Shown: positions 1 through 54,525 of the stretch, in pieces | How the letters are laid out: every line of letters starts with the position of its first letter | How positions within the stretch are numbered: the first letter of the stretch is position 1 | From: Candidatus Woesearchaeota archaeon UBA489 | GTDB lineage: Archaea; Nanobdellota; Nanobdellia; SCGC-AAA011-G17; UBA489 | DNA: 54,525 nt | Reading direction: 5' to 3' | Assembly: GCA_002505585.1 (NCBI GenBank) | Contig: DAVM01000020.1 | Location: forward strand, 1 to 54,525 | Program-made: the position numbers and the translations under genes | The notes under the pieces: model-generated | What the model saw: the letters and a program-made list of their open reading frames with translations, nothing else | What the model was told of the DNA's origin: nothing | The model's database searches: none

Positions 1-395
1 GTATCACCTAATGGTGTTTTTTCGTTATCTCCAAAGTAGGTTGTTTTTACGTGTGCGTATTGTGATAGTGTTTCTTGTAGTTGTGTTATCTCTTTTTTGT
101 TAAATGCTGTATATGATGTTGAATTATCTATTAAAACTGTTAATGATGCATCTCCTTTACTGAAGAGTGTTGAGGGTAAGTTTGGTGTTGCTAAAGTTAG
201 GATTAAGAGTGTGTATAAAATGAATCTTGAGATAAAGAACCATTTTTTTGCTTTTTTCTTTTTGTACCATTCTTCTCTTGTTACTTTAACAAAGTCTATT
301 TTGATGATAATGTATAATATGATGAATGCTGGTATTATCCAGTATAAGAGTGTTGGGTCTTCAAAGAATTTTTGTGCAGTGGTTGTAAATGTCAT
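1..395 (-). CDS. Partial (runs off window start) vWA-domain membrane protein, BatA/BatB-like
   Basis: Not in ORF track. Manual translation from ATG at 395, which overlaps the upstream stop (TAATG) and follows GAGGTGA: MTFTTTAQKFFEDPTLLYWIIPAFIILYII...LTVLIDNSTSY...KTPLGD, open to base 1. DxSxS MIDAS motif and N-terminal hydrophobic segments. Confidence 0.75.
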   Translation of the reverse strand, partial: MTFTTTAQKFFEDPTLLYWIIPAFIILYIIIKIDFVKVTREEWYKKKKAKKWFFISRFILYTLLILTLATPNLPSTLFSKGDASLTVLIDNSTSYTAFNKKEITQLQETLSQYAHVKTTYFGDNEKTPLGD

Positions 396-2173
396 TAAAT
401 TTCACCTCTGCTTTTTGTTGTTAGGAGTTCTATGAAGAGTAATAAAAATAAGAGTAAGATTATTGGTGTTGTTAAAGAGTATCTTAATGCTGCTGTGGTT
501 GTTTTTTTCTCTGTGTTTTTTGTTAGTGCTGTTTTTGCATTTAAGTTTGATTCTAATTCGCTCATGAGGCTTGCTGCGTAAATTTGGTCTTCTGATTTGT
601 AAATACCTTTTTCTTCAAAAATAATGATGTCTGTTGTTATGGTTCTGCTTGGTGTGCTAATTTCTTTTTTTGTTGGTAAGCTTATGATTGTTCCTGTTGG
701 TATGTTTACATCGTTTATGTCTGTTGCTTGTGCTAAGTATTTGATTAAATTTGTCCAGAAGATTGGGTAGGATGGGCTAAATTTGAAGTCGCTTTGGTCT
801 TCTAGTATGCCATAATAAACTATGTTTCCTTGTCCTTGTGGTGTGAGGGTTACTATTACTCCTTCTTCTGCTTTTGCTATGCTTATTCCTTCTAATGTTG
901 TTGTTGCATAATATCTTTTAACACTTCCGAAGGTTATGTCTTTAGTGAATTTTGTTAAGTGTTCTATAGTTACTACGCTTTCTCCTCTAATTCCTCCTAA
1001 AGTGAATGGTAAGAGTTTTCCATAGTTTATTGCTGCTGAGTTTTCTTGCATGTAGATTATGACACTTGCTCCTTGTTCTACACTTTCTTGTAATTTGTTA
1101 GTCAGACTTGTTCTTAATTCTCTTACTGCTCCGATTATGTATATATCATAGCCACTTATGTAAGAGCTTGATCCTGTTACATCTAATTGTATGTTTGTTG
1201 CTGCTGTTAGTGCTGTTTGTAGGTAGGTTGAAGGACTATCACTTATTAGAAGAACTTTTACTTTTTTTACTTGTGGGAAGGTGATGTATGCTTCATTGTC
1301 TGGTAAAAAATCGTCTTTTTCTATTAAGGTTAGTGTTGTGGGTTTTTGTGGTGTTTCAATTGTTGTTGTTTGTGTGCTTTTTGCATCTATCACTAGTTTT
1401 TTTTCTTTGTTTCCAATGATTAGAGTGGCTTTTTGTGCTTCGTTGTTGTAGTTTTTTACGCTTATGATGGTTTTTTCTTTGCTTACGTCTAGTCCTACTA
1501 TACCTATATTTTTTACTTCTTCAAGTATTATTGGTCTGAATAAGACGGTTATTCCTTTGTCTTCTAGTGTTTTTTTTGCTGTTTGTACGTTTACTGTGCT
1601 TGTACTCAAAAAATCACTTAGGACTATGATTTTGTCTTTTTTTCCTGTTACATGTTTTTCTGCTAGATTTATTGCTTCTCCTATACTTGATCTACTGTCT
1701 GTTGGTTTCAATTTATTCAAGTATTTTGTTGCTTCTCTTTTTGTTGCTTTTTTGAGTACTGTTCTTGGTGTGTTGCTTATTATGATAATTGTGTTTGTTT
1801 TTCCTAGGTTTTCTTTTGCTTCTGTTATGATTGCTTCGAAGACTTCATTGTTGTGTGCTTGTGTGCTTGCGCTTGTGTCTACTAAGAGTATGGCATTTTC
1901 TGTTAAAATACTTCCTCCTAGTGTGGTGTAGGGTTCTAATAAATAGAGTGAAAGGAGTAACAATATCAATAATTGTAAGAGGAATAGCCAATTTTTTACT
2001 AATTTTTGAAAGAAGGATTGTTTTGCATGACTTGTTTTTGATTTCATGAAGAACATCAATGAGGGTACTTCTATTTCTTTTTCTTTTGGTCTTACTATGT
2101 AGAGTAAGATGAGTGGTATAAAACTAAGAAAAGCTAGCCAGCCTAGTGGTTGTTCAAATCCAAATAATGCCAT
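395..2173 (-). CDS. BatA N-terminal domain + vWA domain membrane protein
   Basis: N-terminal FEQPLGWLAFLSFIPLILLY...VPSLMFF (BatA-like), MIDAS LLVDTSAS, later VLSDF, C-terminal TM helix. Confidence 0.8.
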   Translation of the reverse strand: MALFGFEQPLGWLAFLSFIPLILLYIVRPKEKEIEVPSLMFFMKSKTSHAKQSFFQKLVKNWLFLLQLLILLLLSLYLLEPYTTLGGSILTENAILLVDTSASTQAHNNEVFEAIITEAKENLGKTNTIIIISNTPRTVLKKATKREATKYLNKLKPTDSRSSIGEAINLAEKHVTGKKDKIIVLSDFLSTSTVNVQTAKKTLEDKGITVLFRPIILEEVKNIGIVGLDVSKEKTIISVKNYNNEAQKATLIIGNKEKKLVIDAKSTQTTTIETPQKPTTLTLIEKDDFLPDNEAYITFPQVKKVKVLLISDSPSTYLQTALTAATNIQLDVTGSSSYISGYDIYIIGAVRELRTSLTNKLQESVEQGASVIIYMQENSAAINYGKLLPFTLGGIRGESVVTIEHLTKFTKDITFGSVKRYYATTTLEGISIAKAEEGVIVTLTPQGQGNIVYYGILEDQSDFKFSPSYPIFWTNLIKYLAQATDINDVNIPTGTIISLPTKKEISTPSRTITTDIIIFEEKGIYKSEDQIYAASLMSELESNLNAKTALTKNTEKKTTTAALRYSLTTPIILLLFLLLFIELLTTKSRGEI

Positions 2174-2227
2174 AACTTTTTAGTGATAAGTCGAAATTTA
2201 TATAGATTATGTTGCTGGAGAAGAAGG

Positions 2228-2503
2228 TTATAACAAATCTCTGATTTTTTCTATGTGTTCTGCTACTTTGTGTCCGTTATCTGTTAGGCTAATTGTTTTA
2301 ATTCTTCCTTGTTTTTCGAAGTCTACTAATTTGGAATCTTGCATTTCTTGGAGAATTTTTACTGCGTGAGAATATGTGCAATCAACTTCTTTTGCAAGCA
2401 CTGAACCGTATCTGTTTTTGTTGTTATTTCTTAATGCGACTAACATCATTGCTGGTTTTTTTCTAAAAAATACTTCAAAGATATCTTTATTTTTGTTCTT
2501 CAA
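2228..2503 (-). CDS. Winged-helix DNA-binding protein (MarR/ArsR-like)
   Basis: YGSVLAKEVDCTYSHAVKILQEM...GRIKTISLT HTH plus wing; TTG start preceded by a GGGGG SD-like run. Confidence 0.75.
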   Translation of the reverse strand: MKNKNKDIFEVFFRKKPAMMLVALRNNNKNRYGSVLAKEVDCTYSHAVKILQEMQDSKLVDFEKQGRIKTISLTDNGHKVAEHIEKIRDLL

Positions 2504-2647
2504 TATTTTTGCCCCCGATATTTCAATATTTAATGATGTTATTCTAACTGATATTTAAACCTTTGCTTTTGAGTCTCTATATCGTAATCTATAGTTGCAA
2601 AACACGTCACTTTTTTGATTTTGCTTAATACTTTTAGACAGGAAAGG

Positions 2648-2655
2648 TTTATATA
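2648..2655 (+). promoter_or_regulatory. TATA box of serS (leaderless)
   Basis: GGAAAGG-TTTATATA, purine-rich BRE-like prefix, ends 26 nt before ATG 2681. Confidence 0.65.
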
Positions 2656-2680
2656 AAAATGTTCTGTTATCTATTATACT

Positions 2681-3964
2681 ATGTTAAGCATAAAATTCAT
2701 CAAGGATCAAGATAAAAAAATCAAGGCTGATTTGAAGAAGAGGTTTCAAGAAGATAAAAGTAAATTGGTTGATGAAATTATTGTTGCTTATGATAAATGG
2801 TTGCCTCTAAAAAAAGATGTTGAAGCTTTAAGACACAAACGTAATGTGCTTTCTCAAGAAGTAAATCAATTAAAGAAGGCTGGTAAGGATGCTTCTAGTA
2901 AATTAAAAGAGGTTAAAGCTATTCCTGGTAAGATTGCTGCTTTAGAGGTTAAACAAAAGAATTTGCAAGAACAAATGGATAATAATCTACTTCAAATTCC
3001 TAATATAATGCATCCTAAAGTTCCTACTGGTAAGGATGAAACTAAAAATAAAGTGTTGCGTAAGTGGGGGGTTATTAAAAAAGTTGATTTTAAGTTAGTG
3101 AATCATGGTGAGTTAGTTGAAAATTTAGGTCTTGCTGATTTTGATGCTGCTAGAAAAAATAGTGGTCATGGATTTAATTATTTGTTTGGTGATTTGGCTT
3201 TACTTGATTTTGCTTTGCAAAAGTATGGTTTAGATTTTTTGTTAAAGAAAGGTTTTACTCCTGTCATCCCTCCTATGCTTCTTCGTCATAAAACTTTACT
3301 CAGTGTTTTAAATGGTTTGGAAGATTTTAAAGATGTGGTGTATAAGATTGAAGATGAAGATGCTTTTTTGATTGGTACTGCTGAACATCCTTTGGCTTCT
3401 TTGTTTGCTAACAAAACTCTTTCCCTTGAACAACTTCCTTTAAAATTATGTGCTGTTACTCCTTGTTTTAGGAAAGAAATTGGTAGTACTGGTGTGGATA
3501 CTAAGGGATTATTCAGGATGCATCAATTCAATAAAGTGGAACAAGTGATTTTTAGTTCTGCTGAAGATTCTTTTAAACATCTTGAAGAGATGCAATTAAT
3601 TACTGAGAAGTTTTTTCAGTCTTTAAAAATCCCTTATAGGGTTGTTGAAATTTGTTCTGGTGATTTAGGTGCTAAGTTTGCTCGACAATATGATATTGAG
3701 GCTTGGTTTCCTAGACAAAAGGCTTATCGTGAAGTGACTTCTGCTGGTAATTGTACTGATTTTCAAGCTCGGGCTCTAAACACTAAATATTTGGATAAAA
3801 AGAATGAAAAGCAGTTTGTGCATATTTTGAATAATACTATGGTTGCTACTTCTCGTGCTATGGTGGTTATTTTAGAGACTTATCAACAAAAAGATGGTTC
3901 TATTAAGGTGCCTACTGTGCTGCAAAAGTATATGGGTGGCTTAAAGAAGATTGGTAAGAGATAA
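2681..3964 (+). CDS. serS: Seryl-tRNA synthetase (canonical type)
   Basis: N-terminal coiled coil, GTAEHP, motif 2 FRKEIG...GLFRMHQFNKVEQ, motif 3 NNTMVATSR. Confidence 0.97.
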   Translation: MLSIKFIKDQDKKIKADLKKRFQEDKSKLVDEIIVAYDKWLPLKKDVEALRHKRNVLSQEVNQLKKAGKDASSKLKEVKAIPGKIAALEVKQKNLQEQMDNNLLQIPNIMHPKVPTGKDETKNKVLRKWGVIKKVDFKLVNHGELVENLGLADFDAARKNSGHGFNYLFGDLALLDFALQKYGLDFLLKKGFTPVIPPMLLRHKTLLSVLNGLEDFKDVVYKIEDEDAFLIGTAEHPLASLFANKTLSLEQLPLKLCAVTPCFRKEIGSTGVDTKGLFRMHQFNKVEQVIFSSAEDSFKHLEEMQLITEKFFQSLKIPYRVVEICSGDLGAKFARQYDIEAWFPRQKAYREVTSAGNCTDFQARALNTKYLDKKNEKQFVHILNNTMVATSRAMVVILETYQQKDGSIKVPTVLQKYMGGLKKIGKR

Positions 3965-4010
3965 TTGTTGCTAAACATTTTTATAGTATTTTCTTTATTC
4001 TTGCTTTACA

Positions 4011-6146
4011 ATGCCAAAGAACTGTGAGTTGTTGATTGCTGAGAAGCCTACTAGTGCTAAGAAAATAGCTGAGGCTCTTGCTGATTCTAAGCCTACGAAG
4101 CATGTGAATCAGAAGATTGCTTATTATGAATTAATGCATAAGGGAAAAAAGATTTTTGTTGCTTGTGCTGTTGGTCATTTGTATGGTTTAAAAGAGAAAG
4201 AGAAGAATGGGTGGAAGTATCCTACTTTTAGTTATGAGTGGAAGCCTATTTTTGAGGTGCAAAAGTCTGCTACTTATACTAAGGCTTATATTGCTACTTT
4301 GAAAAAAGTTTCTAAGGAAGTTGATGAGTTTACTGTTTGTACTGATTTTGATGATGAGGGTTCTGTTTTGGGTTTTAATGCTGTGCAGTTTGCTTGTGGT
4401 CAAAAAGATGCACATCGTATGAAGTTTTCTACTTTAACTAAACAAGATTTGATTGATTCTTATGAACATAAAATGAAGTCTTTGGATTGGCCTCAAGTAA
4501 ATGCTGGTGTTACTCGTCATGAATTGGATTGGATTTATGGTATTAATAATTCTCGTGCTTTAACTCTTGCCATTAAGTCTGCTGGTACTTTTCAAATTCT
4601 TTCTACTGGAAGAGTGCAAGGTCCTGCTTTAAAAATTATTGTGGATAAAGATCGTGAGATTAAAAAGTTTAAGCCTGTTCCTTTTTGGCAGTTAGAATTA
4701 CAAAGTACTTATAAGAAGGCTGTTGTTGTTGCTTGGCATAAGGAAGGAAAGTTTTGGGAAAAGAAGAGTGCTGATACTATTTTCAAAAAAACTCAAGATA
4801 AGAAGGCTGTTGTTGCTGATGTTAAGAAAAAAGAATTAATACAAGCTCCTCCTTTTCCTTTTGATTTGACTACTTTACAAACTGAGTCTTATCGTTGTTT
4901 TGGTATTTCTCCTAAAGAAACTATGTCTTTAACACAAAGTTTGTATGTAAACGGATACATTAGTTATCCTCGTTCTAGTTCTAATAAGTTACCTTCTTCT
5001 TTAGGATACAGAAATATTATCTCTAATTTGAGTCGTCAAGAGAAATATCAAGAGTTCTGTATTCCTTTAATGAGGAAAAGTAAATTAGTTCCTAATGAAG
5101 GTCCTAAATCTGATCCTGCACATCCTGCTGTGCATGCTACTGGAGAAATTCCTAAGAAATTAACTGAGCGTGAAGCTAAAGTGTATGACTTAATTGTTCG
5201 AAGAACTTTAGCTACTTTTGGTGATCCTGCTAAGAATGAAACTATGACCGTTACTATTGATGTTAATTCTGAACCTTTTATTGCTAAGGGTCAAGTAAAT
5301 ATTGTTCCTGGTTGGTATACTATTTATGGCAAATATGTTAATCGTAAGGATGAAGAACTCCCACCTTTACAAGTTGGTGATGAACTAAAAAATCCTAAGA
5401 TTACTTTGCACGAAGACGAAACTAAGCCTCCTAAACATTACACTCCTGCTTCTATTATTAAAGAATTAGAAAAAAGAAATTTAGGTACTAAGGCTACTCG
5501 TGCTACTATTATTGATACTCTCTATCAAAGAAGTTATATTAATGAAAAATCTATTGAAGCTACTAAACTTGGTGTGACTACTGTTGAGACTTTAGAAAAA
5601 TTTTGTCCTGAAATTCTAGATGAACAATTGACTCGTCATTTTGAGGAAGAAACTGAATTAGTGCGTCAAGGTAAGAAAGAGAAGAAAGATATCTTAAAAG
5701 AGGTTGAAAAGGTTTTAACTAAAGCTTTAGCTCACTTTAAAGAGAATGAAAAAAAGATTGGTGAAGCATTATTAAAAGCTACGCAAGAAACTCGTACTAC
5801 TTTGAACAAGATTGCTCCTTGTAAGACTTGTAATAAGGGTGACTTAATGATTCGTTACTCTCCTCGCTTCAAATCTCGTTTTGTTGGTTGTTCTGCTTAT
5901 CCTAATTGTAAAGCTACTTATGGGCTTCCTCAAGGATTACCCAAACCTTCTAAAAAAGTTTGTAAAGAATGTGAATTTCCTCAAGTTACTGTTATTCGTC
6001 AAGGCAGACGTCCTTTTGAGTATTGTATTAACAAAGAATGTAAGTTAAAGTTGGATTGGGTGAAAAAGCAACAAGAGAAGATTGCTGAAAAAGAGAAAAC
6101 TCCTAAATCAAAAAAGAAACCCTCTGTCAGTAATCGTAAAAAGTGA
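4011..6146 (+). CDS. topA: DNA topoisomerase I (type IA)
   Basis: TOPRIM IAEKP and DFDDEG, STGRVQ, ISYPR catalytic Tyr, LGTKATR, C-terminal Zn ribbons. Confidence 0.97.
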   Translation: MPKNCELLIAEKPTSAKKIAEALADSKPTKHVNQKIAYYELMHKGKKIFVACAVGHLYGLKEKEKNGWKYPTFSYEWKPIFEVQKSATYTKAYIATLKKVSKEVDEFTVCTDFDDEGSVLGFNAVQFACGQKDAHRMKFSTLTKQDLIDSYEHKMKSLDWPQVNAGVTRHELDWIYGINNSRALTLAIKSAGTFQILSTGRVQGPALKIIVDKDREIKKFKPVPFWQLELQSTYKKAVVVAWHKEGKFWEKKSADTIFKKTQDKKAVVADVKKKELIQAPPFPFDLTTLQTESYRCFGISPKETMSLTQSLYVNGYISYPRSSSNKLPSSLGYRNIISNLSRQEKYQEFCIPLMRKSKLVPNEGPKSDPAHPAVHATGEIPKKLTEREAKVYDLIVRRTLATFGDPAKNETMTVTIDVNSEPFIAKGQVNIVPGWYTIYGKYVNRKDEELPPLQVGDELKNPKITLHEDETKPPKHYTPASIIKELEKRNLGTKATRATIIDTLYQRSYINEKSIEATKLGVTTVETLEKFCPEILDEQLTRHFEEETELVRQGKKEKKDILKEVEKVLTKALAHFKENEKKIGEALLKATQETRTTLNKIAPCKTCNKGDLMIRYSPRFKSRFVGCSAYPNCKATYGLPQGLPKPSKKVCKECEFPQVTVIRQGRRPFEYCINKECKLKLDWVKKQQEKIAEKEKTPKSKKKPSVSNRKK

Positions 6147-6725
6147 TTCTTTTTCTTCTGGTTTTCTTAAGATAATTTTTCTTTGTGGTTCTTTTTCTAG
6201 TTCTATTATTCTCTGACTTCTATTTACTAATATTTCTCCTCCTACCATTTTTATTTTTTTCTCATCAAAGCTTGAGTATACTTGGTTGCTTACTAATACT
6301 GGTATGGTTCTAGAAATTTGTTGTAAGTGATTTAGTTGATTCATTAACATTCTGTTTCCTAACTCTGGTCTATTTTTCATAAACCTTCTATAGTAATAAC
6401 CTATAGTGTCTACAATTATTAAAGAAATATTTCCTTTTTCTACTAGTTCAGCTAAATTTTGTATTTTAGTATGTTGATCTTTAAAACTATTCGGTGTAAA
6501 TATAATTATTTTTTCTAAGTATTGTTTATAATTTTCCCCTGCTAATTGTTTAAACCTTTCTATAGAGAATCCTTTTTCTGTGTCTATGAAGATGACTTTT
6601 TTTCCTTCTTTTGCGTGTTTAATTGCTATTTCTAAACAAAGGCTTGTTTTTCCTGAGCTTGGTACTCCATAGATTGCTGTTAATTCTTTTTCTTGAGTAT
6701 TGAAGAATTGATTTAAATTTATCAT
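6108..6725 (-). CDS. radB: DNA repair protein RadB
   Basis: Walker A YGVPSSGKT, FIDTEKGFSIERF, Walker B IIVDT, LVSNQVY. The ATG at 6725 is preferred because the longer track ORF overlaps the divergent gene. Confidence 0.88.
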   Translation of the reverse strand: MINLNQFFNTQEKELTAIYGVPSSGKTSLCLEIAIKHAKEGKKVIFIDTEKGFSIERFKQLAGENYKQYLEKIIIFTPNSFKDQHTKIQNLAELVEKGNISLIIVDTIGYYYRRFMKNRPELGNRMLMNQLNHLQQISRTIPVLVSNQVYSSFDEKKIKMVGGEILVNRSQRIIELEKEPQRKIILRKPEEKESLFTITDRGFLF

Positions 6726-6820
6726 AAGTATATGATTGGTCAGTTGTTTAAATGGTTTTGCTCGTTTTTCCAAAACCAATACATTTATATACACTTCATA
6801 TACACATCTCTGTATACACA

Positions 6821-7213
6821 ATGGCAGATATATTTGGAGCATCTATTGTTTGTGATGCTTGTAATCAAAAGATGGAGAAGGGATTTATAGCTCGTCAAGG
6901 CTTTAAACTAAGAGCCTGGAAGTGTAATGATTGCACTAAGCAATGGATCCATCCAACAGACCAACAAGATTACGAGAATTTTTCTCGTTTGAAGGACAAG
7001 CAGTTCCAAGTGAAACTCCGTTTAGTGGGTAATTCCTACACAGTTTCCATTCCTAGGGAAATTATTGAGTTTGAAGAAGAAATGCAGAGAGAAATGAAGG
7101 AAATGAACAAGTTAATTAACATGTCTTTGGAAGGTCCGGACAAATTAAGTCTTTTTTTCTCTAGAAAAGTAAAAAGGTTTATTAATGAAGACAAAGAGGA
7201 ACAACAACAATGA
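6821..7213 (+). CDS. Zn-ribbon + AbrB/MazE-type DNA-binding domain protein
   Basis: CDAC...CNDC followed by VKLRLVGNSYTVSIPREII (SpoVT/AbrB signature); ATG 6821; stop overlaps the cdc48 start (ATGA). Confidence 0.75.
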   Translation: MADIFGASIVCDACNQKMEKGFIARQGFKLRAWKCNDCTKQWIHPTDQQDYENFSRLKDKQFQVKLRLVGNSYTVSIPREIIEFEEEMQREMKEMNKLINMSLEGPDKLSLFFSRKVKRFINEDKEEQQQ

Positions 7214-9486
7214 CAGAAAAAGAAGTTAATTTGAAGGTACAGGAGGCTTTACAGGAAGAAGCTTACAAGGGTATTGTTAGAATTGACTCTCAAACTATGC
7301 GCCAAATTGAAGTGAAAGCTGGTGACATTGTTGAGATTGAGGGTACTAGAAAAACTGTTGGTATTGTTGATCGTGCTTATCCTTCTGATATTGGGCAATC
7401 TATTATTCGTATGGATGGTATTCTTCGTCGTAATGCTAAGACTGGTATTGGTGAATCTGTTATTGTTAGAAAGACTGAAGTAAGAGAAGCTAAGTCTATT
7501 ATTGTTGCTCCTGCACAACAAGGTGTTATGATTCAAGCTAATCCTAATATTTTCAAGCAAGGGTTGTTAGGACGTGCTGTTGTTAAGGGTGACATTATTT
7601 CTTTAGGTGGCGCTCGTCGTAGAAGAAAGACTATGTCTGGCTCCCCATTCGAAGATATTTTTAATGTCTTTGCTGAAGATGCTTTTCTCGGTAACTTTGG
7701 TTTTGGTAGTTTAAAGTTTGTTGTTGCTGAGACTAATCCTAAGACTGCGATTATTATTACTGAAAATACTGAGGTTCGTGTTTCTTCTAAGACTGTTGAA
7801 GTTTCTGAAGAGAAGGCTATTGATGTTACTTATGAAGATATTGGTGGGTTAGAAGACGAACTAAAAAAAGTTCGTGAACTTGTTGAACTTCCTTTAAAGA
7901 ATCCTGAAATTTTTGAACGTTTAGGTGTTGAACCTCCTAAGGGTATTTTGATGTATGGTCCTCCTGGTACTGGTAAAACTTTACTTGCTAAGGCTGTTGC
8001 TAATGAGTCTGATGCTAATTTTATTTTGGTGAATGGTCCTGAACTTACTTCTAAGTTTTATGGTGAAACAGAAAAAAGAATTCGTAACTTATTCGAAGAA
8101 GCTGAAAAAAATGCACCTTCTATTATTTTCATTGATGAAATTGATGCTATTGCTCCTAAGCGTGAAGAAACTTATGGTGAAGTTGAGCGTCGTATGGTTT
8201 CACAATTACTTACTATGATGGATGGTTTAAAGTCTAGAGGCAGAGTTGTTGTTATTGGTGCAACTAATCGTCCTAATTCTTTAGATCCTGCTTTAAGAAG
8301 ACCTGGTCGTTTTGATAGGGAAATTAGTATTGGTGTGCCTAACAAAAAGGGTCGTTTAAAGATTTTAAAGATTCATACTCGTAACATGCCATTAAAGAAT
8401 GTTAAATTAGAAAAACTTGCTGAAGTTACTCATGGGTTTGTTGGTGCTGATTTAGAATCTTTAGCTAAAGAAGCTGCGATGGTTGTTATTAGAAGAATTC
8501 TTCCTCGTTTAAAACAAGAAGATGCTGCTATTCCTCCTGAAATTTTAAAAGAACTCCAAGTTTTAGATGATGATTTCAAAATGGCATTAAAGTCTGTTCG
8601 TCCTTCTGCATTACGTGAAGTGTTAGTTGAAGCTCCTAATGTTAAATGGGAAGATATTGGTGGTGCTGAAGGTTTGAAACAACAATTAAAAGAAGCTATT
8701 GAGTGGCCTCTAAAAAGTCCTGAGATGTTTACTCGGTTAGGTATTAAACCTCCAAAAGGAATCTTAATGTATGGTCCTCCTGGTACTGGTAAAACTATGT
8801 TAGCAAAAGCAGTCGCTAATGAATCTGAAGCTAACTTTATTTTAGTGAAAGGTCCTGAGTTATTGAATAAATTTGTTGGTGAGTCTGAAAAAGGTGTTCG
8901 TAAGATTTTTGAAAAAGCTAGACAAACTGCTCCTACGATTATTTTCTTTGATGAAATTGATGCTTTAGTTCCTATGCGTGGTCTTGATACTAGTTCACAA
9001 ACTACTGAAAGAGTTGTTAATGCTATGTTAACTGAAATGGATGGTTTAGAAGAATTAACTGATGTTATTATTTTGGGTGCTACTAATCGTCCTGATTTAA
9101 TTGATGCTAGTTTGCTTCGTCCTGGTCGTTTTGATAGGATTATTGCAACTACTGTTCCTAATAAAAAATCTAGAAAAACTATTTTAGAGATTCATACTGC
9201 TGATATGCCTTTGGCTAAAGATGTTGAATTAAATAAATTAGTTGAAAAAACTGAAAGTTTTACTGGTGCTGATCTTGCTGGCATGTGTAAGGAAGCTGCT
9301 ATGCTTGCTTTAAGAAAAAATAAGGAAGCTAAAGAAGTTAGTATGGAACATTTCGAAGAAGCTTTGAAGAAACTTCGTCCTTCTTTACGTGAAGAAGACA
9401 TTAAGAAGTATAAAGATATTGAAGAGAGTTATTTGAGAAAAGCAAGAGCAAGTAAAGTAATTCCTGCTCCTACTTATTTAGGTTAA
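7210..9486 (+). CDS. cdc48: CDC48/VCP (VAT) AAA+ ATPase
   Basis: N-domain plus two AAA modules, each with [12 protein letters not shown] and RPGRFDR. Confidence 0.97.
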
Positions 9487-9488
9487 TC

Positions 9489-10352
9489 TTATGTAGTCAA
9501 CACACCTTTTCCTACTTCTAGTGTGTGTTCTTTTTGGCTTACTAACCCTCCGGTTTTTTCAGGCAACTCAGGATATTGTCTTATAACTCCTTCTTTTTCT
9601 AAGTATCTCAACACAAAGTTTGCATTTTGTAGGTGTTGTACCCATCTTCCTGAGAATGGTAGTGTTTTGTATTCTTCTTGTAAGTGTGCTATCATTCTTC
9701 TTGCACTGTCTAGTCTTACTGGTTTTAAATTAATGAGTCCAAATATTCCTGATGGTTTGCCATCTTTAACAAATCCTTCTCCATCTGTTGCGAATGGTTC
9801 GATTGCTATGTGTTGTCCTTCTTCTAATTTTGTTTGATCTCCATTGTCAAAGTTTGGTATGGTTGGTGCTGTGTGTACTGTCCACATGTCTACTCCGTGT
9901 CCTGATAAGTTTCTTATTGGATTAAATCCTGCGCTTGTTATTACATCTTCTACTGCTGCTCCTATTTGGCATAATTTTACTCCTGGTTTCACGACATCTA
10001 TTGCTGCTTGTAATGCATCTTCTGCTGCTTTGATTAATTTTGCGTGTTTGTTAGTTCCTATTTCTACTGTTATTTCTGTATCTGTTACAAAACCATCTAT
10101 GTGTGCTCCTAAGTCTAATTTTACTATGTCTCCTTTTAGTAACACTTTTGTATCGTTTGGGAATGGTGATGCGTGTGCTGCCATGTTGTTGACGCTTATA
10201 TCTACTGGGAATGAGGGTTTTCCTCCTAGTTCTCTTATTTTTGCTTCTACTTTTTCTGCTATATCTAGGTGTTTTGCTCCTTCTTTGCAAAGTCCTTTTC
10301 CGTAGTCTCTTGCTTGTGCGCTAATTTTTGCTGCTTTTTCCCAGTTGTCCAT
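9489..10352 (-). CDS. map: Methionine aminopeptidase type II
   Basis: AAHASP, DLGAHIDGFVTD, NLSGHG, AIEPFAT, QKEHT metal-ligand motifs. Confidence 0.95.
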   Translation of the reverse strand: MDNWEKAAKISAQARDYGKGLCKEGAKHLDIAEKVEAKIRELGGKPSFPVDISVNNMAAHASPFPNDTKVLLKGDIVKLDLGAHIDGFVTDTEITVEIGTNKHAKLIKAAEDALQAAIDVVKPGVKLCQIGAAVEDVITSAGFNPIRNLSGHGVDMWTVHTAPTIPNFDNGDQTKLEEGQHIAIEPFATDGEGFVKDGKPSGIFGLINLKPVRLDSARRMIAHLQEEYKTLPFSGRWVQHLQNANFVLRYLEKEGVIRQYPELPEKTGGLVSQKEHTLEVGKGVLTT

Positions 10353-10532
10353 TTGGTGATTTGATTATTTGTTGGTTTATATAATATTCTATAGCTTAAT
10401 TTTTACCTTTTTTTAGGCATTTTTTAGTAATGGGCACTACTTGGAGATTGTAGGTAATTCTATCTTTTCTTGTGTTTAGAGTGGTTTAAGCATACTTTTT
10501 TATATGAGGGGTTTTTCTTCTAGATAGAAAAG

Positions 10533-10540
10533 TTTATAAA
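10533..10540 (+). promoter_or_regulatory. TATA box of amidase gene
   Basis: AGAAAAG-TTTATAAA ending 28 nt before ATG 10568. Confidence 0.6.
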
Positions 10541-10567
10541 GTAATTAACTACTTATAAGTAATCAAA

Positions 10568-11191
10568 ATGACTAAGTTATTAAGAGATTTGGGAATTGCT
10601 GCAATTGCTGCAATAGCTGGCTTAGGAATAGCTTATGCAATAACTCGTGCGCCTAAAAACCCAGTTAAACAACCTTCTTCAATTCAAGAAATCCTTACAG
10701 AAAATCCAACTCCTCAAGTTCAAGAACCTGTTGGTAACTTCACTCCTACTCGCATTCACCAAGCTCATGATTATAGGGCTGGACGAACAGCAAATGTTGA
10801 CGAAATTGTTTTACATACTACTGAGGGAACTCCTCTTGGTGCTGAAACATGGTTAACTTCTGCAAGTGGATTAGAAGTAAGTGCTCATTATTTAGTTTGG
10901 CCAAATGGAGATATTGTACAAATGGTTAATCCTGCCGATACAGCTTGGCATGTTCGTGGACATAATGCAAGATCTGTTGGTATTGAAATAGCTGGATATT
11001 TTAACAGACCTATTACTAATCAACAAGTAACAAGAACTGCTGAACTTGTTTCTCATTTGTTAAATCAATATGATTTACAACCAACTGCAATTCGTGCACA
11101 TTCACAACTTGATCCTTCAAGAAGAAGAGATCCTGGAACTGAAAATTTTAATCGTGTCATCACAGCAGTTAACCAAGATAGAAATCGTTAA
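10568..11191 (+). CDS. Membrane-anchored N-acetylmuramoyl-L-alanine amidase (Amidase_2/AmpD/PGRP fold)
   Basis: IVLHTT (H83), SAHYLV, AWHV, SVGIEIAG (E140), IRAHS (H178), RRDPG (D188); N-terminal hydrophobic helix and Pro/Gln-rich linker. Confidence 0.9.
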   Translation: MTKLLRDLGIAAIAAIAGLGIAYAITRAPKNPVKQPSSIQEILTENPTPQVQEPVGNFTPTRIHQAHDYRAGRTANVDEIVLHTTEGTPLGAETWLTSASGLEVSAHYLVWPNGDIVQMVNPADTAWHVRGHNARSVGIEIAGYFNRPITNQQVTRTAELVSHLLNQYDLQPTAIRAHSQLDPSRRRDPGTENFNRVITAVNQDRNR

Positions 11192-11838
11192 AACTTTTTT
11201 AAATCTCCGTTCTTAGGAATAATGTTATGTTCTGGTTTAAACACATAAGTGTGATTATGATCAAAGTATCCACATCTAAAGTTTTCTAATGGTATTCCTG
11301 TTCTTATGCTTAACATGATTGCATAAAAATATACTTGTGTTGATGCATATTTTTCTTTATGTGCATTAGGTTTGTAATCCCATATCCAAATATGTCCATT
11401 TTCTATTCTTACTAAGTCTATATGTCCTGATAAGGTTTCTTCACTATTAAAAATTGTTTTGTACCCTTCTAATTCTTTTGCATGCAACCAAATAGGAACT
11501 TCCATTGCAATAGTATTGCTATCATTCTCTAGCATAAACACTTGCACTTTTGAATGTGCATCTTTATATCTTTCTTTATTAGTTTCTAATCCCCATCCTG
11601 CTAAACTTGCTACTTCATGTCCTTGCACATAACTAACATCAAAAGGAACTTTAAACTTTAGTGCACTACTCCTTGGCCCTCCATTATTAAAATGATTATC
11701 TGGACAGTCATGGAAGACTTCTTGCATATATTTGTGCAACCCATCAAATCCATTACAGAGCTCTTGTATCTTCTTTTCGTGTACTCTATAACAATAAAAT
11801 CCACCGCTATGATTGAGAACTGTTTGACTTATCACCAC
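11188..11838 (-). CDS. PD-(D/E)XK nuclease (RecB-like motif set)
   Basis: AMEVP...GHIDLV...WDYKP...QVYFYA, matching E, D, DxK and QxxxY motifs. Confidence 0.8.
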   Translation of the reverse strand: MVISQTVLNHSGGFYCYRVHEKKIQELCNGFDGLHKYMQEVFHDCPDNHFNNGGPRSSALKFKVPFDVSYVQGHEVASLAGWGLETNKERYKDAHSKVQVFMLENDSNTIAMEVPIWLHAKELEGYKTIFNSEETLSGHIDLVRIENGHIWIWDYKPNAHKEKYASTQVYFYAIMLSIRTGIPLENFRCGYFDHNHTYVFKPEHNIIPKNGDLKKF

Positions 11839-11919
11839 TTTTATTGTTAGTTTTAAAGAAGGGAATATAAGGTTTTCTAAACTGCAGGGTTTATATAGGA
11901 TTATCTTAATTTCTTCAAT

Positions 11920-12873
11920 ATGAAAACTGAAGTAAGAAAAAGCAATGCTAATGTTATAGCTAATGCAGCTAAACTGCTAAAAGATGGTAAATTAGTTGCT
12001 TTTCCTACTGAGACTGTGTATGGTTTAGGTGCTAACGCTTTCGATGCAAAAGCTGTGAAACAAATTTTTAAAGTAAAAGGAAGACCTGTTGATAATCCTC
12101 TAATTGTGCATGTTGGCTCTAAAGCAGATATCAATCTTGTTGCTAAAAATATTCCTTCTGTTGCAAAAAAACTGATACAGGAGTTTTGGCCTGGCCCTTT
12201 GACTTTGGTTTTAGAAAAAAGAAAAAGTATTCCTTCAATTGTTTCTGCTAACTTACAAACTGTTGCTATTCGTATGCCTTCTAACAAAATTGCTTTGTTT
12301 TTAATTTGTAAAGCTAAAGTTCCTCTTGCTGCTCCGAGTGCTAATTCTGCTGGAAAACCTAGTCCTACTTCGGCTACACATGTACTACAAGATCTTAAAA
12401 ATAAAATTCCTTTAATTGTTGATGGTGGTTCTACTCACATTGGTTTAGAGTCTACTGTTTTAGACTTAACAACTTCAACTCCTACTCTACTCCGTCCTGG
12501 AAAAATAACTTTGCCTCAGTTAGAAAAAGTTCTTGGTGTTATTAATTTGCCTTCTTCTAAAAACACTCTTACTAAGTCTCCAGGAATGAAATACAAACAC
12601 TATGCTCCTAAGGCTAAAGTGATTGTTTTGCATGGATCTAAAAAAAAGGTTTTGAAAGAAATACAACTAACTAAAAAGAAGTTCAAGTCTGTTGTTATCC
12701 TTGACGCTACAAAAAATCAATCTAAAGTTGCTAATCAACTCTTTGCTTTCTTTCGTAATTGTGATAAAAAAGGAATTAAAAACATCTTAGTTATTGGTTC
12801 TTCTCATCAAGGGTTAGGTCATGCTTTGATGAATCGTATTGAGAAGGCTGCTAGTAAGATTATAAGAGTATAA
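11920..12873 (+). CDS. sua5: L-threonylcarbamoyladenylate synthase Sua5
   Basis: AFPTETVYGLGA, KGRPVDNPLIVH, APSAN, SPGMKYKHYAP (Sua5 C-domain). Confidence 0.95.
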   Translation: MKTEVRKSNANVIANAAKLLKDGKLVAFPTETVYGLGANAFDAKAVKQIFKVKGRPVDNPLIVHVGSKADINLVAKNIPSVAKKLIQEFWPGPLTLVLEKRKSIPSIVSANLQTVAIRMPSNKIALFLICKAKVPLAAPSANSAGKPSPTSATHVLQDLKNKIPLIVDGGSTHIGLESTVLDLTTSTPTLLRPGKITLPQLEKVLGVINLPSSKNTLTKSPGMKYKHYAPKAKVIVLHGSKKKVLKEIQLTKKKFKSVVILDATKNQSKVANQLFAFFRNCDKKGIKNILVIGSSHQGLGHALMNRIEKAASKIIRV

Positions 12874-12903
12874 TTTATATACCTCTATTAGTTATTTTTT
12901 CTT

Positions 12904-13914
12904 ATGGGAGTTAAACTTTCTGATTTAGTGCAAAAGAAGCAATTATCTTTTGAGCAATTAGCTGGAAAAAAGATTGCTGTTGATTATTCTAACTCTGCTT
13001 ATCAATTCTTATCCTCTATTCGTCAACGCGATGGTACTCCTTTGATGGACTCTCAAGGGAATGTTACTAGTCATTTGATGGGTACTTGGAATCGTTTTAG
13101 TAATTTAATGCAACAAGGTATTCGATTAGCTGTTATTCTTGACGGAAAACCTCCTTTGTTAAAAGTAAGAGAACAAGAAGATCGTGCTTATCGGAAACGT
13201 ATTGCTCAAGATAAGTTTGAAGAGGCTCAACAAGAAGAAGATATTGATTTAATGGCTAAATATGCTAAACAAACTTCTAAATTATCGCGTGATATGGTTG
13301 CTGAAGCTAAAGAATTAATGAAGGCTATGGGATTGCCTGTTATTCAAGCTCCTTCTGAGGCTGATGCACAAATGGCTTTTATGGCTGAAAAAGAAGATGT
13401 GTTTGCTTGTGCTTCTTCTGATTATGACTGTTTGCTCCATGGTACTCCTCGTTTACTTACTAATTTGACTCTTTCTCAAAAAAGAAAGTTACCTAGTGGT
13501 GCTTATGTAAAAACTACTCCTGATTTGATTGATTTAAAAAAGACTTTAACTGATTTAGATATTTCTCAAGATCAATTGATTGTTATTGCTATTTTGGTTG
13601 GTACTGATTATAATGCTGGTGTGAAACGTATTGGTCCAAAGACTGCTTTAAAGTTAGTGAAACAACATTCCTCTTTTGATAAATTGTTCAAGGAAGTTAA
13701 GGCTGAATTTAATTGGAAAAAAATTTATGCTGTTTTTAAGTCTATGCCTATTATGAAGAATTATCAATTAAAATGGTCTGCTCCTGATGTTGACAAAATT
13801 AAAGAGTTGTTAGTTGAAAAACACGAATTTTCTGAAGAGCGTGTACAAACTGTTTTGGATAGGTTGACTTCTTCTAAAAAAAGAGAACAAAAAGGGTTAG
13901 GAGATTTTTTTTAA
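12904..13914 (+). CDS. fen: Flap endonuclease 1
   Basis: DGKPP, APSEADAQ, SSDYD, GTDYN, GIGPK-like RIGPKTA; C-terminal PIP box QKGLGDFF. Confidence 0.96.
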   Translation: MGVKLSDLVQKKQLSFEQLAGKKIAVDYSNSAYQFLSSIRQRDGTPLMDSQGNVTSHLMGTWNRFSNLMQQGIRLAVILDGKPPLLKVREQEDRAYRKRIAQDKFEEAQQEEDIDLMAKYAKQTSKLSRDMVAEAKELMKAMGLPVIQAPSEADAQMAFMAEKEDVFACASSDYDCLLHGTPRLLTNLTLSQKRKLPSGAYVKTTPDLIDLKKTLTDLDISQDQLIVIAILVGTDYNAGVKRIGPKTALKLVKQHSSFDKLFKEVKAEFNWKKIYAVFKSMPIMKNYQLKWSAPDVDKIKELLVEKHEFSEERVQTVLDRLTSSKKREQKGLGDFF

Positions 13915-14714
13915 TGACTAAGTTTAAAGATACTTTAAAAAAATTAACTAAGAAGGAATTAGCTTTAGTTCCTCGTGCTTTTGATACTGTTGGTTCTATT
14001 GCTATTTTTAATGAATTTCCTCCTGAGCTTAAGAAAAAGGAGAAATATATTGCTCAAACTTTGATGCAACTCCAACCTAATATTAAGACTGTTGCTAAGA
14101 AGGTTAAACAGTATTCTGGTCGTTTAAGAACTCCTAAGCTTGTTTTGATTGCTGGTTCCAAATCTAAAGAAACTTTGCATGTTGAAAATGGTGTTCGGTT
14201 AAAATTGAATGTGGAGTCTTGTTATTTTTCTACTCGTTCTAGTAATGAAAGAAAAAGAATTGCTAAATTAGTTAAAAAAGGTGAGTCTATTCTTGTTTTA
14301 TTTTCTGGTATTGCACCTTTCCCTTGTGTTATTGCTAAAAATACTAAAGCTAAAGAGGTTGTTGGTATTGAGTTGAATAAAAAAGCTCATAAATTTGCTT
14401 TAGAGAATATTAAGTTGAATAAGTTGCTTAATGTTTCTCTTTTGCATGGTGATGTTAAGAAAATACTTCCTTGTTTGAAAAAGAAGTTTGATCGTATTTT
14501 GCTTCCTCTTCCTAAGTCTGCTGATAAATATTTAAGTCTTGCTTTAAAGAAATTAAAACCTAAAGGAACTTTACATTTGTATTTGTTTGCTGAAGAGAAA
14601 GAATTTAAGGAATTAAAAAAAGAGTACAAGAAGAAGTTTAAATCTGTTAAATTACTTAAATGTGGTATGTATTCTCCTGGTGTGTATAGAGTTTGTTTAG
14701 ATTTAAAAATTTAA
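13914..14714 (+). CDS. trm5: Trm5/Taw2-family SAM-dependent tRNA methyltransferase
   Basis: FDTVGSIA, YFSTRSSNERKRI, LFSGIAPF, GIELN, FDRILLPLP. Confidence 0.8.
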   Translation: MTKFKDTLKKLTKKELALVPRAFDTVGSIAIFNEFPPELKKKEKYIAQTLMQLQPNIKTVAKKVKQYSGRLRTPKLVLIAGSKSKETLHVENGVRLKLNVESCYFSTRSSNERKRIAKLVKKGESILVLFSGIAPFPCVIAKNTKAKEVVGIELNKKAHKFALENIKLNKLLNVSLLHGDVKKILPCLKKKFDRILLPLPKSADKYLSLALKKLKPKGTLHLYLFAEEKEFKELKKEYKKKFKSVKLLKCGMYSPGVYRVCLDLKI

Positions 14715-17276
14715 TTTCAACTCTTTCTTATACTTTAATGCACTTGGTGCTTCTCCACCGTGCCAGCTTTTCTTTGGTCTTACCATAAGTGGATAGATTC
14801 TTTCTGAGTTATCGTCTAAAAGTATTGCTGATCCTTTTCTTTTTGGTAGATTATTCAAGTAGGTTTGTAATTCTGTTACTAAGTAGCTTTGCATCATACT
14901 ATTTAATGCTTCTATATCTCTTTTACTTGTGAGTTTATGGCTCAACACTATGTCACTTTGTGTTAGCACATCATGATGTATTTCTCCTGGTTGCTGCGTC
15001 ACTAAACATAAACTTATACCTGGTTGTCTTCCTTCTCTTAGTAATTGCACTAATGCATCTGTTGCTGGTGTTTTTCCTGTTTTTGGTAGGAATTCGTGGC
15101 ATTCATCTAGCATAATCCATACTAATGGTTTTTCTTTTATTTTTTCTTCGAAGAAATAACTCTTTCTTTTTCCTATATCTTGTAATTCCTCTACTTTTCT
15201 TGCTTTGATTCTTTCTTCTAATAACTTCCTGCTTATCATCCCTATTACTAGTCCTTTGATGCTCCAATTTCCTGAAACGTTTGTGTAGACGCTTATATCT
15301 AGTACATTTACACTTCCTGGTTGCATGAGTTCTTGTATGCTTGTTCCGTGTTTGTCAAATAATCCCCATTTGTCTGCTGCTAAGAATTTGTTTTCTGTTG
15401 CATCTTTTACTTCTCTTGTTGTTTTTTTGTTTGCTATGATTAATTTAATGATATCTTTTATTGAGTATTCTTTTTTTGTGTCTTGTAAGATTCCTATTAC
15501 TCTCTCTATTAGTATTCCTACTGGTTCTGTTGGTCTTACTTCAAAGACATTGCACCATTCTCCTGCGCTTAGTTCTGATGTCTTCAACGCAAATGCTTTG
15601 TCTACTGGAATCCCTTTCTCTTTTTGTTCTGCGTAGTGTCCTTCTGGGGTGAAGATATTTATGTCAAAGGCTTTTGTTTTTAATCCCCATTTTGTTACTA
15701 AGTCTTCTTGTCTAGTGTTTGGATATTTCATTGTCCAGAATACTCCTAGTGTGTCAAAGAATAACACTGTTATGTTTTGCTTTACGTCATCTGGTAGTTC
15801 TGCTATTTCTTCTGCTATTACTGATGCACTGTAACTGTTGTGGATAAGAATGTCATTTGCTACAAAATTGTGGAATTTTGGAACACTAATATCATAGACT
15901 TCTGTTTCTTTTTCTATAGCTTCAAGACTTGTAATCTCATCCCAGAAAATATCTGATTGTGCTAAGAGTGTTATTGAGTTGTTTTGATCTGCTTTTGCAA
16001 CTTGTAGTAATGTTTGTCTAGATGGGGCATATTTTATTCTTTCTCGCATTGCTTTTGGATGTGCATAACCTGCTACTCTACCAACTTCTGCCCAATTTTT
16101 TGGTCTATAAGTTTCCCAGAGTTCTTTAGGAATGGTATCAACATTAGGATTTCTAACAATATTTTCTATTTCTTTAAGGCATTGTTGGCTTTTCTTCTTT
16201 TTTTCTGGGTGAAAGAACCCTATCTCTTTAATATATTTGGTTATGTTATCTGATCCGATGATTATTTCATAACTAACGAATTTTTTCCCATCTAGTTTTA
16301 TGTTTTTTGTTCTAATTCTTGAAAGAATGCCAAAACGTAATAAGAGGTGGTGTACTTGGTGTATTAAGATTTTTGAAGATGAGCTATAATCTATCTCCCA
16401 CCCACTTCTATTACTGTTGTAGTAAATACTCCCATCACAACTAAAAAGCCTATCAAGGAACACTCTTAAAAAATCTTTTTCTAGTTGCAGTATTCCTGGT
16501 GGGATAAATTTCTTTGGAGCAAGCTTTCCTTGTATTTTTAAGTCAATTAACCAATCTTTCACATAGTTATTTTTCTTTCCATGTGGATTATCTTTTCTGC
16601 TAATACGATAAGAACTTGATTTTCCATGCAGATCTATTTTTAAATCTTCATCAAATTGTTTTACTGTTTCTTCAAATTCTTCTAAAATTGTTTTATCTTC
16701 ATTACTAAAGAGAACATAGTGTCCTTTTGTGTGTCCTTCTGCTATTAAATATGCAAGAAGTTTTAATTTGTGTATATCCATTTTTCCTTTTCCAAAGTTA
16801 TCAATTTTTCTTGGCGTTCCTATTCTACTCCCTATTGTTAATTCTTCAACAGGTTTCCAACCTTTTATTGTTAATAAAGGATGTTCTGGTGTGAGTGTTA
16901 TTTCTTTTCCACTTCTTAACTTTACTTTTAAAACTCTATTAACTTTACGTTTAAAGAACTCATCTTTTTTCAAAGGGACAACTTTCAATTGATCATTTAA
17001 TCCCATAATTTTTTCATTTCTTTGTTCAAGTTCTTTAATCGGACAAACAGTTCCATCAGCTAAAGTAATAAGTGTGTCTCCTACAACACACTTTCCGCTT
17101 CCTCTTTTTCCTGCTATTAAGACTACATGTGTTCTTGCTACATCCATCATGATGTTATTACTCAAAGAAGTTGTTTGTCCCATAGTCACGAAAAGCTTTC
17201 CTAAGTTGATTGTGCCATGTTCACCGAACTTTTCTTTGTCTGCTTTATTCCTTCCAACTACTATATTGTATGCCAT
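14703..17276 (-). CDS. HerA/FtsK-like (DUF87) ATPase precursor containing an intein; 439 aa after splicing
   Basis: Walker A GKRGSGK|S split by the intein; FFDTLG, Walker B MLDECHEF, LLREGRQPG, VTQQP. Confidence 0.88.
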   Translation of the reverse strand: MAYNIVVGRNKADKEKFGEHGTINLGKLFVTMGQTTSLSNNIMMDVARTHVVLIAGKRGSGKCVVGDTLITLADGTVCPIKELEQRNEKIMGLNDQLKVVPLKKDEFFKRKVNRVLKVKLRSGKEITLTPEHPLLTIKGWKPVEELTIGSRIGTPRKIDNFGKGKMDIHKLKLLAYLIAEGHTKGHYVLFSNEDKTILEEFEETVKQFDEDLKIDLHGKSSSYRISRKDNPHGKKNNYVKDWLIDLKIQGKLAPKKFIPPGILQLEKDFLRVFLDRLFSCDGSIYYNSNRSGWEIDYSSSSKILIHQVHHLLLRFGILSRIRTKNIKLDGKKFVSYEIIIGSDNITKYIKEIGFFHPEKKKKSQQCLKEIENIVRNPNVDTIPKELWETYRPKNWAEVGRVAGYAHPKAMRERIKYAPSRQTLLQVAKADQNNSITLLAQSDIFWDEITSLEAIEKETEVYDISVPKFHNFVANDILIHNSYSASVIAEEIAELPDDVKQNITVLFFDTLGVFWTMKYPNTRQEDLVTKWGLKTKAFDINIFTPEGHYAEQKEKGIPVDKAFALKTSELSAGEWCNVFEVRPTEPVGILIERVIGILQDTKKEYSIKDIIKLIIANKKTTREVKDATENKFLAADKWGLFDKHGTSIQELMQPGSVNVLDISVYTNVSGNWSIKGLVIGMISRKLLEERIKARKVEELQDIGKRKSYFFEEKIKEKPLVWIMLDECHEFLPKTGKTPATDALVQLLREGRQPGISLCLVTQQPGEIHHDVLTQSDIVLSHKLTSKRDIEALNSMMQSYLVTELQTYLNNLPKRKGSAILLDDNSERIYPLMVRPKKSWHGGEAPSALKYKKELKLNF
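15837..17090 (-). mobile_element. Intein with LAGLIDADG homing endonuclease (418 aa, precursor residues 63-480)
   Basis: Starts CVVGDT (block A), has TPEHP (block B), LLAYLIAEG and FLDRLFSCDG (DOD motifs), ends VYDISV...HNFVANDILIHN followed by Ser. Confidence 0.95.
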
Positions 17277-17325
17277 GTCTGTTAATGCAAACCTTTTTAA
17301 ACATTTAAATGTTTCCTTACTTTTG

Positions 17326-18339
17326 ATGAAGAAAAGTACTAAAAAAACACATAAAAAAAAGGTTGTACATAAGAAAAAAGAGCTTGAAGAAGTTCTTCCT
17401 GTTTCTAAAAAAGATGTAAAGAGGGTTATTGAGCTTACTAAAAAGCAAGTTGTTGGTGTTGTTTTAGGTATTGCTTTTTTAATTATTTTATTTTTAATTA
17501 TTTTTAATCAACAAAGTGGTGATAAAGGTGATGTTGTTGCTAAAGTAAATGATGAAGTTATTACTCAACAAGAATTGGATAAGACTTTTGAACAATTAGC
17601 TCAACAGAATCCTACAATCACTAAAGAAATGGTTCTAAATCAAACTATTATGCGTTATTTGATTTTGTCTGAAGCTAAAGCTAAAGATATTGTAGTAGCT
17701 GATGAAGAGGTTAATAGTTACATCAAAAATTTGGAAAGTTCTTTCAAACAAGATTTAGCTCCAGTATTAGAACAATTAGGTGTTACTTTGGAAGAATTGC
17801 AGGAACAAGTAAAAGAACAATTAATGATTACACAATTACTTATTGTAGAAGCAAGTGTGGAAGATGTAAGCATTACTGATGAAGATTTAAAAAAGTTTTA
17901 TAGGGAAGCTAAAGATTCTCTTATGGTTGGTGAACGTGTTGAAGCTTCTCATATTCTTGTAGAAACTGAAGATGAAGCTAAGGCTATTGTTGCTAAATTA
18001 AAAGCTGGTGCTGATTTTGCTGAATTAGCTGCTGAAAGATCTATTGATCCTAGTGCTAAGACTAACAAAGGAAATCTTGGTTTTTTTGAACGTGGACAGA
18101 TGGTTAAGGAGTTTGAAGATGTTGCTTTTGCTTTAGATCTTAGAGTAGTTTCTGAACCTGTTAAATCTGAATTTGGCTATCATGTAATTAAAGTGTATAA
18201 GAAGGAGTCTCCTAAACAATTAGCTTTTGATGAGGTTAAGGATAATATTAAGCAAGTGTTGTTAGAACAAAGACAACAAGAAGTTTTAGCTTCTTATATC
18301 GAAAAATTGCGTGAAAAAGCTCAGATTAAGATTTTTTAA
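17326..18339 (+). CDS. PrsA/SurA-like foldase: TM anchor, SurA-N domain and parvulin PPIase
   Basis: ATG 17326 preferred; Lys-rich N-terminus, TM VVGVVLGIAFLIILFLIIF, VAKVNDEVITQQE, ASHILV...GNLGFF...SEFGYHVIKV. Confidence 0.88.
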   Translation: MKKSTKKTHKKKVVHKKKELEEVLPVSKKDVKRVIELTKKQVVGVVLGIAFLIILFLIIFNQQSGDKGDVVAKVNDEVITQQELDKTFEQLAQQNPTITKEMVLNQTIMRYLILSEAKAKDIVVADEEVNSYIKNLESSFKQDLAPVLEQLGVTLEELQEQVKEQLMITQLLIVEASVEDVSITDEDLKKFYREAKDSLMVGERVEASHILVETEDEAKAIVAKLKAGADFAELAAERSIDPSAKTNKGNLGFFERGQMVKEFEDVAFALDLRVVSEPVKSEFGYHVIKVYKKESPKQLAFDEVKDNIKQVLLEQRQQEVLASYIEKLREKAQIKIF

Positions 18340-18376
18340 CAAAATCTTTTTAAAGAAGGGTTTCTTTTGATGTTCT

Positions 18377-19213
18377 ATGTTTAATCAATTCAAAACAATT
18401 ATTTTATTAGGTGTTTTAACAGGTATCTTGCTCTTAATTGGACAAGTGGTTGGGGGTACTTCTGGGTTAACTATTGCTTTTCTTTTTGCTATTATCATGA
18501 ATGTTGGTTCTTATTGGTTTTCTGATAAGATTGTTTTACGTATGTATCGGGCTAAGGAAGTTTCTAAAGTTCAAGCTCCTAAAATTCATGCTATGGTTGA
18601 AGATATTTGTAAAAAAGCTCATTTACCTAAACCTAAAATTTATATTGTTCCTACTGATAATGCTAATGCTTTTGCAACTGGTCGTAATCCTCAAAATGCA
18701 GCGATTGCTTTTACTGAGGGAATTTTGCGTTTGTTAAGTGAAAAAGAATTGAAAGGTGTTGCTGCTCATGAGCTTGCGCATGTGAAGAACCGTGATACTT
18801 TAATTTCTACTATTGCTGCTACTATTGCTTCTGTTATTTCTTATATTGCTTTTATGGCTCGTTTTGCTGCTATTTTTGGTGGTCGTGATAATGAAGGTAT
18901 GGGAAATATTTTAGAATTGTTGTTGTTAGCTATTGTTGCTCCTATTGCTGCTGTTATTATTCAATTAGCTATTTCTCGTAGTCGTGAGTATTTAGCTGAT
19001 CAAAGTGGTGCTTCTTACTTAAAAGATGGTAGTGGCTTAGCTTCTGCGTTAGAAAAGTTGCATTCTCACAAAACACCTATGCGTTTAGGTAATCCTTCTT
19101 CTTCGCATTTAATGATTGCTAATAATTTTTCTGGAAGGGCTTTGTTGAGTTTGTTTTCTACTCATCCTAATCATAATGATAGGATTTCAAAATTAAAGAG
19201 TTTGAAGTTTTAA
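18377..19213 (+). CDS. htpX: Membrane zinc metalloprotease HtpX
   Basis: NAFATGRNP, AHELAH, SRSREYLAD, FSTHP. Confidence 0.95.
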   Translation: MFNQFKTIILLGVLTGILLLIGQVVGGTSGLTIAFLFAIIMNVGSYWFSDKIVLRMYRAKEVSKVQAPKIHAMVEDICKKAHLPKPKIYIVPTDNANAFATGRNPQNAAIAFTEGILRLLSEKELKGVAAHELAHVKNRDTLISTIAATIASVISYIAFMARFAAIFGGRDNEGMGNILELLLLAIVAPIAAVIIQLAISRSREYLADQSGASYLKDGSGLASALEKLHSHKTPMRLGNPSSSHLMIANNFSGRALLSLFSTHPNHNDRISKLKSLKF

Positions 19214-19500
19214 GCTTCTACTTTTTCTATTTTTCCAAATTTTCCTGCTGTTAACTGTTTGTCTCCTTGGAATTCGCCTACATATCCATTAATTATTTTT
19301 ATTTTGTCTCCTACTTGAAATTCGTCTGCTTGTTCATTCCAGAGTGTTAGTGTGATTTCTCCTGTATCATCTTTTAATTTTGCATTACATACTTTTCCTT
19401 CTTTACCGAATTTTTCGAAGGTTCTTGCTTCTTCTTTGCTAGTTATTTCTCCTTCTACTTCGATGTTTCCTTGTCTTACTTCTAATTCACTGATTTTCAT
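19210..19500 (-). CDS. Single-OB-fold ssDNA-binding protein
   Basis: KDDTGEITLTLWNEQ...GDKIKIINGYV; resembles crenarchaeal SSB or a single RPA OB fold. Confidence 0.85.
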   Translation of the reverse strand: MKISELEVRQGNIEVEGEITSKEEARTFEKFGKEGKVCNAKLKDDTGEITLTLWNEQADEFQVGDKIKIINGYVGEFQGDKQLTAGKFGKIEKVEA

Positions 19501-19579
19501 GTTGTTTTGTACTCCTTTTTTGATTGAATTAATTGATTTTAAAATAGTTTATAAGTTTATCTCTTCTCTAGAAAACTAT

Positions 19580-20761
19580 TTACTTTAGTAACCACATAAT
19601 CTCTTCTTTATCTAATCCAAAGGTTTCTTTTTTATTATGTCTCAACATTACTCTTACATAGGGCAAGATTTCTTGTGTTATTCTTCTTGTTGATCCATGG
19701 AGTCCTTCTCCCATTTTTTCTGCTAATGCCTTTTTCTTTGCTCTTCTTTGTTTTGCCATCCACATTTTCAGTATTCTACTAGTTCTTTTGTATTGGACAA
19801 ATCCTGGTGTTTTTTCTTCTTTTGCTAATGCTATGCCTGCTGTCATTAAAGCATTCATGTACACTAAAAATCTCCAATGTTGCCATCTTCTTATTCTTCC
19901 TTTAAACACATCTGCTTTGCTTAATGCTCTATAACCCTTCACTAAATCTTTTCTTTTGTATTCTTGTGGTAAATTTTCATCTAACCATAAGAGTGCTTCA
20001 TCCAAATTTATATTTACTCTATCGAATGCTTGTAAGACATCTTGTGCTCTCTTACTTTTAAAGATTAATCTTAATGCTGCTTGTATGTCTTGTTCTCTTT
20101 CTCGATCACTTAATGTTTCTAAGTCTTCTGTTGTTATTTCTTTCTTCCCATCTCCTAATTGTTGTAAGTCATTGATTGCTGCTCTTAAATCTCCTGCTGT
20201 TCTTCTTGCTATTGTTTTTAAGATTCCTTCTGCACATGTTACTCCTTCTTTTTTACATATTTCTTGTAAGTAGTTAGCCACTTCTTGATTGTCTATTGCT
20301 GTAAATTCTACTAATTGTGTTTTTTTTCTTAGAGTACTAAATTTTGAATTCCATGGATCGTTTGCTGTAAAAATTATTGGTTGTTTTGCTTCTGTTATCA
20401 ATTTCACTAATGTTGGTACTCCTCCTCTATCTTTATTGCCACTTATGCCATCTACTTCATCTACTAAGATTATTTTTCCTTTATGGAATAAACTTTGTTG
20501 TTGTAAAGAATTGCCTACAATTTGTTGTATACCGTCTTTATTCCTTACATCTGATGCGTTAATCTCTATAACTTCATAACCTAAATCACTTGCTAAAGCT
20601 AGTATACTACTTGTCTTTCCACACCCTATTGGTCCATGGATAAATGTTGGTCTTTTTTCTAGAACTAGTTGTTTGAGCTTATAGAGTGCTTCTTTATTTC
20701 CTTTTAGTGCTGCTAGTGTTTTAGGTGTATATTTTTCTGTCCAAGGTAAGTTATTTTTCAT
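19580..20761 (-). CDS. rfcL: Replication factor C large subunit
   Basis: PWTEKYTP, GPIGCGKT, EINASD, DEVDG, AGDLRAAINDLQ, RIRRWQHWRF. Confidence 0.93.
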   Translation of the reverse strand: MKNNLPWTEKYTPKTLAALKGNKEALYKLKQLVLEKRPTFIHGPIGCGKTSSILALASDLGYEVIEINASDVRNKDGIQQIVGNSLQQQSLFHKGKIILVDEVDGISGNKDRGGVPTLVKLITEAKQPIIFTANDPWNSKFSTLRKKTQLVEFTAIDNQEVANYLQEICKKEGVTCAEGILKTIARRTAGDLRAAINDLQQLGDGKKEITTEDLETLSDREREQDIQAALRLIFKSKRAQDVLQAFDRVNINLDEALLWLDENLPQEYKRKDLVKGYRALSKADVFKGRIRRWQHWRFLVYMNALMTAGIALAKEEKTPGFVQYKRTSRILKMWMAKQRRAKKKALAEKMGEGLHGSTRRITQEILPYVRVMLRHNKKETFGLDKEEIMWLLK

Positions 20762-21720
20762 GGTTTGTGGAGTGCTATTGATGCTAGCAAACTTTCTAAT
20801 TGTACGAATTCATCACTTCCTTCTACCATTCTGAATTCGGTTTCGCCGCATTGTGCTACTATTTGCATTTTACTTTCATCTGTTACATCTAAATTCCATA
20901 TTTCTCTTTGTATGTGTTTAATTATGTCCATTCCTGATAAGCCATGTTTTAACATTAAGTCTAATAATTGACTTCTTGCTTCTAGAAATCTTTGTGCGAG
21001 TGCTGTTTCTAAAACTCCTTTGACTTCTTTTGGTCTTGCTGCACTTACTATTTCATAAATTCCTTCTTCTGTTATTTCTTTTCCCATTGCGCTACAACTT
21101 TGTAAAATGTTTTCTGCTTTCCTTACATCTCCTTGACTCACATCATAAATTGCTTCTAATGCTTTTTCTTCAATTGTTAATCCTTCCTTTTCTGCTAAGT
21201 GCTTTATTACTTTCACTAAATCTTCTTTCACTAATGGTTTAAATCTAAAGACTGTGCATCTACTTTGTATTGGGTCTATGATTTTGCTTGAAAAATTACA
21301 ACTCAAAATAAATCTTGTTGTTCTGGAATATTGTTCCATTGTTCTTCTCAATGCTTGTTGTGCTTCTTTTGTTAGTGAATCACATTCATCTAAGTACACT
21401 ATTTTTGGTATGTCTGTTCCTATTGATCGTGTTCTTGCAAAGTCTTTTATTTTCTGTCTAACAACATCTATACCTCTCTCATCAGAAGCATTTGTTTCTA
21501 GAACATTTTGTCTCCAAATGTCTCCAAAGAGTGTTTTTGCTATGATTAAGGCTAATGTTGTTTTTCCTACTCCTGCTGGTCCAGAAAAAAGTAAGTGTGG
21601 TATATTTTTTTGTTCTACAAAACTTTTTAGTCTTTTAACTATTGCTTCTTGACCATATACTTCATCGAAAGTTTTTGGCCTATACTTCTCTATCCATAAA
21701 GAGTGTTCTTCTTGAGACAT
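20758..21720 (-). CDS. rfcS: Replication factor C small subunit
   Basis: WIEKYRP, GPAGVGKT, NASDERG, DECD, IQSRC. Confidence 0.95.
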   Translation of the reverse strand: MSQEEHSLWIEKYRPKTFDEVYGQEAIVKRLKSFVEQKNIPHLLFSGPAGVGKTTLALIIAKTLFGDIWRQNVLETNASDERGIDVVRQKIKDFARTRSIGTDIPKIVYLDECDSLTKEAQQALRRTMEQYSRTTRFILSCNFSSKIIDPIQSRCTVFRFKPLVKEDLVKVIKHLAEKEGLTIEEKALEAIYDVSQGDVRKAENILQSCSAMGKEITEEGIYEIVSAARPKEVKGVLETALAQRFLEARSQLLDLMLKHGLSGMDIIKHIQREIWNLDVTDESKMQIVAQCGETEFRMVEGSDEFVQLESLLASIALHKP

Positions 21721-21792
21721 AGAATTCTAAGAAAAGATTAGTGTGTTTATAAGTTTTATGAGCCTAAAATATAAATAAAGAAAAAGAAAAGT

Positions 21793-21810
21793 GAAGACTT
21801 AGAAGTCTTC
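21793..21810 (-). terminator. Hairpin overlapping the TRAM gene stop, followed by a U-rich tract
   Basis: GAAGACTT-AG-AAGTCTTC perfect inverted repeat; the minus strand continues TTTTCTTTTTCTTTATTT. Confidence 0.55.
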
Positions 21811-22185
21811 TGAATCTTTTGGTTCTTCACCTTCGTCTACTGGAGCTTCTTCTCCTGCATCTTTTGGTTCTTCAGCTTCTCCTGCTTCTTCTGCAGGTGC
21901 TTCTTGTTCTGCTTCATCGCCAGAATCTCCAGCTTGGTCATCAGCTTGTACTGGGCCATCTGTGTCTCCAACAACTTCGCCGAAGCCTACTTTCTGAAGT
22001 ACTTTAGTAATCTTGACTTTGACCTCATCTCCTTCTTTCACACCTGGTACGAATATAACAAATCCTTTAATTTTTGCTATTCCGTCTCCTTTCTCCCCAA
22101 CTGCTTCTATTTTGAGGTCTATTACGTCCCCAACATTTACTGGGGCAAAACTTCTTCTGTTATTAAATGGTCTATCATAGTTCAT
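21799..22185 (-). CDS. Single TRAM-domain RNA-binding protein with acidic tail
   Basis: APVNVGDVIDLKIEAVGEKGDGIAKIKGFVIFVPG...GDEVKVKI, then a Glu/Asp/Ala-rich tail. Confidence 0.88.
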   Translation of the reverse strand: MNYDRPFNNRRSFAPVNVGDVIDLKIEAVGEKGDGIAKIKGFVIFVPGVKEGDEVKVKITKVLQKVGFGEVVGDTDGPVQADDQAGDSGDEAEQEAPAEEAGEAEEPKDAGEEAPVDEGEEPKDSEDF

Positions 22186-22332
22186 GGTATATCTAATCTC
22201 CTATATATCATATTTTTTTACCTAAAATTTGAGAAATAGTATCTCTTATCTTAAGTTGAATTGTAGCCAGCAGTTGTCCTATATAAACCTTTTCTATGTA
22301 TAAAATGGGCTTTGGTGTGGATAAGAAAGGTA

Positions 22333-22338
22333 TTTAAA
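22333..22338 (+). promoter_or_regulatory. TATA box of ileS (leaderless)
   Basis: AAGAAAGGTA-TTTAAA ending 26 nt before ATG 22364. Confidence 0.55.
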
Positions 22339-22363
22339 CGTAGAATTTAGCTTCAACTTCACT

Positions 22364-25216
22364 ATGTATAATGTTGAAGAAACTGAAAAGAAATGGATTG
22401 ATTTTTGGGGAAAAAATCGTATTTTTGAGAAATCTGTAGATCTTCATCCTAAGGAGAAGCAGTTTGTTTTCTATGATGGTCCTCCTTTTGCTACTGGATT
22501 GCCTCATTATGGTCATATTCTTGGTTTGACTAGTAAGGATGTTTTTCCTCGTTTTTGGACTATGAGGGGTTTTCGTTGTGAGCGTCGTTGGGGTTGGGAT
22601 TGTCATGGGTTGCCTATTGAAAAAATTGCTGAGAAAGCTTTGGGTATAAAAGAAAAAAAAGACATTAAGGAGATGGGTGTTAAAAAGTTTAATGAGTTTT
22701 GTAAATCTCAAGTGTTGCAATTTGTTTCTGAGTGGGAAAAAACTGTTGTTCGTATGGGGAAATGGATTGAGTTTGGTGATGCTTACAAGACTATGGATAA
22801 TTCTTATATGGAGTCTGTTTGGTATTTATTAAAAAAACTCCACACTGAAAAATATTTGTATGAAGGAAAGAAAGTTTTACTTTTTTGTCCTAAATGTGAA
22901 ACTCCTTTGTCCAATGCTGAGATTGCTATGGATAATAGTTATCGTGATATTACTGAAAAAACTGTTACTGTTAAATTTAAAGTAAAAAATGAAGAAGATA
23001 CTTTTTTCCTTGCGTGGACTACTACTCCTTGGACTTTGATTGGTAATGTTGCTCTTGCTATTAATCCTGAATTAGAGTATATAAAAATTAAAGTTAATAA
23101 TGAGCAGTTTATTTTGGCTAAAGGTCGTTTGTCTGAGATTAAGGAAGAACATACTGTTGTTGATTCTTTTAAAGGAGAAAAGATTTTGCATAAAGAATAT
23201 GAACCTCTTTACCCTCAACCTTCTGATAAAAAAGGACATTATCTTATTAATGGTGGTAATGAAGTGTCTGCTGAGGAGGGTACTGGTATTGTTCATATGG
23301 CTTTGTATGGTGAGTTTGATTATGCAATGATTAAAAAGTATGATTTGCCTGTTATTCAACATATTGGGCATCATGGGAAAGTAGAGTCAGGTCCTAAAGA
23401 TTGGAAAGGCTTATGGTTTAAGGATGCTGATAAAAAAGTTTTAGAAGATTTAGAAAAAAGAAATTTGTTGTTAAAGTCAGAGGATTACAAACACTCTTAT
23501 CCTTTTTGTTATCGTTGCGACACTCCTCTATTTTACAATGCTATTGATTCTTGGTTTGTTGATATTCAACGTGTTAAAGAGCAATTATTAGAAAAAAATA
23601 AACAGATTAATTGGTATCCTGCTCATTTGAAAGATGGTCGTTTTAAACATATTTTAGAAACTGCTCCTGATTGGAATATTTCTCGTAATCGTTTTTGGGC
23701 TACTTCTCTTCCTATTTGGAAGTGTGCTAAAGAAGAGTGTATTCATATAGAAGTTATTGGTAGTATTAAAGAACTGCAAGAAAAAGCTATGGAAAAAGTT
23801 TCTCATGATGTTGATTTGCATAAACATGTAGTTGATGACATTCATTTAAAATGTAAGTGTGGTGACACTATGAATCGTATTCCTGAAGTATTGGATTGTT
23901 GGTTTGAATCTGGGAGTATGCCTTACGCTGCTAAACATTATCCTTTTGAAAATGAAAACTGGTTTAAGGATAATTATCCTGCTGATTTTATTTCTGAGTA
24001 TATTGCACAATCAAGAACTTGGTTTTATTATATGCATGTGCTTGGGGTTTTGATGTTTGGTAAACCTTCTTTCAAGAATGTTGCTGTGACTGGTACTATT
24101 TTGGCTTCTGATGGTTCTAAGATGTCTAAGTCTAAAAATAATTTTCCTGACCCTAATATAATTTTTAAACAATATGGTGCTGATGCTCTAAGATTTTATT
24201 TGATGTCTTCTCCTTTGATGAAGGCTCAGGATATTTGTTTTAATGAACAATCTTTGAAAGAGGTGTACCGTAAAATCGTTATGCTCTTGTCTAATGTTAA
24301 ACAATTTTATGTTTTGTTCAGTGAAAAACATGCTGATATTACTCATAAAGATTCTGATAATATTTTAGATAAGTGGATGGTTAGTAAAATTAATTCTTTA
24401 ACTCGTGATGTTACTAATGCTATGGAGGTTTATGATTCTCCTGCTGCTTGTAGTTTACTCCAAACTTTTATTGATGAATTATCTACTTGGTTTGTGAGAA
24501 GGAGTAGAGGTCGTTTCAAGGATGAAAATAAACAAGTTCGTTTGCAGGCTGTACAAACTTTAGCTTATGCTTTGTATACTGTTGCTAAACTTCTTGCTCC
24601 TATTACGCCTTTTATTTCTGAAGAAGTTTTCCAAATGTTTAAACAACACAATAAGGAATTGCCTGAGTCTGTACATTTAGATTCTTGGCCTCTATTTGAT
24701 GAAAAAATTTGTTTTAAGGAAGTGGAAGAGGATATGATTAAGACTAGAGAGTTAGTGAGTAAGGTTTTAGAATTGCGTGAAAAAGCTAAAATACCTATTC
24801 GTCAGCCTTTGGCTAAAGTTACTTTAACTGGTCTACAATTAAGTCAACAGTTCTTAGATATTTTGCTTGATGAAGTGAATGTAAAGGCTGTTGAACTCAA
24901 GAAAGGGACTAATTTTGCTGTTGATTTAGACACCACTTTAACTCCTGAATTAGAGGCTGAAGGTGTTTATAGAGATTTATCTAGAGTAATCCAGTCTCTA
25001 AGAAAAAAGGCTGGTTTGCAGCCTACTGATAGGATTACTCTAACTATTGCTGCTAATTTTGACTTAAAGGACTTTTGTAATGATTTGCAGCAAAAAGTTG
25101 GTGCGAAAGATTTAAATGTGGTAAAATTAGGTGAGGATGTAGGTAAGGGTAAGTACACATCTGATGAAAAAATTAAAGGAAAAGAACTCAAAATATCTTT
25201 TGATGTGGTAAAATGA
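22364..25216 (+). CDS. ileS: Isoleucyl-tRNA synthetase (archaeal/eukaryotic type)
   Basis: GPPFATGLPHYGH, GWDCHGLP, editing WTTTPWT, WNISRNRFW, DCWFESG, KMSKS. Confidence 0.95.
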   Translation: MYNVEETEKKWIDFWGKNRIFEKSVDLHPKEKQFVFYDGPPFATGLPHYGHILGLTSKDVFPRFWTMRGFRCERRWGWDCHGLPIEKIAEKALGIKEKKDIKEMGVKKFNEFCKSQVLQFVSEWEKTVVRMGKWIEFGDAYKTMDNSYMESVWYLLKKLHTEKYLYEGKKVLLFCPKCETPLSNAEIAMDNSYRDITEKTVTVKFKVKNEEDTFFLAWTTTPWTLIGNVALAINPELEYIKIKVNNEQFILAKGRLSEIKEEHTVVDSFKGEKILHKEYEPLYPQPSDKKGHYLINGGNEVSAEEGTGIVHMALYGEFDYAMIKKYDLPVIQHIGHHGKVESGPKDWKGLWFKDADKKVLEDLEKRNLLLKSEDYKHSYPFCYRCDTPLFYNAIDSWFVDIQRVKEQLLEKNKQINWYPAHLKDGRFKHILETAPDWNISRNRFWATSLPIWKCAKEECIHIEVIGSIKELQEKAMEKVSHDVDLHKHVVDDIHLKCKCGDTMNRIPEVLDCWFESGSMPYAAKHYPFENENWFKDNYPADFISEYIAQSRTWFYYMHVLGVLMFGKPSFKNVAVTGTILASDGSKMSKSKNNFPDPNIIFKQYGADALRFYLMSSPLMKAQDICFNEQSLKEVYRKIVMLLSNVKQFYVLFSEKHADITHKDSDNILDKWMVSKINSLTRDVTNAMEVYDSPAACSLLQTFIDELSTWFVRRSRGRFKDENKQVRLQAVQTLAYALYTVAKLLAPITPFISEEVFQMFKQHNKELPESVHLDSWPLFDEKICFKEVEEDMIKTRELVSKVLELREKAKIPIRQPLAKVTLTGLQLSQQFLDILLDEVNVKAVELKKGTNFAVDLDTTLTPELEAEGVYRDLSRVIQSLRKKAGLQPTDRITLTIAANFDLKDFCNDLQQKVGAKDLNVVKLGEDVGKGKYTSDEKIKGKELKISFDVVK

Positions 25217-26250
25217 TGAAACTTAGCAAATTGTTTGTTGTATTTCTTCTTATTAGTAGCTTGCCTTTTGTTCTTGCTCAGGAAGAAAATACTCAACATA
25301 ATTTAGTTCTTTCTCTAAAAGATGCTACTAATACTGCTGTGGATAATGTTTTAATGCAAGTGACTATTGCCAATAAGGATTCTGGTGATAAACGTACTAT
25401 CTCTACTTTTCTTAGAAAAAACTCTTTTAATTTAAAGTTAGCAAGTGGGAATTATGATATCACTTTATTAGTTGATAATCTACAGACTAAAGGAAAAGAC
25501 TATTACGCTCTTTATTCTGTTGGCTTACAAAAAAACACTCAAGAAGAAGTAACTCTTCTTCCTGTTGGTTCTATTCAAGGTGTTGTTCTTGACAATTTGG
25601 ATAATTTAGTAAGGCAAGCTTCTTTGAAGGTTGAGTGTGATAAAGAGTATGGTGAAATTACTTCTCTTATGACTGATAAGTTTGGTTCTTTTAAAGGATT
25701 GTATTTGCCTGTTGGTGAGTGTAAAGTAATTGCTACTTTTCGTTCTGCTGTTGGTAGTGAAATTGTGACTATTGAGCAAGGAAAGTCTAGAGATGTAGCT
25801 ATTAAACTCAATAAATCTGCTATTGGCAGTGGTGGTAATAGTTGGGTTAGTATTTTCTTAATTATAGTTGTTTTAAGTGTGTTAAGTTTACTCATTCGTT
25901 TTGTCTTGAAGAAGAGACATGCTATGGAGTCTGAGCTTAAAGAGGCTTTAACTAAGTCAACTCCTCTTAAGGCTGAAAAAGTAAAAGAAGCTCCTAAAGA
26001 AGAAGGATTAAGTAAGAGACAGGAAGATATTTTGAATACTTTAAATGAGCGAGAAAAAGAGGTTGTTGATCATCTTTTGGCTAATAAATTCGAGAGTTCT
26101 CAGGCAAAGATTAGACATACTACTGGTATTCCTAAGACTTCTTTAGTGCGTATTTTTCAATTATTGGAAAGAAAGAAAGTATTGCAAATTAAGAAGTTCG
26201 GAAAATTGAAAAAGGTAAAATTAACTGCTTGGTTCTTAGGGGATGAATAA
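25213..26250 (+). CDS. Single-pass membrane protein: extracellular beta-sandwich domains and cytoplasmic winged HTH (COG2512-like)
   Basis: Signal peptide, carboxypeptidase-regulatory-like GSIQGVVLD segment, TM WVSIFLIIVVLSVLSLLIRFVL, C-terminal SQAKIRHTTGIPKTSLVRIFQLLERKKVLQIKKFG. Confidence 0.7.
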   Translation: MMKLSKLFVVFLLISSLPFVLAQEENTQHNLVLSLKDATNTAVDNVLMQVTIANKDSGDKRTISTFLRKNSFNLKLASGNYDITLLVDNLQTKGKDYYALYSVGLQKNTQEEVTLLPVGSIQGVVLDNLDNLVRQASLKVECDKEYGEITSLMTDKFGSFKGLYLPVGECKVIATFRSAVGSEIVTIEQGKSRDVAIKLNKSAIGSGGNSWVSIFLIIVVLSVLSLLIRFVLKKRHAMESELKEALTKSTPLKAEKVKEAPKEEGLSKRQEDILNTLNEREKEVVDHLLANKFESSQAKIRHTTGIPKTSLVRIFQLLERKKVLQIKKFGKLKKVKLTAWFLGDE

Positions 26251-26393
26251 ACTCTTTTAATTTAAGAAAGGTCTGAAATTTCTTTGTTTTTTATATGTCG
26301 GACTAAGATTTCTTGTTCTTTTGTCTTTCAGACCACTAAATGTATATATAATGTTCCAGGAATAAAGGTGTTTGTACTCAACCTAAACCTCTC

Positions 26394-26444
26394 TATGGAT
26401 CAAGGGTGTGTCGGAGTTAATCTGACTGCACCCTTTTTTCCATA
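26394..26444 (+). other. 51-nt imperfect hairpin in the leader of the 717-aa ORF
   Basis: TATGGA/TCCATA, AAGGGTGT/GCACCCTT and GTCGGA/TCTGAC stems with loop GTTAA. Confidence 0.65.
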
Positions 26445-26501
26445 CCTTTGGAGTGTTGGTGAAGTGCTATATGATAAAATTTGAAATGGAGAAAACCTAA
26501 G

Positions 26502-28634
26502 ATGAAAAACCTAATAAAAAGCGTATTTATGGTATTATTGCTTTTATTTGCAACAGTACCTAGTTATGCTATAACTTATGAAGGTGATGGTATTGATAGT
26601 GATAGTCTTTTTGAACCTATCGCTGCTTTCCTTGAAGAAGGACAAAAACAAGTATTTACAATAGAGAGAATTAATGGTGATATACAAAAAGTTGATTTGG
26701 AAGTTTTAATTATTGAAGATCTAAAAACTCTTAAGGTAACTTTTGCTGTTAATGGGATGCAAATAGCTCCTTTAACTGAAGGAGATTTTGAGTCAATTGG
26801 ATATGGTTTAAGACTTATGATTTACCAAATTAATGTTGGTGAGGAAAAAGCTGGAAATCCTGATGGTGTAGAATTTTCCATTGAAATGGATAATGGTGAA
26901 CCTACTTTTGATGGTGATATAGTTTATGCACCTCTTCCTGTTGCTATTCCTTCTCATGACACTGATGGAGACTTATTTCAACAGTTACAAAGACAGAAAG
27001 ACGAATTACGTAATACTGCTTTTTGGATGAGTGTTGGTGAAGAAAGATTTGTAGATATTGATCAAGAATTAGAAGTGCAGATTGAGTATGAAGGAACTGA
27101 CCATAATGGGCCTCATGCTGTATGTGAACTCTTTACTTTAGATTTCAGAGGAGGTCCTGCTTATGAAGTATTTGCTCCTGGCAGCCCTGGTGTTGCTTAT
27201 GTTGAAGTTGAATCTGCTTTTGTAGCAGACGAAGAAGCTGACTCTTATGAACAAGAAGTTATTCTTGATGCATTTGAAGTTCCAGTGAAAGAAAGACTTG
27301 GACAAGCTGTTGCAACAATTCCAAAAGATGAAATTGCAGCAATAGAAGAAGAAGGTGCTATGGCTATTGAAACAATGGAAGCAACTGTTGACCCAGTAAG
27401 TCTTGATTGGCGAGAAGAATTGAATGAGATTGCTCTTGTTATGGGTGCAGGACACATTAAGTTGTTTATCTCAAGTGATAAGGCTGTTGTAGAAGCAGCA
27501 ATTGATTTGTTAAAGCGTGATTTCAATGTGTACACCTCAACTGATGTTGATGAGTTTATCAAATTAAACAAAATTGACAAAGATATGTTTGGTGAGATTG
27601 TGCAGAATGCGCGAGACGCTGGGCGACATACTTGGTATCATGGCTACAGTGCATACTTGGCATTAGATAAAAGCGATGTTGCTCTTGCAAAGAAAGAGTT
27701 TGAGCTAACAAAAATTCATTATGCTGAGTATGAACGTTGGATAAAAACAATGACTCGGGAAGTTAATCGATGGGACCCATTGAAGAAAAGTGGTTTCATT
27801 TATGTTAACTCTTTTGAACCGAAGAATGTTAATCCTAATGCGCAAGGATATACTTTTGTTGATGATGGAACTGTGGTAGAATTCAGAGCAGTTATTGAAT
27901 CTGAAATTGACCAAAATGATGTTCCTTGGATTTTGTACAACAATGGATACCCTGATGGCAATGGTGCTACTAAGAAAGAGACTGGAAAAATAGATTTGAA
28001 AAAAGGTACGAACAATTTAGATTTAGATATGGATTTCTTTTACTATGAAGACAGTCTCTATAATACTGGGTCTTTTATTACTGCACTTCGTGTAGGGGAA
28101 GAAGCTTATGGTGGTTTCACTATTTATGTAAACTATCCTAAAGACAAATCTGATGATAAACAATCTGACGGCACTTCTTGGACTGAGTCTCTTTGTTTAC
28201 GTGAAGATGACTTAGGCTTTTCTATCTTCTTGTATGAGAAGAAAGGGGATGAAGTCTTAGTTGCTTACAACCTTTACAACCATGGCTATGGTGGAAATGT
28301 TCTTCCTTTACCTGAACCTTGGGATGGTAGTGGTAGTGATGGTATTTTGATCACTGACATTGTTAAGCCTTCTGATAAAAAGGTAAAAAAATCTGATGGT
28401 CAAGGTTGTCGTGTGAATGGAAACACTATGCCTATTGGTACTCGGTTCATTGCAACTAAAGGTAATGAAGAAGTTGCTATGTACTGTGATTGGACTAAGG
28501 AAACTATGGAACAGAAAGCTGATGGAGAAAAAGCTAGTAATGGTTATGAGTGTTTAAGTGCTGAAGAGCGTAATGGTGAATGTACTAATACTCTCAATTG
28601 GCTCCAAAAGTTTTTTAATTGGATTTTTGGCTAA
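26502..28634 (+). CDS. Secreted acidic surface protein of unknown function with Cys-patterned C-terminal module
   Basis: Signal peptide MKNLIKSVFMVLLLLFATVPSYA (ATG 26502); very Asp/Glu-rich; ends GC...YC...QKADG...YECLS...GEC...LNWLQKFFNWIFG. Confidence 0.7.
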   Translation: MKNLIKSVFMVLLLLFATVPSYAITYEGDGIDSDSLFEPIAAFLEEGQKQVFTIERINGDIQKVDLEVLIIEDLKTLKVTFAVNGMQIAPLTEGDFESIGYGLRLMIYQINVGEEKAGNPDGVEFSIEMDNGEPTFDGDIVYAPLPVAIPSHDTDGDLFQQLQRQKDELRNTAFWMSVGEERFVDIDQELEVQIEYEGTDHNGPHAVCELFTLDFRGGPAYEVFAPGSPGVAYVEVESAFVADEEADSYEQEVILDAFEVPVKERLGQAVATIPKDEIAAIEEEGAMAIETMEATVDPVSLDWREELNEIALVMGAGHIKLFISSDKAVVEAAIDLLKRDFNVYTSTDVDEFIKLNKIDKDMFGEIVQNARDAGRHTWYHGYSAYLALDKSDVALAKKEFELTKIHYAEYERWIKTMTREVNRWDPLKKSGFIYVNSFEPKNVNPNAQGYTFVDDGTVVEFRAVIESEIDQNDVPWILYNNGYPDGNGATKKETGKIDLKKGTNNLDLDMDFFYYEDSLYNTGSFITALRVGEEAYGGFTIYVNYPKDKSDDKQSDGTSWTESLCLREDDLGFSIFLYEKKGDEVLVAYNLYNHGYGGNVLPLPEPWDGSGSDGILITDIVKPSDKKVKKSDGQGCRVNGNTMPIGTRFIATKGNEEVAMYCDWTKETMEQKADGEKASNGYECLSAEERNGECTNTLNWLQKFFNWIFG

Positions 28635-28667
28635 ATTAGCCAATCCTTTTTTCTTTTTTTCTTTTTT
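28621..28667 (+). terminator. Hairpin overlapping the stop codon plus long T tract
   Basis: TTGGCTAA-A-TTAGCCAA with outer GGA/TCC, then TTTTTTCTTTTTTTCTTTTTT. Confidence 0.55.
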
Positions 28668-28814
28668 AAGCAAGACTCAGGCTCTGTAGAGTAAGATTTC
28701 ATTTTTGGAGTTTTCTTTTTTTCTCTTTTGCTTTATAAATACCTTTATATACTACTCTTTATTTCCTTTATAAATCAGCAAGACTGATAGAATTCATACT
28801 GGGGGGTTTTAAGT

Positions 28815-29375
28815 ATGCCGATTAAGAAGCCGAAGACTGAAATTAAGATAGTTAACATTGTTGTTTCTACATCTTTAGAGAAAGATATTCCTTTAATTAA
28901 GTTAGCTGAAGCGTTGCCTAATACTGAGTATAATCCTGAGCAATTTCCTGGTTTAGTTATGCGTATTAAGGATCCTAAAACTTCTGCTTTAATTTTTAGT
29001 TCTGGTAAGATTGTTTGTACTGGTGCTAGATCTATGGGTAAAGTTAAGGAGTCTATTAAAAAAATTATTCAGAATGTTGAGAAGATTCGTATTAAGATTA
29101 CGATTACTCCTCAAATTAAAGTTCAGAACATGGTTGGTTCTGGTTCTATTGGTATTGATTTGAATTTAAATTCTTTAGCTATGGAATTAGAAAATACTGA
29201 GTATGAACCTGAGCAATTTCCTGGTTTAGTTTATAAATTACCTGATACTCGTGCAACTTTTTTATTGTTTAGTAATGGTAAGATTGTTTGTACTGGTACT
29301 CGTTCAGAAACTAAGTTGAAAGAAGCTGTGCAATTGTTAGTGAAAAATCTTGCTAAGTTGAAAAGGAAGAAATAA
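28815..29375 (+). CDS. tbp: TATA-box binding protein
   Basis: Two repeats, NIVVS...YNPEQFPGLVMRI...FSSGKIVCTGA and YEPEQFPGLVY...FSNGKIVCTGT; GGGGGG SD-like run. Confidence 0.98.
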   Translation: MPIKKPKTEIKIVNIVVSTSLEKDIPLIKLAEALPNTEYNPEQFPGLVMRIKDPKTSALIFSSGKIVCTGARSMGKVKESIKKIIQNVEKIRIKITITPQIKVQNMVGSGSIGIDLNLNSLAMELENTEYEPEQFPGLVYKLPDTRATFLLFSNGKIVCTGTRSETKLKEAVQLLVKNLAKLKRKK

Positions 29376-29385
29376 GTATCTCACA

Positions 29386-29868
29386 GTGCAACAAAAAATT
29401 AAGTCTAGAGATGAAATTAAAAAGATAGTTAATATTTTAAGAGAGCAAAATAAAAAGATTGTTACTACTAATGGCTCTTTTGATATTTTGCATGTTGGTC
29501 ATATTCAAAGTTTGGTGGATGCAAAAAAGCAAGGTGATGTATTAATTGTTGGGTTAAATAGTGATTCTTCAATTAAACAATATAAATCTCTTAATCGACC
29601 AATAAATCCTGAACAAAATCGTGCTTTAATGCTTGCTGCTTTAGCTTGTGTTGATTACGTTTCTATCTTCTCTGAACTTAACCCTAATGCTTTACTTAGA
29701 ATAATTAAGCCTGATTTTCACATTAAATCTAAATCTGGGTTTACTGGTGTTGAAAAAGAAGCTGTTGAAGAATCTGGTGGTAAAATTATCTTGCAAGAGG
29801 ATATTCCTGGACTCTCTACTAGCAATATTATCAAAAAAATTCTTGAAGCATATTCAAGAAAGGAATAA
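29386..29868 (+). CDS. Cytidylyltransferase-family nucleotidyltransferase, RfaE/HldE domain II-like
   Basis: TNGSFDILHVGH, VGLNSDSS, RPIN...RALMLAALACVDYV, GLSTSNII; GTG start. Confidence 0.82.
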   Translation: MQQKIKSRDEIKKIVNILREQNKKIVTTNGSFDILHVGHIQSLVDAKKQGDVLIVGLNSDSSIKQYKSLNRPINPEQNRALMLAALACVDYVSIFSELNPNALLRIIKPDFHIKSKSGFTGVEKEAVEESGGKIILQEDIPGLSTSNIIKKILEAYSRKE

Positions 29869-29935
29869 CTTCTCATCTACCACCTTCATCTTTATATACT
29901 CTTCCTTCTTTCTTTAATTTCCCTGGGGGATTAAG

Positions 29936-31954
29936 GTGGTTGATGCACAAGATCAAATCGAAAAATTCAAGGATTTTATTGAAGCAAATTACTTAAAAGA
30001 TTTACATGAATTGGCTCGTACTGGTCAGAAAGCTTTGTTAGTTGATTTTAATGATCTCTCCAAGTTTGATTTAAGTCTCTCTGAGGAACTTTTGAATGAG
30101 CCTGAAGAAACTATTCATGCTGCTAAGGTTGCTTTAGAACAGTTTGATTTAGACGGCAAAGAGCTATTAAAAGTTCGTTTTTTTGGTCTTCCTGAGTCTG
30201 AAAGGGTTAAGATTCGTGATATTCGTAGTGCTCATTTAGGTAAGTTTATGCTTATTGAGGGTACTATTCGTCAGGCTTCTGATGTTCGTCCTCAAGTTAT
30301 TTCTGCTAAGTTTGAGTGTCCTGCTTGTGGTAATTTACTTACTATTCCTCAAATTGAGCAAAAATTCAAAGAACCTTCTAGTTGTTCTTGTGGTCGGCGT
30401 GGTCGTTTTCGTATGGTTGATAAAACTCTTGTTGATGTGCAAAGATTAGTTCTTGAAGAAAATCCTGAGTCTATGGAAGGTGGTGAACAACAAAAGCGTA
30501 TTGCTCTGTTTTTGCGTGAAGATTTAGTTGAACCTAAGATGGAAAAAAAGACTACTCCTGGTTCTAAGGTTAAGGCTTATGGTGTTTTGGAAGAGATTCC
30601 TATTCCTTCTAAGTCTGGTGGACAATTAACTCGTTATGATCTTGCTGTTGCTGTGAATTATATTGAACCTTTGGAAGAAACTTTTGATGATTTGGTTATT
30701 AGTCCTGAAGATGAAATTCAAATTAAACAATTAGCTAAAGATCCTAAAGTATATCAAAAATTCATTAATTCTATTGCTCCTTCTATTTATGGTCATGAAG
30801 ATGTGAAGGGTGCTTTATTCCTACAAATGATGGGTGGTGTTCGTAAAGAGAAAGCTGATGGTACTATTACTCGTGGTGATATTCATATTTTATTAGTTGG
30901 TGATCCTGGTGTTGCTAAGTCTACTATGCTTACTTTTATTGGTAAGGCTGCTCCTCGTTCTCGTTTTGTTGCTGGTCGTGGTGCTTCTTCTGCTGGTATT
31001 ACTGCTTCTGTTGTTAAAGACGAATTCCTTCGTGGTTTTGCTTTGGAGGCTGGTGCTATTGTGTTAGCTTCTAATGGTGTTCTTTGTTTGGATGAGATGG
31101 ATAAGATGACTGTTGAGGATACTTCTGCTTTGCATGAAGCTATGGAACAACAACAAGTTACTATTACTAAGGCTAATATTCAGGCTACTTTGACTGCTCG
31201 TACTACTGTTTTGGCTGCTGCTAATCCTAAACTTGGACGTTTTGATCCTTACCAACCTATTGCTGCTCAGATTGATTTGCCTCCTGCTTTAATTAATCGT
31301 TTTGATTTAATTTTTCCTTTTAGGGATATTCCTGATAAGGATAAGGATGCTCGTATTGCTTCACAAATTTTAGAAAAGAATGTTGGTAGTCATGAGCCTG
31401 ATATTTCTGTTGAACTCTTAAGAAAATTTGTTGCTTATGTAAAACAACATGTGTTTCCTGTTTTAACTACTGGTGCTGTTGATGAAATTAAAAATTTTTA
31501 TGTGAGCTTAAGAAATACTGGTACTAGTATGGGTGATGATGCTGTGAAACCTATTCCTATTTCTGCTCGTCAGTTGGAAGCTTTGGTTCGTTTAGCTGAG
31601 GGTTCTGCTAGAGTTCGTTTAGCTACTAAAGTTACTCGTAGTGATGCTAGAAAAGCTATTTCTGTTTTGAAACATTGTTTGATGCAGGTTGGTTTTGATC
31701 CTGAAACTGGGCAGATGGATATTGATCGTATTACTACTGGTATTCCTGCTTCTACTAGAAACAAAATTTTGGTTGTTCGTGAAATTATTAAAGAATTAGA
31801 AGCTACTGGGAAAAAGACTATTCCTATTGAGGATGTGCTTGCTGAGGCTTCTGAGAAGAATTTAACTGAATCACAAGTTGAAGAGATTATTGAGAAATTG
31901 AAGCGTGAAGGAGAAGTGTATGAACCTAAAAGAGGGTGGATTGCACGTTTATGA
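29936..31954 (+). CDS. mcm: Replicative helicase MCM
   Basis: Zn finger CPAC..CSC, GDPGVAKS, LDEMDKM, AAANP, RFDLIF, SARQLE, C-terminal wH; GTG start after GGGGG. Confidence 0.97.
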   Translation: MVDAQDQIEKFKDFIEANYLKDLHELARTGQKALLVDFNDLSKFDLSLSEELLNEPEETIHAAKVALEQFDLDGKELLKVRFFGLPESERVKIRDIRSAHLGKFMLIEGTIRQASDVRPQVISAKFECPACGNLLTIPQIEQKFKEPSSCSCGRRGRFRMVDKTLVDVQRLVLEENPESMEGGEQQKRIALFLREDLVEPKMEKKTTPGSKVKAYGVLEEIPIPSKSGGQLTRYDLAVAVNYIEPLEETFDDLVISPEDEIQIKQLAKDPKVYQKFINSIAPSIYGHEDVKGALFLQMMGGVRKEKADGTITRGDIHILLVGDPGVAKSTMLTFIGKAAPRSRFVAGRGASSAGITASVVKDEFLRGFALEAGAIVLASNGVLCLDEMDKMTVEDTSALHEAMEQQQVTITKANIQATLTARTTVLAAANPKLGRFDPYQPIAAQIDLPPALINRFDLIFPFRDIPDKDKDARIASQILEKNVGSHEPDISVELLRKFVAYVKQHVFPVLTTGAVDEIKNFYVSLRNTGTSMGDDAVKPIPISARQLEALVRLAEGSARVRLATKVTRSDARKAISVLKHCLMQVGFDPETGQMDIDRITTGIPASTRNKILVVREIIKELEATGKKTIPIEDVLAEASEKNLTESQVEEIIEKLKREGEVYEPKRGWIARL

Positions 31955-32643
31955 TGCAACAAAAAAGACAGACTGCTTTTAAAATTTGGATTGCTAATTT
32001 AATTAATGGTCAGTTTATTAAACAGCCTGGTGAGTGGGATCCTAATTTTGTGTTATGTAGTGATGTAAAAGTTTCTCGTGTTAATATTTTGGCTATTGTT
32101 ATTAGTTCTGAGTTTGGAGAAAATGTTGGTAGTGTTACTTTAGATGATGGTTCTGCTACTATTCAACTTCGCGCTTTTAAAGAAGATGTTGGTGCTTTGC
32201 GTGAAGTAAATATTGGTGATGTTGTTTTAGTTATTGGTCGTCCTCGTGAATTTCAAGGAAGTTTGTATATTACTCCTGAGATTATTAAGAAGGTTGATAA
32301 TCCTGCTTGGATGAATGTGAGAAAGTTAGAGTTAACTAAATTATTTGGTGCTCCACAAACTGTTGTTAAACAACCTGTTCCTGTTGCAACTCCTCCTGAA
32401 CAAATTGTTGTTAATACAGAAGGTACTTCTACTCCACAAACTCCTCCTCAAAACCCTGCTACTGAGAGTGGTAGACAAAAAGTTTTGAATATTATTGAAA
32501 AAGCTAGTGAGGCTGGCATGAGTGTTGAAGAAGTTATTACTGTATCTCAATTATCTGATTCTGAAGTTGATGGTATTGTGCAAGAGTTGTTAAAAGATGG
32601 AGAAATTTATATGCCTAAACCAGGGCAAGTTAAAATTGTCTAA
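31951..32643 (+). CDS. RPA32/RPA2-like OB-fold protein with linker and C-terminal winged helix
   Basis: VSRVNILA, LDDGSATIQLRAF, VLVIGRPREF; Pro/Thr linker; LLKDGEIYMPKPG; ATG 31951 overlaps the mcm stop. Confidence 0.8.
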   Translation: MMQQKRQTAFKIWIANLINGQFIKQPGEWDPNFVLCSDVKVSRVNILAIVISSEFGENVGSVTLDDGSATIQLRAFKEDVGALREVNIGDVVLVIGRPREFQGSLYITPEIIKKVDNPAWMNVRKLELTKLFGAPQTVVKQPVPVATPPEQIVVNTEGTSTPQTPPQNPATESGRQKVLNIIEKASEAGMSVEEVITVSQLSDSEVDGIVQELLKDGEIYMPKPGQVKIV

Positions 32644-32688
32644 ATACCCACCCAAAGCTTTAAATAACTGATTCTGAGATAGTTGAAT

Positions 32689-33102
32689 ATGACTAAATTT
32701 GATTACTCTACATTATTGAAAGAAGCTAAGGCTAAACTTCCTGAGATCAAACAGACTACTGAGAGGTTTGAAATACCTAAGGTTACTGGTCATGTGCAAG
32801 GTAATAAGACTATTATTGTTAATTTTTCTAAAATTTGTACTGTTTTAAGAAGAGAACCTTCTCAAGTAATTAAATATCTGCAACGTGAGTTGGCTACTCC
32901 TGCTTCTGCTGATGGGCAGCGTTTAGTTCTTGGAAGGAAGATTACTTCTTCTGTTATTAATGAGAAGATTGCTAAGTATGCTAAAGAGTTTGTTCTTTGT
33001 AAGGAATGTGGTAAACCTGATACTAAAATTTTAAGAGAAGAACGTATTTCTTCTTTGAAGTGTCTAGCTTGTGGTGCTAAACATCCTATTAAGGCTAAGT
33101 GA
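32689..33102 (+). CDS. eif2b: Translation initiation factor aIF-2 beta
   Basis: RFEIP, GNKTIIVNF, RELAT, CKECGKPDT...CLACGA. Confidence 0.95.
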   Translation: MTKFDYSTLLKEAKAKLPEIKQTTERFEIPKVTGHVQGNKTIIVNFSKICTVLRREPSQVIKYLQRELATPASADGQRLVLGRKITSSVINEKIAKYAKEFVLCKECGKPDTKILREERISSLKCLACGAKHPIKAK

Positions 33103-33103
33103 G

Positions 33104-33421
33104 ATGAAAAAGAAACAACAACATCGTGCTAGTAATTATTTTGAGGCAACTATTCAATTACGTCCTAAGTCTCCTGTTTTGTTAGAATTTGTTGTTAATG
33201 AGGTTGAGAAGCGTAAGGATGTTTTTATTAGTGAGGTTAAAACTTGTAAGACTGGTTTTGATGTGCTTATTTCTTCTCAACGTTTTGCTCGTTCTTTAGG
33301 AAAAAAGATGAAAGATAGGTTTAAAGGTGAGTTAAAAGTCACTAAAACGCTTTTTTCTCGTGATAGGCAGTCTAGTAAGACTCTGTATCGCGCTACTGTT
33401 CTCTTTCGTCTAGAAGAGTAA
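33104..33421 (+). CDS. Short NMD3-family protein (middle domain only)
   Basis: YFEATIQLR, GFDVLISSQRFARSLGKKM, KTLFSRDRQSSKTLYRATVLFR resemble the central region of archaeal Nmd3. Confidence 0.7.
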   Translation: MKKKQQHRASNYFEATIQLRPKSPVLLEFVVNEVEKRKDVFISEVKTCKTGFDVLISSQRFARSLGKKMKDRFKGELKVTKTLFSRDRQSSKTLYRATVLFRLEE

Positions 33422-33469
33422 GGTATTTAAACAAGATTTGTCTTTCTATTTCAGGAAAAGTTGGTGATA

Positions 33470-35788
33470 ATGATTAACAGACTATATTACTTTGGGATTA
33501 TTTTCATTTTGTTATGTTCCACAGCTTTTGCTTCTTCTTTTGTTATTAAAGGTACGAATGATAAGTTAGAGATTAATGAAGAGTTTGGTGATGCAACTGG
33601 AGCTTTAACTTCTTCAAATCTTGCTGAATTAAAGAGTGGTTCTGTTAAAGCAAAGGAAGGTACTACTACTTATAATCAATACATTAGGTTTAAAGATACA
33701 AAGACAGCCATTGCAAGTCCTATTATTTTGTTAGATAAGTCTGATGCTGGTGATGTTGAAACTTTTTTGAGGATTGCTGAAGGTAGTGCTGTTACTAATG
33801 CTTTTTTTGAGTATCATTTAGAGTTTGAGGATGGTTTAAAATCTAAAGTGAAAGATGATGTTTTGACTAGTATTGATGGTGCAGAAGTAAATATTTTTGG
33901 CAGGGATTATTTGCTTGTTGAGGGTACTTTAAAAAATAATAGGATAAATTTAATTTTTGCTGCTGGTGCTATTGTTGATTACTTAAAAGAGGGTGAACAA
34001 AAAGAGTATACTATTGGTGAAAAAACTTATGTGGTTAATATTAAGACTATTGATGCTACTTCAAAGTCTGCTATTTTAACTGTTAATGGAAAAGATTTAC
34101 AAAAGTTGTCAAAGGCTGAGACTGTTGATTTGGGTGATGGTTTAACTTTGGGTGTGACTGATGTATTAGTTAGTGCTGGAGATAATAATTTTGTGCAGTT
34201 TTTTATTGGTGCTGAGCTCTTAGAGTTTGAGGATACAAATTATGCTGATGATTCTTTTAATAAGGGTGTAAAGCTTAATAAAGAAAAAATTGCTGATGCT
34301 TTTGTAAAAGTTTCTGCTAGTTTAGTAAATGATGTTTTGAAGATTTCTGATATTAAATATAGGGCTCTTGTGAAGACTAATATTCATCTTAAGATTGGTG
34401 AAAAACTTTCTAGTTATATGAAAGATGTTAAGCCTTTGTTAGGTGTTTGGGATTTAACTTTTGATGGTTTAAATTCTGTTGCTTCGTCACAAATTTCTTT
34501 TATTCCTTCAGGTAATGAGGATGAGTATACTCTTTCTTTTAAGAACCTTGATAGTCTTAGTATGAATGTTCCTTTTGTTTCAAACAAGGGATCTTTTAAA
34601 TTTGGTGATGATGATCAAGATGTAGTTTTTGTTGAAGCAAGTTCGCAAACAGGGTATAATATTGATCAAAGTGATTATTTTGTTTTAACTTCAAGTAATG
34701 CTAAGACTGGAAAGACTTACATTATGAAATATGATAGTATTGATACACAAGAACAAACTTTGCAATTTGAACAGGTTGGTGGTGGTTCAAAATCTGTACC
34801 TTATACTAATGCTACTTCTGGTATTTTGGGTGAAGCTGAATTAACTGTTGGTAGTGTTACTGCAAAAATAAATATTGAAGATGCTTCTGGGAATAAATTG
34901 GCTATTGATCAAAATGGTGATGGTGATCATGCTGGTGATGAAATGAATCTTATTGTGGAAGGTGGAGGTATTCTTGATATGGGAAGTTCTAATTCTATTG
35001 CTGGTTCAACTCACTCAATCACTTTAACGACTCCTAATAGTAAATTAGAAGAGTCTTCTACTGATGAAACTATTACTATTGTTTTTGATACTACTCTTGG
35101 TCCTAAAGCAAGTATTCAGTCATCTTTTTCTGGTTTAACTACTTATCGTACTAGTGGTAATCATGTTCTTGGATTAACACCTTATGGGTCTTTTTATGAT
35201 TTAACTGATACTCAAGGTAATGCTGCTGTGTTAAGTATTCATTATCCTAAAGAGCAAGTGTTTACTTCTGCAACTATTTCTTTAGCTGCTGGAAAGGCAG
35301 GTCTTTCTACAAATATTAAGAATATTAAAGTAACTACTTGTTCTAATGGTAAACAAGATGGTGATGAGACTGGTGTTGATTGTGGTGGTTCTTGTGGTGC
35401 TTGTGCTTCTTGTTTTGATAGACAAAAAAATCAAGATGAGACTGGTGTTGATTGTGGTGGTTCTTGTGAAAAAAGATGTGAACCTAAAAAAGACGAAAAG
35501 AAAGGTGAGTGTGCTGATGGTTGTTTACAATCTTTGTCTGGTAAAAAAACTGTTTGTTTAAAAGTTGGTGATATTGTGAAAGAGCGGTATTGTGCAGTTG
35601 ATCAATCTATTAAAGCTCAAAAACGTAATGGTATGGTTTGTAGTGCTGATTATGAGTGTTTAACTAAGAAGTGTGTTGATAGTAAATGTGGTAGGAAAGT
35701 GACTGTTGTGCAGTGGGCTGTGAATGGCGTGATTCTTTTGATTATTCTTGGTGTTTTATGGTATGGTTTTGTTTTGTTGAGAAGGTAA
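33470..35788 (+). CDS. S-layer-like surface protein with Cys-rich stalk and C-terminal TM anchor
   Basis: Signal peptide, acidic beta-rich body, 16 Cys in the C-terminal region, TM VILLIILGVLWYGFVLL followed by RR. Confidence 0.7.
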   Translation: MINRLYYFGIIFILLCSTAFASSFVIKGTNDKLEINEEFGDATGALTSSNLAELKSGSVKAKEGTTTYNQYIRFKDTKTAIASPIILLDKSDAGDVETFLRIAEGSAVTNAFFEYHLEFEDGLKSKVKDDVLTSIDGAEVNIFGRDYLLVEGTLKNNRINLIFAAGAIVDYLKEGEQKEYTIGEKTYVVNIKTIDATSKSAILTVNGKDLQKLSKAETVDLGDGLTLGVTDVLVSAGDNNFVQFFIGAELLEFEDTNYADDSFNKGVKLNKEKIADAFVKVSASLVNDVLKISDIKYRALVKTNIHLKIGEKLSSYMKDVKPLLGVWDLTFDGLNSVASSQISFIPSGNEDEYTLSFKNLDSLSMNVPFVSNKGSFKFGDDDQDVVFVEASSQTGYNIDQSDYFVLTSSNAKTGKTYIMKYDSIDTQEQTLQFEQVGGGSKSVPYTNATSGILGEAELTVGSVTAKINIEDASGNKLAIDQNGDGDHAGDEMNLIVEGGGILDMGSSNSIAGSTHSITLTTPNSKLEESSTDETITIVFDTTLGPKASIQSSFSGLTTYRTSGNHVLGLTPYGSFYDLTDTQGNAAVLSIHYPKEQVFTSATISLAAGKAGLSTNIKNIKVTTCSNGKQDGDETGVDCGGSCGACASCFDRQKNQDETGVDCGGSCEKRCEPKKDEKKGECADGCLQSLSGKKTVCLKVGDIVKERYCAVDQSIKAQKRNGMVCSADYECLTKKCVDSKCGRKVTVVQWAVNGVILLIILGVLWYGFVLLRR
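35363..35468 (+). repeat. Two identical 34-bp direct repeats (35363-35396 and 35435-35468) encoding DETGVDCGGSC
   Basis: gatgagactggtgttgattgtggtggttcttgtg occurs twice, 72 bp apart and in frame. Confidence 0.9.
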
Positions 35789-35800
35789 GTCTCCATAACC

Positions 35801-35808
35801 TTTATAAA
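35801..35808 (+). promoter_or_regulatory. TATA box of aIF-1A gene
   Basis: TTTATAAA ending 26 nt before ATG 35834. Confidence 0.6.
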
Positions 35809-35833
35809 TTGCTTTTGTACTGGATTCTTCACT

Positions 35834-36178
35834 ATGTCTAAGAAAAAAGAAGAACTAGCAAGGCAAGAGCAGGTTAATGAAGAGATTCGTAGAGTAAAGC
35901 TTCCTCGTGATAAGCAAACTATTGGTATTCTTGATCAACGTTTGGGTGCTTCTCGTATGCGTGTTATTTGTTTAGATGGAAAAGTGCGTTTATGTCGTAT
36001 TCCTGGTCGTTTAAAGCGCCGTTTGTGGGTTCGTGCTGGTGATATTGTTTTGGTTGAGCCTTGGGAGTATAGTGGTGATGAGAAGGGTGACATTATTTTC
36101 AAATATAAACAAACTCAGGTTTCTTGGTTACGAAGAAAGGGATATCTTAAGAAATTAGATGAGTTTAAAGAGTTCTAA
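35834..36178 (+). CDS. eif1a: Translation initiation factor aIF-1A
   Basis: [41 protein letters not shown]. Confidence 0.96.
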
Positions 36179-36181
36179 ACA

Positions 36182-36703
36182 ATGTATGAGTCTGAATTGA
36201 AAATTCCTCAGGATAGGGTTGCTGTATTGATTGGAGTGAAAGGTGCTACTAAGTATGCTATTCAGAATGCTACCCATACTAAGATTGAAGTGAGTAAAGA
36301 TGGTGATGTATTAATTAGTGCTGATGAAGCTGTTGCTCCTTTTATTGCTACTCCTATTGTGAAAGCTATTGGTCGTGGTTTTAATCCTGTTATTGCTTTA
36401 AAATTAATAAAAGATACTTTTTGTTTAGAAATTATTAACATGCAAGATTTTACTAAACGTTCTGTTAAAAAATTAGTTCGTATTAAAGCTAGGTTGATTG
36501 GTACTAAAGGTAAGGCTCGTCGTTTAATTGAAAGGATGACTAATACTCGTATTGTTGTTTATGGAAAAACTGTTGCTCTTATTGGAAAAACTGATGATGT
36601 TGCTATTACAAAACAAGCTATTGAAAAGTTATTAGGCGGTTCTCCTCATGGTAATGTGTACAAATTTATCAATGATCAATACCATAATTTAAAAACTGCA
36701 TGA
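36182..36703 (+). CDS. KH-domain rRNA processing protein (Dim2/Pno1-like)
   Basis: IPQDRVAVLIGVKG, AIGRGF, RLIGTKGKARR, GSPHGNVY. Confidence 0.9.
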   Translation: MYESELKIPQDRVAVLIGVKGATKYAIQNATHTKIEVSKDGDVLISADEAVAPFIATPIVKAIGRGFNPVIALKLIKDTFCLEIINMQDFTKRSVKKLVRIKARLIGTKGKARRLIERMTNTRIVVYGKTVALIGKTDDVAITKQAIEKLLGGSPHGNVYKFINDQYHNLKTA

Positions 36704-36711
36704 GCATAAAC

Positions 36712-36719
36712 TTTATAAA
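36712..36719 (+). promoter_or_regulatory. TATA box of top6B
   Basis: ATAAAC-TTTATAAA ending 25 nt before ATG 36744. Confidence 0.6.
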
Positions 36720-36743
36720 CCCATTACTTTATTTTGCTTTTGG

Positions 36744-38318
36744 ATGGCAACGACGAAGAAAAAATCTTCTATTAAAGCTGAAGAGTTAGCAAAGGAACAA
36801 AAACAAGTTAGTGTTAGTGAATTTTTTCTAAAAAATAGGCATTTGTTAGGTTTTGATAATCCTTTGAAAGCTTTATCCACTACAGTAAAAGAGCTTGTGG
36901 ATAATGCTTTGGATGCTTGTGAAGAGATGCGTGTTCTTCCTGAGATTATTATTCAAATTAAGCCTGCTGGAGAAAATAGGTTTGTTATTGTTGTGGAGGA
37001 TAATGGGCCTGGTATTGTAAAAAAACAGATTCCTAATGTGTTTGCTCGTTTGTTGTATGGGAGTAAATTTCATTCTATGAAGCAAGGTCGTGGACAACAA
37101 GGTATTGGTGTTTCTGCTTCTGTTTTATATGGTCAACTAACTACTGGAAAGTCTACTAAAATCACTTCTCGTATTGATCCTAAACATAAAGCTCATTATT
37201 TTGAATTAAACATTAACACTTTAAAAAATGAACCTGAAATTGTTACTGATAAAGAAATTGAGTGGATGAATAAAGATCATGGTACTAAAGTTGAATTAGA
37301 GTTGGAAGGGAAATATCAAAAAGGTAAATTAAGTGTTGATGAATATGTTAAACAAAGTGCTATTTCTAATCCTCATGCACAGTTTACTTACATTAGTCCT
37401 CTTAAAGAAAAAGTTATGTATCGAAGGGCAACTAAAGAGTTACCTAAAGAACCTAAGAAAGTAAAACCACATCCTTATGGTGTTGAGTTAGGTATGCTTA
37501 TGCGTATGTTAAAAGATACTTCTGCAAAAACTTTAGAAAAGTTTTTTACTAAGGAATTTTCTCGTGTTTCTCCTAATGTTGCTAAAGAAATTTGTAAAAA
37601 ATCTAATCTTGCACAAAGTATGAAACCTAAAGAAGTTAGTCATGCTAATGCTGATGCTATTTTCAAAACTATTCAAGAAACTAAATTAATGGCTCCTCCT
37701 ACTGATTGTTTAAGTCCTATTGGTGAAGAAATTTTAGTGAAATCTTTAAAGAAAGAAGTTGATGCTGAGTTTTTTACTAGTATTACTCGTCCTACTGCTG
37801 TGTATCGTGGTGTGCCTTTCCAAATTGAAGCTGCTATTGCTTATGGTGGTTCTTTGCAAGCTGATAATTTAGTTCGTTTATTGCGTTTTGCTAATAAAGT
37901 TCCTCTCCAATACCAGCAATCTGCTTGTGCTGTGACTAGTGCTACAGTGAATACTTTGTGGAAGAATTATGGTATGCAACAAAGTAGAGGTGCTTTGCCT
38001 TCAGGTGCTGCTATGTTAGTTGTGCATATTGCTTCTGTTTGGGTACCTTTTACTTCTGAATCTAAAGAATCTATTGCTCACTATCCTGAGATTATTAAAG
38101 AAATTAAACTTGCTTTGCAGGGTTGTGGTAGGTTACTTGGAAGGTATTTGAGTAAAAAAAGAAAGGTTGCTGATGCTGAGAAAAAGAAGTCTTACATCAC
38201 TAAGTACATTCCTCATATTGGTGAGGCTTTGAAGGATTTATTAAGTTTAAAAGAAACTGATGAAAAAAAGGTTATTATTTTATTAACTGAAGAATTAGAA
38301 AAGTCGAGGAAAATGTAA
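36744..38318 (+). CDS. top6B: DNA topoisomerase VI subunit B
   Basis: GHKL motifs ELVDNALDA, EDNGPG, GSKF...GQQGIG, HGT; transducer LRFANKVPL. Confidence 0.97.
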   Translation: MATTKKKSSIKAEELAKEQKQVSVSEFFLKNRHLLGFDNPLKALSTTVKELVDNALDACEEMRVLPEIIIQIKPAGENRFVIVVEDNGPGIVKKQIPNVFARLLYGSKFHSMKQGRGQQGIGVSASVLYGQLTTGKSTKITSRIDPKHKAHYFELNINTLKNEPEIVTDKEIEWMNKDHGTKVELELEGKYQKGKLSVDEYVKQSAISNPHAQFTYISPLKEKVMYRRATKELPKEPKKVKPHPYGVELGMLMRMLKDTSAKTLEKFFTKEFSRVSPNVAKEICKKSNLAQSMKPKEVSHANADAIFKTIQETKLMAPPTDCLSPIGEEILVKSLKKEVDAEFFTSITRPTAVYRGVPFQIEAAIAYGGSLQADNLVRLLRFANKVPLQYQQSACAVTSATVNTLWKNYGMQQSRGALPSGAAMLVVHIASVWVPFTSESKESIAHYPEIIKEIKLALQGCGRLLGRYLSKKRKVADAEKKKSYITKYIPHIGEALKDLLSLKETDEKKVIILLTEELEKSRKM

Positions 38319-38320
38319 TC

Positions 38321-39415
38321 ATGACAAAAGAAAAGAATAAAGCTATTGAATTGATTCGTGATCAAGCTAATAATATTTATCAAAAAATCTTGAAGAGAAA
38401 AAAGCCTGAGATGAAGTTTCCTTTACGTTCTTTGAATAATGTTAAGTATGATACTAAGAAAGGGTTTTTTGAATTAATTGGAAAACATAAAGTTCGTGCA
38501 TTAACTGTGAATACTGTTAAAGGCTTCGCGCAGACTTTACGTATGATGACTTTATCTAAGCAATTAGTTGGTGCTAATGATATTGCTACTAAAAGAGAGG
38601 CTTATTATGTTTCCAAAAATTGGGGTGATGCTCGTTTTAGCGAACAAGTAGAGTCTGATACTGTTTTAGACGATATTGAAGCTATGTTTATGTTAAACCG
38701 TGAGCAACTTGGTTTTATTCCTGAAGAAAAAGGTGGAGATATTGCTGGTGAATTAATTGTTGTTGATAAAGATCCTAATACTGGAAAAGAAATCAAGATT
38801 GATTGTACTAAGTTTGGTTCTGGTGCTTATTCTATTCCAACTTCTGTTGAACAATTAAAGTTTGAAACTAAGGCTAAGTTTATTTTGGCTATTGAAACTG
38901 CTGGTATGTTTCAGCGTTTAGTTAAGCATGGGTATTACAAAAAAACAAATTGTATTTTAATTTCTATGGGTGGTGTTCCAACACGAGCTTGTAGAAGATT
39001 TATTAGAAGATTGTCTGATTCTAAAAAATTACCTGTCTACGCTTTTGTTGACGGTGACTTTTATGGTTGGATGAATATTTATCGTACTTTGAAAGTTGGT
39101 AGTGGTAATGCTGCTCACATTAATGAATATTTTTGTGTTCCTAAAGCTAAATTATTTGGTATTACTGCTGAAGATATTACTAAATATAAATTACCTACTC
39201 ATCCTTTGAAAGATGTTGATATTAAGCGTGGCAAGGATGCTTTGAAAAATGATCCTTTTGTACATCAACATCCTGAATGGCAAAAAGCTATTCAAGATAT
39301 GATCAAGTTAGGGAAAAGAGCAGAGCAGCAAGCGCTTGCAGCTTGGGGTCTAAATTATGTTATGGAAAAATATTTACCTGATAAGTTAAAGAATTCTAAA
39401 AGTTGGTTACCTTAA
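38321..39415 (+). CDS. top6A: DNA topoisomerase VI subunit A
   Basis: TKREAYY catalytic Tyr, AIETAGMF, DGDFYG, KRAEQQA. Confidence 0.96.
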   Translation: MTKEKNKAIELIRDQANNIYQKILKRKKPEMKFPLRSLNNVKYDTKKGFFELIGKHKVRALTVNTVKGFAQTLRMMTLSKQLVGANDIATKREAYYVSKNWGDARFSEQVESDTVLDDIEAMFMLNREQLGFIPEEKGGDIAGELIVVDKDPNTGKEIKIDCTKFGSGAYSIPTSVEQLKFETKAKFILAIETAGMFQRLVKHGYYKKTNCILISMGGVPTRACRRFIRRLSDSKKLPVYAFVDGDFYGWMNIYRTLKVGSGNAAHINEYFCVPKAKLFGITAEDITKYKLPTHPLKDVDIKRGKDALKNDPFVHQHPEWQKAIQDMIKLGKRAEQQALAAWGLNYVMEKYLPDKLKNSKSWLP

Positions 39416-40215
39416 TAGAAGCTATAAGGATCTAATTGGCCACAAATAATTTTCTCTCTTTGCTCTAGAGTCGTTTTAGGAGGACAGAAGCCGAATTCTT
39501 CCCATATAGCTAATTTTGTTAAGTGTTTTGGGTTTTTAGAACCAATCAGTTCCATCCATGTTTTAAGATTTTTCTTTCCAGATAGTGCCACACTACTCCC
39601 TACATATTCTTTTTTAGTTTTTTTATTGTACACTTTATCGTTGTAACGATCATGATAGGAAAAATTGAAATTCTTAAGGATGTTTACTAGGTCTCTTATA
39701 AAATAAGGGTTTCTAAAACTTATTCTAATAACAGGATATTTGTGAAGTTTGCTTTTGTCTTTAGCTTTAAATGTAATTGTACCATCTGTATCTAAGATTC
39801 CTCTTAAAAAGTTAGTTTTTAATTTTTTAGCAGCTGAAAGAATAAATAAAGGAAATCCTTTTGCATAATTTTTATTTCCTATTGGCAGATCACTCTCTTT
39901 CAAAAAATGAAAGATTGCTTTAGAATAAATGCAGAGTCTTACTTCATTCTTCTTTAAAAATAATGTTTTGAACTTAACAGAAAATAATCTTTCAAAAATG
40001 CTCTGAATGTGTATTTGATAATAGCAGAAATCCTCTTTTTTATGTCCAGATAGAACCATTCTATATGTTGTGCTTTTTGGTCTTTTGCAATAATTGATGT
40101 TTCCATCCCCTATCATTGCACCTACAAACTCTGCTAATAAATAATTTTCTTTAGAAGGGATAGTCACACTTTTTTTGAGATCTTTTCTACTAAAATTCTT
40201 ATTTTTTAAACTCAT
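39412..40215 (-). mobile_element. Free-standing double-motif LAGLIDADG endonuclease
   Basis: LAEFVGAMIGDG and FLRGILDTDG; no intein termini; TATA-like element at 40237-40244. Confidence 0.85.
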
Positions 40216-40371
40216 ATATTTCTAACAATAAAGCAGTTTATATACTCTCAGAGGGTACTTGAGATATAAGAATTGTTTTCAACATATATTTAGAGGTTTT
40301 CCGGCTTATTTGAAGAACTTCCGAAATAAGAAACTTTTTAAACTACTTCTTAACTTAAGTTTATTTAGTAT

Positions 40372-40446
40372 GCCACCGTAGCACAACGGTTGTGCACCGC
40401 TCTTGTAAAGCGGAGGTTGTGGGTTCAAATCCCTCCGGTGGCTCCA
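40372..40446 (+). tRNA. tRNA-Thr(UGU), CCA encoded
   Basis: GCCACCG/CGGTGGC acceptor, GCAC/GTGC D stem, CCGCT-CT-TGT-AA-AGCGG anticodon arm, TTCAAAT T loop, U73. Confidence 0.93.
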
Positions 40447-40458
40447 TTTTTATCTTTC

Positions 40459-40559
40459 GGGCCCGTGGTCTAGAGTTCTTGTAGTCTACAAGGATGGACA
40501 ATAGCTATGACGCTTCCTTGACTTGGAAGAAATCGCAGGTGCAATTCCTGCCGGGCCCA
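40459..40559 (+). tRNA. tRNA-Val(GAC) with about 26-28 extra nt in the D loop
   Basis: GGGCCCG/CGGGCCC acceptor, GTC/GAC D stem, CTTCC-TT-GAC-TT-GGAAG, GCAGG-TGCAATT-CCTGC, A73; total 101 nt. Confidence 0.8.
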
Positions 40560-40696
40560 TTTTTTTGAGTTTTTTTCAAAACATTTATATACTCTTCCTT
40601 CTCAAATAAATTAAGGTTTTAAAGCCTTTATAGGGAATAAAAGAGGCTGAAAATAGCTTTAAAGAGAAAAAAGAGGTTTTTAAGGGTTTATTTCAT

Positions 40697-40891
40697 ATGA
40701 TTCCTTCGGAAAAAGAGCTTGTTGAGTTTATTAGGAAAAGGGATTTGGTTAACTTTAGTTTAATCGCTAAATTCTTCGATATAAAGAACGCTACTGTTTC
40801 TGATTTAGTTCTTCCTTTGCAAAAGAAGAAGCTTATTGAGATTAAGAAATTGGGGGGCTCAAAGGTTGTTCGTTTGAGGAAGAAAAAATGA
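40697..40891 (+). CDS. Small winged-helix protein
   Basis: NFSLIAKFFDIKNATVSDLVLPLQKKKLIEIKKLGGSKVVRL; stop overlaps the next start (ATGA). Confidence 0.7.
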   Translation: MIPSEKELVEFIRKRDLVNFSLIAKFFDIKNATVSDLVLPLQKKKLIEIKKLGGSKVVRLRKKK

Positions 40892-42861
40892 GGCGTGGTC
40901 AAGTTGCTGCTTTTACAATTTTAGGATTAGTTGTTGTTGCTATTTTTTCCACTGTGTATGTTTTTCGTGAAGAAATTTTTGGTGCTACTTTTGGTAGAGA
41001 AACTTCTCAAGCTTTGGCTGTTCCTCCTCAGGCTGAAAAACTTAGAGTTTTTGTTGATTCTTGTATTGGAGAAGTTGCTGAGGAAGCTTTAAGCACTTTA
41101 AGTTTGCAAGGTGGATACATTAATCTTCCTAGTGCTGATGTTCCTGCTTCACCTGTATACCCTTTCTCTAATAATTTTGATTTGTTTGGTGATAGTGGTA
41201 ATGAAGTTCCTTTTTGGTTTTTTGAGGATGCTTATGGTGTGCAACAAACACAAGTGCCTTCCTTGAGGGATATGGAAAAAGAAATTGAATCTTACATAGA
41301 TGGATTTTTATCTGTATGTATTAATGATTTTGTAACTTTTAAACAACAAGGCTATAGTATTTCCTTTACTCCTCCTAAAGCTGCTGTTACTATTGGTGAA
41401 AAGAATGTTTTGTTTTCTGTTGATTTTCCTATTGATTTTGTTGTTCGTGACTTTGATTTTAGTTTTGATACTTTTAATAAGAGAGTTAGTAGTCCTTTGC
41501 ATGAATTGCATGCTGTTGCTAAGGAAATTTTAGTTTTCGAGAATGAGAATTATTTTATTGAGGATCGTGTTTTGGAGATGATGGTTGTATATGACAACAT
41601 CCCTTTTTCTGGTGTTGATTTTGAGTGTTCTCCTAAGTCTTGGACTAAGACTGATGTATATAATGATTTAAAAAATATTATGGCTAGTAATCTTCCTGCT
41701 ATTAGGATTAAAGGTACTACTTTCACTAAGGGTGTTTCTGCTAAGTCTTTTGTTATTGATGCTTTGAAGAAGAAGCATACTTTAACTTCTTTGTTTGCTT
41801 ACAATCCTTCTTGGCCTTTGTTGATGGAGGTTGTTGGTGAGGATGGTGAGATTTTGCGTGGTGATCCTTTTACTTCTGAGAATGAGGCTAGTCAATTTTT
41901 ATTGCCTTTGTTTTGTTTGAATGATTATCATTTCGTCTACAATTTGAAGTTTCCTGTGGTTATTGCTTTAGAGAAAGAGAATACTGTTTTCCAGTTTGCT
42001 ACTTTGGCTATTGTTCAAAATAATCAGCCTAGAGAGAATAGGGCTAATATTGGTTTGTTTGATGTTGAAACTCCTATTTGTGATTATCCTAGTAAGAAAT
42101 TGAAGGTTGTTGCTGAGGGATATAGGCCTAATAGTGTTGTAAGTTCTTTAGCTGGTGCTAGTATTTCTATGAAGTGTTTGAATCAAGTTTGTAATATAGG
42201 TACTACTCAACTAGAAGGTTCTACTTTTTCTTTAACTAAGCCTGTTCCTTCGTGTTTTAATGGTTTAATGATTGCTGAAAAAGAGGGTTTTCATAGGGCT
42301 GAAAAGCTTGTGTCTACTAATCAAAATCTTGAAGAAGTTGTTGTAACTCTTGAGCCTTTGCATGAAGTTGTTATTGATGTATTAGTTGATGATGAGGGTT
42401 CTTTGCGTGAGCCTTATGCTTCTGAACAAGTATTGTTTACTTTTACTAATAAGGAACAGAAGTATGCTACTAGTGTGATATATCCTTCTCAAAAAAATGT
42501 TAAGTTGGTTGCTGGTTCTTATGAAGTTTCTTCGTCTATAACTATTGAGAGTTCTCAAGGATTTAAATTAAAGAAAAAGGATATTGAGGTTTGTAATGAT
42601 GTTCCTAAAAAGGGTGTTCTTGGTCTTGCTGGTTTGACTAAGAAAGAGTGTACTACTCATACTATTGATGCTACTACTATTAATCAGATTCCTGTTGGGG
42701 GTAGTTCTGTTGATTGGTTTGTGAATAGAGAATCTTTATTAGCTGCAACTGAAGTAACTTTATATGCTTTAAGAGGTCCTACTCCTCAGTCTATTGATGA
42801 GATTACTAAAGTGTATGAGGTTATGCGTGAAAAAGAGGTGAGACGTCCTATACTTAAATAA
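40888..42861 (+). CDS. Large protein with class III (pilin/archaellin-type) signal peptide
   Basis: MRRG|QVAAFTILGLVVVAIFSTVYVF; 657 aa, scattered Cys, beta-rich C-terminal half. Confidence 0.75.
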   Translation: MRRGQVAAFTILGLVVVAIFSTVYVFREEIFGATFGRETSQALAVPPQAEKLRVFVDSCIGEVAEEALSTLSLQGGYINLPSADVPASPVYPFSNNFDLFGDSGNEVPFWFFEDAYGVQQTQVPSLRDMEKEIESYIDGFLSVCINDFVTFKQQGYSISFTPPKAAVTIGEKNVLFSVDFPIDFVVRDFDFSFDTFNKRVSSPLHELHAVAKEILVFENENYFIEDRVLEMMVVYDNIPFSGVDFECSPKSWTKTDVYNDLKNIMASNLPAIRIKGTTFTKGVSAKSFVIDALKKKHTLTSLFAYNPSWPLLMEVVGEDGEILRGDPFTSENEASQFLLPLFCLNDYHFVYNLKFPVVIALEKENTVFQFATLAIVQNNQPRENRANIGLFDVETPICDYPSKKLKVVAEGYRPNSVVSSLAGASISMKCLNQVCNIGTTQLEGSTFSLTKPVPSCFNGLMIAEKEGFHRAEKLVSTNQNLEEVVVTLEPLHEVVIDVLVDDEGSLREPYASEQVLFTFTNKEQKYATSVIYPSQKNVKLVAGSYEVSSSITIESSQGFKLKKKDIEVCNDVPKKGVLGLAGLTKKECTTHTIDATTINQIPVGGSSVDWFVNRESLLAATEVTLYALRGPTPQSIDEITKVYEVMREKEVRRPILK

Positions 42862-42862
42862 A

Positions 42863-45800
42863 ATGAGGCAAGTTTTTGGAAAAAGAGAGAGAGCTGTATT
42901 CATTATTCTACTTATGTTCTTTTTACCTATGCAACAAGTTGTTGCTCAGCGTTCTTCTGAGTTTGAAAATTTAAAAGAGCGAACTAAAAACATTCCTCAG
43001 GATTTTAGGGATCAGGCTGAAGTTATTGGTGGACAATTAAATGACCGTTTTGATTCTGGTGTCCCTGGTGAGCTTGGTACTATTGGTGAGGATATTATTT
43101 TGCAAGTGAAGGAATATCAGCCTAAGATTATTCGTTCTTCTTTGTTGGAAGATCAGGGTGTGTTCGTGTATGCTTTATTAAGTGGTCAACCTACTAATCC
43201 TACTATTAGTATTCCTAATATTAAGAATGTTGTTATTCGGAGACAGAAGGTTACTACAAATCCTGTTGGTGCTCCTGTTTCTATTGGTCGTGTTCGTCAC
43301 ATTAAGCCTTCTCGTGCTGAGTTGAGTTTTGATAATATGGGGTATATGGTTATTCCTATTCGCCAGATTCCTAGGGAGAATGATGTTCCTGATGAGGTGC
43401 TTGTTGATGTTGATGCACGTATCTTTTTTGATGTTTCTGAGGGGTTAACTTTTGGTCCTACTAAGGATATTTTGGTTGAACAAAATAAGGATCAGTGGGC
43501 TTTAACTAAGGAGGATCATAGTTTTTATGCTGGGTTTATTCGTGTGTCTGAAATTTCTGATATTGGTGCTACTGTTGCTTTGTATGATAATAATGTGAAT
43601 GAAGTTCGTGGTTCTCCTATAGAATTAAAGGTTGGTCAAACTTCTCGTTCTTTGAGTGCTAGGTCTGAGTTTGGGTATTCTCGTACTGGGAAGATTTTTG
43701 ATAGATTTAATTTGAAGCTTGATCGTATTACTGCTTTGAGTGATAAGGCTCGTTTGATTATTTCTCGTGATGGTAAGGTTGAGACTAGGACTTTGTCTGA
43801 GGGTGAATTTTTGTATCCTGGTTCTAGTTGGTTTATTGAAAATATTATCACTGATGTTCGTGGTGAGGAGTTTACTGTTAAGTTGCGTAATCGTAATAGT
43901 TTTGGTGCATTTGGTGGTTCTGCTTCTAAGAAGTTGGCTTGTACTGATTTTTGTGAATTAAAGGCTAAGAAGTTAAAGATTAATGCTTCTTTGCCTCCTG
44001 TTCCTGCTAAAAAGCCTAAGACTGCTGTTCCTCAAGATAAAAGTCTTGTTGCTTATAAAAATATTAAAGAGAAGGAGTATGATAAGGTTGTTATTGATTT
44101 AGGTAAGGGGTTTAAGGATTATTCTAGTGTTGTAAAAAATTTGGAAAAGTTAAGAAAAGCTACTAGTCCTCTGACTTCTTTAGCTACTAAGAATTTGATT
44201 GATAATTTGTTGAAAACCATTCAGAGAGAGTATAATGCTAAACGTGTTGAAAGACAGTTGGCTATTAATCGTGATAATCATTCTATCATTACTAAAGATG
44301 TTGAAGTTATGTATGAATATATGCTTAAATTAAACCAAAAACTTGCTGGAGATAAAACTCGTTTGCCTTCTGCTCAAAAAACTGATGCTTCTGCTACTGG
44401 TTTGATTGCTTATCAGCAGGCTAGAGAAGAGTACCAAAAAGTTATTGATGGATTTACTTCTTCTAAAGATCTTGAAATTAGGAAGCATGTTGCTAAAGCT
44501 CATTGGCGTATTGCTAATTTGCCTGGTGATATTGTTAGTAAAGATTCTAGAATTCAGCATTTAGATGTTTTGCTTAATAATTTTGAAGTTATTGAGTATG
44601 ATGGGTTTACTAAACAAAATTTGGAAATCTTGTTGAAGATTTTAAAGTCTTTGCAACTTGATTACCAAAGTGTTAGTCAAGAGCTTTCTGAGCCTTCTAC
44701 TGGGGAAATTTTTTCTGTTTTGTTGGCTGGTGCTGAAAAGGCTTCTGCTAAGTTGAAGTCTCGTGCTACTTTAACTTTGGATGGTGCTAGGACTAATACT
44801 TATATTGAAGGCGAACCTCTCTTGTGGCCTGAGACTGGTTCTCCTGGTTCTATTAGGTGGAATGTTAAAGAGATTAATACAAGGAGTGTTATTATTGCTC
44901 GTGCTGATAGTGGAGAAACTATTAGAATTAATTTAAATGCTGAGGTTGATAAAGTTCCTATTTTGCCTGGTGCTGGTAATGTTCGTAAAGTTAAGTTGAT
45001 TGATACTGATGTAAAAAAAGAGGCTCATGTTACTATTAGTCCTGTTGTTGAGAGTGCTTATTCTGAGGCTATTTTTAGTTTGCATCTTCCTATTGAAAAG
45101 CGTGCTTTTGATTTGCCTCTTTTTTCTGATACTGTTGAGGAAGAGATTGTTAAGACTGAGGATTTATTGGAAGATTTGAATGAAATTGTAGAGAATGTTC
45201 GTGAGATTACTGAGTATTGGCAAAAGATTTGTTTGGTTACTTTTGGTGTGTTGTGGGCTAAAAACTTTTTAGCTGGTGCTTTTGGTAAAGGTAATGCTGC
45301 TGATGCTAGACAAAAGGTTGGTTCTATGTATAAAGAAAAGTATGCTCATTGTCAGACTCTTGATCGTTCTGATCCTGAGAGTTGTGCTGGTAAGACTTAT
45401 GAGCAGTTTGTTTTCAGTAAGCAAGCAGAGTATGAAACTGCTATTGAGCAATCTTCTAAGATTACTGAAGGTATTCAGAACTTAGAAAGTAGTGGGTATT
45501 ATACTAAACAAGAAAATTTTCCTGAATTAGGTAAAGAGTATAATGGTGCTAAGGCTGAGTTGTATTATTATGAAGAGATGAGTAAATTGCATCCTAATGA
45601 TGAGACTACTAAGACTAAGGTTTTGACTTTGAGGTCGCAGTTAAAGCATTCTGATTTAGAACGGCAGTTTTCTGATGTGTATTTTGAGGATGGTCGGTTA
45701 AAGACTTTTGATGAGTTAGGGTCTAATGCTAAAGGTATTGTAGGAGCTACTATAAATTACCCTGGATTAAAGCCTGCTCGTGATGAGTTGATTAGTAAGT

Positions 45801-48800
45801 TGTCTGATGCTGAAAAGGTAAAAATTGCTGAAGCTACTAAGAATGGTATTTTTGAACAACATGTTTGGAATACTCATGGTAAAAAATTAATTCCTTATTA
45901 CAAGGAATCTATTGTGAAACAACAGCTTGGTACTTATATTACTACTGATTTGAAAAAACAATATAGTGTTGAACAAAAGCATCTTGATAATTTATTTGAA
46001 GCTCATCGTATTAAAAATGTTGATAGTGCTTTGGTTGGTAATTTCAAGCATGCTCCTAGTTTGTCTTTTGCTACTAAGGGTAAGGGGAAAGATAATGTTG
46101 AGTTTGTTTCTATTGATGCTTTGCATTATGTGCAAGTTTCTTATCGTACTGGTGGTCGTGTTGAAAAGTATGAATTGTTCCGTCGTTCTTCTCCTAATAG
46201 TCAGATGGGTCATAGGAGTGATGTATATTTAGGTGTTGTTGATGAACAATTGTTAACTAATTATCGGAAGTCTGGCACTGATGATCATAAGTCTCTTTCC
46301 AAAAATTTGGATAATGTTCGTAGTTGTATTAGTCGTATTAATAAACAGAATAGTAAGACTAAATATTCTAGGTCTGATAAAGTGCAGACTAAACCTATTG
46401 GTTGTTCTGGTTTGGGTAATTATGTTGTTAAGAATTCTGTGCAAGGTTCTGATAGGAGTTGTACTGATTTCATGAGTCCTTCTGATTGTAAATTGTTATT
46501 CAATGCTTGTGATCCTGTTATTTGTCCTACTTCTCGTTGTAATCTTGGCGGTGATTGGCCTGTTGAGAATGTTGCTGAGACTGGTATTATTGGTAGTGCT
46601 TTGCTTTGTTTGCCTAACTTTATTGGTGTTGATAAGGATGCTGGGGTAGTTATGCCTGTTTGTTTAACTGGTATTCATGCTGGATTACAAAATATTCGTT
46701 CTATTATTGAAGGCTACCGTCAGTGTTTGATTACTGCTAAGGTTTCTGGTCGTTCTGTTGGTATTTGTGATCGTATACGTTCTTTTGGTATTTGTGAAGT
46801 GTTGTGGAAGGAGGGTATGGCTCTTGTGAGTGCTAAGGAAGGTATTTTAGGTAAGTTGATTGGTGCTTTAAGTGATGATGATGGCAGTGGTGCTTCTGGT
46901 GGTGGTGAATATTCTGCTTTCCAAGATACTTTGGATAATAGTGCTGAGAGTTTGAAGTTCTTTACTCAGTCTTATGCTAAGAATACTTTTGCTCGTTACT
47001 CTGGTGGTTCTCTTCCAGAAATTGGTACTGAGATTTGTAAGGCTGCTATTTTTAGGAAGGCTCCTGGTGTTGGTAATTTCTTTGATGAAGTTACTCGTCC
47101 TGAAAGTCCTCCTCAGTTTAATGCTTTCTTTGATGAAGTTCCTTATTCTGATATTGGTGAGCGTTCTTTGAGTCAGTATAAAATCTTTTATCATGTGTAT
47201 GCTGGTGAGACTAGTGGTGTTTCTCCTGTGACTTATAGTGTTTGGTTGCAGTCTAAGGATCCTTATACTAATGAGTTTATTTATCCTCCTCAGTTTTTGC
47301 GTGATTCTCGTGGTATTGTTCGTGGTCGTCGTTTGCCTTCTGGTGGTTTTGCTAGTGAGGCTCCTGATATGATTTTACCTACTGGTATGCAAGAAATTTG
47401 TGTTGAGATTGTTACTGACACTTATGGTCGTCGTGTTGAGTGTGGTTTTGGTAAGGTTTCTACTGGTTTTGCTTTGAATTATGTTACTGATAAATTTACT
47501 CAGGGTGAATTAAATAAAAAGATTAATAGTGCTAGTGAATGTGTTTCTAAATCTTCTACTATTGCTGATGCTGTTTCTGAGCGTGGTTTAGTTGCTGGTG
47601 TTGGTGTTGGTGTTGTTGGTACTGTTTCTAGTGGTTTTACTTCTACTGGTATTGTTAGAAAGTGTTCTAAGGTTTCTCCTGGTATTGGCGGTGATGAGGC
47701 TAAGTGGAGTCCTGTTGGTAGTTGTGGTATTGATGATCTTGATCGTGATATGGGTACTTGTTGGTTGTATGTCCCTACTGCTCAAAATTTGATTAAACAA
47801 GTTAGTGCTCGTACGCAATTCCAAAACACTTTGAATGAAACTGCTCGTCGTGTTATTGCAGAGGCTGAAAAGGCTGGTAGTCCTATTCCTGGTTTTGAGG
47901 TGTTAGAGAAAAAAGAGATTCAGACTTTGTTTGATCTTGCTAAGACTGCTCGTGAGGATGCTATTAAAACTAATGATGTTGCTAAGTTTGTTCCTGCTAG
48001 GAAGAATTATAACAAAATTAGAAGTGCTTATGCTGTTGATGAAAAGTTTGGTGCTAATGCTCAGTTCTTTTTGGCTGAGACTTATTGGGAGGAAGCTCGT
48101 ATTTTAATTGCTACTAATAGTTTGGTTAATGCTGCTGCTGCAACTATTAAGTCTATGCGTGGTGTTAGAAGAATTACTTTACCTCATCCTCCTGTGCCTA
48201 TGGCAAAGAATTCGATGGTTGAAATTGAAATTTTTGGTACTGTGCATAAGTTTGAAGTTAAGAGCATGAGTGGTGGGAAGATTACTTTAGAAGTGCGTTC
48301 TACTCCTCAAGAGTTCTTGTTGAAACAAAAAGATAAAGCTATTGAGGTTGATGTGAATGGGGATAGAAAGCCTGATATTACTATACAGTATGTTAAAGAT
48401 AAAGCTTTGAATGCTCCTGGACTTGGTGAGGTTGTTGCTGGCATGGTTTGGTTTAAAGAAATAAAAGCAAGTACTCCTGCTCCTAAAGTTCCTAAAGTTC
48501 CAAAGGATCCTAAAGACCCAAAAGATCCTACACCTAGTACTTCTGGAAAAAAGTGTACTTCTAATGGTTTTTGGGCTGATAGTGCAGGCAAACGTTTACC
48601 TACAAAATCTGGTTCTAGTCCTGAAGTTGCTACTGGCACTCCTGTTGCTATTGTAGTGAATGCAATTAATTGTAATGGGAAAACTTTGAAGGTTGGTATT
48701 GAAGAGAACGATGATTATTTTGATGAATCAGTTAGTGGTTTTCCTAAAGAGATAAAGATTGATGCTGATGGTACTGTAACAAAATTGGTTCCTTGGACTA

Positions 48801-51085
48801 CTGAATATTTGGATGATGGTTGGTTTGGTGGTAATCCTGAATTTATTTTTAGGATTTTTTATGGTGAGGAAGAGTTATTTAAGTTACTTGATAGGTATGA
48901 ATTAGTTGTTACAAAGAATAAATATACTGGACCTCTTGCTCCTTCAATAAAACCAGTTATTAAAAGTATTACTCCTTCTATTTTGTTGGATGGTGAGCCT
49001 GCTGTTGTAGAGATAGTTGGAGAGAATTTTGACAAAAATGTTCAAGTGTTTTATCCTACGGTTTCTAAACCAGATCTTATGCATTTGAGAAAAGATAGAG
49101 AAGTAATTTGGGTGTCTGATAAATTATTAAAAGTTGATTTAACAAAGAGTCTTCCTCTTCCTGGCTGGCATTTTAGTTTACTTGTAAGAAATCCTGATAA
49201 ACAGGTGAGTAATCTAGAACCTGTTACTGTATTGCCTAAAGGGATTTTGTTTGTTGTTATGAAGGAGGATGCAAGTACTCCTTCTGGTTTTGAGGCGGAC
49301 ATTCGTGTGGTTAATCCTGATACTGGAAGAAATTATCGTATTCAGACAGCAAAATCTTCTTCTTGGGTTAATTGGGTTGATGATCTTGTTGAACATAATG
49401 GTAGAATTTATGGAGCTATGAGGCCGAACGTTATTCCTGGGACTGTTTCAGAAATTTTTGATATGTTTAGTGATGATCGTGCTGCTAGGCGTGATAGTTC
49501 AACATTTGCTTTAGTGTCTCATGATGGTGAGTTATATGATGCTGGTTTGTATGGTTTTAAGGAAACGTTTGGGAGTGGTTCTATTAGTGGCATGGAGGTT
49601 TATGATATGGTTTCCAATGATGGTAAGTTTTATGCTGCTACAACTACTGGTATTTTTGCAAAGAGTGGTGTTCCTACTAGTGGTAATCTTAAATATCTAT
49701 ATTATATGGTATCTGGTGAAGTGCATACTTTAACAGCGCATAAGGATAAAATTTACTATAGTGAAGGATTTGATATTTTTGTAGATGATGAGCCTATTCC
49801 TCTAAAGAGTAGGGCTGATGAATTAATTGCTTTAGTGTCTTATAATGGTAAATTGTATGATGTAAGTGATAAAATAAGGAACACTGAAACTGATCAGGTT
49901 GTTTTTGATCCTGTTGGTAAGGAAATTTCTGCTGCTTTGTCTTTAGAGAAGCTTTCAAAAGTTGTAGCTCCTTTACCTTCTCCAACCCCTCCAACTCCCG
50001 CTCCTATAACACCATCTCCTAGTGCTACTAAAGAACATGCTTGGGCTTGGTATTATAATGCTAAAAAGTATGAAGTTAAGGTTGATATTCCTGCTGCTTT
50101 AACTGAACGATATTATAAATTAAAGCCACATCCTACTGGTGAGATTGGTGGTGATTACACACCTTATGTGTTGGATTCAGATGATGATGTTGTTATTCGT
50201 GGTATTGCTAGACAAATTTTGGAGATTGCTAACGCTGAAAACATGGATGATTGGCAAAAGTTCTTTTTAGTTTCTTCTTTTGTTAAAGGAAACTTTGCGT
50301 ACCAATTAGATGCTGTTTCCGCTATGTGTTCTGAATATCCTCGTTATCCTTTGGAAATGATTTTGAGTGCTCGTGATAATAAGTTAGGTATTGGTGATTG
50401 TGAGGATGCTGCTATTTTAACTGCTGCTTTGTTGAAAGAATTAGGCTATGATATTTCTATGGTAGTTTTAGGCCCTGTAAAACCTGGTGATGGTGCTCAT
50501 GCTTCTCTTGCTGTGAAGTGTGATGCTCCTTTCCCTCCTGCACATTTTAAGGTTCCTCCTCTTGCTTGGGATTTTGCTGGAAAAAAGTATTGTTATTATG
50601 AAGCGGTTGTTTATTCAAATACTTGTTTAACTGAGTACAAATCTCGTTTCCCTAGTTTGACTGATCTTGGAGCTTATGCTGCTCCTTGTCAATTGAAAAT
50701 TGGGGAGATTTTTGCTGATTTTGCTCGTGAGCTTGATTTAACTAATCCTGAATTAGCACGATTAGTAAGCCCGAAAGCATATCTAAAATCTATTTCAGCC
50801 AATCTTAAATCTGACGGTACTTTTGAGCTTACAATAAAAAACACTGGCTCTGTGATTGCTAAAAATGTTTGGATAAACAAGATCTTTGGAGTAGATGCAA
50901 CTGGTACTCCTACCACTACTCCTCGGAATTCTGCTAAGGTTGATATTCCTGCTGGAGAAGAAAGAAAGCTTGTTATTGGTTTTTCTTCTGCTGAAATTGA
51001 TGTGTTGAAGGCTGCTACCAAAACACGTGTTTTTATTGATGCTGATAATGCGAAAATGTTTCTAGCAGGCTTTAATTTTACTTAA
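42863..51085 (+). CDS. Giant (2740 aa) secreted modular protein: Cys-rich core, IPT/TIG-like domain, beta-propeller-like repeats, transglutaminase-like domain
   Basis: Signal peptide; Cys cluster near 46320-46800; PVIKSITP..VEIVGENF; five LVxHxGxLY-type repeats; YPRYPLE...GDCEDAAILTAALL...HASLAV...YYE. Confidence 0.8.
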   Translation: MRQVFGKRERAVFIILLMFFLPMQQVVAQRSSEFENLKERTKNIPQDFRDQAEVIGGQLNDRFDSGVPGELGTIGEDIILQVKEYQPKIIRSSLLEDQGVFVYALLSGQPTNPTISIPNIKNVVIRRQKVTTNPVGAPVSIGRVRHIKPSRAELSFDNMGYMVIPIRQIPRENDVPDEVLVDVDARIFFDVSEGLTFGPTKDILVEQNKDQWALTKEDHSFYAGFIRVSEISDIGATVALYDNNVNEVRGSPIELKVGQTSRSLSARSEFGYSRTGKIFDRFNLKLDRITALSDKARLIISRDGKVETRTLSEGEFLYPGSSWFIENIITDVRGEEFTVKLRNRNSFGAFGGSASKKLACTDFCELKAKKLKINASLPPVPAKKPKTAVPQDKSLVAYKNIKEKEYDKVVIDLGKGFKDYSSVVKNLEKLRKATSPLTSLATKNLIDNLLKTIQREYNAKRVERQLAINRDNHSIITKDVEVMYEYMLKLNQKLAGDKTRLPSAQKTDASATGLIAYQQAREEYQKVIDGFTSSKDLEIRKHVAKAHWRIANLPGDIVSKDSRIQHLDVLLNNFEVIEYDGFTKQNLEILLKILKSLQLDYQSVSQELSEPSTGEIFSVLLAGAEKASAKLKSRATLTLDGARTNTYIEGEPLLWPETGSPGSIRWNVKEINTRSVIIARADSGETIRINLNAEVDKVPILPGAGNVRKVKLIDTDVKKEAHVTISPVVESAYSEAIFSLHLPIEKRAFDLPLFSDTVEEEIVKTEDLLEDLNEIVENVREITEYWQKICLVTFGVLWAKNFLAGAFGKGNAADARQKVGSMYKEKYAHCQTLDRSDPESCAGKTYEQFVFSKQAEYETAIEQSSKITEGIQNLESSGYYTKQENFPELGKEYNGAKAELYYYEEMSKLHPNDETTKTKVLTLRSQLKHSDLERQFSDVYFEDGRLKTFDELGSNAKGIVGATINYPGLKPARDELISKLSDAEKVKIAEATKNGIFEQHVWNTHGKKLIPYYKESIVKQQLGTYITTDLKKQYSVEQKHLDNLFEAHRIKNVDSALVGNFKHAPSLSFATKGKGKDNVEFVSIDALHYVQVSYRTGGRVEKYELFRRSSPNSQMGHRSDVYLGVVDEQLLTNYRKSGTDDHKSLSKNLDNVRSCISRINKQNSKTKYSRSDKVQTKPIGCSGLGNYVVKNSVQGSDRSCTDFMSPSDCKLLFNACDPVICPTSRCNLGGDWPVENVAETGIIGSALLCLPNFIGVDKDAGVVMPVCLTGIHAGLQNIRSIIEGYRQCLITAKVSGRSVGICDRIRSFGICEVLWKEGMALVSAKEGILGKLIGALSDDDGSGASGGGEYSAFQDTLDNSAESLKFFTQSYAKNTFARYSGGSLPEIGTEICKAAIFRKAPGVGNFFDEVTRPESPPQFNAFFDEVPYSDIGERSLSQYKIFYHVYAGETSGVSPVTYSVWLQSKDPYTNEFIYPPQFLRDSRGIVRGRRLPSGGFASEAPDMILPTGMQEICVEIVTDTYGRRVECGFGKVSTGFALNYVTDKFTQGELNKKINSASECVSKSSTIADAVSERGLVAGVGVGVVGTVSSGFTSTGIVRKCSKVSPGIGGDEAKWSPVGSCGIDDLDRDMGTCWLYVPTAQNLIKQVSARTQFQNTLNETARRVIAEAEKAGSPIPGFEVLEKKEIQTLFDLAKTAREDAIKTNDVAKFVPARKNYNKIRSAYAVDEKFGANAQFFLAETYWEEARILIATNSLVNAAAATIKSMRGVRRITLPHPPVPMAKNSMVEIEIFGTVHKFEVKSMSGGKITLEVRSTPQEFLLKQKDKAIEVDVNGDRKPDITIQYVKDKALNAPGLGEVVAGMVWFKEIKASTPAPKVPKVPKDPKDPKDPTPSTSGKKCTSNGFWADSAGKRLPTKSGSSPEVATGTPVAIVVNAINCNGKTLKVGIEENDDYFDESVSGFPKEIKIDADGTVTKLVPWTTEYLDDGWFGGNPEFIFRIFYGEEELFKLLDRYELVVTKNKYTGPLAPSIKPVIKSITPSILLDGEPAVVEIVGENFDKNVQVFYPTVSKPDLMHLRKDREVIWVSDKLLKVDLTKSLPLPGWHFSLLVRNPDKQVSNLEPVTVLPKGILFVVMKEDASTPSGFEADIRVVNPDTGRNYRIQTAKSSSWVNWVDDLVEHNGRIYGAMRPNVIPGTVSEIFDMFSDDRAARRDSSTFALVSHDGELYDAGLYGFKETFGSGSISGMEVYDMVSNDGKFYAATTTGIFAKSGVPTSGNLKYLYYMVSGEVHTLTAHKDKIYYSEGFDIFVDDEPIPLKSRADELIALVSYNGKLYDVSDKIRNTETDQVVFDPVGKEISAALSLEKLSKVVAPLPSPTPPTPAPITPSPSATKEHAWAWYYNAKKYEVKVDIPAALTERYYKLKPHPTGEIGGDYTPYVLDSDDDVVIRGIARQILEIANAENMDDWQKFFLVSSFVKGNFAYQLDAVSAMCSEYPRYPLEMILSARDNKLGIGDCEDAAILTAALLKELGYDISMVVLGPVKPGDGAHASLAVKCDAPFPPAHFKVPPLAWDFAGKKYCYYEAVVYSNTCLTEYKSRFPSLTDLGAYAAPCQLKIGEIFADFARELDLTNPELARLVSPKAYLKSISANLKSDGTFELTIKNTGSVIAKNVWINKIFGVDATGTPTTTPRNSAKVDIPAGEERKLVIGFSSAEIDVLKAATKTRVFIDADNAKMFLAGFNFT
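48482..48529 (+). repeat. 9-bp tandem repeat encoding PKV-PKV-PKD-PKD-PKD-P linker
   Basis: cctaaagtt cctaaagtt ccaaaggat cctaaagac ccaaaagat cct. Confidence 0.85.
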
Positions 51086-51089
51086 AAAA

Positions 51090-51887
51090 ATGTTGTTCAA
51101 AAAGTCTTTCTTAATTTTGAAGAAGAAGTTTGCTTCTTTGTTTTTGTTAGAGCTTGCTTTTGTTTTTTCTTTGTTATTTTTTTTAGTTTTTGTTAAAGAT
51201 AAGATTAGTGGATATTTAGCTCTTATTCGTGGATTAACTCCTCAGTTGGCTGTTTTGCAGAAGGCTGCTGAAACTAATATTGCTGATGCTACTGCTTTGG
51301 TTGCTTTGTCTGATTTTCAGTCTGTTACTTCTGGTGCTTTGAATTTTGCTTATGTTGTTGTTCCTTTAGTGTTGTTTGTTCTTTGGTGTGTTTTTCAGTC
51401 TTCTTTGTGGTTTTGTTTAAAGAATGAGTCTTTGAAGTCTTTTGGTTCTTTTTTTAAAAAATTTGTTGTTGTTTCTTTAATCCTTTTTGGTCTTTTGTAT
51501 GTTGTTCTTAAGTCTATTCTTAAAGATGTTTTGAGTTCTGGTGCTTTGGACACTTCTTTTGCTCAGATTGTTTTGTTGAGTTTTGTTTTCTTTTATTTTT
51601 CTCTTGTTGCTTTTGCTTGTTTAAGTAAAGATCCTTTAAAGAAGTTTTTCAAAAGATTTTTGTTTATTTCTTTTAAAAGAGTTTTTTCTGTTCTTTTACC
51701 TATTTTCTTATTTTTTAGTTTAGTCTTTGTTGGTTTCGTCTTTTTGTTCGGCCCTCTATTTTTGCAATTTTGGGTTGGTGGTGAAGATCGTGTGATGGTT
51801 GGATTAGTGTTGTATTTGGTTGTTTTAATTGTTGTTTCTCTTTATTTGAAAATCTTCATTAATTTGAAGGTTGCAGAATTAAAATAA
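51090..51887 (+). CDS. Multi-pass membrane protein of unknown function
   Basis: About six Phe/Leu/Val-rich hydrophobic segments; starts 4 nt after the giant ORF. Confidence 0.75.
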   Translation: MLFKKSFLILKKKFASLFLLELAFVFSLLFFLVFVKDKISGYLALIRGLTPQLAVLQKAAETNIADATALVALSDFQSVTSGALNFAYVVVPLVLFVLWCVFQSSLWFCLKNESLKSFGSFFKKFVVVSLILFGLLYVVLKSILKDVLSSGALDTSFAQIVLLSFVFFYFSLVAFACLSKDPLKKFFKRFLFISFKRVFSVLLPIFLFFSLVFVGFVFLFGPLFLQFWVGGEDRVMVGLVLYLVVLIVVSLYLKIFINLKVAELK

Positions 51888-51888
51888 C

Positions 51889-51972
51889 TGCGGGAACTAG
51901 GACTCGAACCTAGGTAAGCACTAAGCTACTGGGTCCTAAACCCAGCCCGTTTGACCACTCCGGCATTCCCGC
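51889..51972 (-). tRNA. tRNA-Leu(UAG)
   Basis: Reverse complement GCGGGAA...CTGGG-TT-TAG-GA-CCCAG, long variable arm, TTCGAGT T loop, TTCCCGC-A; 84 nt. Confidence 0.95.
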
Positions 51973-52079
51973 GTGAATATATGGTTTAAATATGCTTTTA
52001 AAAACATTTGGGATTGTCTTTAAACAACTCATAATTACCTTTTAATTAATACTACTTCTAAGTAATTAAAATAGGAAGC

Positions 52080-52087
52080 TTTATAAA
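52080..52087 (+). promoter_or_regulatory. TATA box of the putative immunity gene
   Basis: AGGAAGC-TTTATAAA ending 23 nt before ATG 52110. Confidence 0.6.
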
Positions 52088-52109
52088 GGGTCTGTAGACT
52101 CTTATATCT

Positions 52110-52442
52110 ATGAATAGCAAATATAAAGCAAGATTTGAAGGTTATACAGCAAGTATTAATTGGCCTGATCCAACTAAACCTAATCCAAATAGTGAAGCAG
52201 CAGATGTTACATTATCTACTCTAGATGGTAGAAAACTAACAGCAAATTTTGTTACTAAGCCTTTCCTTGATTATGTGTTTAGTAAAAATAGTAGAACAGG
52301 AGAATGTGCTTCTGGAACATATTTTTGTATGAAAGATGGTATGATTGTTGTTGAAAAAATTACTGAAAGGACAGTGAAAGCAACTATTGATGATTTAATA
52401 AATAATTATGAAGTTGACTTTCATTTTAAAGAAATTAAATAA
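52110..52442 (+). CDS. Putative polymorphic-toxin immunity protein
   Basis: 110 aa; ADVTLSTLDGRKLTANFVT...TGECASGTYFCMKDGMIVV...IDDLI resembles, from recall, small proteins encoded beside bacterial RHS/LXG toxins; abuts the toxin gene. Confidence 0.6.
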   Translation: MNSKYKARFEGYTASINWPDPTKPNPNSEAADVTLSTLDGRKLTANFVTKPFLDYVFSKNSRTGECASGTYFCMKDGMIVVEKITERTVKATIDDLINNYEVDFHFKEIK

Positions 52443-52445
52443 CTA

Positions 52446-54525
52446 TTACTCTTCATAAATCTCTTGTAATTTATTCATAACTTTATCTTGGTTCGTATCC
52501 TTACCAGATTTTCCAACAATTTCGTAACTAGTTTCGCCAGTTTTGCGATAATAAAGGCGAGCACCATTTCTCCCTCGTAAGTAAAAAATATCTGTTTCTT
52601 TTATATGTCCTGGTTTGCCTAATCCTGCTTCAAAATTTCCTTTTAGTAATTCTTCTGTTAGATGATTCATTTCTCTTTGGATTGCTCCACTTCTAGTTGC
52701 TTCTTCAGCTAAAGAAACAAGGCGCTTATCTTTTTTAATATTGCTGGTTAAAGTAATTTTGTTCAGTGAAGGAGCTGTTTTTGGTGCAGATGAAACAGGA
52801 CTTGCTGCTATTTTTTCTTTTGGGAAAACATAATCCATTACCTCTTGAGGTGATCCACGGCGTACAACATCTCCCTGTACAACAAACATATCATCTACTA
52901 TTTCTCTTCCAGCTTGCTCGTCTAATATAAGAAGTTGCTCTAATTCTTTTCTTGTGGTAATCGTTTGAATCCCTCGATTTCCCCAGCCAACGTCATAAGT
53001 AAAAGCAATTTTCCCATCTGGAGAGATTTCTAAAGCATTACCAGTAGTTGTTCTATGATATTTTGCAAGTTCTTCTGATCCTTTTGCATAGATATTTAGC
53101 TTTTGAAAAGCTTCTAGAGATCTTGGACTAGCTGCTATTAGTTGGGGAATAGTCTCAGGTTGTCCTGCAACTTTTCTTGGCAGTGTCCCTTCAGGTAATG
53201 GTGTTGATCCATAAAATCCTCCATCGATGTATTCTTCTAAATCATAGGCTGTTGTTTTTGCTGGTGAACTTCCAGTTTTTTGTATTAAGGTTAAAGTATC
53301 ACTGCCTTCTTCTAAAATGACATAAGTATATCCTCCAGGGCTTCCTTCTGTTGCTGGATACATGATTTTTTCTATTTTGATTCTTGTCCTTGGTCCACTC
53401 GGTGATGGTATCTCTATCCAATTTTGTCTATATTCTAAAGCGCTTATATCTCCACTAGTTCTTCCCCAACTAGGATAGGGTGTTGCAACACTTGTGCGTA
53501 GAATGTCTTCTGGAGTTTTTGCATCTTTTAATTCTTGAAGTTGAGTTTTTGTTCTTGCAATAAGTTCTGTTTGTTTCTTAACCACTTCACTTTTAAGTGC
53601 TTCATCAAAAACTGCTTTTTTGGAGATTTTGCTTATCTTTTTTCTAGTATCCTCAGATAGAGAACTACTATATCTCAAACCATTTGAAGAATCTTCAAGA
53701 AACTCCTCAAGGATTTCTCTTGGAGTTAATTTCCCGCCAGTTTTGCTGTTATATTTTGGGAAAGATATGCCAGTTTCATAGCTTAATTTCTGTCTTGCGG
53801 AAACCATTTGAGCTTCTGTTCCTCCATCCAGAGCTGCTCTTGCTTTTTGTCTTGCTTTTTCTATGCTAAGAAAGAAAGGAGTGTCACTGACAAATTCTAG
53901 ATTTTGTTGTAGGGCTCTTTTCCTTTGTTTTTTAAGTTTAGACAAGTCCATATGTGCTATTCCTTTTGGATCAAAAGTAGTTAAGATTTCTTTAAAAGGG
54001 TGTAGTGGATGAGTATGAGATGTTATCCTATTTCCTGTTGTTTGTGTTTTTGGCAGTGATAAAACAGTTCCTGGGCTACTAAATTCTTGAGCATTTTGTA
54101 TTCTTTTGGCTAACGAAATAACTTCTTCGTCAGTAAGTTCTTTTAATGGTTTGTTTATGCCCATTGCAGGTAAATTCAGATTAGAGAGGTAATCTTTTTT
54201 TAAAATAGAAATTTGTTCTTTTAAATTTTTAGAGGAAGTGGTCAATAGTTCAGGTTCTAAGCTTCCAGGTTGTGTTTTCGTAAATCCTTTAGTTTTAGTT
54301 AAATCTTCTACTCTTTTTTGGTAATGAACAATTTGAGTACTTGTTTCTTTTAAATTTCCTTGAAATCCTTCTGGTAAACTTCTTTTATCTTGAAGGTAAA
54401 TAACTCTTTCTTCTTTAGGAACTATTTGTGTTGGTTGTTCTATGATTGTAACACTTCCATCAGGATTTCTTTTTATTGTTGTAGGAATAATGCCTCCAAT
54501 CTCTACTTCTCCAGCTCTTGCTCCT
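52446..54525 (-). CDS. Partial large protein (5' end outside window) with C-terminal RelE/HigB-like toxin domain
   Basis: Frame checked by hand and open from 54245 to the window edge (...RAGEVEIGGIIPTTIKRNPDG...). After the linker SPVSSAPKTAPS: LLKGNFEAGLG...IFYLRGRNGARLYYR...YEIVGKSGKDTNQDKVMNKL. Confidence 0.78.
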   Translation of the reverse strand, partial: GARAGEVEIGGIIPTTIKRNPDGSVTIIEQPTQIVPKEERVIYLQDKRSLPEGFQGNLKETSTQIVHYQKRVEDLTKTKGFTKTQPGSLEPELLTTSSKNLKEQISILKKDYLSNLNLPAMGINKPLKELTDEEVISLAKRIQNAQEFSSPGTVLSLPKTQTTGNRITSHTHPLHPFKEILTTFDPKGIAHMDLSKLKKQRKRALQQNLEFVSDTPFFLSIEKARQKARAALDGGTEAQMVSARQKLSYETGISFPKYNSKTGGKLTPREILEEFLEDSSNGLRYSSSLSEDTRKKISKISKKAVFDEALKSEVVKKQTELIARTKTQLQELKDAKTPEDILRTSVATPYPSWGRTSGDISALEYRQNWIEIPSPSGPRTRIKIEKIMYPATEGSPGGYTYVILEEGSDTLTLIQKTGSSPAKTTAYDLEEYIDGGFYGSTPLPEGTLPRKVAGQPETIPQLIAASPRSLEAFQKLNIYAKGSEELAKYHRTTTGNALEISPDGKIAFTYDVGWGNRGIQTITTRKELEQLLILDEQAGREIVDDMFVVQGDVVRRGSPQEVMDYVFPKEKIAASPVSSAPKTAPSLNKITLTSNIKKDKRLVSLAEEATRSGAIQREMNHLTEELLKGNFEAGLGKPGHIKETDIFYLRGRNGARLYYRKTGETSYEIVGKSGKDTNQDKVMNKLQEIYEE

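Follow-up and report, generated by a model that had tools for sequence, protein, structure and literature searches.

The window (the whole 54,525-nt stretch of DNA that we analysed) is a piece of ordinary chromosome from a marine archaeon of Woesearchaeota type (DPANN), and the explanation in which, taken as a whole, we have reasonable confidence is that three unrelated gene layers are interleaved there with replication and translation genes. It takes a P-loop ATPase, a parvulin-type foldase and an HtpX-like protease to be vertically inherited core or envelope-maintenance genes, none of them a weapon component; an amidase gene to be one recent acquisition; and modules A and B to be a convergent pair, each combining a class-III-signal protein with a giant Sec-exported protein (Table 1). 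The original prediction had joined six items (the amidase, a toxin/immunity pair, a giant secreted protein, a pilin-signal protein, the ATPase and the foldase) into one functional, anti-bacterial toolkit. All of them exist, although several had to be corrected (the extent of the toxin, operon membership, an intein and the foldase start), and, as their distributions are independent, a single co-inherited toolkit is not supported; the weapon-type genes appear to have been acquired and inherited separately.

Table 1. Features of the window, with position, strand and basis of assignment.
Feature	Position	Strand	Basis
N-acetylmuramoyl-L-alanine amidase, membrane-anchored (Amidase_2, AmpD / T7-lysozyme type)	10568..11191	+	Pfam Amidase_2
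HerA/FtsK-superfamily P-loop ATPase with intein	14703..17276	-	Pfam intein/LAGLIDADG, weak HerA_C
PrsA/PpiD-like extracytoplasmic foldase	17326..18339	+	Pfam Rotamase_3 E 3e-23, SurA_N_3 E 1.5e-14
HtpX-like M48 membrane metalloprotease	18377..19213	+	Pfam Peptidase_M48 E 6e-39
Module A gene 1, 64-aa protein	40697..40891	+	sub-threshold winged-helix matches
Module A gene 2, 657-aa class III (prepilin-like) signal protein	40888..42861	+	N-terminus, conserved in orthologues
Module A gene 3 (giant-1), 2740-aa secreted protein	42863..51085	+	signal peptide, hydropathy, homologues
Giant-1 tip, putative transglutaminase-like / papain-like cysteine-protease domain (aa 2376-2701)	49988..50965	+	Pfam DUF553, borderline
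Module A gene 4, 265-aa polytopic membrane protein	51090..51887	+	sequence
tRNA-Leu(TAG)	51889..51972	-	ARAGORN, Rfam
110-aa immunity protein	52110..52442	+	family adjacent to toxin-domain homologues
Giant-2, C-terminal 693 codons of 1906-aa secreted protein	52446..54525	-	frame open to window end
Giant-2 C-terminal toxin domain (aa 1801-1906, ~106 aa)	52449..52766	-	RelE/ParE fold, RHS/PT-HINT homologues

We regard the toxin/immunity pair of module B as real, because the domain recurs in RHS and PT-HINT toxins, its model has the RelE/ParE fold, and 21 of the 31 independent loci found with a profile of the immunity family have a toxin-domain ORF next to the immunity gene. The toxin, however, is the last 106 residues of giant-2 and not a 599-aa gene. 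The ORF listed as the whole gene (52446-54245, minus strand) was rejected, since its frame is open to the window end; the gene extends ~3.6 kb further and was seen complete, with its signal peptide, in a near-identical contig (L012, one differing position over a 21,663-nt overlap). Upstream of it, outside the window, lie a 256-aa class-III-signal paralogue and a 99-aa gene. Hydropathy predicts no transmembrane segment in giant-2 besides the N-terminal signal peptide, and sequence search detected no relatives of its body: all 448 matches fell on the toxin segment, which is at the C-terminal end of the subject in nearly all the matches listed (the 4731-aa P0115 is an exception). The architectures include ALF + PT-HINT + domain, RHS + PT-HINT + domain, and RHS + domain.

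No Pfam model matched the toxin domain. When its AlphaFold2 model (pLDDT 94.7) was searched with Foldseek, the top ~40 hits, with one exception, were YafQ, YoeB, RelE, HigB and ParE structures (probability up to 1.0, TM 0.5-0.65), and on this modelling we confidently assign the RelE/ParE fold. Like these type II toxins, the domain is predicted to consist of two helices, an antiparallel sheet and a C-terminal helix; the conserved R64, R70, K89 and Y104 lie in the sheet and the C-terminal helix (compared by fold region), the part of the fold in which RelE-type RNases carry their catalytic residues. In sequence it matches none of the Pfam or PDB members; it also differs from these toxins in forming the end of a giant secreted protein and in having a partner other than a DNA-binding antitoxin encoded upstream. 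The partner gene meets giant-2 tail-to-tail across a 3-nt gap. Its homologues stand beside toxin homologues at L096 (50% identity, E 7e-38), L095 (37%, E 3e-27) and the bacterial RHS locus L097 (33%, E 5e-13), where the gene is co-directional and downstream of the toxin; some loci of the family hold tandem immunity arrays.

The fold is also that of type II toxin–antitoxin toxins, and we considered whether the domain and the 110-aa protein form an intracellular toxin–antitoxin (addiction) or abortive-infection pair, with the giants acting as adhesins or envelope proteins for host attachment. Members of the family are most often proteins of ~170 aa, two N-terminal transmembrane helices are predicted in 47 of the 95 members of 130-260 aa, and at the two such short-protein loci that were checked the neighbours are archaeal and the partner gene lies tail-to-tail, unlike canonical immunity genes; the binding-type domains (TIG, LRR and TPR) among the tips of giant-1 homologues would suit adhesins. 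Against this, the domain directly follows PT-HINT and RHS modules, and genes of the partner family come straight after it and in tandem arrays, an arrangement that is a hallmark of secreted polymorphic toxins. In the present genome it makes up the C-terminal end of a signal-peptide protein, and no DNA-binding antitoxin domain and no Pfam match were detected in the partner. We suggest that the intracellular role is unlikely and prefer a secreted toxin with its immunity protein.

Module B is an accessory island beside tRNA-Leu, which marks its border with the conserved module A. Neither of the two closest syntenic relatives examined has it: in L008 the same tRNA follows module A, with no module B between it and the ribosomal-protein/LSM genes, and in L009 both module B and the tRNA are missing at the corresponding position.

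The pilin-signal protein and giant-1 had been described as not one operon; in fact, 1 nt (base 42862) separates their genes, and both belong to a four-gene operon conserved in at least five Woesearchaeota-type lineages (L008, L009/L010, L011, L129 and the window's own contigs). Gene 1 overlaps the start of gene 2 by 4 nt, is 89%, 69% and 77% identical to its counterparts in L008, L009 and L129, respectively, and gives weak winged-helix matches (DUF6293_C E 0.007, MarR, Fe_dep_repress); it is a probable operon regulator. Gene 2 does carry the class III signal expected of it. Its N-terminus reads MRRG followed by QVAAFTILGLVVV, fitting the archaeal pattern M(K/R)(K/R)G followed by Q and then ~20 hydrophobic residues, and the N-termini are conserved in orthologues at the matching operon position (54%, 46% and 40% identity in L008, L009 and L129). 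Signal peptides and class III signals were called from inspection and hydropathy. The 256-aa paralogue preceding giant-2 is related to gene 2 with E 2e-20. Gene 2 has no Pfam or NCBIfam match, and the window holds no prepilin peptidase or pilus-assembly ATPase; we propose that the protein may be a membrane- or fibre-tethered partner of giant-1. Gene 4 (38%, 33% and 26% identity in L008, L009 and L129; no family match in Pfam or NCBIfam) was considered as a tip-specific immunity protein and rejected, since it is kept with the operon whatever tip the giant bears.

Giant-1 has a conserved body (aa 1-~1750, window 42863-48112), which includes a domain with many invariant cysteines (aa ~1190-1640), and a variable C-terminal part (aa ~1750-2740). 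Most of its 12 homologues (1876-2782 aa) cover the body (aa ~1-1750), P0075 and the three most remote ones only parts of it, and the tips of the homologues differ, which suggests that tips are exchangeable on the conserved body; a structure model of the body reached only a low pLDDT of 52. In the window, the tip combines lectin/IPT-like segments with what may be a transglutaminase-like cysteine protease. The giant secreted protein of the original prediction stands, while the assignment of its tip is borderline: DUF553 scores 19.5 bits on full giant-1 and 22.4 bits on the isolated tip, against a cut-off of 20.5. The candidate catalytic residues are Cys2513, His2546 and, less surely, Glu2580; the Cys and His are conserved in the tip of P0076. 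A weak profile match to the pseudomurein endoisopeptidase PeiW (8jx4, E 0.12) runs across the Cys motif. The tip shares the G-x-C-x-D-A motif and downstream His with PeiW/PeiP and the transglutaminase-like cysteine proteases (Pfam DUF553, Transglut_core, BTLCP/LapG) but matches them at or below threshold, with a tentative third catalytic residue, and lacks the pseudomurein-binding repeat of PeiW/PeiP.

The mechanism that we infer, from export and surface tethering to delivery, RNase activity and target, is the following. Once exported, the giants would be retained on the cell surface, aided by their pilin-like partners, and contact with a neighbouring cell would cause the tip domain to be presented to that cell or released towards it. 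There the RelE-like domain would cut mRNA and arrest translation, while the 110-aa protein would shield the producer and its kin. Nothing from the region was found in two metatranscriptomes, both from a sample that contains this DNA. As to the anti-bacterial aim originally proposed, the amidase is the only component that implies bacteria as the target; the toxin and the transglutaminase-like tip point to no particular target, and a RelE-fold toxin requiring an immunity gene in its producer would be just as suited to archaeal or kin targets.

Bacterial polymorphic toxin systems (Rhs / PT-HINT / CDI-type) were reportedly set out by Zhang, Aravind and colleagues in 2012. Module B shares with them a C-terminal toxin domain common to RHS and PT-HINT proteins, an N-terminal export signal followed by a long intervening body, and a cognate immunity family directly adjacent, in tandem arrays at some loci. 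It differs in several respects: RHS, haemagglutinin, LXG and other known trafficking repeats are missing from the giant-2 body, as is a pre-toxin domain; the module belongs to a DPANN archaeon; the immunity gene converges on the toxin gene instead of following it; the upstream partner is a class-III-signal protein; and no Pfam model matches either the toxin or the immunity family. The giant 'SPEARE' surface proteins of Nanohaloarchaeota (PMC10266531, citing Hamm et al. 2019) are likewise giant Sec-exported DPANN proteins proposed to interact with another cell; judged by their description, ours are set apart by size (1.9-2.7 kaa versus ~9 kaa), by exchangeable tips and a pilin-like partner, and by the fact that no Ig/fibronectin arrays and no VirB4/TraG ATPase domain or neighbour were detected. 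Antagonism by Woesearchaeota and archaeal polymorphic toxins (examples in PMC6393860) are already known in the literature; apparently new are the combination of a giant protein with a pilin-like partner and the two families to which the toxin and the immunity protein belong.

The predicted wall amidase is a genuine bacterial/phage-type peptidoglycan amidase. It matches Amidase_2 with E 2e-26 (93 bits, cut-off 26) and AmpD in the PDB (1j3g, E 4e-7). Its zinc and catalytic residues are intact, and H83, E140, H178 and D188 do not vary across the family alignment. An N-terminal hydrophobic anchor, from which an outward-facing, cell-bound enzyme is predicted, is followed by a Pro/Gln-rich linker and the catalytic domain (aa 75-190), which would cut the MurNAc-L-Ala bond of bacterial murein. 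Its closest relatives form a small DPANN-type clade; beyond it come bacterial Amidase_2+PG_binding_1 proteins (~40% identity) and phage endolysins (~34%). The gene is a lineage-specific insertion between MetAP and PD-(D/E)XK genes, present at this site in 1/80 ATPase neighbourhoods and 1/20 loci having both flanking genes. The endolysin similarity, the lack of any cell-wall-binding domain (Pfam search and family alignment), and the occurrence of more distant DPANN-type homologues in another small cassette (two tiny overlapping ORFs and a 671-aa protein of no assigned function) would fit a viral lysis remnant, or a scavenger trimming environmental muropeptides as nutrient, rather than attack. 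We find this quite improbable: the neighbours are housekeeping genes, with no viral genes found nearby, in three lineages (those of the window, L001 and L040) the gene is undamaged and encodes every catalytic residue, and the anchor predicts an enzyme bound to the cell. We thus keep to a recently acquired, probably outward-facing amidase. Archaeal peptidoglycan hydrolases (Strock et al. 2025, PMC12352652), including murein-degrading genes reported in Woesearchaeota (PMC9723730), offer precedents of bacterial-type murein hydrolases in Nanoarchaeota/Woesearchaeota genomes, patchily distributed and probably acquired horizontally; the published Woesearchaeota cases highlight GH23 lytic transglycosylases (PMC12352652, PMC9723730), whereas the present enzyme is of the Amidase_2 type, bears a simple membrane anchor and lacks a wall-binding domain.

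The 'orphan' ATPase is indeed HerA/FtsK-like. Its gene belongs to the core set throughout the Woesearchaeota-type lineage, set in a replication/translation block and here bearing a 418-aa Hint+LAGLIDADG intein (15837-17090) that splits Walker A. Its 439-aa extein is 88% identical to an intein-less gene in L001, conservation on par with Cdc48. It was matched at 172 places in a one-genome-per-species collection, and among the 80 of these that were retained (~50-72% identity, most over nearly the whole extein) the neighbours are Trm5 (59/80), RFC (53/80) and Fen1 (50/80). SSB and PD-(D/E)XK genes are further neighbours. Given its Fen1, RFC, SSB and PD-(D/E)XK surroundings, it is most likely a DNA-handling enzyme, and we judge it to lie outside any weapon system. 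It shares the P-loop core, Walker A/B motifs and HerA_C-type C-terminal similarity with HerA, CedD, VirB4 and MADS mad8, aligning over nearly its own full length with the PADLOC mad8 model (E 5e-17). It differs in falling far below every equivalog cut-off, with only weak HerA/CedD/FtsK matches, in having no detectable HAS-barrel domain or NurA/Mre11/Rad50 partner, and in being a single-copy core gene. VirB4/TraG-type ATPases share a superfamily with HerA/FtsK.

A toolkit of pilin-like attachment, amidase wall breach, ATPase-powered delivery and PrsA-like folding draws on the reality of the amidase, the toxin/immunity pair and the giants, on the same order of amidase, ATPase, foldase and M48 protease in the relative L001, on the association of nanohaloarchaeal giant surface proteins with VirB4/TraG-type ATPases (PMC10266531) and on earlier proposals of predatory Woesearchaeota with murein-degrading enzymes (PMC9723730, PMC12352652), yet it is very unlikely: conservation of the housekeeping block accounts for the L001 synteny, the 80 loci keep that block with or without the amidase or the foldase (adjacent in 7/63 comparable loci), the ATPase has no transmembrane segment, has no secretion genes beside it and is 23 kb away from the genes of the giants, close relatives keep module A without module B, and nothing links the toxin or the transglutaminase-like tip to bacterial over archaeal targets. 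At the level of local neighbourhoods, ~10 kb around the ATPase gene, distributions were independent and patchy, the pattern that the original prediction had itself named as speaking against joint function.

The PrsA-like foldase is real, with its start corrected from 17074 to 17326 (337 aa), and its patchy adjacency to the ATPase lends no support to a weapon role. An N-terminal transmembrane anchor precedes a SurA_N-like chaperone domain and a parvulin PPIase domain (NCBIfam PRK00059 E 1e-52, below cut-off), and the protein is a general helper of secretion folding. Adjoining it is the M48 protease, absent from the original list, which is present in 42/80 related loci and points to envelope quality control.

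The original prediction had six dispersed genes cooperating as a contact-dependent anti-bacterial toolkit. The genes themselves are confirmed, but coordinates and gene boundaries needed correction (Table). Functions in conflict or attachment are real for the amidase and for two modules built around giant proteins (module A, a four-gene operon encoding the 2740-aa giant-1, and module B, giant-2 with a 110-aa immunity gene), whereas the ATPase and the foldase serve core or envelope maintenance. A single six-part anti-bacterial toolkit is contradicted by the independent distributions of its parts at the level tested, that of local neighbourhoods. Suggestive genes listed from one window overstate their linkage, and half of the proposed toolkit is conserved housekeeping.

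Table. Positions of the features discussed, in window coordinates
Feature	Position	Strand
Amidase	10568-11191	+
Cas4-like PD-(D/E)XK nuclease	11188-11838	-
ATPase, intein, foldase and protease block	14703-19213	
Intein within the ATPase	15837-17090	-
PrsA-like foldase, true start	17326	
345-aa protein	25213-26250	+
717-aa secreted protein	26481-28634	+
775-aa secreted protein	33461-35788	+
LAGLIDADG homing-endonuclease-like gene	39412-40215	-
Module A	40697-51887	+
657-aa class-III-signal protein	40888-42861	+
Hydrophobic segment of giant-1 (aa 789-807)	45227-45283	+
Module B	52110 to beyond the window end	
Toxin domain of giant-2 (106 aa)	52449-52766	-
Part of giant-2 in the window, listed as a 599-aa ORF	52446-54525	-

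The window has a G+C content of about 33%. Archaeal genes for information processing are densely packed in it (TBP, MCM, the small and large subunits of RFC, RPA-like OB proteins, Topo VI A and B, Fen1, IleRS, SerRS, eIF1A, eIF2-beta, Cdc48, Sua5 and Trm5/Tyw2); an Rfam and bacterial-type promoter/terminator scan of the window found only two tRNAs. A protein identical to giant-1 is encoded on contigs of a Tara Oceans marine assembly and of the NCBI MAG GCA_002506165.1, the related contig L012 differs from the window by 1 base in an overlap of 21,663 nt, and all DNA runs containing the region come from marine or seawater metagenomes. Among named organisms, the conserved genes have their closest relatives in 'Candidatus Woesearchaeota', Nanoarchaeia and Pacearchaeota MAGs. 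Taken with the gene content and the marine contigs and runs, this identifies the source as a marine DPANN archaeon of the Woesearchaeota type. Both modules are evenly covered by reads in two marine metagenomes. The region is contained in no RNA run, and its zero coverage in two metatranscriptomes of a DNA-holding sample is uninformative.

The 857-aa ORF of the ATPase comprises a 439-aa HerA/FtsK-superfamily ATPase and a 418-aa Hint+LAGLIDADG intein that splits the Walker A motif (GKRGSGK|S). Inteins are typically found in core, DNA-related proteins. Between the window and L001, a related locus with an intein-less gene, the ATPase extein shows 88% identity and Cdc48 87%, but the amidase and foldase only 56%. 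The distribution of the ATPase was scanned in a one-genome-per-species collection, where 172 places matched and 80 were kept; all 80 are archaeal, with about 50-72% identity, mostly across nearly the whole extein. Their neighbourhoods share a conserved block, Cdc48-MetAP-PD-(D/E)XK-Fen1-Trm5-ATPase-(PrsA)-M48-OB-RFC-L-RFC-S-TRAM-IleRS, with Trm5 present in 59, RFC in 53, Fen1 in 50 and M48 in 42. The HerA, CedD, FtsK and mad8 models match weakly; the HerA equivalog reaches 47 bits against a cut-off of 970, and only the C-terminal ATPase part aligns. We found no NurA, Mre11 or Rad50 genes, the neighbours of HerA, in the window, and no HAS-barrel domain, TM segment or secretion-gene neighbours for the ATPase. 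The predicted HerA/FtsK-like identity is therefore upheld as superfamily membership but not as HerA or FtsK proper, for which both the equivalog-level match and the partner genes are missing. A place in a defence system, raised by the PADLOC resemblance to the HerA and mad8 models, is argued against by the core-gene distribution, and we regard the protein as a core, probably DNA-related enzyme. The intein site is occupied in only three of the 80 related species (L040, L061, L090). A Cas4-like PD-(D/E)XK nuclease in the window, 79% identical to its L001 counterpart, is present near the HerA-like ATPase in 30 of the 80 neighbourhoods and may be its functional partner in a NurA-like role.

The foldase carries a TM anchor at about residues 45-65 of 337, and its parvulin PPIase and SurA_N-like domains both score above the Pfam cut-offs. 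It falls below the NCBIfam PrsA equivalog cut-offs and its anchor is a TM segment, not a lipobox; its domains and anchor bear out a membrane-tethered parvulin foldase of the PrsA / PpiD type. It adjoins the ATPase in only 7 of 63 comparable loci. We conclude that the ATPase, the foldase and the M48 protease are envelope-maintenance or core genes and do not point to a weapon.

The amidase has a different history. It matches the Pfam Amidase_2 model strongly (E 2e-26; 93 bits, cut-off 26), and the closest solved structure is AmpD. The alignment with its relatives shows no variation at the zinc ligands (H83, H178, D188) or at the catalytic E140. Judged by the model and the intact active site, it is a member of the Amidase_2 family (N-acetylmuramoyl-L-alanine amidases of AmpD / T7 lysozyme type) and a predicted murein hydrolase. 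Close homologues are only a handful, all with anchor and catalytic domain; the next tier consists of bacterial Amidase_2+PG_binding_1 proteins (about 40% identity) and phage endolysins (about 34%), so that the prediction of a wall amidase holds, and the gene is of bacterial or phage type. The N-terminus has a hydrophobic anchor in its first 30 residues followed by a Pro/Gln-rich linker. Cytoplasmic AmpD, which presumably has no such anchor, aligns with the amidase only from AmpD residue 60. The natural reading is that the amidase would be an outward-facing, cell-bound enzyme. A linkage to the ATPase and foldase was at first suggested by L001, which keeps the order amidase ... ATPase-foldase-M48. 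However, an Amidase_2 homologue lies at most 10 kb from the ATPase in only one of 80 species neighbourhoods (L040), and where both genes flanking the site, MetAP and PD-(D/E)XK, are kept it occurs in one of 20 loci. The housekeeping block was there first, and the amidase was inserted into it recently. Its more distant counterparts, Amidase_2 genes of DPANN type (L003 9474-13916; L005 199-3426), sit in a different cassette, ordered as two small overlapping ORFs, the amidase and a 671-aa protein without a Pfam match.

In module B, the 599-aa ORF, which starts with TTG in a mechanical ORF list, has its frame open to the last base of the window, so that reading it alone misjudges the gene: L012 shows the complete giant-2 to be 1906 aa, and we discarded the fragment as a stand-alone toxin. 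The fragment has no word-indexed homologues and no Pfam, NCBIfam or PDB sequence match. By inspection and hydropathy the N-terminus of giant-2 (MKKITTIILVLLLNIGLVQA) is signal-peptide-like; no known trafficking domain was found in the protein, and no relatives of its body were detectable, JGI metagenome contigs included. An exhaustive phmmer search of 1.84 billion representatives returned 448 proteins (105 at E <= 1e-10), all matching only the last ~105 residues of giant-2, and in nearly all matches listed the domain stands at the subject's own C-terminus, an exception being the 4731-aa homologue P0115. The same C-terminal domain is thus carried by unrelated N-terminal regions that include known trafficking modules (ALF-repeat + PT-HINT + domain, RHS + PT-HINT + domain, RHS + domain), as in polymorphic toxins. 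In these proteins it begins a few residues past the 'VLVHN' end of HINT, the signature position of a polymorphic-toxin C-terminal domain.

At thresholds as loose as E 10 the sequence of the toxin domain matched nothing in Pfam, NCBIfam, PADLOC or PDB, and a profile search of PDB with the family gave chance-level matches only. Its AlphaFold2 model, built from a 32-sequence alignment, has a pLDDT of 94.7 and a pTM of 0.88, and all but one of the top ~40 Foldseek matches are YafQ, YoeB, RelE, HigB or ParE (probability 0.66-1.0, with E values of only 3e-3 to 1e-1). The RelE/ParE fold of the domain was thus recovered by structure prediction only. Across the family G43, R70, K89 and Y104 are invariant and R64 nearly so, a pattern that would be compatible with an mRNA endonuclease of the RelE/YoeB type. 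The commonest architecture in the family is a protein of ~170 aa; members of 130-260 aa number 95, and in 47 of them two TM helices are predicted at the N-terminus. ORFs of this ~170-aa kind with a convergent immunity gene occur in several loci of 27-44% G+C (L096 3713-4237; L098-L108).

The 110-aa ORF and the toxin gene lie on opposite strands, with their ends 3 nt apart. The two closest homologues of the toxin domain, proteins of 737 and 174 aa with quite different N-terminal parts, each have a ~108-aa gene tail-to-tail with them, 37% and 50% identical, respectively, to the 110-aa ORF; in a bacterial-type RHS locus the immediately downstream, co-directional gene is 33% identical to it (E 5e-13). 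With an immunity profile built from these four proteins, 31 further metagenomic loci were found. A toxin-domain ORF lies at most 71 nt from the immunity homologue in 21 of the 31, and also in L095, L096 and L097, and this conserved adjacency establishes the toxin/immunity pair as real and its label as correct. Orientation follows relatedness. The closest immunity relatives (at least 43% identity) come from 11 loci, and in all 9 of these that contain a toxin-domain ORF it is tail-to-tail, while all 12 pairs in the distant loci (30-40% identity) have the canonical downstream arrangement. The convergent orientation of the window and its closest relatives is atypical for polymorphic toxins; in the two tail-to-tail loci checked (L096 and L104) the neighbours are archaeal (PolD DP2 and DTD2). 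The partner also departs from the co-transcribed, upstream DNA-binding antitoxin of RelE/ParE systems: it is convergent, and no HTH or RHH DNA-binding domain was detected in it. PADLOC matched neither the toxin nor the immunity protein. Tandem immunity arrays of three and five paralogues occur in L125 (18-1444) and L128 (2947-5329), the latter downstream of a toxin-domain gene.

Module B is flanked by tRNA-Leu and the L37e-LSM-S8e genes. In the related contig L008, which lacks module B, a small ORF, LSM and S8e come after the same tRNA, and in L009 a Bro-N gene stands at its position, with no tRNA called. The differing content of the site marks module B as an accessory island at a variable spot.

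Module A is a conserved arrangement. Its first gene, of 64 aa and with weak winged-helix matches, shares 4 nt with the 657-aa gene; the latter stops 1 nt before the giant-1 gene, which is followed after 4 nt by the gene of a 265-aa polytopic membrane protein. The same four genes are found together in L129, L009/L010 and the 909-kb contig L008; L011 has the arrangement too, but no fourth gene is called there. Wherever four genes are called, their products are all orthologues, and in L008 and L009 the module lies downstream of Topo VI, as in the window. Relative to L008, the winged-helix-like protein is 89% identical and Topo VI 83-91%, the three envelope proteins 38-54%. The predicted pilin-type-signal protein proves to be the 657-aa product, whose N-terminus, MRRG|QVAAFTILGLVVVAIF, fits an archaeal class III signal; by inspection the signal, MRRGQVAAFTILGLVVVAIF, has a basic start, a (K/R)G|Q-type motif and ~20 hydrophobic residues, and the motif is kept in the L008 and L009 orthologues and in a 256-aa paralogue. 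Neither the window nor the DNA flanking related loci contained a gene for a prepilin peptidase, assembly ATPase or platform. The paralogue, with the N-terminus KGKRG|QLTAIILIGLVIFIL, is encoded with a 99-aa gene upstream of giant-2 in L012, and its first ~220 residues are homologous to the 657-aa protein (E 2e-20). As each of the two lies beside a giant, the genome has two convergent modules of a pilin-like partner plus a giant exoprotein.

Giant-1 has 12 homologues of 1876-2782 aa. Most align over residues ~1-1750, and P0075 and the three most distant only over parts; beyond this ~1750-aa body they diverge completely, so that a conserved body carries unrelated C-terminal tips. The body is rich in invariant cysteines, as expected for an extracellular domain. 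Its AlphaFold2 model (cysteine-rich core, 12-sequence alignment) has a mean pLDDT of 52 and was therefore not used for a fold search. Pfam domains in the tips of the family (TIG, LRR, TPR, HMA and DUF553) each occur in one member only. The tip of giant-1 (aa 2376-2701) is common only to its homologue P0076, with Cys2513 and His2546 conserved. DUF553 scores 19.5 bits on the full protein (cut-off 20.5) and 22.4 bits only when the tip is scanned alone, and the profile of PeiW, a pseudomurein endoisopeptidase, matches weakly across the Cys motif (E 0.12). The proposed Cys-protease/transglutaminase tip is thus plausible but borderline, with a Cys and a His but no clear third residue. The three module A proteins tested matched nothing in PADLOC. 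Giant-1, otherwise a soluble exoprotein, has a conserved internal hydrophobic segment, ICLVTFGVLWAKNFLAGAF (aa 789-807), in which C790, K800 and N801 are invariant; this may be either membrane-active or a TM helix.

Beyond the observed identities, domain homology, fold, gene linkage, operon conservation and distribution, a mechanism can be outlined. Both giants would be exported by Sec and each kept at the surface by its class-III-signal partner, leaving the C-terminal tip as the part that would meet another cell. Class III signals also tether non-pilin archaeal surface proteins, such as the sugar-binding proteins of Sulfolobus. In module B, the RelE-fold domain would enter the target and stop translation, the 110-aa protein would shield the producer and its kin, and the amidase could open bacterial walls. 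The data give no sign that the target of the toxin is bacterial; to our knowledge RelE-type enzymes act on the ribosomes of all domains, and the need for self-immunity suggests that the toxin can harm archaea of the same kind. It is conceivable, although we consider it rather unlikely, that DPANN archaea of the Woesearchaeota type possess a previously undescribed contact-dependent display or delivery platform, made up of a class-III-signal partner and a giant cysteine-rich exoprotein with an exchangeable tip. The tips seen include the RelE-fold toxin with immunity, the transglutaminase-like protease, LRR/TIG binding modules, and a Pfam-less part that by eye resembles a TIM-barrel hydrolase. 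If real, such a platform would be an archaeal analogue of the Rhs/CDI systems. It would be directed at hosts or competitors, and in combination with the surface amidase it could act on bacteria.

Published work already covers murein hydrolases of Nanoarchaeota/Woesearchaeota and their predatory reading (PMC12352652, PMC9723730), a catalogue of archaeal polymorphic toxins exists (PMC6393860), and giant DPANN surface proteins are known from nanohaloarchaea, although their architecture differs from that of the giants described here (PMC10266531). What appears to be new is the operon, conserved in Woesearchaeota, that joins a pilin-like partner to a giant protein whose tips are exchangeable, the RelE-fold toxin family with its immunity family, neither matching a Pfam model, and the convergent toxin/immunity arrangement in the window and its closest relatives, those checked being archaeal. 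The general theme is already known, but the individual components lend themselves well to experiments on how DPANN cells interact with other cells. The locus offers testable molecules in the RelE-fold toxin domain with its immunity protein, the swappable-tip operon and the predicted outward-facing murein amidase. They bear on how DPANN archaea attach to, exploit or fight other cells, a subject for which no cultured host-symbiont pair of Woesearchaeota is known.

Among the other genes of the window, the 717-aa secreted protein is without a family match of any kind. The 345-aa protein may be a membrane-tethered regulator; it combines a signal peptide and a TM segment with a weak CarboxypepD_reg-like domain, and its C-terminal tail is basic and resembles a winged helix. 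The 775-aa protein, which has no Pfam match, is a candidate S-layer or envelope protein; towards its C-terminus it carries both cysteine repeats ('GVDCGGSC') and a TM anchor. L008 encodes it in the same place at 50% identity, and L009 has an ORF of similar size at that position. The LAGLIDADG homing-endonuclease-like gene is free-standing, with Topo VI-A on one side and tRNA-Thr on the other, and L009 has a 344-aa LAGLIDADG gene at the same place.

What the first reader, a model, noticed from the sequence alone, without database searches (positions are those of the whole stretch)
40697..51887. Four-gene 11-kb surface-apparatus operon between inward-pointing tRNA genes
Seen: wHTH (ATGA overlap), 657-aa class-III-signal protein, 1-nt gap, 2740-aa secreted protein, 4-nt gap, multi-pass membrane protein. 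The block is flanked by tRNA-Thr/Val and tRNA-Leu, whose 3' ends face it. Class III peptides are processed by prepilin peptidases, but pilins are usually far smaller than 657 aa. Codon skew is host-like, so it looks long resident. Inference: a regulated, uncharacterised adhesion or delivery structure.
Basis: partly seen in the sequence, partly recalled or inferred. Interest (0 to 1): 0.65.

Follow-up and report, generated by a model that had tools for sequence, protein, structure and literature searches.

The report
Conserved DPANN giant surface-protein operon
This four-gene block is a real, anciently conserved operon of Woesearchaeota-type archaea: a pilin-signal stalk protein, a giant secreted protein with a swappable enzyme tip (bacterial cell-wall cutters in many relatives), a membrane protein and a small DNA-binding regulator, so it is probably how these tiny archaea grip or open other cells.

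Summary

The block is not an island. P657 lies directly upstream of the giant in 60 of 61 related loci. The membrane protein follows in 44 of 61, and the wHTH is found in 24 of 60. The tRNA-Val and tRNA-Leu flanks are themselves conserved. There is no att duplication, and codon usage is host-like.

P657 has a strictly conserved class-III motif ([KR][GAS]|Q, with F or Y at +5) and a predicted Ig-like stalk. The genome encodes a prepilin peptidase.

The giant has a Sec signal and three conserved blocks, including an orphan Cys-rich core. After about aa 1750 its tail is unrelated even in the closest relatives. In relatives that tail ends in SLT, amidase, M23, M15/VanY, GDSL or DPBB/3D domains. 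Here it ends in a transglutaminase-like domain. Close relatives lack murein synthesis genes.

The giant family is already noted in the literature (fam00969, Castelle 2021). I found no description of the operon and its partners in the searched papers.

The best reading is a membrane- or pilus-anchored cell-contact and wall-breaching apparatus, autoregulated by the wHTH. The function is inferred, not shown.

The parts
40372..40446 (+). tRNA-Thr(TGT), upstream flank
   Evidence: ARAGORN and Rfam. A tRNA-Thr(TGT) next to tRNA-Val recurs upstream of the operon in several distant loci.
40459..40561 (+). tRNA-Val(GAC) with an insertion of about 28 nt in the D loop (about 40471-40498)
   Evidence: Missed by ARAGORN and Rfam. 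Aligns to orthologous tRNA-Val(GAC) genes except for the insertion. Folds as a cloverleaf plus an extra hairpin, z -3.5. tRNA-Val lies within 1.5 kb upstream in 28 of 57 related loci.
40584..40595 (+). TATA-box-like TTTATATACTCT, about 105 nt before the wHTH start
   Evidence: The motif occurs 5 times in the window against 0.97 expected. TTTATATA is present upstream in 16 of 23 wHTH+ and 14 of 36 wHTH- loci. Its promoter role is inferred.
40613..40689 (+). Candidate wHTH operator region: perfect palindrome AAGGTTTTAAAGCCTT (40613-40628) and two AGAGGYT...GCTTTAAAG/TTTAAGGG repeats (40639-40689)
   Evidence: This is the only exact palindrome match in the window. AGAGG[CT]T occurs upstream in 13 of 23 wHTH+ loci against 0 of 36 wHTH- loci, with a background of 0.03 per 160 nt. 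Binding has not been tested.
40697..40891 (+). 64-aa winged-helix protein (wHTH)
   Evidence: Weak Pfam and NCBIfam winged-helix hits. Profile against PDB: MarR E 0.003, CdvB winged helix E 0.011. Mean identity among orthologues is 62%. Fused in frame to P657 in 4 genomes and to a NucS_C domain in 3 (NucS_C Pfam-tested in one of them, L042, E 2.5e-15).
40888..42861 (+). P657: class-III-signal N-terminus (aa 1-26, 40888-40965), orphan alpha/beta N-domain (aa about 47-380, 41026-42027), tandem beta-sandwich stalk (aa about 400-630, 42085-42777)
   Evidence: No Pfam, NCBIfam, PHROG or PDB sequence hit. AF2 pLDDT 80.5. Foldseek finds only Ig/CnaB-like pilus adhesins and phage fibre proteins at low TM-score. 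The motif is conserved in 59 of 59 orthologues. About 10 invariant Cys.
42863..48109 (+). Giant protein, conserved body: Sec signal (aa 1-29, 42863-42949), block A (aa 60-340, 43040-43882), block B (aa 660-850, 44840-45412), Cys-rich core block C (aa 1200-1640, 46460-47782)
   Evidence: Conservation map over 65 orthologues. Core family of 1093 clusters at 50% identity, 936 of them at E<=1e-30. No Pfam or PDB hit. AF2 pLDDT 73.8, low in the helical Cys-rich part, with no fold match. The block B hydrophobic segment is not a transmembrane helix (median KD 1.23).
48110..51085 (+). Giant protein, variable tail (aa 1750-2740): PKV/PKD and Pro/Thr linkers, further modules, and a transglutaminase-like domain (aa 2468-2554, 50264-50524; candidate catalytic C2513 and H2546)
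   Evidence: Covered by 0-1 of 65 orthologues. The closest relatives are 52-58% identical up to about aa 1749-1843 (aa 1749 in three of the four full-length alignments) and unrelated after that, apart from one module. DUF553 scores 22.8 bits against a cut-off of 20.5 on the 361-aa fragment, with weak Transglut_core and Peptidase_C93 hits. Residues located.
51090..51887 (+). 265-aa polytopic membrane protein (about 6 transmembrane helices)
   Evidence: Hydropathy. Found downstream of the giant in 44 of 61 loci. No Pfam or PDB family, and no invariant polar residue; only P92 is above 90% conserved.
51889..51972 (-). tRNA-Leu(TAG), downstream flank, 1 nt after the operon
   Evidence: ARAGORN and Rfam. 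tRNA-Leu lies within 1.5 kb downstream in 15 of 50 related loci, 14 of them convergent.

Best explanation
The four genes form one vertically inherited operon encoding a cell-surface apparatus typical of Woese-/Pacearchaeota.

Shown:
- The gene order is conserved, and all products except the wHTH carry export or membrane signals.
- The giant's body is conserved while its C-terminal tail is replaced between even close relatives.
- In many relatives the tail ends in bacterial peptidoglycan hydrolases.

Inferred mechanism:
- P657 enters the membrane through its class-III-type N-terminal helix. It is probably cut after Gly4 by the genome's prepilin peptidase, and it projects an Ig-like stalk.
- P657 holds the Sec-exported, anchorless giant protein at the cell surface, either from the membrane or at the end of a type-IV-pilus-like fibre built by ATPases encoded elsewhere in the genome.
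- The 6-TM protein would serve as a membrane platform, and some lineages do without it.
- The giant's conserved blocks form a scaffold, and its exchangeable tip engages the envelope of another cell. In this genome the tip is a transglutaminase-like, papain-fold domain; in relatives it is SLT, amidase, M23, M15, GDSL or DPBB. The tip would serve attachment, wall breaching or feeding.
- The 64-aa wHTH would bind repeated AGAGGYT/TTTAAA elements between the TATA box and its own start codon and so autoregulate the operon.
For: Synteny:
- P657 and the giant are adjacent in 16 of 16 loci and in 60 of 61 loci.
- The membrane protein follows in 44 of 61 loci and the wHTH is found in 24 of 60.
- The P657 family is present in 286 of 301 high-quality genomes of the phylum sample. 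The strong giant core is present in 47 of 53 genomes of the order and in further families. Weak core hits lie next to long P657 homologues elsewhere in the class.
- Gene gaps are -4, 1 and 4 nt.

Export signals:
- The class-III motif is conserved in 59 of 59 orthologues.
- The genome encodes a prepilin peptidase and four T2SSE ATPases.
- The giant's orthologues carry Sec signals.

Stalk: AF2 and Foldseek.

Swappable tip:
- Precomputed Pfam hits on homologues are SLT, Amidase_2/3, VanY and NAGPA.
- Three of the four Pfam-scanned homologues carry them at the extreme C-terminus; the fourth has VanY at residues 1224-1365 of 1532.
- In the last 500 aa of 70 orthologues: SLT 7, GDSL 3, Amidase_3 2, M23 2, 3D 2, DPBB 1, M15_4 1.
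- The tail is unrelated after aa 1750, and here it carries a transglutaminase-like domain.

No own murein: the Mur ligase domain is absent from 20 of 21 relatives.

Recurring pairs: paralogous pairs of an about 250-aa class-III N-domain protein and a large secreted protein recur in this genome and in three others.

Regulator: the motif co-occurs with the wHTH, the wHTH is fused to NucS_C in some lineages and it shows MarR-like similarity.

Literature: large extracellular SLT proteins of Pace-/Woesearchaeota have been proposed to bind or degrade bacterial walls (PMC8204110, PMC9723730).
Against: - There is no experimental or expression evidence.
- No physical interaction between P657, the giant and the membrane protein was tested.
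- Most tips, including this one, have no strong enzyme assignment. Only about a quarter of 70 tails hit a muralytic family.
- The substrate of the transglutaminase-like domain is unknown.
- The conserved body matches no known fold, so its role as a scaffold is a guess.
- The partners of the P657 paralogues do not share blocks A, B or C, so no common docking domain is visible.
- The membrane protein is missing from 17 of 61 loci.
- The motif-wHTH association could partly reflect shared ancestry of the wHTH+ lineages.
- Near-universal conservation would also fit a housekeeping envelope role.
Confidence: 0.55

Rival explanations
1. Pilus-tip display. P657 is a minor-pilin-like subunit processed by the prepilin peptidase and built into the tip of a type-IV-pilus-like fibre assembled by one of the ATPase loci elsewhere in the genome. 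It would carry the giant protein as a tip adhesin or enzyme, as PilY1 sits on the minor pilins of bacterial type IVa pili. This differs from the main reading only in where the complex sits: on a fibre rather than on the membrane.
For: - The class-III motif is strictly conserved.
- The genome has a prepilin peptidase and four T2SSE ATPases next to pilin clusters.
- The P657 N-domain paralogues on contig C9 lie in one array with four small class-III proteins.
- Omnitrophota giant proteins are likewise preceded by T2SS/T4P-like loci and small class-III genes (bioRxiv 10.1101/2023.11.21.568195).
Against: - The operon has no ATPase, platform or small pilin gene of its own.
- Position +5 is always Phe or Tyr.
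- A 650-aa subunit with three Ig-like domains is far larger than known pilins.
- In four genomes a folded wHTH precedes the cleavage motif.
Confidence: 0.2
2. Tethered scavenging exoenzyme. The complex holds hydrolases at the cell surface to harvest amino sugars and peptides from free cell-wall debris. No specific cell-cell contact or host would be involved.
For: - The tips are hydrolases of wall polymers.
- These archaea have minimal biosynthesis, and wall-peptide carboxypeptidases are common in Pacearchaeota (PMC11537232).
- No adhesin-specific domain was identified in the conserved body.
Against: - A conserved non-enzymatic body of about 1700 aa plus a dedicated stalk and membrane protein is a large investment for a simple exoenzyme.
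- Most tails carry no recognisable enzyme.
- Rapid replacement of the tails looks more like partner-specific adaptation.
Confidence: 0.12
3. Own-envelope component. The giant, P657 and the membrane protein are structural or biogenesis parts of the archaeon's own cell envelope (an S-layer-like scaffold or its anchor). The variable tails would be surface decorations that change under phage or immune-like pressure.
For: - The pair is near-universal in the class: P657 family 286 of 301 genomes, strong core in 47 of 53 genomes of the order.
- It is a single-copy, syntenic, housekeeping-like locus between tRNA genes.
- The Cys-rich, probably disulfide-stabilised core is conserved.
Against: - The C-terminal domains are enzymes specific to bacterial murein, which these genomes cannot make (Mur ligase absent in 20 of 21).
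- The giant has no anchor or lattice-type repeat.
- 15 sampled genomes of the class, most of them among the smaller ones (0.5-1.2 Mb), lack even P657.
Confidence: 0.1
4. A mobile island, provirus remnant or secretion island that integrated between tRNA genes.
For: tRNA genes flank the block on both sides with their 3' ends inward. A LAGLIDADG-domain ORF lies just upstream.
Against: - The same tRNA-Val and tRNA-Leu flanks occur around the operon in many distant genomes: 28 of 57 and 15 of 50.
- The tRNA 3' ends are not duplicated, and the flanks share no repeat of 11 nt or more.
- There are no integrase, phage or PHROG hits.
- Codon usage is host-like.
- The operon is present in nearly every genome of the order.
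Confidence: 0.01

Closest known systems
[quoted passage not shown] 2021, PMC8204110; AR20 in Castelle 2015; Vigneron 2022, PMC9723730)
   Same: The window's giant is homologous over aa about 1-1750 to proteins annotated with SLT (PF01464), including the AR20 genome's copy (L062, CP010426.1). It shares the lineage restriction, the size range (1.6-3.7 kaa) and the predicted extracellular location.
   Different: This copy has no SLT domain. Its tip is transglutaminase-like. The passages of the cited papers that I read (term searches) describe the SLT domain, not the conserved Cys-rich body, the swappable-tail architecture, or the operon partners (class-III stalk protein, 6-TM protein, wHTH).
Bacterial type IVa pilus tip complex (minor pilins plus the PilY1 adhesin) and class-III-signal non-pilin surface proteins of archaea (from established knowledge)
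   Same: A prepilin-type signal protein is encoded next to, and presumably presents, a large Sec-exported adhesin-like protein. The peptidase and ATPases are encoded elsewhere in the genome.
   Different: No sequence or fold similarity to pilins, PilY1 or GspK. P657 is 657 aa with an Ig-like stalk. No pilin, ATPase or platform gene lies in the operon. Filament incorporation is untested.
Omnitrophota giant 'Archaeovorin' proteins with upstream T2SS/T4P-like loci (bioRxiv 10.1101/2023.11.21.568195)
   Same: In an ultra-small putative predator or symbiont, a giant secreted multidomain protein with occasional SLT-type wall-degrading domains is genomically linked to class-III-signal genes.
   Different: That is a bacterial system with proteins ten times larger and different domain content (glycosyltransferases and others), and no homology was detected. 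Here the system is a compact 3-4 gene operon.
Polymorphic-toxin or 'evolved' effector architecture (Rhs/CdiA/VgrG-type: conserved delivery body, variable C-terminal tip) and phage tape-measure or tail proteins with muralytic domains
   Same: A conserved N-terminal body with a sharp boundary, after which C-terminal modules are exchanged between close relatives. Muralytic domains sit at the tip.
   Different: No homology to any of these (PHROGs: none; PDB: none). No immunity gene follows the giant. No injection machinery was identified.

Membership tests
Archaeal class III (prepilin-type) signal peptide proteins | Short basic leader, [KR][GA] at -2/-1, then a hydrophobic stretch of about 20 aa | tested here: met
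   The window has MRRG|QVAAFTILGLVVVAIFSTVYVF. In 56 of the 59 orthologues a strict motif search scores -2 R/K 54, -1 G 44 / A 10 / S 2, +1 Q 55; the other three carry KRG followed by A or Q. The leader is mostly 3-8 aa.
Archaeal class III (prepilin-type) signal peptide proteins | A prepilin peptidase (Peptidase_A24: PibD/FlaK/EppA) encoded in the genome | tested here: met
   PF01478 hit at C14:3496-3843, 54.6 bits, above the cut-off.
Archaeal class III (prepilin-type) signal peptide proteins | Actual cleavage by the peptidase, and assembly into a filament | not testable with these tools
   This needs a biochemical assay or N-terminal proteomics. F/Y at +5 and the 657-aa size make filament polymerisation doubtful.
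[quoted passage not shown] | Homology to the Pace-/Woesearchaeota giant protein family; extracellular; up to about 3000 aa | tested here: met
   Core aa 1050-1760 finds more than 300 clusters, many carrying PF01464 and named 'transglycosylase SLT domain-containing protein'. It includes AR20. Sec signal present. I equate this family with fam00969 from the paper's description; the paper's family table was not read.
[quoted passage not shown] | Presence of an SLT / GH23 lytic transglycosylase domain | tested here: not met
   No SLT hit in the window's giant, whether whole or in six pieces, at E<=1. The tail is transglutaminase-like instead.
Transglutaminase-like / papain-fold cysteine peptidase superfamily (DUF553 PF04473, Transglut_core) | Profile match above the curated cut-off | tested here: met
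   DUF553 scores 22.8 bits against a cut-off of 20.5 on the C-terminal 361 aa. On the whole protein it scores 19.5, below the cut-off. Transglut_core and Peptidase_C93 match only weakly.
Transglutaminase-like / papain-fold cysteine peptidase superfamily (DUF553 PF04473, Transglut_core) | Catalytic Cys-His-Asp triad | tested here: inconclusive
   Candidates by inspection are C2513 (GDCEDAA), H2546 (GAHASL) and D2554 or D2570. They were not aligned residue by residue to a solved enzyme.
Type IV pilus / archaeal T4P-like locus | Assembly ATPase (T2SSE), platform protein and small pilins in the same locus | tested here: not met
   None among the four genes or their neighbours. T2SSE genes lie on other contigs.
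tRNA-integrated genomic island or provirus | Duplicated tRNA 3' end (att), integrase, patchy distribution, deviant composition | tested here: not met
   No duplicated tRNA end and no shared repeat of 11 nt or more. No integrase or PHROG hit. Conserved synteny including the tRNAs. Host-like codon usage.
Winged-helix transcription regulators (MarR/PadR-like) | Sequence match to a wHTH family; DNA binding | tested here: inconclusive
   Only sub-threshold matches: DUF6293_C 17.3 bits, MarR in PDB at E 0.003. A co-occurring upstream motif and NucS_C fusions point to DNA binding, which is untested.

The most novel reading that the evidence does not exclude
The P657-giant pair is the lineage-defining cell-contact machine of the whole class (Woese-, Pacearchaeota and relatives). 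In this reading a prepilin-processed stalk protein presents a giant scaffold with a new Cys-rich fold, and the scaffold's C-terminal 'warhead' is exchanged to match the wall of the current bacterial or archaeal partner. The small DNA-binding protein would be coupled to export. In the AR20 clade it is translated as the leader of P657 and would be freed into the cytoplasm by the prepilin peptidase, one regulator per exported stalk. That would be a previously unknown use of class-III signal cleavage.
Probability: 0.2. Interest if true: 0.85.

Novelty: new variant of a known kind. Interest (0 to 1): 0.6.

Why it matters
Woese- and Pacearchaeota are abundant, uncultivated and thought to depend on other cells, but their hosts and their means of contact are unknown. 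This operon takes up 1.4% of a 0.77-Mb genome. It is kept in the same place in nearly every genome of the order. In many relatives it carries enzymes that act only on bacterial murein, which these archaea do not make.

It therefore offers a concrete molecular handle on the question of whether these archaea live on bacteria:
- The tip domains can be expressed and tested on sacculi.
- Tip type can be correlated with co-occurring bacteria.
- P657 or the giant can be used as labelling targets in enrichments.

It also defines two large orphan domains (the P657 N-domain and the giant's Cys-rich core), and possibly a new way of coupling a regulator to prepilin processing.

Tried and rejected
Searches that found nothing informative:
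- Pfam, NCBIfam and PHROGs on all four proteins and on six pieces of the giant. The only hit was the transglutaminase-like tail.
- PDB profile searches with alignments of P657, the giant core, the wHTH and the membrane protein gave nothing significant.
- Foldseek of the P657 model against PDB and BFVD gave only generic tandem Ig-like hits with TM-scores below 0.2.
- Foldseek of the giant-core model gave nothing at E<=1e-3. The most conserved helical Cys-rich part was modelled poorly (pLDDT 30-60).
- The exhaustive HMM search of 1.84 billion representatives returned a closed family with no informative outliers among the best 150 listed.

Ideas tested and dropped:
- Island or att hypothesis: rejected.
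- A shared docking domain between the giant and the partners of the P657 paralogues: not found.
- The block B hydrophobic segment as a transmembrane or fusion helix: not supported. It is amphipathic, with a median KD of 1.23.
- The strict palindrome AAGGYTTTAAARCCTT as a general operator: found in only 3 of 58 loci plus the window. It was replaced by the half-site motifs.
- An RHH-like leader on P657 in L045: only 13.4 bits, below the cut-off. It remains a lead.
- Catalytic residues in the membrane protein: none conserved.


Full report
**1. Observation**

The four ORFs are exactly as described:
- wHTH, 40697-40891, 64 aa.
- P657, 40888-42861, 657 aa, starting inside the wHTH stop codon (ATGA).
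- Giant protein, 42863-51085, 2740 aa, after a 1-nt gap.
- Polytopic membrane protein, 51090-51887, 265 aa, after a 4-nt gap.

ARAGORN and Rfam find tRNA-Thr(TGT) at 40372-40446 (+) and tRNA-Leu(TAG) at 51889-51972 (-), the latter 1 nt after the last stop codon. It aligns base for base with tRNA-Val(GAC) genes at the same syntenic position in related genomes, except for about 28 extra nucleotides in the D loop. It folds as a cloverleaf plus a hairpin.

The rest of the window encodes TBP, MCM, RFC, topoisomerase VI and aminoacyl-tRNA synthetases. The host is therefore an archaeon. Its 0.77-Mb genome and the names attached to the homologues place it among Woesearchaeota-type DPANN archaea.

**2. 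A conserved operon, not an island**

- P657 has a full-length orthologue in nearly all of 41 relatives spanning 17 families of the order.
- In 16 regions fetched from different genomes, P657 and the giant are adjacent in all 16.
- A collection scan with the giant's core found relatives in at least 564 species genomes. All of the best 80 are labelled Woesearchaeota, Pacearchaeota, Nanoarchaeota/Nanoarchaeia or simply 'archaeon', and they include the complete AR20 genome.
- In those 80 loci P657 lies directly upstream of the giant in 60 of 61 evaluable cases. The membrane protein follows in 44 of 61. The wHTH is detected in 24 of 60.
- tRNA-Val lies within 1.5 kb upstream in 28 of 57 loci, and tRNA-Leu within 1.5 kb downstream in 15 of 50, 14 of them convergent as here. 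A given tRNA would fall in such a window by chance about twice in a thousand.
- No tRNA 3' end is duplicated, and the two flanks share no repeat of 11 nt or more.
- There are no integrase or phage-family hits, and codon usage is ordinary for this genome.

The inward-pointing tRNAs are therefore ancestral neighbours, not attachment sites.

In an even sample of 301 high-quality genomes of the phylum, the P657 family is present in 286. The strong form of the giant's core is present in 47 of 53 genomes of the order and in two further families. Weaker matches occur in proteins of about 1000-2600 aa (mostly about 1800-2000 aa) elsewhere in the class. Where I compared coordinates (G233, G114, G257, G049), these weak hits lie 4-5 kb downstream of a long P657 homologue on the same strand. 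The pair is therefore older than the order.

**3. P657**

P657 has no family in Pfam, NCBIfam, PHROGs or the PDB sequence set. All named homologues are 'hypothetical protein'.

Its N-terminus fits the archaeal class-III (prepilin) signal. A strict motif search scored 56 of 59 orthologues, and the other three carry KRG followed by A or Q. Among those 56, position -2 is R or K (54), -1 is G, A or S, +1 is Gln (55) and +5 is always Phe or Tyr. About 20 hydrophobic residues follow, and the leader is usually 3-8 residues. The genome encodes a Peptidase_A24 prepilin peptidase and four T2SSE ATPases, at least three of them beside clusters of small class-III proteins on other contigs.

An AlphaFold2 model (pLDDT 80.5) shows the N-terminal helix, an alpha/beta domain (aa about 47-380) and tandem beta-sandwiches (aa about 400-630). 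Foldseek finds only Ig/CnaB-like stalks of Gram-positive pilus adhesins and phage fibre or baseplate proteins, with TM-scores below 0.2. About ten cysteines are invariant.

The first 220 residues recur in proteins of about 250 aa, one to several per genome. In this genome all three such paralogues are immediately followed by a secreted protein of 593 to 1263 aa. Two sit in an array that ends with four small class-III proteins. The same pairing is seen in three other genomes. A class-III N-domain protein followed by a large Sec-exported protein is thus a recurring two-gene unit, which suggests that the first presents or anchors the second. No common domain was found in the partners.

**4. The giant protein**

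It starts with a Sec-type signal peptide, as its orthologues do. A coverage map over 65 full-length orthologues shows three conserved blocks: aa 60-340, 660-850 and 1200-1640. The last block holds 16 or more invariant cysteines and motifs such as CDPVxCPxSRCNLGG and ECGFGK. It matches no Pfam or PDB family. Its model has low confidence in the helical Cys-rich part and no fold match.

The family is closed and large: 1093 clusters at 50% identity, 936 of them at E<=1e-30. The hydrophobic segment in block B is amphipathic and not a membrane helix, so the mature protein has no anchor of its own.

After about aa 1750, conservation falls to 0-1 of 65 orthologues. Relatives that are 52-58% identical up to about aa 1749-1843 are unrelated beyond that point, apart from one internal module.

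In relatives the tail carries enzymes of bacterial cell-wall turnover:
- Precomputed Pfam hits on homologues are SLT, Amidase_2, Amidase_3, VanY and NAGPA.
- Three of the four homologues scanned carry them at the very C-terminus; the fourth has VanY at residues 1224-1365 of 1532.
- The last 500 residues of 70 orthologues give SLT 7, GDSL 3, Amidase_3 2, M23 2, 3D 2, DPBB 1 and M15_4 1.

Most tails, however, have no assignable domain. The window's tail ends in a transglutaminase-like (papain-fold) domain at aa 2468-2554. It passes the DUF553 cut-off only when the fragment is scored alone. Candidate catalytic residues are C2513 and H2546. Twenty of 21 relatives have no Mur-ligase domain, and the single hit in this genome is one isolated ORF. 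The muralytic tips therefore cannot be for remodelling the archaeon's own wall.

**5. The membrane protein and the wHTH**

The 265-aa protein has about six hydrophobic helices. It is poorly conserved (27% mean identity) and has no invariant polar residue and no family. It looks like a structural platform rather than an enzyme. In some lineages tRNA-Leu follows the giant directly, so it is dispensable there.

The wHTH is the best-conserved product, at 62% mean identity. Its similarity to MarR-type regulators and to the CdvB winged helix is weak.

Between a TATA-like box (40584-40591) and its start codon lie a perfect palindrome, AAGGTTTTAAAGCCTT (40613-40628, unique in the window), and two AGAGGYT...TTTAAAG repeats. 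AGAGG[CT]T occurs in the 160 nt upstream of 13 of 23 wHTH-containing loci but in 0 of 36 loci without a detectable wHTH. The background is 0.03 per 160 nt, and the TATA box is common to both groups. This fits autoregulation, with the caveat that the wHTH-containing lineages are related to one another.

In four species genomes, including the curated AR20 chromosome, the wHTH is fused in frame directly before the KKGQ motif of P657. In three others it carries an N-terminal extension; the one scanned (L042) matches the NucS_C nuclease-fold domain, and the other two have closely similar sequences. The P657 fusion implies either a membrane-tethered regulator or a 60-residue leader released by the prepilin peptidase. 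I could not distinguish between the two.

**6. Interpretation**

Shown:
- One tightly packed, vertically inherited gene set.
- Export signals on three products.
- A conserved body and an exchangeable tip on the giant.
- Murein hydrolases on many tips, in organisms without murein.

Inferred: P657 (with the 6-TM protein) holds the anchorless giant at the surface, and the tip engages the envelope of another cell. Whether the complex sits on the membrane or on a pilus-like fibre is open. So is whether it serves attachment, breaching or scavenging. An own-envelope role cannot be excluded, given how universal the pair is.

Co-transcription follows only from the -4, 1 and 4 nt spacings.

**7. Comparison with what is known**

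The giant belongs to the family that Castelle et al. [quoted passage not shown] Vigneron et al. 2022 used it to argue for a 'vampiristic' lifestyle (PMC9723730). A 2025 survey noted that peptidoglycan hydrolases are prominent in Nanoarchaeota (PMC12352652).

The passages I read in those papers do not mention the conserved non-enzymatic body, the tail replacement, the class-III partner, the membrane protein or the regulator. My literature searches found no description of the operon.

The nearest functional analogies are:
- Minor-pilin/PilY1 tip complexes.
- Omnitrophota giant proteins linked to T2SS-like loci.
- The body-plus-variable-tip logic of polymorphic toxins.

No homology to any of these was detected.

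Earlier agents of this scan reached similar readings on orthologous operons in other genomes. Those notes are not independent evidence.

**8. Verdict**

The feature is real and ordinary for its lineage, but it has not been studied experimentally. This copy is a new variant, with a transglutaminase-like tip, of a family known only at the level of one annotated domain. The operon-level picture is not in the literature I could search.

Points added here:
- The tRNA flanks are ancestral.
- The P657 family spans the whole class.
- The gene pair recurs as paralogous units.
- The wHTH is fused to P657 in some lineages, and a leader motif co-occurs with the wHTH gene.

Noticed in passing
window 40459-40561: tRNA-Val(GAC) carries an insertion of about 28 nt (about 40471-40498) in the D loop relative to orthologous tRNA-Val genes at the same syntenic site. 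ARAGORN and Rfam both miss the gene. It may be a non-canonical intron.
   Followed up: partly
window 14703-17276 (-): An 857-aa ORF with an intein (Intein_splicing plus LAGLIDADG_3) inserted in a P-loop ATPase. The ATPase gives weak HerA_C and Zot hits.
   Followed up: no
window 39412-40215 (-): A free-standing LAGLIDADG-domain ORF between topoisomerase VI subunit A and the tRNA genes, with six paralogues elsewhere in the genome.
   Followed up: no
G000 contig C9:837-14615 (locus L114): A minus-strand array of three secreted proteins of about 1000 aa sharing an N-terminal CCEKTxTG motif. They are interleaved with two 250-aa P657-N-domain paralogues and followed by four small class-III-signal proteins. 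No Pfam family apart from weak Big_13 hits.
   Followed up: partly
window 6784, 23074, 29891, 40237, 40584: TTTATATACTCT (up to 1 mismatch) occurs 5 times against 0.97 expected. It is probably a strong TATA/promoter consensus of this genome.
   Followed up: no
L059:4647-6767, L062:4134-6281 (AR20), L078:3753-5972, L086:3524-5641: The wHTH is fused in frame to the N-terminus of the P657 orthologue, immediately before the class-III cleavage motif. Two of the four have no internal Met before the motif.
   Followed up: partly
L042:3969-4514, L060:158-718, L074:4289-4936: The wHTH orthologue carries an N-terminal extension. In L042 it matches the NucS_C (PD-(D/E)xK-like) domain at E 2.5e-15; L060 and L074 have closely similar sequences but were not scanned.
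   Followed up: partly
L045:5260-5400: The P657 orthologue has a 40-aa N-terminal extension with a weak ribbon-helix-helix match (RHH_1, 13.4 bits, below the cut-off). It may be a second, independent fusion of a DNA-binding leader.
   Followed up: partly
window 52110-54525: Directly beyond tRNA-Leu lie a convergent 110-aa ORF and a 692+ aa ORF with no Pfam hit. An earlier finding of this scan reads them as a polymorphic toxin with a RelE-like tip plus an immunity gene. I did not examine them.
   Followed up: no
window 395-2173 (-): A BatA/VWA protein with DUF7406, DUF7407 and DUF7408 domains, another predicted surface protein.
   Followed up: no

Follow-up and report, generated by a model that had tools for sequence, protein, structure and literature searches.

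LapG and DvhG (structures 4fgo and 4u65) are enzymes of the transglutaminase fold with a helical N-lobe (PMC13090378, PMC4359373), and, like the module described below, they are linked to a giant surface protein. In DvhG, the substitutions D316A/E318A and C317A each abolish activity, and the Asp and Glu that flank the Cys bind calcium (PMC13090378). The same superfamily includes the archaeal envelope-active enzymes PeiW and PeiP (Peptidase_C71; 8jx4, 8z4f) and eukaryotic transglutaminases such as factor XIII and TG2. A further related family, DUF553 (PF04473), is family 3 of Makarova, Aravind and Koonin 1999 as cited in a review that gives it a generic transferase description (PMC10318531). 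The way in which DPANN archaea, with genomes of 0.5–1 Mb, attach to and breach the envelopes of partner cells is little understood, and hardly any domains can be recognised in their giant surface proteins.

Here we describe a giant protein from a small marine (Tara) DPANN-type archaeon that carries an enzyme module of this superfamily at its C-terminus. The window (the whole 54,525-nucleotide stretch of DNA analysed) contains an open reading frame at 42863–51085 (+ strand, as are all features below) that encodes a predicted exported protein of 2740 aa. It consists of an N-terminal hydrophobic signal/anchor (residues 10–29), a core conserved throughout the order (residues ~1–1750) and a lineage-specific C-terminal extension (residues ~1760–2740). 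Its predicted topology is tentative, because there is also an internal hydrophobic segment of borderline score at residues 789–807. The enzyme module makes up the last 351 aa (50030–51085) and adjoins a Pro/Thr-rich linker (PLPSPTPPTPAPITPSP, residues 2370–2386, 49970..50020). Module residue 1 is giant residue 2390, which begins at nt 50030 (C124 = C2513, H157 = H2546, E191 = E2580). The module is the sole recognisable catalytic domain of the giant and is single-copy in its genome, where a PF06035 search found no second BTLCP. Near-identical members of the giant's cluster differ from it by a single residue (D2221N), and are therefore uninformative on population variation.

Architecture and conservation of the module

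The initial annotation had placed a transglutaminase-like Cys-His-acid module at the tip of the giant, and this was borne out both by fold matches and by residue conservation across 151 representatives of the family. The strings it quoted, namely YPRYPLE, GDC(2513)EDAAILTAALLKELGY, H(2546)ASLAV, YYE(2580), FELTIKNTG and DIPAGEERKLV, are all present and correctly numbered. As single-sequence AF2 modelling was poor (pLDDT 47), an alignment-based run was used instead, which gave a pTM of 0.72 and a pLDDT mostly >85 over the catalytic half. A Foldseek search of the PDB, proposed as a check alongside the initial annotation, returned top matches that were all of the transglutaminase fold, including LapG 4u65 (probability 1.0), while querying PDB sequences with the module by phmmer yielded a chance Ig match only.

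The module opens with a prelude beta-hairpin (module residues 1–19, WAWYYNAKKYEVKVDIP, 50030..50086; AF2 strands 2–9 and 12–19, pLDDT >90) that is a hallmark of the family, with W7 conserved in 145 of the 151 representatives. A helical N-lobe follows (50102..50392), recognised by hhalign against LapG, the PDB profile match and conservation, and ends in an acidic loop (D94...E102-YPRYP-x-E109) that hhalign aligns with the calcium-loop region of LapG. Within this putative calcium loop, between E109 and G122, the giant's module has ~6 additional residues (SARDNK) that are absent from the ortholog.

The catalytic core (module residues 122–196, 50393..50617) was delimited from alignments, AF2 and the Foldseek top matches. 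In the AF2 model, the G-D-C124-E-D motif sits at the N-terminus of a helix (124–137, starting at C124), H157 opens a strand (157–163), and E191 closes a beta-hairpin (179–190). This predicted arrangement is consistent with the superfamily topology, in which the Cys lies at a helix N-terminus and is followed by the His and acid on beta strands. The predicted nucleophile, Cys2513 (TGT, 50399..50401), was found in 151/151 representatives; it is flanked by D2512 and E2514, which together form a LapG/DvhG-type D-C-E motif that is putatively calcium-binding. His2546 (CAT, 50498..50500), the predicted general base, aligned with the LapG His in hhalign and was retained in 149/151 (2 gaps). The predicted third triad residue is Glu2580 (GAA, 50600..50602), in the motif Y-x-Y-x-E-T-T, at which 144/151 representatives were acidic (141 Glu, 3 Asp; 7 gaps). 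Besides the triad, D94 (146/151), E102, E109 (151/151), D123 (151/151), E125 (147/151) and D126 were invariant or nearly so across the same set. Another candidate for the triad acid, D2570 (D181) at LapG-like spacing, was rejected: this position was acidic in 77 of the 151 representatives compared with 144 for E2580, which was preferred for that reason.

Beyond the core, a connector of low confidence (module residues 197–250, 50618..50779; pLDDT 49–78) carries Cys2588 and Cys2609. Most relatives have a shorter connector, and the giant shares this one with P0003. The module closes with an Ig-like (CARDB-type) beta-sandwich tail (module residues 251–351, 50780..51082), after which the giant terminates at a TAA stop codon (51083–51085). 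This tail had likewise been recognised in the initial annotation, and is supported less strongly than the enzyme: AF2 placed beta strands over residues 252–320 at pLDDT 55–72 (<40 beyond residue 320), and CARDB (PF07705) was matched by 3/43 relatives (E down to 1.6e-9). The family consensus scored 18.9 bits against the CARDB cut-off of 22.7, and there was no PF07705 match for the window's own tail.

A phmmer search of 1.84 billion representatives with the module returned 936 clusters at E<=1e-3 and 112 at E<=1e-10 (best 4.9e-40). Judged by sequence similarity, the module is therefore a real member of this family, far beyond chance. A word-indexed homolog search using single sequences found one match for the module, and only the giant itself for the giant and the region. 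The family is distributed over archaea as well as certain anaerobic bacteria; methanogens, Bathyarchaeia, Thermoplasmatota and Chloroflexota are among the groups represented. Most relatives are membrane-anchored exoproteins of 200–600 aa, frequently with a CARDB-like tail, and an N-terminal hydrophobic segment was present in 118 of 150. Across 80 loci of other species, no conserved gene neighbourhood was found, and the 56 adjacent same-strand genes had no recurrent Pfam family; with no conserved neighbours across the wider family, the neighbourhood offers no hint of a substrate. A search of the literature found no published characterisation of the family.

No Pfam model fits the family well, its members scoring 17–23 bits on DUF553 (cut-off 20.5). 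DUF553 is the nearest model, and we know of no demonstrated function for it. The module alone reached 22.9 bits over residues 78–165, which include the Cys and His, and the full giant protein 19.5 bits. Relatives, including a Methanocaldococcus protein, scored 17–22 bits, with 15/43 at E<=1e-3, and the family thus lies at the margin of the DUF553 model.

Comparison with LapG

The closest characterised family, as judged by profile comparison, is LapG/BTLCP, a calcium-dependent adhesin-releasing protease, and not PeiW/PeiP. An hhalign comparison with six LapG sequences gave a probability of 97.6% (E 4.6e-12) over 108 columns covering the N-lobe, GDCED and the His. The family profile likewise matched LapG among PDB sequences (4fgo, E 1.8e-9; 4u65, E 4.5e-8). 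The module itself fell below the cut-offs of both dedicated models, with 14.1 bits on Pfam BTLCP (PF06035 Peptidase_C93, MEROPS C93; cut-off 27) and 12.5 bits on NCBIfam LapG (cut-off 320).

In common with LapG and DvhG, the module has the transglutaminase fold, a homologous helical N-lobe, an acidic loop of the form [DE]-Y-x-x-x-P-x-E, the G-D-C-E-D nucleophile motif and an H-M-x-V His strand. The D-C-E motif and the upstream acidic loop align with the invariant D, E and D positions of LapG. The module differs from LapG in being joined in cis to its giant, at the C-terminus, in an archaeon that lacks a periplasm. It also carries a prelude hairpin as well as a CARDB-like tail. The position of the triad acid differs too. 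In LapG it is an Asp ~17–18 residues past the His, a spacing that the module does not share; here it is a Glu that comes after an additional hairpin, ~27 (family consensus) or 34 (giant) residues past the His, and the hhalign alignment ends short of it. Neither of the other LapG-system components was found: the giant has no LapG-type [T/A/P]AAG site, nor any AAG motif at all, and there is no LapD/DvhD-type receptor among the operon neighbours, which have no Pfam matches.

Proposed function and alternative readings

On balance, we lean towards the module being a calcium-dependent extracellular cysteine hydrolase on a surface protein, acting through a Cys2513-His2546-Glu2580 triad. The analysis established the homology, the fold, how well the catalytic and acidic positions are conserved, that most family members are exported or anchored, and the lineage-specific fusion to an order-wide giant; we infer the calcium dependence, hydrolysis in preference to cross-linking, and extracellular distal display. 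In this reading the module, which shares homology with LapG in its N-lobe and around its nucleophile, would be an intact transglutaminase-fold (papain-like) cysteine enzyme. Its D-C-E motif would bind calcium beside the nucleophile, making it a calcium-dependent hydrolase (peptidase or isopeptidase) that may stay inactive in the cytoplasm, where calcium is low, and work in seawater. Together with the CARDB-like Ig domain, the enzyme would be shown at the free C-terminus of a Sec-exported giant, and could cut proteins of a cell envelope, whether on partner or host cells or among the surface proteins of the archaeon itself.

Several observations run counter to this reading, namely the spacing of the Glu acid, the sub-threshold BTLCP score, the 6-residue insertion and the lack of a [T/A/P]AAG site. 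The lack of a conserved neighbourhood and the internal hydrophobic segment at residues 789–807 count in the same direction.

A bolder extension, which we regard as doubtful, is that an episymbiotic archaeon has 'LapG and LapA in one chain', with the tip opening the host's proteinaceous S-layer or forming a covalent thioester/isopeptide tether. If so, the giant protein would be an enzymatic grappling hook with a calcium-gated distal tip, and the occurrence of the tip in two genera only, on an order-wide giant, would mark host-specific adaptation.

A true transglutaminase would pass a Gln thioester to Lys or another amine, and so covalently cross-link the giant to proteins on a partner's surface or lend stability to the envelope of the archaeon itself; we consider this unlikely. 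Although a Q-C-W motif is typical of true transamidases, the nucleophile of the module lies in a G-D-C-E-D context, as in LapG. Moreover, the module scored 15 bits on Transglut_core (PF01841; cut-off 23), its best profile matches are hydrolases, and it lacks the beta-sandwich-and-barrel architecture of eukaryotic transglutaminases. What it does have in common with factor XIII and TG2, as well as with the Cytophaga putative cysteine protease 3isr, is the core fold (Foldseek) and a long-type His-acid spacing with a hairpin in between. Acyl-enzyme chemistry also permits either direction, and the nearest Pfam model is named 'transglutaminase-like', DUF553 having been given a generic transferase description (PMC10318531).

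That the module is instead a catalytically silent pseudo-enzyme, serving as a binding module in adhesion, seems improbable: the 6-residue insertion in the giant's putative calcium loop would fit such a loss, but the Cys, His, Glu and every acidic residue of the loop are intact in both the giant and the ortholog.

PeiW and PeiP had been brought in by the initial annotation as members of the same superfamily. This broad relationship stood, and the Pei enzymes are distant relatives only. In the Foldseek list PeiP 8z4f came 17th (E 0.067, probability 0.82) and PeiW 23rd, both weaker structural matches than LapG, and the Cys and His of the module are colinear with those of PeiP in the alignment, the Cys preceding the His. 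However, hhalign against PeiP gave a probability of 8%, no Peptidase_C71 match was obtained at E<=0.1, PeiP ranked 5 (E 0.18) in a viral structure library, a tblastn search of 50,697 phage records found no match, and the module has no pseudomurein-binding repeats. To our knowledge, pseudomurein is restricted to Methanobacteriales and Methanopyrales, groups with which a marine (Tara) DPANN archaeon is unlikely to be partnered. An endoisopeptidase of this type, cutting a wall peptide cross-link such as that of pseudomurein, is therefore a very poor candidate.

Equally hard to credit is the idea that a polymorphic-toxin-like carrier bears the module as its C-terminal effector or toxin, for delivery into partner cells: the module does lie in C-terminal position past a Pro/Thr linker, and the C-terminal third differs among orthologs, but the enzyme is not at the extreme C-terminus because the Ig-like tail comes after it, most of its relatives stand alone as anchored exoproteins in free-living archaea and bacteria, where no small gene is paired with them, the downstream membrane protein occurs even without the tip, the tip diverges at the rate of the core (34%), and the calcium-type site suggests extracellular activity.

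The fusion and its operon

The fold and chemistry of the module are ordinary. The lineage-specific fusion illustrates how a conserved giant scaffold gains enzymatic tips, and the module opens the way to a family, poorly covered by Pfam, that comprises at least 936 sequence clusters. It is also expressible alone (~350 aa), with clear point-mutant controls.

The giant's Cys-rich core was found in 48 of 61 genomes of the order, and shares 34% identity with the ortholog in genome G339 over residues 11–1741. The enzyme tip is fused to the giant only here and in one sister genus; its addition is confined to this lineage. The sister-genus ortholog has retained the tip with its triad intact, at an identity (34%) equal to that of the core.

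Immediately downstream, 4 nt past the giant's stop, a gene encodes a 265-aa multi-pass membrane protein (51090..51887). We rejected this protein as a tip-specific partner or immunity protein because a homolog follows the tip-less giant of genome G235, which makes it a member of the core operon. Upstream in the operon are genes for a 64-aa wHTH protein (40697–40891) and for a 657-aa protein whose N-terminus carries a hydrophobic segment (40888–42861), both of which are syntenic in G339 and G235.

C-terminal module of the giant protein: family and predicted fold

The interval 50030-51085 corresponds exactly to the last 351 codons and stop of the giant ORF (42863-51085, +; 2,740 aa), immediately after a Pro/Thr linker, PLPSPTPPTPAPITPSP (nt 49970-50020). 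Module residue numbers plus 2389 give residue numbers in the giant protein. The motif strings and residue numbers in the initial annotation were all correct, and its three catalytic candidates were located in the ORF: C2513 (C124 of the module; TGT, 50399-50401, +), H2546 (H157; CAT, 50498-50500, +) and E2580 (E191; GAA, 50600-50602, +). A 110-aa antisense ORF with a TTG start, inside the tail-coding region (50689-51021, -), is most likely spurious because the sense frame is conserved.

Searching 1.84 billion representative proteins with the 351-aa module (phmmer) recovered 936 matches at E ≤ 1e-3 and 112 at E ≤ 1e-10 (top match a 985-aa protein, E 4.9e-40), so the module represents a real, widespread domain family. 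Its hallmarks are a W-x-W-x-Y beta-hairpin prelude, a helical lobe and, in order, the motifs D...EYPRYPxE...GDCED, GHMAVGV and YxYxETT, with an Ig-like tail after the catalytic part in about half of the members. Across 151 representatives aligned with hmmalign (one per 50%-identity cluster), C124, D123 and E109 were conserved in all, H157 in 149 (2 gaps), D126 in 149, E125 in 147 and D94 in 146, while position 191 held 141 Glu and 3 Asp (7 gaps). An N-terminal hydrophobic segment was found in 118 of 150 relatives (median length 362 aa), so most members are exoproteins, either anchored in the membrane or secreted.

A pattern scan limited to a single genome for each species turned up 226 loci, distributed among Archaea (Methanocaldococcus, Methanosarcinales, Methanocellales, Archaeoglobaceae, Bathyarchaeia, Hadarchaea, Nitrososphaera, Thermoplasmatota and Poseidoniia) and Bacteria (Chloroflexota, Desulforudis, Bipolaricaulota, Thermotogae and Syntrophomonadaceae). 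No Pfam family recurred among 56 same-strand genes adjoining these loci, so gene context gives no clue to the substrate, and no characterisation of the family was found in the literature. Pfam matches of the module itself were marginal: DUF553 scored 22.9 bits for the module alone and 19.5 bits for the whole protein (cut-off 20.5), Transglut_core 15 bits and Peptidase_C93 14 bits. DUF553 also scored only 17-22 bits for relatives from Methanocaldococcus, Methanothermococcus, Archaeoglobaceae, Methanogenium and Desulforudis, placing the whole family at the edge of that model and effectively uncovered. The family is large, and no Pfam model fits it well.

An AlphaFold2 model built with a 58-sequence alignment (pTM 0.72) had pLDDT mostly >85 over module residues 1-160 and 76-88 over 161-190, with low confidence in the tail beyond residue 320. 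In the prediction, C124 starts a helix (124-137), H157 starts a strand (157-163) and E191 ends a hairpin (179-190), an order that matches the papain/transglutaminase arrangement. The transglutaminase-like fold proposed initially was borne out by Foldseek, the check suggested for it, since all leading PDB matches of the model have this fold: a putative Cytophaga cysteine protease (3isr, E 1.9e-3), LapG (4u65, E 2.6e-3, probability 1.0), a bacterial TGase (4xz7), factor XIII and TG2. The pseudomurein endoisopeptidases PeiP (rank 17) and PeiW (rank 23) came lower in the same list, in keeping with the superfamily named in the initial annotation. The module is very probably an intact transglutaminase-fold catalytic domain.

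LapG as nearest known relative and the predicted chemistry

Against PDB sequences, the family profile matched LapG (4fgo, E 1.8e-9; 4u65, E 4.5e-8), pairing the family's DEYpRYPIEtLvdggGDCEDtaI with DDYWKSPVEFIVDGGGDCEDFAI. The family was also compared by hhalign with six LapG genes taken from environmental plasmids; in four cases an EAL-domain, LapD-like gene lies alongside. The resulting alignment (probability 97.6%, E 4.6e-12, 108 columns) covers the helical lobe, acidic positions, GDCED and the His strand.

In DvhG, a LapG relative, calcium is bound by the Asp and Glu flanking the Cys (PMC13090378; see also PMC4359373), and activity is abolished by D316A/E318A as well as by C317A (PMC13090378). 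The module's D2512-C2513-E2514 reproduces this Asp-Cys-Glu motif. However, the invariant acid of the module family is a Glu following an extra hairpin, whereas that of LapG is an Asp, and the distance from His to the acid is ~17-18 residues in LapG, ~27 in the family consensus and 34 in this protein. At the position with LapG-like spacing (D181 in the module), only 77 of 151 representatives have an acidic residue. The loop before GDCED differs further from LapG by ~6 extra residues (SARDNK; 50369-50386, module residues about 114-119), inserted after the conserved P-x-E in the region corresponding to LapG's calcium-binding region. This insertion is unique among the aligned sequences (43 and 58), being absent from the ortholog in a sister-genus genome (G339) and from P0003, a 985-aa representative protein with the same tip. 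Five non-catalytic cysteines also occur in the module (2489, 2553, 2577, 2588 and 2609). Three of them (C2489, C2553 and C2577) recur in P0003 and in the G339 ortholog but seldom elsewhere in the family. This pattern suggests disulfides specific to the subfamily, such as an extracellular domain would be expected to have.

The analysis shows a conserved Cys-His-Glu set, a LapG-type acidic motif, the transglutaminase fold, export of the family and a C-terminal site behind a flexible linker; the giant protein has a predicted signal or anchor at its N-terminus and no anchor at its C-terminus. We infer that the module would act as a calcium-dependent cysteine hydrolase working only extracellularly, exposed together with a CARDB-like domain at the giant's free end, and that its targets may be envelope proteins, either the archaeon's own or those of a partner cell. 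Taken whole, from intact fold to calcium-dependent extracellular cutting of envelope proteins at the free end, this reading is in our judgement narrowly probable.

Transamidases carry a QCW nucleophile motif. Hydrolysis is preferred over cross-linking because the module's nearest relatives are hydrolases and its nucleophile lies in a GDCED rather than a QCW context; a true cross-linking transglutaminase is unlikely. A pseudo-enzyme serving for binding, in a family where Cys is invariant and His and Glu nearly so, seems improbable. PeiP of phage psiM2 was rejected as a close relative, with an hhalign probability of just 8% against 97.6% for LapG, and a tblastn search of 50,697 phage records with the module gave no match; we consider a Pei-like wall isopeptidase highly improbable, and a tip delivered as a toxin just as much so. 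The fold and chemistry are already known, and the family's closest analogue in function is a protease whose role is to release giant adhesins. Here the enzyme is joined in cis to the giant surface protein of an archaeon, in one small lineage only.

Distribution of the enzyme tip and the giant core

Of 61 genomes examined in this order, 48 have one copy each of the giant's Cys-rich core (46400-47500, residues about 1180-1546; 39-60% identity), in frames mostly of 1,800-2,250 aa (range 1,800-3,300 aa). The core, which had no Pfam match, is a single-copy, order-wide marker. The enzyme module was present in 128 of 401 genomes of the phylum, nearly always in frames of 190-600 aa, and lay inside a giant only in this genome (frame 2,747 aa) and G339 (2,262 aa). 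The core being order-wide and the tip restricted to these two giants, the tip is an addition made to a conserved scaffold in this lineage alone. In P0003, a far shorter protein, the same tip occurs together with a single upstream cassette.

G339, from the same family, shares the operon and its tRNA-Thr and tRNA-Val neighbours with this genome. The two giants show 34% identity over residues 11-1741 and likewise 34% over the tip, where GDCED, His and YCYFE are intact in G339, and the tip therefore appears vertically inherited within its lineage. The core-to-tip cassettes of the two giants are unrelated: a PK[VD] repeat, an IPT-like domain and blade-like repeats here (about 48150-50029), and a short CARDB-like segment in G339 (locus L094, residues 1778-1926).

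The giant gene belongs to a tight four-gene block encoding a 64-aa wHTH protein, a 657-aa protein with an N-terminal hydrophobic segment (40888-42861), the giant (42863-51085, +) and, 4 nt downstream, a 265-aa multi-pass membrane protein. This order (with a second protein of ~660 aa) was conserved in both other genera of the family inspected, while a relative at order level (G056) had a 662-aa protein and a giant but no wHTH or membrane-protein match. In G235, from another genus of the family, the operon encodes a 1,833-aa giant that ends soon after the core and lacks the entire C-terminal extension; no module copy was found in four genomes of that genus. G235 still encodes the downstream membrane protein, which is therefore not a partner dedicated to the tip.

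Host organism and exported proteins

The window's 33% GC and its genes for archaeal MCM, topoisomerase VI, CDC48 and an intein-containing ATPase, within an assembly of 766 kb (completeness 91%), are compatible with a DPANN-type archaeon. Tara data contain near-identical copies of the giant protein, and the organism is therefore marine. The intein, with a LAGLIDADG endonuclease, lies in an 857-aa HerA/Zot-like ATPase (14703-17276, -), and a free-standing 267-aa LAGLIDADG-like ORF (39412-40215, -) sits just upstream of the tRNA-Thr gene bordering the operon.

N-x-[ST] glycosylation sequons were strongly depleted in exported proteins relative to composition shuffles. The giant (42863-51085) had 4 against 15.7 ± 3.4 expected (a count this low arose in 0 of 300 shuffles), the 657-aa protein (40888-42861) 0 against 4.5, a 775-aa protein (33461-35788) 1 against 6.8, and a 717-aa protein (26481-28634) and a toxin-like 599-aa protein (52446-54245, -) each 0 against 3.3. 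Counts in the cytoplasmic MCM, CDC48 and topoisomerase I were at expectation. The genome nonetheless codes for an STT3/AglB homolog (31.8 bits, G000:C11:14966-16141).
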